This document shows positions 1 through 38,978 of a stretch of 38,978 nt of DNA, in pieces. Below the pieces are notes generated by a model. The model did no database searches. It saw only the letters and a list, made by a program, of their open reading frames with translations, and was not told where the DNA came from. The number at the start of each line of letters is the position of its first letter. Position 1 is the first letter of the stretch. A program made the position numbers and the translations under genes. This DNA comes from Phoronis australis (lineage: Eukaryota; Animalia; Phoronida). Location: the NCBI GenBank assembly GCA_002633005.1, contig NMRA01000848.1, positions 82,419-121,396 of the forward strand, written 5' to 3'.

Positions 1-1537
1 CCTGAATGAAGGGTCTACCAGTGTGTTCCAGTGGGACCCAAACCAGCGTCCTTGGTTAAAGAAAATGCATAATTGTCCCACTGTGCCGCAACGCTTCCTC
101 TTCCAAAAAATCACTTTCAGTTTTTAATTCATAATTAGTCTTTGCACATGACAAATGTGTAGGTAATCGAATTAGTTATACCGTAGCAGCCGCGCAAACA
201 GTGTGACACTTGGCAAACTTTTATATGGGATTTCAAAAAAGCCTCATCTATATAAACTAATGAATAAATCCCCATTGAAATGGACCGTTATTTTTCAGCG
301 GAGTCACTATATTTGTGCAATATACTTGTCATTTTTCGAGAACTAAGGTACACTTCAGTGAAATGAAATATAACATGTTTTACTACTAGATGCTTACTCA
401 CCGTGAAATGGCTATTCCTAAATCTACGCAATAAATTTCACACAGGACCCCTTATGCACTGTAAACAAGTCAAAAGGCACTTTACAGTGAACATACAGGA
501 TAGCCAAAACAATCTCGGTATAGCATACTTCCATATCAAATCGATTTATTTTGCTGTAAAAATTTTAAAATGAAATTTCGTGTAGATTCGAAGATTTTTT
601 CCTATAAGCACCTGGGTGTTAGGTGGAAAATTCTTTAAGTGCCTGTGCTCATGTGTATTATTAGAAGTGGAGAATTTGAAAACACTATTTGGATGAGAGT
701 TCGCATTTTGCCTGTGTTTCAAAAATGTAGATCTGGTGATTTTTTTTCTAGAAATTCATGCACTGCTCAAATGGAATAATGCACACTCAAGCAGTAGATT
801 CACCGAGATCGGTTTAAAAGGTATTTTTACAAGCTTCGTACTACATGTACACTGTATAGGCTTCTTTAAGACACATGCAATTGGCTGTTATCTCAAACTA
901 CTACTCCAGACGCGACCGTTATCTTTGCACAATTTTTCCTGTTTTGTACAACCTTTAGTTTTTGCCCAAGTAGTAACCAACAATGATTGTGGGATGTCAC
1001 GGTCCTGACACCCCGTTGGTGCCTCTCCTTCCTGCTGTAGTAAAATGAGAGAAGATTTAGCCCGTCTTTTTCATCCAGCCTGAATGGAAAAAACGAACGA
1101 ACGCTATAATGATCATAATCATAAAACCATTGACCGGTCATAGCTCAACTCGTTTGGCAGAACTAACGTGAAGTGGTGATCCCAGAGTTTCAAATATAGA
1201 CACGTACTTTCACAGCACTCGCAGTGTGACTTGTTCTTGTAGGTGTACTCAACCCTTTAGCCATTTGCCTGTCGTGTTCCGTAGCTTAATTATGGGTGAC
1301 ACAGTGGAAATTTCACATCTCATAATCAATTGCGTTTTCAGCTCCAAGAACGCGTTGGTAGTGCACTCGGAAAGAGACAGAAAAAGACTGGAGACGGACT
1401 GGATTTGAAATTACATATCTACATGTACATTATGTGAATATATGTAGGTTGCACTCCATGCAATAGTCATCAGAGTACCTTGAGTCGAAATCAACAAGAG
1501 TTTCATTTCTACTTTAGTCAGCATTTAGTTCCTTCTA

Positions 1538-1640
1538 TATATACGTACACATGCACTCATATGTATACACTCACGGACGCGCACACGCGCACGCACACAC
1601 ATGCACACACTCACATACGCGCGAGCGCAGGCACACACGT
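1538..1640. repeat. Degenerate (CA)n/(CG)n/(TA)n purine-pyrimidine microsatellite
   Basis: tatatacgtacacatgcac...gcgcacacgcgcacgcacacacatgcacacac. Confidence 0.8.
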
Positions 1641-2157
1641 CCTTCCGGCGCCCACCACCCGCTGTTATGTCTTCAAACCACTTGACTGACCTTCGTGAAT
1701 TTTGCAAAGCATTTCCTATCGTAGTTGGGGGGCACGAGGGCGATTCGAATACTGCTGTGTTCCCTATTGAAAGCTCTGTGTGTTCACTTTAGCCTCTGTT
1801 ATATCTACCGAGACCCCTCAATATTTTTTCATAAATGTGGTGAATGCATTTTTATAATGGCGTCAAAACGTTACCATTTACGGACGGATTTTATGTAACC
1901 TGGGCCTCCAGTTGCCATTTTTACGCCCTATTATATCTATATGTGTGGTAGTCGTCATACGGTCCGGGAGTCTGTTTGTCTTTTCGAAATCTTAAACAAA
2001 TTAATAGATATTGAAAAGACATGGTATTCGCCGAGCATGGTCTAGACCAATAACTAACTGTCAGTTCTTTGAAATACAAAAACCACCTGCAAAAGGATCA
2101 AGCTCGGACCGTATTTGAAGGTGTAATTGGTCAAAATCAAGTTTTGACGGAAGCAGA

Positions 2158-2163
2158 TTTATT
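2158..2163 (-). promoter_or_regulatory. Candidate polyadenylation signal AATAAA
   Basis: tttatt on the + strand, about 270 nt downstream of the predicted stop; the hexamer is common in AT-rich DNA. Confidence 0.35.
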
Positions 2164-2432
2164 GCATTTTAAATAACTTTTGATTTCAAATGGTGTCGGG
2201 AAAACACTGCGGACTAATCCCAGACTTCAGTTTTGTGGTATTTTTAAATGCACAAACATACCCAGATTGTGTTTCCACAGAAAAAACACAGTCGCAATGC
2301 CGTGTGATGTGTTTTATAGACACTGAAACCCAATTTGTAGCATCTTTTCTTTAGCAAAGCAAGGTAAAACAGGTCTGTTTCCACATGTATATGAAATACG
2401 GTTCTATTACAAACATCTGTCTTCCTGGTAGA

Positions 2433-2542
2433 TCAAATGGCGCTGATGGCAATGAGCACTAATATCACAGTTGTGTGGAGACGGCACCTAATTTGTGACC
2501 GTGCGCCATCTTGAAACGGCCGAGTGTCGTCGTCAGGCGCAT
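2433..2542 (-). CDS. Terminal coding exon, putative GPI-anchor signal
   Basis: Strong acceptor cacttttttcag; phase 1 continues the TSP1 exon as [36 protein letters not shown]; small-residue triplet DGA, polar spacer, hydrophobic tail ending at the stop. Confidence 0.72.
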
Positions 2543-5500
2543 CTGAAAAAAGTGCAGGTTTATAACCTGTGTCCTTACAGTCTTGATAAACACAGCTCCA
2601 GAATGTGCTGGTAAAGTGAGAAACTCTTCAATCAAGGCCACGTGACAGCTCCAGGCGCTTCAAAATTTAACCTCATTATTACTTCTAACATTAATTTTAG
2701 GTAGCAACTTAACCGTTACACGTCGAAACTGCTCAATGTCTCAAAAGACATTCACTGCAGATTTTGGTAGATCCTCAAACATATGGAAAATTTGTCTCTG
2801 GACCTCTTTCAGTTGCATCTGATGGAGCAGGTCTAAGCATGACGGGATGTCTACTCAAACATTAGTTTTTTAACTGGCTCTCGACGCAGCTTCGCTGTAT
2901 TATTCAATAGAGCACTTTTTGAAATGCACAAAACGGAAATGAAGAATAAATAAAGGTCGTATTTATTAATCAGTCTGATAAAACCCAACACGATCGTTTA
3001 TTGACCCTTGGGAACGACGGTGTGTGGAAGGTGCAAACAAACCTGATGCTCATAGATGGCCATCTTGCTGTTAACTGTTCCCGTCGTCAAATATTAAGCA
3101 TCTACGTTAACAGCAATAGTAGAGAACCATGTCAGGCAGCAGTTCAAAGGAGGTCTAAACCTTCAACCAGACAGACTCTCGTAGAAGTGATACACCTGAT
3201 TTCTTCAATAACTGAGGTCTACTTCATTATTGAAGAAGTATGATTTTAATAAACGCCCTACATTTGAGGCAAATATCCATATTCAGTATTCATGTTAATT
3301 GTTCAAAATGTACTGGAGCCATGAGACATGATTTGCCAGCGCAGTTCACTTTCAATGAAGAACAATATTAAAACATAATTCTAGCATAAGATGATCCATT
3401 ACCATCTTCAATAGCCCTCTAATGTTTTGGACTCTACAGCCACACAACGTTTTATTAGTAACTAGAATAAAGAGTGGTTAGTAGATCTCCATGTGCCCTT
3501 CGATACCATGGCAAAACTCTTAGTCCATGACTTTCTCGATAAATTATCAAACAAGCAGAGGTAATGCCAATCTGTAATGTAAAAAAATTAAAAAGGAATG
3601 CGTATTTTCACCAACACACTCACAGACACGCGATAACGTTAACAATTCCACTGCTTACTATAAACAAATAAATTTAGAAATCAAACATAAAACTGAAATA
3701 GATGGTTGCATTGCAGAACCGATGCTTTCTCCCGTTTTGTGAAAGGTGTTGTGCATTTTAGGGTACTGCAGTGCCCTCCACAGACGAAAGAAGCGAAAAA
3801 GCAAAGCCCGGGAACTAACGTAAGCTCGAAACTTTCCGACATTTTAGCCTAAGCAGCTGGAGATATAGTCAATATTCAGTGAAGCTGCAATTCACTGTTT
3901 CCGTTCAATGAGCAAAACTTCTTACTGCAAGTGTCTCGCGAGGGTCTTGCGACTACGGAACACAGCCCTGCTGACTGGCTGATAATTGGTGATCACCAGG
4001 TCAACAGATTGTCGGCTAGTGACCGAGCACAGTCGAGTAACACCGAGTCGATTGCAAAGGTTAAGAAAACGGATAGTGGCTACTGAAGACTACGGTGAAA
4101 CCTTTGTTGAGGTGCCCGTCAAACTCCAATCACATGTTGTAAATGGTGGTGAGATATCACAGACCGTATCGTACTCAAAGCTGATGAATACTTTGATAGG
4201 TAGGGTGTTGGACACAACAGACACATCAGTTTATCAACGTTGTGGCCTTGAGAAGACTGTCGTAAGATAATTCCGTTCTGCTACGCAAGTGTGAATTTAC
4301 CTGGACATGGGGATTTGTTGCATTCCTTCACATCAGCACTGAGACCAGTACAGTAAGATCCACCAAACTGGGGGCTAGGATTCGTGCACTTTCTCGACCG
4401 GAATGTCACGCCACCTCCGCAAGTGGAACTACAGGAAGACCAATCGCCGTACGCGCTCCATCTGCCATTGACTACAATATGAATGTTCCCAGTTGTACTG
4501 TACATGTTTGCTTGGGCGTAAGCAGCAAGCGGAGTAAACAAGAGCTGGGAACGAAGTAGCGCGCATTACCTGACCTATAGTTTGGTGTTGACATTGTTAA
4601 GTACACGTAATTGTGCAACAATGATTGGTGACGTGTGATAATGTAATACAAGGGGTGGCATTGTTATATAATGTTCTTTTTCTAAATACATGATATAAAA
4701 ATCAAATTGAAGCGTGCCACTGGTTATTTATTTATTTATTTTTTACAGCGCGCTTCATTACTCTCACTGGGTCTCACAGAGGTTCTCCAATTCCACCGTT
4801 TATTGCACTTGTGTATGTTTGGGGCCAAGTTTGTTTATAGCCGGTACTGCTGGATATTCAGCGTTGCATAAATAGCTGACCTTCACGTGTTCATGATTAG
4901 CGCTTCTGTTATGCTTCGTCGCTACTTATAGCATACAACTCTATGTACTTGTGAAATGTTTGTATTTATTTTTACAGTGAGAAACATTAAACTGTCAGCC
5001 GCTGCGGTATTTGTGTAAAGTGTGTGATCCTCCATGTTTTATGAAGTTCTGACCGGTTTGATTTCTCTACAGTTAAAGTTGTCGTTTCAGTTGTATACTT
5101 CGCTGAAAATTTCTCAACTAGGAGTGCATTTAATGAATATTTTTTGCTAATTGGTTGACGTTGGAACGCGTTATAGACTGAACATTTAATGATTGATAAA
5201 ATATACCGGTTTGCGTGTTGACAGAAATGTTATTGAAGAGGTGGCGATTATTAGTTATAGCTGCTATTAAAATGGGTAACTCGTTTGTGATATTCGTTTT
5301 TATATTGGAATAATTGCTGTACTCGGCGAATAGACAGAATCTTGGGTGCATTTTGTTTTTTTTTGTAAATGTTCATAATGTACAATAAATATACATACCC
5401 AAAGAGCGACATTTTGTCTGTACCAAATTGGCGGTCGCTATGTTTCTCGTGACAGCTCTAACCCAGCCACATTGTATTTCTTCTTTACGAAAGCCAAAAT

Positions 5501-8500
5501 GTAAACTGCATATACCCTAGTGGTTTAAGATCAGGTTTTGCATGCCCACTAAATTTTAACAATAATTTTCCCTGTCGAAAACAAAACGATATTTTGTCAT
5601 AGCACCAATAGCACAAGACAGACTTGGAGAGCACCGTCAGTGTTTGGGACAGCGTGTCATCATTTGTACTTCAATTTACAAAGTATTTACATCTGCACGG
5701 AGTGAACCAGTTAGTAGGAGATGAGCTGTTTGTTAAACTCTCACTAAAATTGTTTGAAATGGTTTCACGAGTTTAAATGCGATTGAGTAGGTCACGCCTG
5801 AATGGGCATTATTCTGAGGACGAGGACGCGGGGGCCACTAGAATATGCCACACTCAATGCTAGTCTTAATTGACGGCTATCAATGAGCTCACTTGGTGCC
5901 TTGATCGATTGACCTCCGCCAACACTTCCGCCAGTGCCAACTGCCTCGCAACGGGGTGGCGCATACCCGTAATCACAGTGACAATTCCCTTTGTTATCAC
6001 ATACCTAGAAACAGATGAAGACTGTTAATGGATCTCACATGTACATGCACGACAGGGATTAGTCCTGCTTTGTAGTCATAGACAAGCTGTTAGTGCAATA
6101 ACAGATGCGCAATGTCGAGTAAAGGATTGCCAAGAGTGGTATTGAGAAGTTCCTTGAGGTTGCGTACGTGAATGGAGTCCAAACATTTGGTCTCTGCTCT
6201 GTTCTACCCAGACACAGAAGCATGGGCGGATCCAGAATTTTTATTTAGGGGGTCAGACATTCGCACCACCCAATTGCTAAATGGAATCTGGGAGAGCTTT
6301 AGGGGAGCCATGGCCTCCTTGGCCCCGCTGTAAATCCCCCACTGAGAAGTCCCTCCATTTTCAAAGCGCATCCTTGTTCACTACGTTTCTGACACGTAAT
6401 ATATACAGGTATCACTCCGGCAACTTGAAGTTGTTGAAAATCTGATCATGACATATTTAATCTTCATTTCTGAAATCTAACAAGAGTATTTGGATTCCTG
6501 GCTCCTTTTTGAACCTGGGCAGTTGGGTATTAGTGATTTTAGGGTAAAAATGCTAACACCGCAATTTTCGGTCATTCTTTAGCATGCCATTTGGGAGCAT
6601 GAAGCAATGCAAAAAAAACATGACTTTGCTGAACTTTTCATCTTTTTGAAACCCCAAGCGAATGTGGTTTCTGTAAGCTATACTTTTTCATGTGTCTTGA
6701 GACAGGGTGAAATATGGGGATTTTCTTGACCTAGACCATTCATAATGGTCTTATGATTATACTTTTTATGGGAGGTAAACATGTGACATAAGTGTTACAG
6801 TTGACGTATTTCGACATACAATCCAGGCCAATAATCCATTAGTTTGTGGATACATGAAGATGTACCTTTAACTTGAAATTCGTTTCGGTGGGGTGTATAT
6901 TAAAAATTCACGGGCCCCTGTGAAAACCGAAAATGCGCGTACGTACACCATATTACAAGTTATTGGTCATTTGAAAGCGCAAAGTATTACAATACATTTT
7001 CAACTCTCACCAATTTTTTGGTACTGACAATGATTTATATCGCGCCGATAATAGAAAGTGCCATGTATGCTTATGGAGTTGTCAGCTCCATAGTCGCAAC
7101 GGCCATTGATGCGAAGGGCCGATAGTTCAACAAGGGGCAACTTTTCGGCTCACATCTTGGTTGATTTCTTCAGTGGTGACGGATTGAATGTTGGTATTTT
7201 CGATATCAATACGCCAGCCTTGTATGTGGCTAATGTGACAAATGCACTAAAATCTGATACGCCAATTTGGAAAAACGAACTGGCGGTGAGCGTTTTTCTT
7301 TTCCGCAAACACAAAAAGTTATGCCTTGATTTGTTTTGCTCAAGTAATTCGTATATTTTCCAAGTTCGGGAAAATCGGCCTTTCAAATCAGTAACTGTTC
7401 ACACTTTCAGCCCCTGGGATTAACGAGAATTAATTGTTGAAATAGCAACGTAAGTACATGTAACTGAACGATATTCTATATTCTTCTTACTGGTCGAAGG
7501 TGCGATGCGACGATATCGCCTCTTCTTACTGTCGACCTAGACTGTTATGACGTCCAAAAATAATCCGAAAACAATATTAATGTTTCGATACTCAATGTTG
7601 GACAGAGCATTAAAAAAACTCCAACGAGAACACAACTTCAACGCCATACAGTTACCCCATGTCCGTTGCAATTGCACGGATCAGCAACTGACGCTATGGA
7701 ACGACATCTATGGTTGACGCACATCTTGCAAGAAGGAGAGTTAGACATGACGAGCTCCACATTGAGAAGTTGGTGCAAACGTGTAGAGTAAAGAATTGTA
7801 ATTCATCAAAAGATTTGACACAAAGCAAAACATGTGTTTGGCCAAAAAAGAAACGTTCCTCGCTTACATAACACGTTATTTCAGCGCTTCCTCAACTAAG
7901 TGATATCAAAATGAGGCATTACTATTGATCGTCCAGCGGGAGTTCATATAAAGCTTCTTATGTAAGGATCTGATTACCAACGAGTCCCACTGAGAATTTT
8001 ATTTGTTTCTTGAAGGGAAAGGCTGTTTAATCTTTGGTCAAAAAGGTGAACTGGAACAATTGGTCATTACCTTGCCATGACCACAGCTGTTGCCGTTAAC
8101 AACCATTCCAAAGTCATTATCCGTCTGCGCGTCGTGTGCCCTCACCGAGTGACATCCGACTGATGTCGACTTTGAGTAGCCATTCAACAAAATACCATCA
8201 AGTTTGCTGAACATTGACGTACAATGAAGACGGCCACAACGAACGTCACTAAAAAAGACGAAGTACTGAAAGTATCGCTGTTCTTGTCACCAATTCCCGA
8301 AAAATGAGTCCAACCTGAAAGTTTGGCCTACATGTAGATACCCTTTCAAAAACATATCGTCGCTTTTGTTCCGCAAGCCATACAGTAACTTGGTTGGAGG
8401 TAAATTTATGAACCAAACCCGTGTTGGGGCCCGCGACCACCAAACTTCATTCAAGACTCCATTGGAAAAGTAACCAACCGCATCGGCTGATGTTGAAAAA

Positions 8501-11500
8501 TGGAAACAAGGCATGTGACTCATATTTTTGATTCCAGTCCCGAGTTATGTGTTCTGGTCATACGAGCAGCATACGAGTGCATGCGGCTTTAAACTTACAA
8601 AAGCAAATATCTGAGAGTAATTCTGATCGAGCTGTTAAAAATCTTGTTTAAGTGTCAGAAACCATCTTGCATAATTGTTTTTCCTTAAAGCAGACCGACG
8701 ATCTCTGCCAAGCCACTCCGAGGAAATTTACAATCTAAACATTCGCCATAAGTAAAACCAAGGTAAGACCAATCATCGTGTATAACAGAATTGCAAACAA
8801 CGAGGTTTAAGGGTGCTTCTAAAGTGACCAATTTTCCGAAAATGCATCATTTTTATATTTTCCAAATTAACATGTATATACAATTTGATAATCTATTGAT
8901 TTATTACACTGCACATTTCCATTTCCTTCTCTGCTGGCAATACAGAATCATTCGCTAAGATCACACAACAAAAATTGCCTACCAATAACATCGCCCTTCT
9001 AACGCATGTTAATCTCAGGTACAAAATGATTTATGAAAAAGGGAAGAATTTTGGCGACTGGACGCCTTGTCATACAACATGCATAGCTTCAAACCACTTT
9101 TAATTAACTGAAGTACTTGGTGTGCAATAACAAAACCTGTAGAGGCAGGACATTTTTGCACACAATGGCTGCTTACATCATAGTTCTATCAAAAAATAGA
9201 ATGCTTTCTCCATATCAACACATATAGCAAGCAATACTTGTTTAACTTTTATTTTGTTCTGAATTATTGACGTGATCGCATAAAGCTGATCTAGACATGA
9301 TGTGTGTAAATTACATTTTCTGAACTGACACTTGAGGTGCGAATCAGTTCAATTCCCTAGACGAACTACACTGAACATGGCCACATCCTTGGTTTAATAT
9401 CAAGGAGATGCATAACCAGACTACATAGAACATAATCATGCTCAGTTTAGTCTGGGTATAATTCTCCTTGATATAACACTAATGGCATGATCATGTTCAA
9501 TGTAGTCTGGTTATGCATTTCCTTGATATTAAACCAAGGATGTGGCCATGTTCAGAATTATATCCAGACTAAACTGAGCATGATTATGTTCTTGGTGTAA
9601 TATCAAGGAGATATATTACAGAACTACACTGAACATGATCATTTCATAGTTGTATTGTCAAGAGAATTTGCAACCAAATTACACCGGTCCTGATCATTTC
9701 ATGGGTGTTATTTAAAGGTGACTTATAACCAGACTACATTGAAAACGATCATTTCCTCGGCACAATATTACAGACAATTATAACCAGTGTACATTGAGTA
9801 CGGTCATTTCAAAGGTGTAACACCAAGGAAATTTATGATCAGATTACACTGAACATGATCATTTCCTTGGTGTAACACCAATAAGATTTATAAGCGGACT
9901 CCACTGAATGTGGTCATTCCATAGGTTTCATATCAATGAGAGTAACAACCAGATTACACTGAACACGGTCACTTCATTGGTGTAACATCAATGAGATTCA
10001 TAAACAGACTACAGTGAATGTGATCATGTCCTGGGTATAATTCGAGATTTAAATACTAAATAACGAGGTTACGCAGGACGTGGTCTTAAATTTGTTTGAT
10101 ATTAAGGATATTGAAAACCAGACAACACTGTTTTACAACGTTGAGAAACTTGCGAACTGAAAGAGACAACACAGTTCTATAGAACGTCCATCGGCATTAC
10201 TGGCTTATTGAAATATGGAGGAGCCATCCATCCAGGTAGCTTAAAACACGTGCAAAAGTACCCAGGTGAGTAGGCTAGACATTAATTTCAGGTTGTAATG
10301 ACATTTCGACATCAGTCAACGTTATGTATCACTTACTTGCTATCGCACGGCAGGAACGAGCGACTGTTGAAGTTGTACCCACAATTTCCTCTCGAATCAC
10401 CGTGTCTGTTGAGGCTAAAACACGTGACGTTCACGCGGGACGCATTTCCACCCAGCAGTGAACACGCGGCAAAGCTTGCTCCACACACACCATTGAAACA
10501 GTGGGCCTACAGTGGTAATTTTTCGTGATTATTTGGAAATCATCTCAATCATGCGTCCACACGTGCGGATCGTTTTCGAAATAACGAGTTTCCAAGATAA
10601 TCAGCCTTTCAGAAAATGTTTTATGGTTGCAGTTACACTAACGTAGACCTTTATACATTATTTTCCTTAGACTTGTAAATCTACTACTGACTCGAGTTGT
10701 CGTGTGTTCACATTGGATTTCATGCTGCTACTGAACCCATGCATCATCTAAGTTGTGAGTGACCCGCGATGGTCAGTGTTAGTCCTTCTAGCGAGTCCCC
10801 GGTCTCAAAAATGTCAAAAGGTATATCACTAAATAATTCCATCAGGTTAGAATACAAATTGATAGTTCCTTATTTTCACAACCAGAAAAACTTAATACCT
10901 TGACAATTTCGTCTCCTATCAGCAACCATCTTCCGAAGTTATTAGACACTAGGTCGCGTGCTGATGAGGCTGTTCCAAATTTGGAACAGCCTTACCGTCA
11001 CCAAGCCACCGTATCTCTAATAACTTCGGAAGATGGCTGCTGGTAAGTGCAGAAACTGTCACGGTACTATGCTTTTCTGGTTGTGAAAATAAGAAATTAT
11101 CAAATCAAAAGGTTTAGTTTCCAATTGATCGTGCACGGTCGACAGATTGTGTTACGATATCCTGCTGAACTTTTTTTACTGTCAATACAACGAAAGTACT
11201 GCTGTTACACGAGCAGACATTTTGGGACCGACGAGCATCGTGATAGTGAACTGGTACAAATCCTGATATCCAGAGTTCGAGTGGTGGTGAAACTTCCTAA
11301 TTCTCTCAACATTCGTCATTGATGAAATGGTACAATGACAGCCATATCAAAGGAAAGATCGATGCTGTCAAAGTTGATGTTATCAATCAAAACGTGTGCA
11401 GGAAGCGCAAATCATCATGCACGTGCGTTTGAACACAAGGGTACAATAAAAAGGTCGGCTTTCACATGTGACATATATGTTTTTGATCAGTTTCACATTG

Positions 11501-14500
11501 TGATAGAGGCGGGTTGAGGAACAGACAAAAAAACAAACTAGCAAACACGCATTAAGTTCTTTTATATTTTCGAGCGTAAATTTAACTTTTATTCAGTCAC
11601 CACGTTTTTATTAGTTTGTCTTATTTCCTATTTGGCGCATACTAAGAATACAAACATTTTAAAATTTGATGGTTGCACATGAGAAACTATAGTACATTTT
11701 AAATTCTCGGAGGCTCAGTTTTCTAGGAGACTGCCTTGGTTGTTGACTGATTCATCAAAGAGAAGAATTAGGCCGCATGTCGAAAAGTACGTGACATGTC
11801 ATGACATGGGCGGCGCACCATATGGGGCTAGGGCCTATGCCCACCACCCCGCACACTACGCCACTCATGCATGTTCCCATGCTTGCCTTCATACTTTTTC
11901 ATATAGTGACTCTTTACATTAATCAAATAGAGAGCGCGAAAAAGAGACATTTTTCACGGCAAGAGTAAACTACAACAATTGCAAACAGTGAAAGTAATTC
12001 AACACAAAATGAATTAAAACTGCATCCTAGAAATTAATCATTCCCGATACGCTATGCGCCATAATAAATATACCTCATTTTGACATGAATGAATGGTTCC
12101 ATCATGCGCCCGCTGCTTACCTCGCCTTGCACGCAAACTGAGCCGTCCTGCTTATGTAGGTTTTCAGGGCATGATGGTGCTGAACCGCTGCAGTACTCAG
12201 GGAGGTCGCATAGCGAGGCAGTTCTTCTACACAAAGTGCCCCGTACTGCGTGCTGACAAATGAAAGCAAACCGTGTAACTGCAGGGACGAACAGCGTGTA
12301 GGTTAAGTGCACGTGAGCAACACAAAGAAAGGTGACTTTTTATGGATAGCAAAATCGAACCGCGACATCCAAATTATGGACTTCTGGTATACACTGCACG
12401 AGTCCTAAATACCATGTTCCAGAATGAGTAACGCGGACGTTCGTGTGGACTTGTGATATTCATGTAAGAGTCCTGAACATTATGATCCAGAAAGAGTCGC
12501 GCACCTGATCGTATGCACAGTAAGCGGAAGCTGGCTTTTGAAAATTGCTAGACTTTCCTGCTTACTGGACTGTTGAATCCTTGAAAATACCACGTACACT
12601 GTAGGTCTGGGGGCAATTTCGCGTCACTTGGCTGCCGCAAAAAAGTAAAACAGCAAGAGCGTAGGGAAATGTTGAGTTTATTAATTAACCCCGATAATTA
12701 AAATTATATGGCGGAAACAAGATTTAAATGTGTGCAGTTTTTATGTGTTTGGAGGGGGGGTCTCAGATCCAATTTCAAGTGTCAACTTCGGAACACGGCT
12801 CAATCGTAACGAAACTATGACTAAGTAGAGGCTCTCCCGCGATATCCCAGGCGACCGGCTGTGGCGCTGCGAACTACGACTCCGTTTCCGTCGTCTGCTT
12901 CACTGTGCAATGAAAAAAATACTTCATTTTTTGAAGAAAGTGGAATCTGAATGACGATGAAAAAATAGAAGCTGCTGGTAAGATGTGAGTTTTAATCGAA
13001 GCCTTAGTGAATCACTCAGAAACTCATAACTCTCTTTGTCAAACCTTAACTGAAGACGATTTCTAAAGCAACCGCGTCATTAATGCCAACACAAAAACCG
13101 GATTTAGTCTTCTGGGCAATTGAAGACTATTTTAAATACAACAAGTTTGTTACAAACTGATTGCAGAAATATCAAAAGTGTAATAAGAATTACAGAAACA
13201 AGTAGGTTTCGCGCGCGAACGCTGTGGACCATAAACAAGTATTTCCCTTAGTATCGAATTACAAGTGAAATCGTGGTGGTGAAGTGGTAAAGCACGTGCG
13301 CTGTCTAAAACCAGGTCGTGAGTTCGAGTCTGTGGTAATTGCAGTTTTTCAAGTTTGAGCGTTCTCCGTGTTTTTTTTTTTTTGTTTCTTTGCCTTTTTC
13401 TGGGATAATACTTCAGGAATCAAGGAAAATGCTTGGATTTTTGCAGGAAAAAACAGAAAACTTTTCCTGAGCGGGAGGGAGGTTTGCCCCCTTCCCAACC
13501 ACCCCTCTCCCGACCTCCCCCCATTCGGTGCTGTGCGCATCTACAGTCGTGTTTTGCGCAAATGTTTACAGACAAAATGTCCCCCGCCCACTAGTGTTAT
13601 CATAGATCTGCCACTGAGAAGCATGCAGATTTCCAAAACTACGACACGCTGTTGAAAGTTAGAGGTGTTGCTAAGCTGAGCTGGGTATAGTCATCATGGT
13701 AACCAGGCATTTTCACGATCAAGATCACCAGTGCTCAGACAGTTTCATTAGCGAAACTAAACAGTCCATAAAAATTCGTATGTCACATTGTCGTCGTCCT
13801 AATTACGGGGACACTTATGATTCGGCTTTTTGGCCACCTGTGCGCCACTGAACATGATTTCAATACTGATGATGACACTAACCTACACTGTGAGGAAGAC
13901 TGGTTCAGAAGGGGTGCGAAGGAAGCTCTCCATGAGCGCATTGATTGTCCTACTTTAAATAAATGAGGCGGTTTAAGATTCGATTTGTGACACGTATGGT
14001 ATGGTGTTCTGACGTCAATGCCGCGAAGTCTGGTCAAAACGCTACCACTTGGCCAGAATAAGGATAACGTCACAAGCCAAGCCGAAGTCCGTGAGATGCG
14101 CACGCAACGTCGCTGATTTTTGTAAGTTTTTGTTCCAGTATTAGACTCAAAATTTATCTCTTTATTTATAGAACTTACCTGCTGCCTAATGTGCTGGACG
14201 GGAATTTTTAACTAACCGGTTATCTTAGCATAGAGTTTAAAATAGCTTGAGATGTGTTGCAGCAACTCAACCGGCAACAATGAACAATGTTCTTTCGGGA
14301 AGATGAATTCTTAAAAGTTATTAAACTTTCATGATGGGGGTTGAGATGATAAAACAAATAAACCAGACAACCCTGCATGAACCACTCATCAAAAGTTGGT
14401 CGTAGCACACATTCAGTTCAGACGTAACCACCTGACACGTTCTAAGATCACAACATCCCCCCTTCGCACACTGCACTCCTTCCGCCAAGGTGCACGTCGA

Positions 14501-17500
14501 AGGATTACAACATCTGTTGGTACATTGCCACGGCGGGCCGCAGTCACAAACTTCGCCGGTGTCTAGTGTTCCATCACCACACGTTGCAGGAACCTACGAA
14601 AGAAAATCCATCATACGAATTAGGCCACGTGGGTTTAAGCAGGCATCGTCTAATCTATAACGACTGAGTTACAGGGGTACGTTCATGTTGTGAAAAGCTG
14701 CTTCCAACAAGTTCAATCAGTGAATTTTAACTCACCCCGTCTCCAAGGCCTTGATATCCGGAAACAGTCAGGGTGGCTGCTGGTACACAGCGGTGACTTA
14801 TGCAAATCTAACAAGACAGATACTTACATAAGGTATTATCACGACCGCATAAATGGAGTCAAGTGAATTTAAGATGTGGGAGAATATTGAAGAAGAATAT
14901 TTCGAAGACATCCATCAGCGATAAGCTAAAAATAAGAGCTACACGTAGGTCTGAAAGTTTTCAATGGCTTTTTCGCAGACGATCGAAACCGTAAGCGCTT
15001 TCGACGGGAAGGCAATCAACCCCCGGCTTTACGCCATTTTGATTAAAAATGGAAATTTACATGTGTTATTCTTTGATAATTAATTAAACTGTACAACGCA
15101 AAAACGCGTGTCACAGTTAACAAATTAGTAATTTAGTCTATGTTGCTAGGAGAGTTAATAAAAGTGTCATGTGAACTCACTAGAGTTCTCTGAGAAGGTT
15201 AGAATCAGCAGTAGACAGAGTCTGATCAATACCACTCTATTAATAAACCCGATGTGTAGGCCCACGGTAAGTACTGCGACATTCAATTGCCGCAGGCTAG
15301 CTTATAATGGCCATCGCACATAAAAATTTTTGGATTATGTTTTGACAATATGACTATGGCATATACAAAAAATCTGGAGAGCAAAGGTTACTTCCTCTCT
15401 CTGTTCAATTTACACGTGGGACACGAATGCAAATATTTGACTTCTCGCTGGAATTTAAGGACAAACTAACCTTTGACAAGCAAACTGTAAAATTTCGTCT
15501 CAATACATCCACAAGTAGATTATGAACAGAACTCAGCCACGCACACATTTGTTTGATTCTTTCTACCCACTGCATCCAAAGTGTAAATTTTACAGGGGTT
15601 ACATCCACACTTTGTAGTTTACCACATTTTGCCATCCTATTTCCCTTGAGAACAAGAATGTTGAAGACAAAGAAAGCGTACCTTTCCTCTCGAGCAAACA
15701 CTTCCGTCAGGAACCATAAATATGTCTCGAGCTCCCCCTGGGATGTGAAGCGCTTTGCATTGATGTCTTGTGTAGTCGAACTGTATCTTTCTAGCACCAC
15801 TCAGCATAGACAAAGGGTCGAACGATCCCTCGTTAGTGCAAAAGAGCAGTCCACACATCCGGTCTCTAAAATATCACATTGTAAAATGTCCCATTTTGCA
15901 TATAGTAGGAGGTCCGAAATATCTTTACAACAAAGTGTTCCCTCTGCATTTGATTTGTTTGGTCAACTTTTTGTTGTCTGAACATTGTGTATTTAGCATC
16001 CGCGTATGCCGGTTTAAACAAAAAACGTTTATTTCCTGGTCTTGCAGATCGAACGATGGTTGTATCCAACTCATGTTGATTCTAACAATCGCCAAAGGGA
16101 AATACGAACCGTAATTTTCGGTAAATAGCATTCAATCCACATTAGTTCACAAAGAGCCGTCATAATAACTTAGATGGCGGGAATGGTTTGGTTCGCGGAC
16201 GTGACATCCGGGGAAGTTCGAACAATTGCCTAAGATAACCAGAAAATCGTATTTTAATCAAACCGACTCAGATAACGATTGCATGTGCCATTTAAGCGTC
16301 ATTAATGTTGGGATGATGGCTGATGATATATGATGCAAATGTCGTACAACGGGTCAGCGAAACTGGTAGTAAATGGTGGTGACCCGCAAATTAGGGAGCA
16401 ACTGATCACCTCACCGCTACAAGCCTATTGCCATGTTTAGTTTGACGTCATTTTGAAGTTTTGGATCCAGTCAAATGAAATGTCAAAATTTAATACAAAA
16501 TTAATAATTATAATATTACCCTAATCGTTCTCAACTCCTCGGGACCACATGATGGGTGGAACTGCTGTCGCAGCACACCAACTAATCCAAACACTTACTT
16601 TTGTAAAAAAATTTAAGTGATAAAATGCCACTGTTGTTACCTGAATCTCAAAAAGCCAAGAACAGCAACATTTTTGGAAATGTTCTTATTTGTGGGTCCA
16701 GATCGTGTCATGGGCCTATCAGTGGCAGATACGTCATTGCTTAACAAACGAATAACAATGCTTCCAATATTATCACGTGACTTACACGTGTTCACATTTA
16801 TAGTGCTTCCCGTTGTTGTCGACTCCACAATTGCCTCGAATGGATCCTTCCCTGTTCATTCGGTAACACGGTCGTTGGGCAGCTCTGGCTGACGGTCCAA
16901 ACAGCTCACGACACCGCTGTGTGTGGCTTACGCACTTGTTTTTGTAGCAGTACGACTGTAAGGCAAAAACTGGTATTGCAGCTACTTTACGCAAAACGCA
17001 CTACTCGATACTAAACCCGACTGTGACTATTTAACAGGTGTCAACAATAATCTTCCCATCGGGAAAAGTTTGGAGTAAATTTTTTAAATTATTTGAAAAG
17101 TCTACTAAATGGACAAGGAGAAGATAAGTTACATGGCGACTTCTGGCTTAAATCATTCACCAACTACCATAAAATTATTTCTGTTCGCATACAATGTAAT
17201 TAACAAAGATTTCACAGGGCTTTTGGACAGCTTAGACATAGATGTGACTAAAATCTGAGAGAGTTGGCCGAGTTGACGTATTTTAACACCGGCGGATCGG
17301 TAGTACTAGAATTTTGCAACACGGGAACCCTGCCACAATTTCCTAGCGAAATACGTCTGGCCCCTAACCATTGGTGTTTTTGGCACGGCCGTAGCCACAT
17401 TCCACCTTTTATAAATTTTTTTCTCCTATACACGTATGTGATCATAATCATGGGTATTTAGTGGATGTAACTACTCAAGCCACCATGTTGTGCAAAAGTG

Positions 17501-20500
17501 CACGTTTAATCTTCTCTTAACCAATGCACACTTTTCTGTATCTGTCGATGAAGAATCAGTGTGTTAATTAAGTGATTATTTGAGAACGATATGCCGTTAT
17601 AACAGGCCTAGAATACTGGTTTAGTCACTTTTGTTCAACATTATCAAATAATTAGTGGTTCGAGTGGGACATTGTCACAAATTTAGCCATTAGCAGAAAA
17701 GGCATACAGTGGTATTAAAGCACTAATTATATCCCATGCTTACCATCTCTGAACCAACACGGCAAACGGCTCGATCACGCTTGCGCCTGTCATTTGGACA
17801 GTTTTTGGAATTCCCTCTGCAGTATTCAGCAAGATCGCATGTGTCGGTCTTGTCCCTGCACACTTCCGTCGATGGTTTGAACTTGAACACAAATATTAGA
17901 TAGACATTTCCGTTGAAGCGGCTATAAATCTGTGTTCCATACGAGAAGGGACAATTTGATTGAGACCACTTAACGTTGCAAAGTTGGTCCCAACTTGTTT
18001 CTTACTCAGATAACAAAAAATCATTGGCTTTAAAAAGAAATGACTGTGTCTAAATCCCAAACACCTTGCACGGATTAAAAGTGATACATGTACGTCAACA
18101 GCCTGGTGCAAAATAATGACGAACTGCTAATTTCTTTGAAGTCCTCAAATCTATTTAAAACTGTCAAAGGAGCAATTTGACAGAAACTTATTAAGGATAA
18201 GTGGTTTAAATCAAATGAGATAGAAAGTTGGTGAAGCCAAATCAAAAAATATGGTGATGAAAACAGTCGTTTTTATCAACTGGTCACGCGTAGATTTTTT
18301 TCTTTTCCGGAAATACATGGCCGAAGATGTTTCCTTATATTTCTGTTCACAAAGCATGGGATAGTGCTGGATTCACACGACCATCAATTTAAAACGTTTC
18401 AGATAAGACTCTTTATCTTGAAATACGCTGTGTTGGCTCACTCCAAGCATATACCTGAGAAACGTTCCAACGCAGTTCAGCAGTAATTGCCGACAGGCGT
18501 GAGGAATGTAATGAACCACGTGACCTACACGATGCAACGTCATTCGGCACGTTGTTGCTGTCTTATGCCAATAAAGAAACAGTATTATGCTTGCAGGTGA
18601 TGTCCTGAAACGCTCGCACCCACCCTGCAGTGTATGATTTGGATATAAAAACGGCCACACTATAAGTCTTGTTTTACAAAAAATTCCACTGCGTAATGGA
18701 GTGATTAGAAATAAGGCTACTTTAAGACGTCTAGAGTGAACCACCTTTACTAATAAGGTCAAAGCTCTGGGGCTAGAAATCGTTAGCACCAATAGTCATC
18801 TCCACTCTGTAAGAAATATAGAACTAGGATTGGAGACCTGGCTTTTACTGGGGACCAGCGTATGTTAGAAAACAACACCCGATGTGCTATCACTTAGCGT
18901 GACAGCCGGGACGTCTGGTATAGCTTTGGTTGTTAGCTTGACGTTAACCTCCTCCCCTTCTTTACAGTTATAACAGTGTATTTGGCAGCTACATAGTTGA
19001 AGATCGGTTATCACATTTAAATACCGGTGTCCAATGATTTACCAGACAAAGGTTGAGATCACAGCAAGGTCCATCGGCACATTGGGACCCGCGATTCAAA
19101 GTACACGTCCACGGGATACAGCAGTGGTGGTTACACTGGGAAGGTAACCCGCAGTCGCATTGTTCACCAGGTTCCACTATACCGTTCATGCATGTACTAA
19201 GTGCTGCCTGAGAAGACAATTTTTAACAATAAACTTTAGGTATTCTGAACTAAACCAAGCAAGACGATGACTAATTTAGATTAGTTCATTCAGATCTCGT
19301 GTTCAGCCTAAAGAAGAAATTAGATACTTCGGAGTTTTGTCTCGTCGATTTTAAAACTCAAGGTTATAATGTCATTGAAAACCCCTTTCCAAGCGTCATA
19401 TCAAACTATGATGTGTTGCCAAACAAATGCAGAGAGACTACAAGATAACGTTACTACGGGCTAAGATATCCCCCAGAGATGGGTGCACGTGACCACGCTG
19501 TGAGTCAGGGTCCTGTCACGTCGACGTACTCACGATGTTTAAAACGGGAAATTGAGTAGGAATTGATTATGTATTTTGCAGCCCGAATATAAAAGTGTGA
19601 ACTGTGTTGTATTAGAGGCGCATATTTGGCTTAAAGTGCCTGCTTTCTTAGGAAAGGAACGAAAGTTCTAATCATACAGTTATTTGGGAGTGATATAGTC
19701 CGTCCTTATGGAGGTCTTAGGGGAGTTGTTGAATTGATGAAGGCATCAGGCGTTAAGTATCCGTGTCCTCTGCGAAGCTTGAAACACAATAGCAAGACAG
19801 CTTTTACAGTGACTACACCTCTATTCCGGCCGTCGACTACCCGCCTCTGTAGGGCCTTGTGCGTGTCTTTCGTCAGTTAAAATTTATATTTCACTTATTC
19901 GCTTACCGCATTTCTTGGAATTATGGATTGGCAAGTCGCGTTAACACACACCTATGGGAACAAATGTGATGGATTATGAAGCAGAAAGTCATCACAAATG
20001 TTAATCCTTTGTATAGGACTAGGGGGGTACACAACAATTCATAAACACACACACACGAATACAAAATGCAAAAAAATCCATTCGTATTAACGAAACTTTT
20101 GGCTAGGGAAGTATTTTGATTAAGAACTTAACAGACGAGACTACAACTGAAGTTTCTTTTTAGCTGGGCAGATAGTAGAAAAATCATGTATTTGATGATG
20201 CAAGCACCAAAATTGGCACGACAACCTAAAAATCCAAAATGGCGGCCATTTTTCAAAATGACCGCCATTTGGCGCTTGCGGGTAATGCTTTTCCTCATGA
20301 ATCTGTCTCTGCCCAACCGATTTTCATGAACTTGTTGTCAAATCGTATGTTTTTTGGATATGCTGAATTCATTTTTGATATTTTAAGAAGCAATTTAACA
20401 CCATGTGGGCAACTACTAACAAAATAAACAAGAAAATACAACATCAAAATGCATTTCGAGAAACGGAACTGTGCTCTCGCACATCAAATATAAAATAAAT

Positions 20501-23500
20501 GGACGGAATCATCAATTGCAAACTTAGTCGAACATGAACATCACAGTAATTCTAAATTAATAACACACAATTATATATTGTTCAGAATCTATTGTCTATT
20601 ATTCATTCCTTTGATGAATTCGTTCACGACGTTACTGGTCACATATACAAAAGGAAGTCCTGCTCGGAAACATTTGTACCTCCAGGTGCAACCTTTCTTA
20701 CAGCAGCATTTGGTCAATTCCTGGCAGCAGGCAGCTATTGGTGGAAGGGTTGTTCACTGTACATGTATTTTCCATGACTCTTCACCTTGAATCTAACCCC
20801 AGTCAGCAGGAGTGCTGGTTATGCTATTATGAGTCACCATGGACAATCTGGTGCTTGTATCATAATTTGCACGATTCTGGTGCATTTTGCACTTATCTTC
20901 CCAGCGATTTGAAAGAATTTTGTTTTCAAAGTTAAGTCAACTGCGCTACGAGTAAAGAATTGTGCTTAAGATTTTGTGCCCGATGTTCGATAAATTGCAC
21001 GAGTAGCATTCTCCGTTAAAAACAATCATAGCTACTCAAAATGAACCTACCTTCCCAATTCCACAAATACTGCCGTCTTCAGTCATGCCTAAGTCGGGAT
21101 TGGCACTAAATGTGATAGCTCGGCATCCTCCGTGGTTCACCATGAAGTGCGGGTAGACAGAAAAGCGGTAAGCATCGCCGCCGCTACACTGTAGCAAACC
21201 ACACATCAAGTCTCTGTGAAGCGAAATGTCACTTGTAACTTAACCGTATAGTCTAAATGTCCTTACGGTCGAATGGAATGCGTTGGCGTGACCACTGTTC
21301 CTTTACGTTACCTAGTTAGTTTGGTATAGGTGGCGTTGCTATCTGGTACCGCATGTGGGTTCTATAATTGCACGACACTGAACGGTCATGGCGTAAGCCA
21401 CCTGCGTCTTGTTTTGTCATGGCAGCAAAACCAAAGGCTACGGCATGACCTCAAAGTAAAAGTCACCACCCTTTGGCCTTAATAGGAATATCTGGGAATA
21501 CGACCCACGACCCCCTCGACCCACGGCCTACAACCCCTTCGACCCAGCTTACACAAGCTTGACCAGAACATGAACATAGAACAAACACTGACTTGCAGGA
21601 CCGACGAGTTGGGCCGTGAGCTCGGTTACTTTTCCCTATTTTTTGCAATTAAGAGAATAGAATTAGCAATTTGAAAGACAAAAAACAGCAAACAACAGCG
21701 CGACGAAATCAAATGAAAGATCTATCAACTCTACAAATGTCGTTCCCGGCAAAGTGCAATCGTTTCATCTGCTTTTTGGTGGGTGTCAGGTTCAATCTTG
21801 TTGCGAGAGTGCGAGGAAGCGATGAATATGTAATTTCTTCATTAAATACAGTTTGAAAAATAAGACAAATTGGCCTACAGCCATTTTTGGTTTAAGACAC
21901 AAAAAATAAAACTTGGCGTCACATTAAGGAAACGGTACATACATTTGTAAGCATTGCTGGAAAGTTTCACTGTTGCTGTCATAACCACAATGGCCGGCCT
22001 GGTTGCCAACAGAGTTATTCTTGTAGCAGTCAACACTTGCTACATGGGCTGACGATCCCCAGAGAAGTCTGCATTTGGTGTTGCGACTCACGCATTTTCC
22101 TTCGTAGCAGTAAGACTACAAGGCATAGAGGAACGTTCTTGACATTAGTTGCTCAAGCGATTACTAATTCGGAATGGAAGTAGGGGCGTTATACTTTCAC
22201 CACTGACCGGCAGCAATGAGAAAACGAGCTCACGGGAATCTGTGGTCCTTTTGAAAAATGCTCTATTGTCTACTAGGATAGCCAGGATTTGAATCCAGGT
22301 TTTCAAATTGGGACCCAGATGCCAAAACACCGAGCTACAGTGCCCATTCTTACCATTGCGATATATTCAATTGATTTTACATTTAAATTCAAACATTAAT
22401 TTAAGAAGCAGTCCATATAAAAACAGTAGATTTTCAGTCTATACGTCAAAATTCAAAACAACTCCATTTTATGTACATGGATAGGTATCCTAACAAAAAT
22501 CTAAATGTCACATTTTGTGCACTAGATGACCTCTTATTTCGCCGCTTGGGCACTAGACCGCAATTGGTCATACAGTGTATTAGCCGCTTCCAAACTTGTG
22601 TGTTTTCAGCCACAAAAAAGTTATTTACAAAATAGATTGAAAGTTGTACTTTGGTGGCTGGAATAACCAATGTATAGTGCAAATAATTATTTGGCATTTA
22701 ACCAAATTTGACGGCGTTGTGCTAAACAGGGGAGATAATCCACAGACCACCTTCCCTAGCTAATTTTAGTGGCTGTTTTTGTAACCCACTTATTGCCATA
22801 TTGCACCTTGTAGCTTTATTTAACTTTTTGAACTTACAGCTAAAGAATAAATCTTGATGAGCGACAAAAAAAATTCTTGCCTCAACTTTATATTTTTATC
22901 TCCGTAGTTAACAGAGAAATTGAACGAGGTTTTGAACAAGAAATCTGCTTTAAATTGTTATAAAAGTAAATTCCAAGGTATTTCAAATGAAAACAAGTTG
23001 TTTTCTGAATGTATTACCCGAACAGTATCAAAACTGAACCCAGTGATCTGTGTCCAGTGAGTCAGTTGACACTAGGTTTGATGATATATAAAAAACTTGT
23101 ACATGCAACCCCCTTGTTTTCTTCCATTATCATTTATTTGACAATTGTAGGTCCATTAAATGGAAATAAATCTTTTCAAGATTAAATTGGTAAGAATTGC
23201 TTTTTGAAAAAACTGATTTTGAGGCTATTATGTTCTTAAGGACAAAATGAAGAACAAATGCCAATTGTAGTGGTCAAGAGAGTTTTCATCGACAGGTAAA
23301 ATTGTGACTGAGCAGGATCCATCGTGGGGTCATATCCTGTGCGATGTTCGCCGAAAAGAATTCGGTCCTGGTTGGTAGCTGTGTAACACCCCAGATAACA
23401 TATGTCTGGTGTCCCCCATGGACGACACTTGTTTAGCAGTCCCCCCTCCCCCTTCGGCAGGCGCCCAGCGGCAACTGACCCCCCTTGCTACGGCACAGAG

Positions 23501-26500
23501 TCAGTCACTCCGTACGTTTGTTATGAAGTCCAGACCGTTGAGTTGAACTGTGTTTACCTAATGTTTGTCATGAATTGAGTCATTAATAAAATTTTCTTGC
23601 ATGAATTGTTTTCTCTTGACATTGAATGTATGCCTTTTCACACAGTTAATAATCGCACGGTCAGAAATATTTAACGCTGGGGTGGTCGGCGACAGATGTG
23701 GAGATTAAATTTTGTAGCAACATGCCGGGACATTAGAATATGAACGCAAAATTACAATGAGTTCAGTTTTTGAAAAGGTGCAATATGGCTGCTACAGAGT
23801 GCCAAAGTTGGCCGAAAATGGTTTCAGTGAAAACCTGCAAAATGGCTGTTTTTGCCACACAAAATTAAAGCATACAAATTTGAAAGATGTTCCATTAAAT
23901 TATTCAATCATAGTTCTTTAAACCGTATCACTAATTTCAGCTAGCTATACATGCTAGTAGAATGCATTCAAATATGTCTACTTCGGCGCCCAATTTTGTC
24001 ACAAAATAGAAGTGCGTGCCTTAAAAGAGAAATAATGGATGAAAGCTTTTATAAAGTGAAAATTTTCCTACATCTCACTAAACCAAAATCATGAACTAAG
24101 TCTCAAAAATCTGAGACTTTGGGTATAGACTCTACCAGTTGTTTTTTATATGAAACACAGATAGAGTTCGAGTTGGGAAATAAAATGTTGCATCTCGACA
24201 ACTTGAATGTCACACATTGTCAAAACCTTTTACAAAACAATTTAAGTCCACTGGTTTTACAAAAGAACTAGGGATTACGAGACGAGAAAGATTCAAATGC
24301 GCTGAATCCTAGATGTTTTGGGCAGGCGTACAGAACGGACACAGTCTACCACGCCAGTCCTTAAATCAGAATTCAAAGACGCATTTCCAGAAAGAGCTGT
24401 ACATACCCTTTCTCCGTCTATTGTGCACGAATCTCCATACGTAAAGTGGTCGGCGGGACACTGGCTCGATACGCCGTCACACGTTTCTTCAACGTCACAG
24501 GTGCCGCGTGATTCCCTGCAGACGGTCCGAGCCGGGAGGACCTAGAAACATTCAAAGGGTCAGGTAAGCATTTCCATCTTTGTTGACATAATCACCCGAT
24601 CTATATTATAACAGTTCTTTATGGAATACATATGTACATTGGAATGAGGCACCATTTTAGACACAGAAGCTGGACGGAAATGAAAACCTTGAGGAATGGT
24701 TAAAGTTCCTAATCTTCAGAGATTAGCCATCATCTGGACAGAAACTGTGTCACAGTTATCTTATTTGATTAGACAACTTCAAAAACACCAAAAATACCTG
24801 GCACGTCTCGGTATTACAACATCCTCCTGCGACGCATTGCGAGCCAGTCTTTAGTCGACAAGTTATGGTGCAACAACGACTCGTGTAGAGACAAGGGATA
24901 CCACAATCGCATTCTTCCCCACGGTCAACGCGGCCGTTTCCACAGTCTTGACAGAAGCAATGTAAAGGGTTAATATGGCCAACGGTACATGTATGTAACG
25001 GAGAATAATAACAAATTGCAATGGTTAAAAGGGTGCTCGCTACAGAACTGGGTACAATCCTTCCCAAAACCCACCCTGAGTCGCCAACACTAAGCACACA
25101 TATATGACGTGTTCTGTCCAATAACATCTAAGCTGCTGAGTTTTTCCCAAATTAACCGATCAAGTTTGGCAGGTGACAAAGTGGAATTCCAAATATCGTT
25201 GGGCTTAGCCGGCCGAACATAGGTGCCATCTTGTCTTTATCTGATGAAAGTTGTAAAGATAACTCAAGGAAGACGTGTACACCAAAACAACAAAAACTGT
25301 CTCTTCAGATTCCATTGAACATTAAAGAGAGTTGCTAAAACACAGCCTTTAGTTCCTTATAGATTTATCGTGTGGTTTCAGAAAGATGACGCCAACGCCA
25401 AACACAATGGCATTGTATATTGTGTTCGATCTCGTTTAACTGCGACCCCCAGATGTCACCAAATTACGGTGATAGCAACTTCAGATTAATTTTGCGTTTG
25501 TGAATTGGTGTGGTGACGTGTTTTCTTCTGACAGCAATTTCGACGTGTTTGTGTCTCTTTAACACTATGAATGTTAAATGTACTTGTAAGTATAGGTCCA
25601 GTACTTAAGCACACAACACAAGAGGTTAAATGAACTGTACTTTACTTAGATAAATTATTTTGGTTGCAATTCAGAAAACGGTAGATGCAACGAGAGAATA
25701 AAACAGTTCACGACATCATATGATTTTCTGGTTATTACAGGCAAAGTGAAGTCAGAGCGAGCATCAGAACATCAAAGTCATCCAAACCATTCCTTCAGAA
25801 TAAGAAACAGTTTTGCAAACCTCACCAGGGATGCGGCCGTCAAAAATTCTTCATGACAGTGCCATAAGGACTATATAAAATATACACGTGTCAGCCATCT
25901 TCCTCATGCAAAAGAAACGTATCCATTAGATTCCTCAGTGATACTTCTAAGAGATTGATAAGGAACTAGGCAGAAGCAAAATAAATCAACATTTCGTTTA
26001 ACACGTCAGCTTTGTCTGGAAGAGTCGAGGTATGTCGTCACTTCAACAGGAGCATAGTAGATTCCTCAAACTTCCTCGTAGAGCTGGAAGTACTGGGTCC
26101 TGGTTGGACGCCGGACACACACTAAAGTCTGACGTTGGCAGAGACGACGACAATTATTCTGAAGATCATGGTTTCTGAAATCAGACTTGTAGAATTAGTT
26201 TCTTAGGCCCGTTTTGACATGTCTGCTATCATAGACCATGCTCTTGAGAACAATCATATAATTGACTGGGAGAAGAGAAGTCATTTTACATGTAGATAAT
26301 GACAGCAACAAGGTTTTCTGGTGGATAAAAGAGTTTATATCAAGAACACCACGGAGGTGGCTCAACTTCATTCTCGTGACATCATTCTTTACATACTTGT
26401 CCCATTCAGTTTGAGAAAGACCACAATACCCGACGGTAAACTAACATCTCAGCGTTATCAATCTCCAGTCGGATGAAATTGTTTAGGTGAAAATGACACT

Positions 26501-29500
26501 TACTAGAGGAAGGTGCTGGTGCCCCGCTGTGCACGCTTCCACCGGCTCCTGACGAGCTACATGTCGGCGGTGCGTAACCAGAGTCGCAATAGCAGTCTCC
26601 TGCGTTGTCACAAACCTGAGAATGGTATAAATAAGAGCAGCAACTACAGCAGTTCCAACACTGATAGAATCTTGTTCATGGGAGACTAGCATAAAGTCAC
26701 CATGGCCGAGGGAATTAGATAATTTGAACACATTTTGTAATGCGTGAGGCAAGTACGAAGCGAAAACGCTTTTTATGGTTCCGTAAGAAATGTGTATGGA
26801 ACAGAGAAGCATTTGAATTTATCATGTGTAGTATAACCAATCGTTGACGAATGACATGAGAGTCTCTTCACCACTTGTACACGTGTGAAAAAAAATCGGA
26901 CAGTGGAATTAGTGCTTGTAACAGTTTCAATTAAGCCGGAGTCTTGCTAGATCACACAACATTTGGAGCGAAAAATCACGTCAGCAATTGCTTAGTAAGC
27001 AACTGAAGATACAATTCAAACAAAATTGTCGCCATCGAGAACACTTGGACAACTACTCGGTGTAATGAGCCGTGATAAAAATGTTGTCTGAACTCATAGC
27101 CCTCGCAGTTTCAATCTCGCGACTGAAACTGATTTCGACCCGCTGACACATACTGTCGCAGTTGGCATATATTGTCGCAAAGGCAAAAACATGTATCAGG
27201 TGCAACAATTTTTGCCGTCGACAATGACACATAAAGTAACACTTAAATCACACTGGACATCGTCAAAATTCAATAAGGTTTGGTGCATAAGAGTGCAACT
27301 AAAATCCGCGTCTTTTCGACAAGAATCTGTTTTAGAATTCTTTCAATTCGGGGCAAACGGGACAAAATATCATATTAAACTCTGAAGAAGATCAACAAAA
27401 ACGTAGTTTTGTTGCAAAAGTTGAAACGAGGTCAAAGTTAGGATTTTACGACCCGATCAAACAGACGCACTTACACCTCGGGAAGAACAATGGCAGGTGT
27501 CTGGTCTGGAAATGTCCCGGCATCTCTGATGGACACACATCTGCGGAACAAAAGTCATTACAACATATCAAAAGAGCGTCTCAACAATACTTCACAGCGA
27601 ATTTTCAGTCAGACCCTTATTTGTTGTAAACAAACATATACCTTTTGTTAGAAACGATAACAACTTATTTGGGTCGCTCGCAGTAAACACAATTGTGTCA
27701 GCGTGTTCTTTGCTCAGATTAGAAATGATTTCTGGGTTCGAGAAGAACTGACAATCTACTATTACTTGAGGTTTTGCTATGTTTAAAGGGCCATGTTGTC
27801 GTGGTTTAACTGTCATGATTCAATTTGTTTTAGGACCGAGCTCATCCCGAATTTTGGCCGAACGAGTCGGCAACACAGGAAGTACCTGTTTGTACCACTT
27901 CCAAAGACAAACCTCAGTACACCCTAAGACAAATTCTCTTGAGTCACTATGGTGGATTAGATGTTCTTGTTGGTAATTATTAACGGCCATGAATCCCGTC
28001 ACAATGAGCAATGTTATGAGCACAAGTTTAGGATGGTAATAGGCATGTGTCGACTTTCGTTCTTGGAATTCAGTTTTACAACACAAGCCAAATTATTTTG
28101 CCAGCTGAACAGTGAAAATTAACGACAGGTTTTGAAAGAAAGCAGCTTTACAACACATGTGCTTTTATTCCAATTACGTAGACCTACTTATGTCAAAAAC
28201 ACCGTAAACCATTAGAGGTTTTTATCAGTGCCGATGCCTTGTGTTGGCATATTATTGAATTGAAATTATCATGTCTAATTCTATGATGGTGTAAAACACT
28301 ACATGTAAAGAACACTGGGCAAAGCGACATTGTAAAACATTCTGAACTTTGTGTATTACCAAGACGCTCGTGCACAAGCCGAAATGAAGGGCAAAATTGG
28401 CCAATGCAGGTGCGCTAGCGGTTTACTGCCCCTTCACGTCACGCGCGGTCTTATGTTTTCGTGTCTTACGCAAGCCTCTTTGTTCTGGTACTTGATAAAG
28501 AACTACGTCCGTTAAAAAGTCGGCTTATAAGAACTAACTGGTACTTGGTTTGTAATTTTCATGGTTTATAGGGGCACCTCTTTCGAATTTTACGCAAATT
28601 CTGTCGCATTGCCGAGTGATGCATACGCTCAACTTCATTAAAGGTGTGTTGTGCAAGTTCAGTAAACCACCACAATGTACCTGAGATGTTCAGCAGATAC
28701 AGGAACATGTTTGGTAAACAAGAATTACACTTGACACGGGATGCTTTAAGTTATACTTAACCTTATTGGTTCCGCACTGTGTTCCGTTTGGCACTAAGCC
28801 CAAATCAACCGAATTTTCTTTAGTTACAAGTACCACCCTAGAACATCCGGCGGATTTGGTCACGCGGCTGATGGAATATCGTGCACCGGAAACAGCTAGC
28901 GATTCTGAGGTGCCTGCACAGTGCAAGCGTCCACATTTCACGTCTCTATTGGAATAAATTCGATCACCATCATCGATGTTTAATTAGATTAAACAAAATC
29001 ATGTATACACTGTACCAGATATGTCACTACAGAGTGAAGCAGTAAATGATTGTACTAGGTGGTAGTTGTAGTCGGTCAAGTAGCATAGCACCAGCTGCGG
29101 GGGCAGTAGCCTCACTAATCAGTAGTACTGAGTGCTATGAAAATATTCTTGAATACGACATGGTTTTGCTGGGTGCGTTGTCGCCGCCAGGACACGTGGG
29201 CAGTATGCCCATGGTTTTGAAGCGAGGCGGCTGTGCTCGTGACATGCACTCTGGTACAGCAAGTGTTGCTAATCGTGAATCACGGTGACATTGGTTGCGT
29301 GCGTTCTTTGGTGCATGTATTTACAAGTTGGTGTAACACGGAACATATGTGACCTTGGAAGTCCCCAAGGCTGGACTATTGTTCGAGAGGATGACCGAAA
29401 CGGAACTATTAAAACAAACGCGCCGTGTACGTACACGAAATTTGTAGCTGTGAATCGTCCACTTCTTGCTAAGAAACTTTATCTAGGTAAAATTGTTATG

Positions 29501-32500
29501 ATAAACTTTAGTTTGGCACTGCTTGTAACAAAATTACGTGCGTTTTGTTATGGACGCACTTATACAAAATTGACAGCTAAACAAGTAGACGAATTTGACG
29601 CTAGAAAAGATATGGCTAAAGAACAACTTGTCTCGACAGGCCTGTAGGAAGCGGGGTCAGGAGAAGCACCTGCCCCCAAAAAATTTACAGACTTCAGGGT
29701 GACAGCCGACATACATGTAGGCGTGAGGCCGGGAGAAAAGACTGCGAAACATGGAGATGAGAGAAAATTCACGAGAACATTTGAAAACGCAGTATCAGCG
29801 CATGGTTTGCTCTATGAAGGCCCTGGCAAGTAAATTGTTGTTACAAATGCGCGTCCCCGTTTTTATAACATAGGTCGTCTAAACGCATTTGAAAACGTGC
29901 TCTTAATCTTTCATACAAGTATTTCGAAAAATCGAGAAAATTTGTAAAGCAAAGTTTTTGAGGAGTTTACCTATTCACTGGGTTTTAAATTCAATAAGAC
30001 AATTTTGCTGCAAACTACATTTTTTCCACAAGCAAGGGATAACGGGTCCATTATCGTTCTATTTTTCGCTTTTTTCTCGAAATTGTATATAGCTTGAGAA
30101 AAATCGATGTCCTGACAAATAGTACCAATTGCTGCGCATTAATGATTTTTGAAATCTAATATAGATCTTTTCATATTTATGTGCCCAGACCGTTAAGGGA
30201 ACCATTGATAACATTCAAGTTGCCACCCTTTTCGTGTTTTATTGAAAAATTCTTAAGGGGTTTCTCACGGAGAGAGGGCTCAATGTTGGATCAAACAACC
30301 AAAATATGGGAAAATACAACACTAGTGACGGCATCGTAAGGGTGGAATTTTGAAGATCGTGAAGACCACCTGTTGTGAATTACACAAAATGACTATTCCC
30401 GATGGTTAGTTATAAATAGTGTTACATTTTCCCTTAGTATCACAAGAATAGTACTTCTTTTGAAGATCGCTACTAGGAGTTGTTTATAAGGAATTTGCAT
30501 ATGTCGAAATACTGTCGAGGCTACGGTTTGGGATTGAAAGAGGTACTCAAAGTACTCAAAACCATAAAAAGATTACAGCGTTTTTGGAGCTCAAGTTTAA
30601 GTCTTTAACCGTTAAGGTTCCTCTGAAAAAGTCCTCCTCCACACGAATGCCCCATCTCCCATGTACCCAGGGCAACCCTTCAAAAATCTGCGAGCATTCC
30701 TGTGGACACTACTTACGACATTCCGTTTTGATAAACAAATTCGTTGGTTTCTGATTTAGATATTTACAGTGTATGTACTCTATCTACGAATATCGACAGA
30801 TTCATAGATGATTTTTGACAATTAGACAGTAGTCGTGTAGGAATTGATGAAGCCTTAGTGATATTAATTGCAGCCTGAAGGTGTAAAAACTCTATAATCA
30901 GATCCCCAGATAGTACAATACACTTAGACGATTTTTGCCTATCTAAAATAACTTTGAAAGTCATCTGATGAAATCGGGGCAGTTTTCAAAAATATACTCA
31001 CAATGCAAATGACAACAAATGCATTGATTTTTGACTAAGGTACAAGATCGGTTGTTTGAACTCACAAACAGGAGATCAAAAAGGAATTAAGTCATAAAAC
31101 CAAGTAAAAACGTATTGCTCATTGTTGATTTCTGATTTAGATTAAGTCATAAAACCAAGTAAAAACGTATTGCTCATTGTTGATTTCTGATTTAGATTAA
31201 GTCATAAAACCAAGTAAAAACGTATTGCTCATTGTTCATTTCTGATTTAGATGTGATGTATCTACGAAGATCGATTTATTGGTTGATAATTTTTGGCAAT
31301 TATGATCTAATCTTGTAAGAAATGGCGAGACCTCACTGAACTTAGTTGCAGGCTGACGTTGTGAAAAGTCCATCTATCATCAAGTCAACAAAAAGTAAAG
31401 TAAACTATACGATTTTTGTCTGTCTGAAATAAATCTCAAGGATATTGATGAATGTCACACAGCTCTACAAAGTGTTCCAAAAATGTCCTCACAATGCAAA
31501 TGGCAATATATTGTTTTTTGACGTTGGAACTAGATTAGTGGTATAAATTCACTAAACGTATATCGAAAAAGAAGTCCTCATATGAACCAAATTAAATTCA
31601 TTGCTCATTAACTTAGAAAAGTTGTCTTTGCACTTCATTGATGTTTTACAGTAGTTTCCAGTGGTACTGCGCAATTAGTCGTTTGCATGCCATTACTGTG
31701 CACATTACAAAGACGGAAGGCGGTGTTTCAACAAGGGATTTCGAAACAGTCTCACAGGCACTATACCAGGAACTTCGGGACCTCACCTTTTTAAAAATAA
31801 CTCCTTCAAAGAATAACCATATTAAAGTAATTTTTCACGAAAATGTATCATAACAAATCCGGACCTTGGAGCAATCGCAGACGGACAGATACGAGATAAG
31901 CTGCCCGCTCGCGTGAATCATAGCTGAGCTGACCAGTAACTAGCCTAGTTTATTGAATTTCACACAGCTATGATCTCAGCTATACTACCTAAGCCAGGTA
32001 GGGGGTAGAGAAGGTGACTATAAGAAGAGGGGGTTAGTTTGGCGAAGCGCTTCCCCCAATAACGTATTTCCTTCCTACGGGTCCGTTTGACCATCTTTCA
32101 CAGGCAATATGAACAAGTCACCTGCGACGACGACATAAGTTATGTACGTTATAAACCTTTTTGGATTATAATTAAACAAACACAGATTTAGAAATGGTCA
32201 CGTGGCAAACATTATAAAAATGAAATACTGTTATTGCTGTATTAGTTTTCGGTTCTGTTCTGACTATCAATTAATTCCTAAAACAGAATATGTCAAAATA
32301 ATAACACTTTTATTTAATAGGGCCAAACGACTTTGCCAAAACCAATGATATGAGAATGCCATCATCCATGTTGTATTTCTCGACTTGAAGAAAGTTCATT
32401 TTCAAATTAGATGAGATCCACTATGATGTCTGCACACAGTTCTCTGAATCTTATTAGGAACTATGAACCAATCAGAGGCTTTAGAGTATCCAAGCACGAA

Positions 32501-35500
32501 ATCAGACGATACAATTCCTTTGTGAAAGTGTGGCATCTAGGAAAAATTGCTTTAAATGTAACTTTGGAACAAATATCCGAGTCTCACTGGTTAATGTGAA
32601 GACGGCTAGGGATAAACACACATGTAAAACCAAAAGCATTATCCTTGCTGGAAATCAGTTGGTCCACAAAAATGCATCAGTGAAAACATGGTGATAATGA
32701 TCAACTTATTTTTGATGAAAAGTTCAAAATACTTTTTAAAGTTCATAGTCTATTCAAGACATATTACAAAGCAAAACATCCACAATGCAACCGTTACATA
32801 CTGAGAAGAACATGGGATAAAAGAGTTTCTCCTTGAGTCATGCCCACAGTCGCCCGTGGCGTCGCCATTCCTGTTTCTAACGAAGCACCTATTTGCAACC
32901 GACGCCGACGACCCCCAGAGAAACTGACAACGTTCCACATTTGTGTTGCATTCGCCGTTGAAGCAAAAAGCCTGGACAGAATAACGATTAGATATCAAAG
33001 TGCGCCCACCGTCACCAGCCGTTTAGTAAACATTACGTAAACCGAAGCGTAGGTATTCCTGAGCATAGATCAGTGGATTCTTATAATTTAAACAAAAAGC
33101 AGAAAGTTTCAAGCAGGCTATCGTGGCTGCACGTCAATATCAAACGCACACGCTAGAACGGAAATTTCGTGGTATGTATTAGCTGCACCCATCTTAGGTA
33201 AGTAGATATCGTTCTTGAATTGACATATTTTATGAAATTGGCTATTCCTGGTTGAGATATTTTATCTGAAGTTGGAATATAAAATCATATGCATAATTCC
33301 AAATTTGCTCGATCAATCACGCGATTGTGCAAACGGCCCTGTTTAAATGGATTATTGTTACAAGAATTCTTTATCCATCAAAAAACAATTCCATACGGTA
33401 AAGAGAAGACATTTTCTTCATTACGTTAAAGATTCACATACCACGTTCTCAACACAGACAATACCATTCATTTTGTAACGATCCTCGGGACAGGCACTAG
33501 ATCGTCCGCTACAATATTCCGCTAGGTCGCATACACCTGTAGCGGGTCTGCACATTGCACCTTGGTCTTTGTACTAAAATAATTCAAAAAGCAGATTTTA
33601 GAAGCTCCTTAATTTTGTTTCAAACTGTTAGAGCTTGTATGTTAGCTCGATTGCATCACAGTAGGGTCGCTGAAAAGAAGAGCCGATGGCTCATATCCGC
33701 CCGCCCCATATCCCAATAACATTTCAGAATACCTCGTATAAGCTCGAACTGTGCAAGTCGCGCTTTAGTCATATTGCAAGTAATGTGATCTTCAAATTGG
33801 AGGATTGGCCATAACACTGCAATATGCACATGCGCAGTTAACACTCCATTTTGAGCACAGTTTGGGGCACACAAAAGATTTTTAAGCCACTGGTGAATTT
33901 AGATCCAATTAAAAGTTGGTGCCTGCTTGGTTGGCTGGGCATTTTAAGCTTTTTTCTTCCTTTTAAATTCTATGAATGCCATTTGCCTCATTTCTGAATC
34001 TGTTGCGAGTGACAGATTGTCAGCTGTTTACCCCATGAACGATTTTTTCGATCAGTCGTGGCTTTTCTTAAACCTTTACTGCTCGCAAGCAGGAAGTAAG
34101 ATTTGTAAAAAAAAAATCTGCTGGTCCACTGCCACTTTTCATCTGGTTTGTGTAATGAATAAAATTTGGCAGACTAAATGCACCGTCTCCCAGTGCGTAG
34201 TAATCCTAATCAAATGTTGGCTTTGGACAAAATTTGATGATCTGACCTTTTGTTCGTTTTTCAAGTAGCCTGCTGCACTTCTGAAAGTCGTAAAAGGTAG
34301 ACAACTATACTTTGGAATCATTTTCAATAGACTTTGTTCAAGGTTTTTGAAGTCTTTGGTCCAATATAGTGATCGTAATTTCAGGTGTTGCAATTCTTGT
34401 GGAACAGGCTGTTGGAGTTGAACCGATCTGGTTTTTCAAGCCCAAAATAAGTTGCGATTAGGTAAATAACCGACGTTTTACGTATGCCCTTGCTATAGTC
34501 AGGCCACAACCTTCGTCGAAACATGCATATGTGTATTAATAGAGAACCGGAGGACAACCCCCACCCCGAGTCAGCCAAACTGAAGACGATTACTGAGCAG
34601 ATTAAGCCTTGAGACTTTAATCGGGTCATTTCTGTTGGATTTTTCCTTTAATAGGTGTCAGATAACTTAAATGGGCATTTAATCATGCTTCCCAGAAAAC
34701 GTGACATAAATAGATCTTACAGCAAGTTTTCACCTTAACTGGTAGTTTTTTCAAGGTCCCGTGTTATCGACATTTTCTTCCCTTCCTTTCAAAACGATCC
34801 AAATATGACAACCCCTTTAGTTATATCCTTCCCAATCTTGACAGAAAGTCCGCGTAATTATTCCTTTCCCCTCCATCATCCGCATCAAACTATTAATCTG
34901 TCAAAGATACACTTGGGAGGGCAGATACAACAAGTAAAAAAATCTCAGATGTGAGAAAAGGCCATAATCAACACAGTTTGTTGTAAAGTCACCAGGCCGC
35001 GGGACCTTCTTGAAATTTACCAGCAAGCTGATTCAAATGTTTGGTCACTTGTAACCTTCAAGGTCTCACTGGACGGTAATTTTCGTGTTCGACTGGTGAC
35101 GAAATAAATACTAAATTATTGTGTATTTTGGCATTCGTAACATGATTATATATGAAATTAAGGTTTTGGTTACATTTGGCACTACACCTTAAATTCCCCA
35201 AGGTCTTGTATCCAATTTGGAATGAAATTTTAAAAAACGATGTTTCGGAAAACTTAAACTTAAAGTGATGCAAGTTCCAGCTCTGTATCGTTTGCCCGTA
35301 AACAGCAAAACAAATGTACTCCTATGGCAATCGGAAAGAGCAGAGGCAAAATTGGCGGTGACGGGATGAGGATAAATGGTTGTGTCGATTGGGTGTTTTA
35401 GAGCTTAAGTACAGAGATTTTGATGGTGTGGGGGCGGCAGAATACGACGAAGGCGAAGTTTCAGTACTCAGTAACTTTATTGTGTCGTCTCATTTTAAGG

Positions 35501-38478
35501 AAAAACGAGTTCTGTTTCACACGCTCCATCCCAGCACTCTGGAAACTCCCAACACACTGTTTATGAGAAGTGAAGCTAGGTGGATAGTTGTCTCACTTGC
35601 CTATACATGAGATTACTCCATATCGTGAAGATTGTGTGTTTTTGCTAAGTTCGGAAAACTTCACACGAGCTATTTACCTGACACGTGTCATTGTTACAGC
35701 ATTCACCATGGGCGCAGCTAGCGCCCTTCACCAACTGGCAGGTATACGGATGGCAGCACTTGTTCGTGCATTTGTTCGGTAAACCACAGTCGCATTCTTC
35801 ACCTGCATCGAGTTTTCCATTCATGCACGTCCCTGATGCAACCTGGATGGATTTTAAACATGTACATGTAAACACCAGCCAGAATTAGGTTCACGTGTGC
35901 AGGGATCAGGCAAGTAAGAGGGTATTTCTATGCGAATTTATTTTCTTCTGAACACGTTAATAATCCGGTAATTCGCTCTGCCAACGAAAAATAACCCAAA
36001 ATAATACGTGTACTATTGGAAGCGTTTTTCAACTAACTGTATCATAACAAAAACAAACCGCACGACGATTGCAGTTATCTCCGCACGTGACAACATCCTC
36101 CAAAGATTTGCACTCCTGCTTCAGGCAAATCTGCAACCAAAAGTGTACATAGAATCTGGTAGGCTAAAAACAAAGGTCAAGTTTTTGTAACCGATAGTTC
36201 ATCTACCCTAATACGCTGCATAAGTTTGATTGTTGCATGACGTCTGGTGCATTGTTGAACAATAACGACGTGGCGAGTGATAATGCGACGTCATTGTTGT
36301 TATGCAACGTATAACTTTTATGCGCCTGGGCCTAACTTAATAAGTTGTAAACCATCTCAAATCTGTTGCATGCTTGATGCTATTTTGTTATGAGACACAA
36401 AGCCCTGCCTTGGTGATCATATTCCAAGCTGGTGCCGTCAGCTGATCATAAACTAATAGTTCGTGTCTTCTCAACACTTTCGCAGTACGCCACAAATTAG
36501 ATAATATGGTTTGCAGTGGGGTTAACGACAGTGGCGCATAAAAATCCATTGGATAAATAAATGCTGTTCAGATATAGTCCGATTTCCCCTAAAACATCTA
36601 ACAAACGTTTTACCCAGAAATCCACGTTAGTGAATATCGCTGGCGTTAGGCAGCCCTAGACGCTTGCAGTTAAACACAATACATGTATACAGATCAGCCA
36701 AACCATTTTGTAGCTGTCCTACAGAACATTCCCACCTTGCCATCCCCACACACTGTGCCATCTGGTGCCATGCCTCGGTCGAAGTTTATACCCTCGCCAT
36801 AGTAAAACACGGTCTTTGCGCACTGGGCTGGGGACGTCGCACTTTGGTGGTAACTGGTGTTATGGAGACCGTCGTCCAACCACGTGATATCTTCTGGATT
36901 ACCCAAGTAACAGTGGAGCCGACCACAGCCAACATTTCTATGAATAACACAACACGCAAAGTGTCTGTTGTAGTGTCATAATACTGTTAGACATCGTTGT
37001 GTTATTACAACATTGTAATAGATGATGAAATGTGTCAAAAGATCTCAGTATTCAAGGGAAGACCTACGAGGTTTTACTGGTAGAGGCAACCCCCATTAAC
37101 GGAATAGATGGGAATGATTTTAGGGCGACAAGCATTACATGGTTTAGGCCTCAAACCATCCAAAAAGGAAAAGCTGATCAAAAACTTGACTATTTGAAGA
37201 AACCCTTTGCTTGATCTGTTAAATCGTAGAGGTAATTTTTTTCCAAAATGTTACTAGAATTACCTTCAAAGTTTACCCCGCGTTGCATGCATTGTGAAAC
37301 CGTTTTAGAATTTTAATTTTAGGGACGTCTGCTTCCTAATTCTGCAAACCCATGCCATAGTTGACTCAGAACAGTATAGTTCTTGCTTTAGCATCATACG
37401 GCCTCATTTGTCAACTCAAAACAAACCTAAATCACTGGAATTCATTGTTGTGTTTCACAAAAAGCCACAAAACGACTTCGGTTTCACTTAGAGACCCACT
37501 TAGTAATCATGAGATGACTTTTTGCGTATGAAAAAAACAATTCCTGAATGAAGTATTAAGGTAGTTCCTGTGTAAAAAGTTAAATAGTAGAAAAGATGCT
37601 GTGCTTCGCATCCACGTTTCAATAATACTCAATAACATCATCAGGAGTTTAGGGTGCACAAACTGTGATATTAAACAACCAATTGCTTTTCTCACCTATG
37701 TACATATTTATCCCATTTGCGTACTGACTACAATTCTGATGATGACATTGATTGTTGTTTTTACTATTCGACTTTCTACTGACCATCTGGCCAAGAACTG
37801 CCATGCTCTTTTATGAAATGGGCGCTTAGTTCTGCGTTCCCAACATGACTTTATTGACATCGCTTTTCCTCGACTTACTCTAGATGGCACGCAATCACAG
37901 TGTCCTCCAGAAAATCATGACCACAATCGCCAAAATGGCCGCCGAGGGCATTCAGTTGAAAGTTCTCGTGACACGCAACTGACGCTGGACCATAGATCTG
38001 CTGACAGGCACCTTTGACAGTGTTACACTTTCCATTGTAGCAGTAGGACTGAAAACACAGCGGCACTAAAGTTAAACATGCACGAACTGAACTTATCCAA
38101 GGGTACATAAGCAAGATATCTATCAACGTTGATGATAAGGCTGGTGCTGCTGCTGCCGCCGCTGCAGTACTTGTTCCTGCTTGTGCTGCCGCCGCCACCT
38201 CCGCTGCTGTACGTGTTGGCGGTGCTGCTACTTTCGCCGCTTCCGCTGATGCTGCTACAATCACTGCGGTACTTGTTGGTGGTGTTGCTGCCGCCGCCGT
38301 CTCCGCTGATGCTGATGCGTAAACTGCAAAAATAATGACCTACATTTTCTCCTTGAAAGGAGCACCTTGTCCCGTTCGGCTTGTGAAGATCGGCTGGACA
38401 GAATTCAGTTTCTCCTGTACAGTATTCGGGAGTGTCGCAGAATCCTCTTGACACTCGGCAAACTGATCCAGCTGTTAT
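2433..38478 (-). CDS. 5'-partial multi-exon gene: tandem ADAM-type (disintegrin + cysteine-rich +/- EGF) x5, TSP1, putative GPI signal; 28 exons, 3906 nt, 1301 aa in window
   Basis: Manual splicing: every intron is GT-AG, exon phases are compatible, and the summed length is divisible by 3 and ends at TGA 2433-2435. Motifs CxNGxxxxGExCDCG, CRxxxxxCDxxExC, CGxLxC, GxxCGxxK and VCDNxGxCxC..GYAPPxC are those of ADAM family ancillary domains. Confidence 0.9.
4301..4471 (-). CDS. Thrombospondin type-1 repeat exon
   Basis: [56 protein letters not shown], canonical TSP1 pattern; acceptor atattgtag, donor gtaaat; 171 nt, phase 1-1. Confidence 0.93.
5893..6004 (-). CDS. Module E EGF-like exon
   Basis: [37 protein letters not shown]; acceptor ctgtttctag, donor gtgagc; 112 nt, phase 0-1. 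Confidence 0.92.
6221..6344. mobile_element. Possible short MITE with imperfect CAGTGGCGGAT-like termini
   Basis: Starts catgggcggatccag and ends taaatcccccactg; similar termini near 13600-13616 (agatctgccactg) and 38794 (cataggcggatttag). Confidence 0.35.
7656..7724 (-). CDS. Module E exon C3 (end of ACR, start of EGF-like)
   Basis: [23 protein letters not shown]; acceptor ttcttgcaag, donor gtaact; 69 nt, phase 0-0. Confidence 0.88.
8071..8248 (-). CDS. Module E exon C2
   Basis: [59 protein letters not shown]; acceptor cttttttag, donor gtaatg; 178 nt, phase 2-0. Confidence 0.92.
9361..10040. repeat. Diverged 55-bp minisatellite with an inverted internal block (9427-9555)
   Basis: The gatc/ggtc anchor recurs at 9637, 9692, 9747, 9802, 9857, 9912, 9967 and 10022 (period 55); consensus approx. 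ccagactacactgaacatgatcatttccttggtgtaatatcaaggagatttataa. Confidence 0.9.
10337..10506 (-). CDS. Module E exon C1
   Basis: [56 protein letters not shown]; acceptor ccactgtag, donor gtaagt; 170 nt, phase 0-2. Confidence 0.9.
10859..11103. repeat. About 245-bp foldback palindrome (MITE-like)
   Basis: Perfect 26-bp centre aggctgttccaaatttggaacagcct (10967-10992); arms ccatcttccgaagttattaga/tctaataacttcggaagatgg and cttattttcacaaccagaaaa/ttttctggttgtgaaaataag. Confidence 0.88.
12121..12252 (-). CDS. Module E exon D2
   Basis: [44 protein letters not shown]; acceptor atttgtcag, donor gtaagc; 132 nt, phase 0-0. Confidence 0.92.
13273..13335 (+). mobile_element. tRNA-like Pol III head (SINE or tRNA pseudogene fragment)
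   Basis: A-box-like tggtgaagtgg (13277-13287) and B-box-like gagttcgagtc (13320-13330) at tRNA spacing; I could not fold an intact cloverleaf. Confidence 0.45.
13729..14010 (+). mobile_element. Penelope-like retroelement remnant (GIY-YIG endonuclease C-terminal half), pseudogenised
   Basis: [34 protein letters not shown]/fs/[50 protein letters not shown]; resembles the PLE pattern YIGETKQ..RM..H..DSAV..HL...H....W..RG.KEA....P.LN.GGGLR, recalled from memory. Confidence 0.8.
14432..14593 (-). CDS. Module E exon D1
   Basis: [54 protein letters not shown]; acceptor ttctttcgtag, donor gtggtt; 162 nt, phase 0-0. Confidence 0.9.
14736..14807 (-). CDS. Module D exon C3 (EGF cysteines lost)
   Basis: [24 protein letters not shown]; acceptor tcttgttag, donor gtgagt; 72 nt, phase 0-0. 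Confidence 0.87.
15471..15636 (-). other. Candidate extra or alternative C2-type exon (diverged duplicate; mutually exclusive exon or relic)
   Basis: Open [55 protein letters not shown] between aatag and gttagt; 166 nt with the same phase 2-0 and the same CGxLx...C...TVCxxK layout as the C2 exons. The acceptor is weak and one Cys is Ser. Confidence 0.45.
15682..15865 (-). CDS. Module D exon C2
   Basis: [61 protein letters not shown]; acceptor atattttag, donor gtacgc; 184 nt, phase 2-0. Confidence 0.9.
16786..16955 (-). CDS. Module D exon C1
   Basis: [56 protein letters not shown]; acceptor gccttacag, donor gtaagt; 170 nt, phase 0-2. Confidence 0.92.
17744..17881 (-). CDS. Module D exon D2
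   Basis: [46 protein letters not shown]; acceptor gtgttcaag, donor gtaagc; 138 nt, phase 0-0. Confidence 0.9.
19043..19207 (-). CDS. Module D exon D1
   Basis: [55 protein letters not shown]; acceptor tcttctcag, donor gtaaat; 165 nt, phase 0-0. Confidence 0.92.
19907..19951 (-). CDS. Module C exon C3 (short, no EGF)
   Basis: [15 protein letters not shown]; acceptor gttcccatag, donor gtaagc; 45 nt, phase 0-0. Confidence 0.82.
20161..20907 (-). mobile_element. Internally deleted Academ-like DNA transposon with TIRs, TTT flanks and a Cys-rich C-terminal coding remnant
   Basis: Left end tagctgggcagatag...tgatgcaagcacca matches the reverse complement of the right end tcgctgggaagataa...tgatacaagcacca; ttt on both flanks; 20810-20650 minus reads PADWG*...W...[34 protein letters not shown]. 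Confidence 0.65.
21051..21213 (-). CDS. Module C exon C2
   Basis: [54 protein letters not shown]; acceptor cttcacag, donor gtagg; 163 nt, phase 2-0. Confidence 0.92.
21943..22115 (-). CDS. Module C exon C1
   Basis: [57 protein letters not shown]; acceptor gccttgtag, donor gtatgt; 173 nt, phase 0-2. Confidence 0.92.
24407..24541 (-). CDS. Module C exon D2
   Basis: [45 protein letters not shown]; acceptor tgtttctag, donor gtatgt; 135 nt, phase 0-0. Confidence 0.92.
24798..24946 (-). CDS. Module C exon D1
   Basis: [49 protein letters not shown]; acceptor ttctgtcaag, donor gtattt; 149 nt, phase 1-0. Confidence 0.9.
26219..26345 (+). mobile_element. Second Penelope-like GIY-YIG remnant
   Basis: [19 protein letters not shown]/fs/[19 protein letters not shown] resembles the PLE SAI.DH....NH.IDW....I....R.IKE pattern. 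Confidence 0.65.
26504..26615 (-). CDS. Module B EGF-like exon
   Basis: [37 protein letters not shown], the typical ADAM VCNN..CHC..GWAPP.C...G.GGS.DSG pattern; acceptor attctcag, donor gtaagt; 112 nt, phase 0-1. Confidence 0.92.
27475..27540 (-). CDS. Module B exon C3 (end of ACR, start of EGF-like)
   Basis: [22 protein letters not shown]; acceptor ttgttccgcag, donor gtaagt; 66 nt, phase 0-0. Confidence 0.88.
28762..28945 (-). CDS. Module B exon C2
   Basis: [61 protein letters not shown]; acceptor ttccaatag, donor gttaag; 184 nt, phase 2-0. Confidence 0.9.
30740..31610. repeat. Old ~380-bp tandem duplication (about 30740-31122 and 31231-31610)
   Basis: Collinear shared anchors tttctgatttagat, tatctacgaa.atcga, ttgcag.ctga, acgatttttg.ct.tct.aaataa, ctcacaatgcaaatg.caa, attgctcatt. 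Confidence 0.8.
31086..31250. repeat. Recent 55-bp x3 tandem repeat
   Basis: attaagtcataaaaccaagtaaaaacgtattgctcattgttgatttctgatttag at 31086, 31141 and 31196; one substitution in copy 3. Confidence 0.95.
32802..32971 (-). CDS. Module B exon C1
   Basis: [56 protein letters not shown]; acceptor tctgtccag, donor gtatgt; 170 nt, phase 0-2. Confidence 0.92.
33442..33573 (-). CDS. Module B exon D2
   Basis: [44 protein letters not shown]; acceptor tattttag, donor gtatgt; 132 nt, phase 0-0. Confidence 0.92.
35678..35842 (-). CDS. Module B exon D1 (disintegrin, first half)
   Basis: [55 protein letters not shown]; acceptor ccatccag, donor gtaaat; 165 nt, phase 0-0. Confidence 0.9.
36059..36130 (-). 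CDS. Module A exon C3 (end of ACR plus residual EGF start)
   Basis: [24 protein letters not shown]; acceptor ttggttgcag, donor gtttgt; 72 nt, phase 0-0; not in ORF track. Confidence 0.8.
36736..36937 (-). CDS. Module A exon C2 (cysteine-rich, includes hypervariable region)
   Basis: [16 protein letters not shown]...[30 protein letters not shown]; acceptor attcatag, donor gtggg; 202 nt, phase 2-0. Confidence 0.9.
37879..38048 (-). CDS. Module A exon C1 (ADAM cysteine-rich)
   Basis: [56 protein letters not shown]; acceptor gttttcag, donor gtaag; 170 nt, phase 0-2. Confidence 0.92.
38137..38318. repeat. GC-rich GCT/GCC/GGT trinucleotide low-complexity repeat in intron
   Basis: gctgctgctgccgccgctgcagtacttgtt ... 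gctgccgccgcc.. tccgctgatgctg recurring. Confidence 0.8.
38344..38478 (-). CDS. Module A exon D2 (disintegrin, second half)
   Basis: [45 protein letters not shown]; acceptor tctcttttag, donor gtagg; 135 nt, phase 0-0. Confidence 0.9.
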
Positions 38479-38978
38479 CTAAAAGAGACAATTATTCAAC
38501 GTGCGATTATCCATTTGTAAGCATTTGGTGCCAAAATAACTATTGGACAGTCAAAGCAAGGAAATGAACTCAATCTTATAATGTTGCAAATCCAATGGTA
38601 TTTTGTGAATCCGACGTCAACTTAACAATTTCATTTTATCCATTTTTATCATTTATCGCATACACAATTCTGTTTCCTAAATCCAATGGTGCTTTATAAA
38701 GTCGATTATGTTTCGTTTTTGCATATTCAACCAGTTCAGTGGATTTTGTTGTATCACTTCAACTGCGGTTCGTTGATGCAATGTCAACTGATGCATAGGC
38801 GGATTTAGGAGGGACCCCTTTGGTAGCCGCAAAAATAAAGCGCCAAAACCGTGGGGAAATCTTGAATTTGTTAATTGCAATGAACATTATACGACCGAAA
38901 AAAGATTTGACATTGTGTGGAGATTTAGTTTGTGTGTGCGTGTGGGGGAAAGCGGGGGGGGCGAGGTGGGGCTCGGAT

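Follow-up and report, generated by a model that had tools for sequence, protein, structure and literature searches.

The question raised by this locus is whether the disintegrin (D) and cysteine-rich (C) exons that follow one another along it belong to several separate ADAM genes or to a single gene whose product carries them in series. Based on our findings, we propose that the window, by which we mean the whole stretch of Phoronis australis DNA that was analysed (38,978 nucleotides), holds the 3' part of a single minus-strand gene, whose one mRNA would encode a multivalent surface-binding array of D/C units; we put the probability of this explanation as a whole at roughly 0.6. To our knowledge, such a poly-arm layout has not been described for any ADAM relative.

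In the ADAM or P-III arm, the disintegrin loop and the hypervariable region are thought to choose the partners, and there is one catalytic head per rigid D/C arm. If our proposal is right, five long-diverged arms in series would be a natural test of what the arm does without the protease; multivalent integrin/receptor binding, spacing and decoy action could be tested with such a protein. The gene would also show how new extracellular architectures can arise when exon blocks are duplicated and the phases of their introns re-tuned. Were it unexpressed or split into smaller transcripts, it would be one more lineage-specific ADAM expansion.

Exon chain and domain content

Rebuilt independently from the sequence, the gene model consists of 28 minus-strand exons running from 38478 to 2433 (Table 1), which join without a stop into an open frame of 3,945 nt, that is, 1,314 codons and a TGA at 2435-2433; all 27 introns are GT-AG, and the window takes in 36 kb at the 3' end of a single animal gene. 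The modules follow one another in the order A(D2-C1-C2-C3), B(D1-D2-C1-C2-C3-EGF), C(D1-D2-C1-C2-C3), D(D1-D2-C1-C2-C3), E(D1-D2-C1-C2-C3-EGF), and after them come TSP1 and the tail. The initial annotation had claimed 28 exons in a single stop-free frame with this module order, and our rebuild reproduces both the chain and the four junctions between modules that it had given (36059>35842, 26504>24946, 19907>19207 and 14736>14593). Intron positions and phases are identical in all modules; since the splice sites were picked partly by phase fit, the agreement of phases is not fully independent evidence. Exon GC is 0.516, compared with 0.36-0.43 in 26 of the 27 introns. The splicing of all 28 exons into one mRNA is what this gene model predicts. 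The chain begins at A_D2; the start codon, the signal peptide and the D1 exon of module A are outside the window, and nothing within 38479-38978 codes for that first disintegrin exon, which must be located beyond the window.

When Pfam was run on 25 candidate exon ORFs, Disintegrin (PF00200) was matched in nine (four N-halves and five C-halves), ADAM_CR (PF08516) in seven and TSP_1 in one (49.4 bits). The ADAM_CR matches are all five C1 exons, whose scores of 30.4-53 bits are above the curated cut-off of 29.4, and two C2 exons below it. The other eight ORFs have no Pfam match alone: C2 of A, C and E, C3 of A and E, both EGF exons and the tail. With D_C1 and B_D1 as queries, the closest solved sequences overall are VAP1, ecarin, ADAM22, bothropasin and catrocollastatin, the best in the PDB being bothropasin/catrocollastatin for B_D1 (4.2e-10) and VAP1 for D_C1 (5.5e-8), which also matched ADAM22. 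Repeated Disintegrin and ADAM_CR domains with one TSP_1 are thus found by Pfam as had been expected, but the two EGF domains of the same expectation have no Pfam match. The EGF call is based instead on the signature CxCxxGYxPPxC...GGSV, which is common to 22 of 122 relatives; a PDB search with E_EGF matched only the EGF domain of betacellulin, not significantly (E 0.7). Modules B and E carry this EGF-like/stalk signature, and what comes after it is another module (B) or TSP1 (E). At the other end of the chain, only the last 13 of the 1,314 residues form a hydrophobic stretch, the stop codon comes directly after it, and the predicted chain has no layout of EGF, then TM helix, then cytoplasmic tail. 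The last 30 residues are compatible with the pattern of a GPI signal, in which small residues at the cleavage site precede a polar spacer and a terminal hydrophobic stretch without cytoplasmic residues, but their hydrophobic part is short; read from this pattern, the tail may be a candidate GPI-type C-terminal end.

A search of the whole window in six frames found no HExxHxxGxxH motif. None of 140 other minus-strand ORFs (at least 45 aa) and none of 146 plus-strand ORFs scored above any Pfam cut-off. Reprolysin and Pep_M12B_propep had no match in the 25+140+146 ORFs of the window, the 5' end of the gene being outside it, and ADAM_spacer1 and ADAMTS_CR were absent from all ORFs tested there. 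The inter-module introns measure 216 (A>B), 1,557 (B>C), 699 (C>D) and 142 nt (D>E), and three of the four hold no ATG-ORF of more than 14 codons. The earlier statement that no protease, signal or TM exon lies between the modules therefore holds as far as it is testable, given the missing zinc motif, the missing Pfam matches and introns of 142-1,557 nt. It had also been argued that these exons do not simply make up a row of independent ADAM genes; we agree, as only disintegrin/cysteine-rich exons are found between the modules and two of the introns separating them are as short as 142 and 216 nt.

Table 1. Positions of exons and candidate polyadenylation signals in the window, with the evidence for each
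Feature	Position	Strand	Evidence and remarks
A_D2, disintegrin C-half, module A	38344..38478	-	14-residue loop; Pfam Disintegrin 27 bits, profile 48-75; first exon seen
A_C1, ADAM_CR first exon, module A	37879..38048	-	Pfam ADAM_CR 31.5 bits
A_C2, ADAM_CR second exon, 29-residue variable segment	36736..36937	-	homologous position/phase in five modules; no Pfam match of its own
A_C3, end of cysteine-rich domain and first two EGF cysteines	36059..36130	-	exon model
B_D1, disintegrin N-half, module B (GEECDCG)	35678..35842	-	Pfam Disintegrin 41.2 bits; acceptor weak, -1.2 bits
B_D2, disintegrin C-half, module B	33442..33573	-	14-residue loop; Pfam Disintegrin 34.1 bits
B_C1, ADAM_CR first exon	32802..32971	-	Pfam ADAM_CR 42 bits
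B_C2, ADAM_CR second exon, 24-residue variable segment	28762..28945	-	Pfam ADAM_CR 19.6 bits, below cut-off
B_C3, end of cysteine-rich domain and EGF-like start	27475..27540	-	exon model
B_EGF, EGF-like end and GGSV stalk motif, ends in phase 1	26504..26615	-	16-residue signature; donor 7.8 bits
C_D1, disintegrin N-half, module C, starts in phase 1 like the B_EGF end	24798..24946	-	Pfam Disintegrin 30.4 bits
C_D2, disintegrin C-half, module C	24407..24541	-	14-residue loop; Pfam 31.8 bits
C_C1, ADAM_CR first exon	21943..22115	-	Pfam ADAM_CR 48.4 bits
C_C2, ADAM_CR second exon, 20-residue variable segment	21051..21213	-	exon model
C_C3, 15-codon end of cysteine-rich domain (VCVNATC...)	19907..19951	-	donor 7.3 bits, only good donor in open frame
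D_D1, disintegrin N-half, module D	19043..19207	-	Pfam Disintegrin 42.2 bits; acceptor 10.1 bits, phase 0
D_D2, disintegrin C-half, module D	17744..17881	-	14-residue loop; Pfam 36.9 bits
D_C1, ADAM_CR first exon	16786..16955	-	Pfam ADAM_CR 53 bits
D_C2, ADAM_CR second exon, 26-residue variable segment	15682..15865	-	Pfam ADAM_CR 17.2 bits, below cut-off
D_C3, end of cysteine-rich domain and cysteine-free linker	14736..14807	-	donor 8.6 bits
E_D1, disintegrin N-half, module E, 142 nt past D_C3	14432..14593	-	Pfam Disintegrin 39.7 bits; only acceptor in open frame, 9.4 bits, phase 0
E_D2, disintegrin C-half, module E	12121..12252	-	14-residue loop; Pfam 33.7 bits
E_C1, ADAM_CR first exon	10337..10506	-	Pfam ADAM_CR 30.4 bits
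E_C2, ADAM_CR second exon, 22-residue variable segment	8071..8248	-	exon model
E_C3, end of cysteine-rich domain and EGF-like start	7656..7724	-	exon model
E_EGF, EGF-like end and GGSV stalk motif, ends in phase 1	5893..6004	-	67% identical to B_EGF
TSP1, thrombospondin type 1 repeat, phase 1-1 exon	4301..4510	-	Pfam TSP_1 49.4 bits, cut-off 21.6
Tail exon, acidic/polar stretch, then 13 hydrophobic residues and TGA	2433..2542	-	only strongly hydrophobic 13-mer in 1,314 aa
AATAAA, candidate polyadenylation signal	2158..2163	-	sequence; 269 nt past the stop
AATAAA within the 216-nt A>B intron	35937..35942	-	about 90 nt past the A_C3 read-through stop; possible alternative end after module A

Divergence and conservation of the modules

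At the protein level the modules are only 31-47% identical to one another, a distance at which synonymous sites are saturated, yet the cysteine framework is retained in every one of them; cysteine counts in the complete modules are even (34, 28, 28 and 34), and no stop or frameshift occurs across the 1,314 codons. The loop CRxxxxxCDxxExC, located by regular expression, is present in all five modules; in PMC3153164 it is the consensus for integrin-binding disintegrin loops. Module E also has RxxxxxxDLPEY, to be compared with the alpha9beta1 motif RxxxxxxDLPEF given in that paper (PMC3153164). A Ca-site-like motif, CxNGxxExGExCDCG, is found in all four D1 exons. The segment at the position of the hypervariable region, by contrast with the framework, differs from module to module in both sequence and length (20-29 residues); PMC4885070 describes this ADAM region as a candidate exosite facing the catalytic site, on a rigid D/C/EGF arm. 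Because the cysteine framework and the CRxxxxxCDxxExC loop have been kept at such low identity, the modules are ancient duplicates under constraint, neither an assembly artefact nor decaying copies.

Two explanations that do without a functional array can be weighed against these observations. The tandem arrangement could be an artefact of assembly, in which copies of one ADAM gene were collapsed or wrongly multiplied, and the only two-module relatives that we found do carry nearly identical copies, a pattern typical of artefacts. The copies in the window differ far more than that, and neither their exon sets nor the lengths of their introns (142-3,856 nt) agree; there are no long direct repeats between them, and Tandem Repeats Finder reports four small arrays only, so that we give this explanation practically no weight. 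Alternatively, the modules could be pseudo-exons, incomplete duplicates of ADAM sequence produced by unequal crossing-over and surviving as an unexpressed relic with no product. It would suit such a relic that a search of a library of 1.84 billion representatives gave no protein of at least 54% identity, that word-based protein searches with exons D_C1 and B_D1 gave no match, and that the gene is not visibly annotated in the sources searched; an ESM Atlas search with D_C1 also gave no usable match. With neutral decay over a distance of this size, however, each module should by now contain several stops (an estimate, not computed), whereas the frame is free of stops and frameshifts and the framework cysteines, the motifs and all 27 GT-AG introns are kept. 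We consider the relic improbable.

Identical exon positions and phases, together with phase-matched module starts, make serial multiplication of a D/C(/EGF) cassette the natural reading of how the array may have arisen. This origin had been put forward in the initial annotation, and the shared exon structure and the retention of every cysteine at 31-47% identity speak for it, but the module tree does not add to them. In a tree of the five modules and seven ADAM relatives, none of the nine inner branches is well supported and the five modules group together at only 32/54 support. A tree this poorly supported does not bear on a single origin of the modules, and it does not distinguish internal duplication, the probable reading, from fusion of different ADAM lineages.

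Relation to ADAM proteases and the proposed binding array

In ADAMs and P-III snake venom metalloproteinases, a propeptide and a protease domain are followed by just one D and one C in each chain; the C-terminal part of ADAMs consists of a TM helix and a cytoplasmic tail. With both of these groups (the ADAMs being of the ADAM22/ADAM9 type), the window gene shares Disintegrin, ADAM_CR, the CRxxxxxCDxxExC loop, the variable segment at the hypervariable position and the EGF-like end with its CxCxxGYxPPxC..GGSV signature. Unlike them, it has five serial D/C units, no protease in 36 kb and a TSP1 repeat, and unlike ADAMs it has a 13-residue hydrophobic end with no cytoplasmic part. The spliced modules align end to end with the uninterrupted D-C-EGF of ordinary ADAMs, so the joins within modules are complete: module B matches L003 at 41.5% over 289 aa (E 2e-65, query residues 1-275), and module E matches L017 at 36% over 293 aa.

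One Disintegrin with one ADAM_CR is found in 28 of 30 relatives scanned, and the metagenome ORFs have one Disintegrin in 7/7 and one ADAM_CR in 6/7; the window gene, with five D/C units in one open frame, departs from this one-D-one-C ADAM rule. Three or more modules occur in none of 122 detectable relatives, and two modules in only two of them, as near-identical copies; a second module is absent from all 80 metagenome loci. Our searches found no ortholog with the same module layout, and the literature search found no paper on such a multi-module architecture or on protease-less invertebrate ADAM arrays. The architecture had been called undescribed, and for three or more modules this stands, but two predicted two-module proteins exist. 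One, from Priapulus caudatus (XP_014666722.1, P0009, 1,729 aa), is predicted to carry two Disintegrin and two ADAM_CR stretches in the same chain, and differs from the seen part of the window gene in having a propeptide, Reprolysin and a TM-like segment. The other, a partial protein of the bat Cnephaeus nilssonii (KAK1343037.1, P0001, 867 aa), also has two Disintegrin and two ADAM_CR; it is without a protease domain, like the window, and ends in a stray KH fragment. Since their copies are 99.4% identical over 342 aa (P0009) and 96.3% over 136 aa (P0001), compared with 31-47% in the window, the two proteins reflect recent duplication, the merging of neighbouring paralogues or repeats in the assembly. 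Both stop at two modules, which have not diverged, and both are without a TSP1 repeat.

ADAMTS and ADAMTS-like proteins also recall the window gene, in that they have a disintegrin-type region and a TSP1 repeat and are secreted, non-TM proteins. According to PMC4885070, however, the disintegrin-like domain of ADAMTS is structurally an ADAM_CR fold, and these proteins also contain a TSP1 in central position, a cysteine-rich domain of the ADAMTS type and a spacer; the window gene has no spacer or ADAMTS_CR match, and its TSP1 comes after a complete ADAM D-C-EGF unit. A true ADAM D/C unit with a downstream TSP1 is seen in another eukaryote, in the metagenome transcript-like L013 (Reprolysin-Disintegrin-ADAM_CR-cEGF-CUB-TSP_1), although there the D/C unit is single and behind a protease, and its cEGF and CUB are both absent from the window gene.

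These comparisons bear on the possibility, which we consider doubtful but serious, that the locus encodes a genuine ADAM protease, with signal peptide, propeptide and reprolysin upstream and with the D/C modules serving as a long stalk or exosite ladder that positions or selects substrates for the catalytic domain. The gene is cut at its 5' end, before the missing D1 exon of module A, and Reprolysin precedes the D/C unit in all seven intronless metagenome ORFs and is present in 26 of 30 library matches scanned (the exceptions being P0001, P0033, P0034 and P0051). The Priapulus protein places its two D/C units after propeptide-Reprolysin, and a hypervariable region that faces the catalytic site as a proposed exosite, as described in PMC4885070, would fit a role in substrate choice. 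Against this, the window has neither the zinc motif nor a Reprolysin or propeptide match; moreover, in a C-shaped M-D-C unit the catalytic site is faced by the first D/C arm only, and substrate positioning leaves four more arms, the TSP1 and the non-TM tail unexplained.

We return to the binding array as the preferred reading. The product would be 1,314 residues long or longer, free of a metalloprotease domain as far as it is seen, and would consist of five tandem ADAM-type D/C arms, two of them ending in an EGF-like/stalk segment, one TSP1 and a short hydrophobic C-terminal tail. Assuming export, the chain may be tethered to the cell surface through a GPI anchor, or be released, and could act as a multivalent binder: each arm would bring its own disintegrin loop fitting the integrin-ligand consensus and its own variable segment where the ADAM hypervariable exosite sits. 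With a loop and a variable segment for every arm, one molecule could engage several integrins, surface partners or matrix partners simultaneously. A more specific version is tentative, and we would not bet on it: a protease-free, GPI-anchored chain with at least five different arms and a TSP1, ancient and selectively maintained, which might be a multivalent integrin/receptor organiser or decoy, for example in gamete or cell-cell recognition.

Junctions between modules and possible alternative transcripts

Each module begins in the phase in which the preceding module ends, phase 1 if the last exon there is an EGF exon and phase 0 if it is C3. At C>D and D>E there is just one strong donor (7.3 and 8.6 bits) and one strong acceptor (10.1 and 9.4 bits), all in phase 0. 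At B>C the top donor is in phase 1, as are both usable acceptors, 24946 (4.3) and 25039 (4.8). The A>B junction is weak: its donors score 3.6 and 3.2 bits, and the only phase-0 acceptor, at -1.2 bits, is below all 23 training acceptors (minimum 4.0). If the A>B intron is retained, the frame stops at 36031-36029, with AATAAA about 90 nt later.

It is in view of these sites that the modules may not all be in one mRNA, either through a split at A>B with a short module A product or through skipping or alternative splicing of modules, giving proteins of fewer than five arms; we regard this as unlikely. The A>B sites are the poorest of the gene, and the read-through stop and the AATAAA (35942-35937) could end a transcript there, although AATAAA would occur by chance in 216 AT-rich bases about once in six cases (an estimate). 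B_D1, moreover, brings neither a start codon nor a signal sequence, and since its frame stays open no further than 35887, it must be spliced to an upstream exon. Module D and the pair B+C, both running from phase 0 to phase 0, could be skipped in frame. C_D1 has the second phase-1 acceptor at 25039, and the ORF upstream of C_D1 has 60 open codons starting with an ATG at 25127, but open extensions equalling this length are seen at other exons too. A single upstream exon could not use all of the modules as alternative acceptors, because the first exon of module C starts in phase 1 and those of B, D and E in phase 0.

Dscam-like mutually exclusive cassettes were considered separately and rejected; the first exons of the modules are not of one phase, and the cassettes are unequal in exon number. 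Of additional note, A_C3 may run 21 nt further, to 36038, which would add VCFCYDT; both donors are in phase 0.

Organization of the predicted gene

From our analysis, the window is best explained by a single predicted gene that grew through successive duplications of a block of exons from an ADAM gene, namely those for the disintegrin (D) and cysteine-rich (C) domains and, in some blocks, an EGF-like segment, with intron phases kept compatible. The window is AT-rich (GC 0.36-0.44 in 2-kb steps) and is patterned like an animal gene: its exons are short, and its introns measure 0.1-4 kb. On its minus strand, cysteine-rich stop-to-stop ORFs repeat in a fixed order. With exon borders set from sequence alone, 27 introns, all GT-AG, separate exons that splice into a frame open for 3,945 nt (1,314 codons) and closed by TGA. 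The initial annotation had proposed a multi-disintegrin, ADAM-derived surface protein of 28 exons; our separately built exon model reproduced that count and recovered all four of the inter-module junctions it had named. Exon positions and phases are identical across the modules, the end phases being 0 for D1, 0 for D2, 2 for C1, 0 for C2, 0 for C3 and 1 for EGF.

Features of the window (window coordinates; modules in transcription order; D1 and D2, N- and C-half disintegrin exons; C1 to C3, cysteine-rich-domain exons; EGF, EGF-like/stalk exon)
Feature	Coordinates	Description
Gene model, minus strand	38478-2433	28 exons
Module A		D2-C1-C2-C3
Junction A>B	36059>35842	intron of 216 nt
Module B		D1-D2-C1-C2-C3-EGF
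Junction B>C	26504>24946	intron of 1,557 nt
Module C		D1-D2-C1-C2-C3
Junction C>D	19907>19207	intron of 699 nt
Module D		D1-D2-C1-C2-C3
Junction D>E	14736>14593	intron of 142 nt
Module E		D1-D2-C1-C2-C3-EGF
After module E		TSP1 exon, then tail exon
Repeat within intron A_D2>A_C1 (38343-38049)	38204-38327	GC-rich 60-bp tandem repeat, 2.1 copies, 75% matches
Repeat within 3,856-nt intron B_C1>B_C2	31086-31252	55-bp tandem repeat, 3.0 copies, 99% matches; very young array
Open stretch 5' of the C_D1 acceptor	25127-24947	60 codons, from ATG (MLLDRTRH...)
Inverted repeat, intron E_C1>E_C2	10859-11103	two 106-nt arms, 81% complementary, with a 33-nt spacer; the two strands carry similar ORFs
Tandem array, intron E_C1>E_C2	9554-10027	55-bp unit, 8.6 copies, 67% matches
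Nested inverted repeats adjoining this array (coordinates of the region holding both)	9365-10027	e.g. arms 9371-9441 / 9485-9555, 96% complementary
Array downstream of the gene 3' end	1553-1638	GT/GC-rich, microsatellite-like, period 40, 2.2 copies

Exon GC is 0.516, against 0.36-0.43 in introns, with the exception of one intron at 0.53. This 295-nt intron, between D2 and C1 of module A, owes its high GC to the 60-bp repeat that it bears. Because of the repeat, two minus-strand frames run through the intron without a stop, giving low-complexity ORFs of 151 and 154 aa that are rich in Ala, Ser and Gly; retaining the intron would cause a frameshift, as 295 is not divisible by three. The repeats at 9365-10027 look like a foldback or MITE-like insertion.

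In Pfam searches of 25 ORFs, Disintegrin matched nine, four of them N-terminal halves and five C-terminal. ADAM_CR matched seven: the five C1 exons scored 30.4-53 bits against a cut-off of 29.4, and two C2 exons fell under it. TSP_1 matched a single ORF, at 49.4 bits against its cut-off of 21.6. The other eight ORFs, which had no Pfam match, comprise three C2 and two C3 exons, the two EGF exons and the tail. Spliced module B aligned with an ADAM-related metagenome locus, L003, at 41.5% identity over 289 aa (E 2e-65, query residues 1-275), and spliced module E with another, L017, at 36% over 293 aa. The spliced modules are thus colinear with the unbroken D-C-EGF regions of ordinary ADAM relatives, and therefore no exon is missing within them. 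The nearest solved structures are P-III venom proteinases and ADAM22.

Linkage of the modules

The inter-module introns, of 142-1,557 nt, leave no room for a propeptide together with a catalytic domain and hold neither other Pfam domains nor the zinc motif; the array is therefore no cluster of complete ADAM genes, as the initial annotation had argued. HExxHxxGxxH is absent from all six frames of the whole window, and in three inter-module introns out of four no ATG-initiated ORF exceeds 14 codons. None of the 140 other minus-strand ORFs of at least 45 aa reaches a Pfam cut-off, four giving weak, unrelated sub-threshold matches. On the plus strand, a scan of 146 of the 154 ORFs of at least 49 aa (eight of exactly 49 aa being left out) gave one sub-threshold chance match only.

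Splice-site strength was scored for every frame-compatible GT and AG with donor and acceptor matrices trained on 23 introns outside the inter-module junctions. At C>D just one donor (7.3 bits) and one acceptor (10.1 bits) are good, and the same holds at D>E (8.6 and 9.4 bits), all in phase 0. At B>C the top donor (7.8 bits) is in phase 1, as are both usable acceptors of the module C D1 exon, 24946 (4.3 bits) and 25039 (4.8 bits). The first exon of module C starts in phase 1 and those of B, D and E in phase 0, each equal to the end phase of the preceding module, which favours serial splicing. Were the modules alternative partners of one upstream exon, a shared start phase would be expected, and the phase 1 of C against the phase 0 of B, D and E disfavours that arrangement. 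By these predicted splice sites, B, C, D, E, TSP1 and the tail appear well linked. The open stretch 5' of the C_D1 acceptor, which includes the second phase-1 acceptor, may be due to chance, or module C may have there an alternative first exon or a longer version of its own.

A>B is the weak link. Its donors score 3.6 bits (36059) and 3.2 bits (36038; use of this one would add VCFCYDT, with two further EGF-type cysteines), and its sole phase-0 acceptor, at -1.2 bits, falls under all training acceptors (minimum 4.0). Retention of the intron would bring in a stop at 36031-36029, and an AATAAA lies at 35942-35937; there is perhaps a short alternative product ending after module A. The D1 exon of module B has no start codon or signal sequence, its frame being open only to 35887, and must therefore be joined to something upstream. 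We consider A and B probably linked.

Divergence, binding features and predicted product

Protein identity among modules is 31-47% (highest B-E at 47%, lowest A-D at 31%), and the cysteine framework is kept, the complete modules, B to E in order, having 34, 28, 28 and 34 cysteines. A string of pseudogenes is disfavoured, because copies this divergent are yet without stop or frameshift; the same observation speaks against an assembly artefact. The EGF exons of B and E are 67% identical and share CxCxxG[YWF]xPPxC followed by GGS[VI] within 12 residues. Since this signature is shared with 22 of the 122 relatives described below, modules B and E extend to the last extracellular segment of ordinary ADAMs.

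CxNGxxExGExCDCG occurs in all four D1 exons and CRxxxxxCDxxExC in all five modules. The latter is given, in a paper on ADAMs, as the consensus for their integrin-binding disintegrin loops, and the alpha9beta1 motif as RxxxxxxDLPEF (PMC3153164), against which module E carries a 12-residue sequence of the form RxxxxxxDLPEY. The inter-cysteine segment of C2, which by position we assign as the putative equivalent of the ADAM hypervariable region, is 29, 24, 20, 26 and 22 residues long from A to E, with sequences unrelated between modules. According to a further source (PMC4885070), D, C and EGF together form a rigid arm, the hypervariable region is a candidate exosite, and the rule is one M, one D and one C.

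At the 3' end, the TSP1 exon (phase 1-1) follows E_EGF (phase 1) after 1,382 nt, and the last exon encodes a 26-residue C-terminal sequence before the TGA, with AATAAA 269 nt 3' of the stop. The tail contains the sole strongly hydrophobic 13-mer of the product. A GPI signal would fit this end, where small residues and a polar spacer lead to a hydrophobic stretch that closes the chain; the stretch is short, however. Apart from the microsatellite-like array, nothing is recognisable in 1-2157.

The predicted product would be a chain of five or more different D/C arms that continues into a TSP1 repeat and a lipid-anchor-like end. Each arm keeps the loop consensus associated with integrin binding and has a variable segment of its own; a function as a multivalent binder at the surface, suggested by these parts, would therefore be the most economical mechanism. 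The main rival is an upstream protease domain, with the array as its stalk or exosite ladder. The gene model is 5'-truncated: beyond the window would lie the first disintegrin exon of module A, a signal peptide and, if there is one, a protease domain.

Relatives and precedent

The C1 exon of module D, used as the HMMER query against 1.84 billion representative proteins, gave 122 matches at E <=0.001. The best identity is 53%, and thus the product of this gene is absent from the protein library. One stretch matched in 120 relatives and two in 2; none of the 122 had three or more. Pfam was run on 30 (all 27 of at least 1,000 aa, plus P0001, P0013 and P0033) and found one Disintegrin and one ADAM_CR in 28, two of each in P0001 and P0009, and Reprolysin in 26, the exceptions being P0001, P0033, P0034 and P0051. 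P0001 is a partial hypothetical protein of the bat Cnephaeus nilssonii (KAK1343037.1), whose two modules are 96.3% identical over 136 aa. P0009, an uncharacterised predicted ADAM of Priapulus caudatus (XP_014666722.1), has a doubled D-C-EGF region (residues 456-797 and 823-1164), the copies being 99.4% identical over 342 aa. Copies so similar point away from a diverged array and towards recent duplication, merging of neighbours or repeats in the assembly; the P0009 region would have been doubled either by a very recent duplication within the gene or by such an assembly repeat.

Lineage-specific domain shuffling is common in this protein class. In the literature searched for tandem, multiple, repeated or duplicated disintegrin domains, a scope outside which most subscription journals fall, the five-module layout was not found. 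The layout is real as a feature of a 5'-truncated predicted gene model and, as far as searched, undescribed; within this literature and the 122 relatives, the earlier statement that no described protein with this architecture was known holds, qualified by the two predicted two-module proteins.

A scan of metagenome contigs with a D1 alignment matched 592 stretches and gave 133 relatives, of which 80 were kept. A second GE.CDCG-type motif was found in none of these 80 loci, most of them short, versus four such motifs in the window. Seven intronless metagenome ORFs each have one Reprolysin and one Disintegrin, and six of them one ADAM_CR. One of the seven, the transcript-like L013 (2-2314), has a further unusual ADAM layout, Reprolysin-Disintegrin-ADAM_CR-cEGF x3-CUB-TSP_1; given its C-terminal TSP_1, the combination of ADAM and TSP1 is not unique in itself. 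On five contigs of 41-156 kb (L027, L031, L041, L044 and L071), only the disintegrin part matched, over about 95-122 aa at 40-45% identity to module B or C, and the ADAM_CR part was absent from these matches; they are possibly prokaryotic disintegrin-domain proteins. In the closely related intronless ORFs L003:1736-6367 and L008:2614-7020 (1,544 and 1,469 aa), an ordinary M-D-C unit precedes ~900 residues that match nothing in Pfam.
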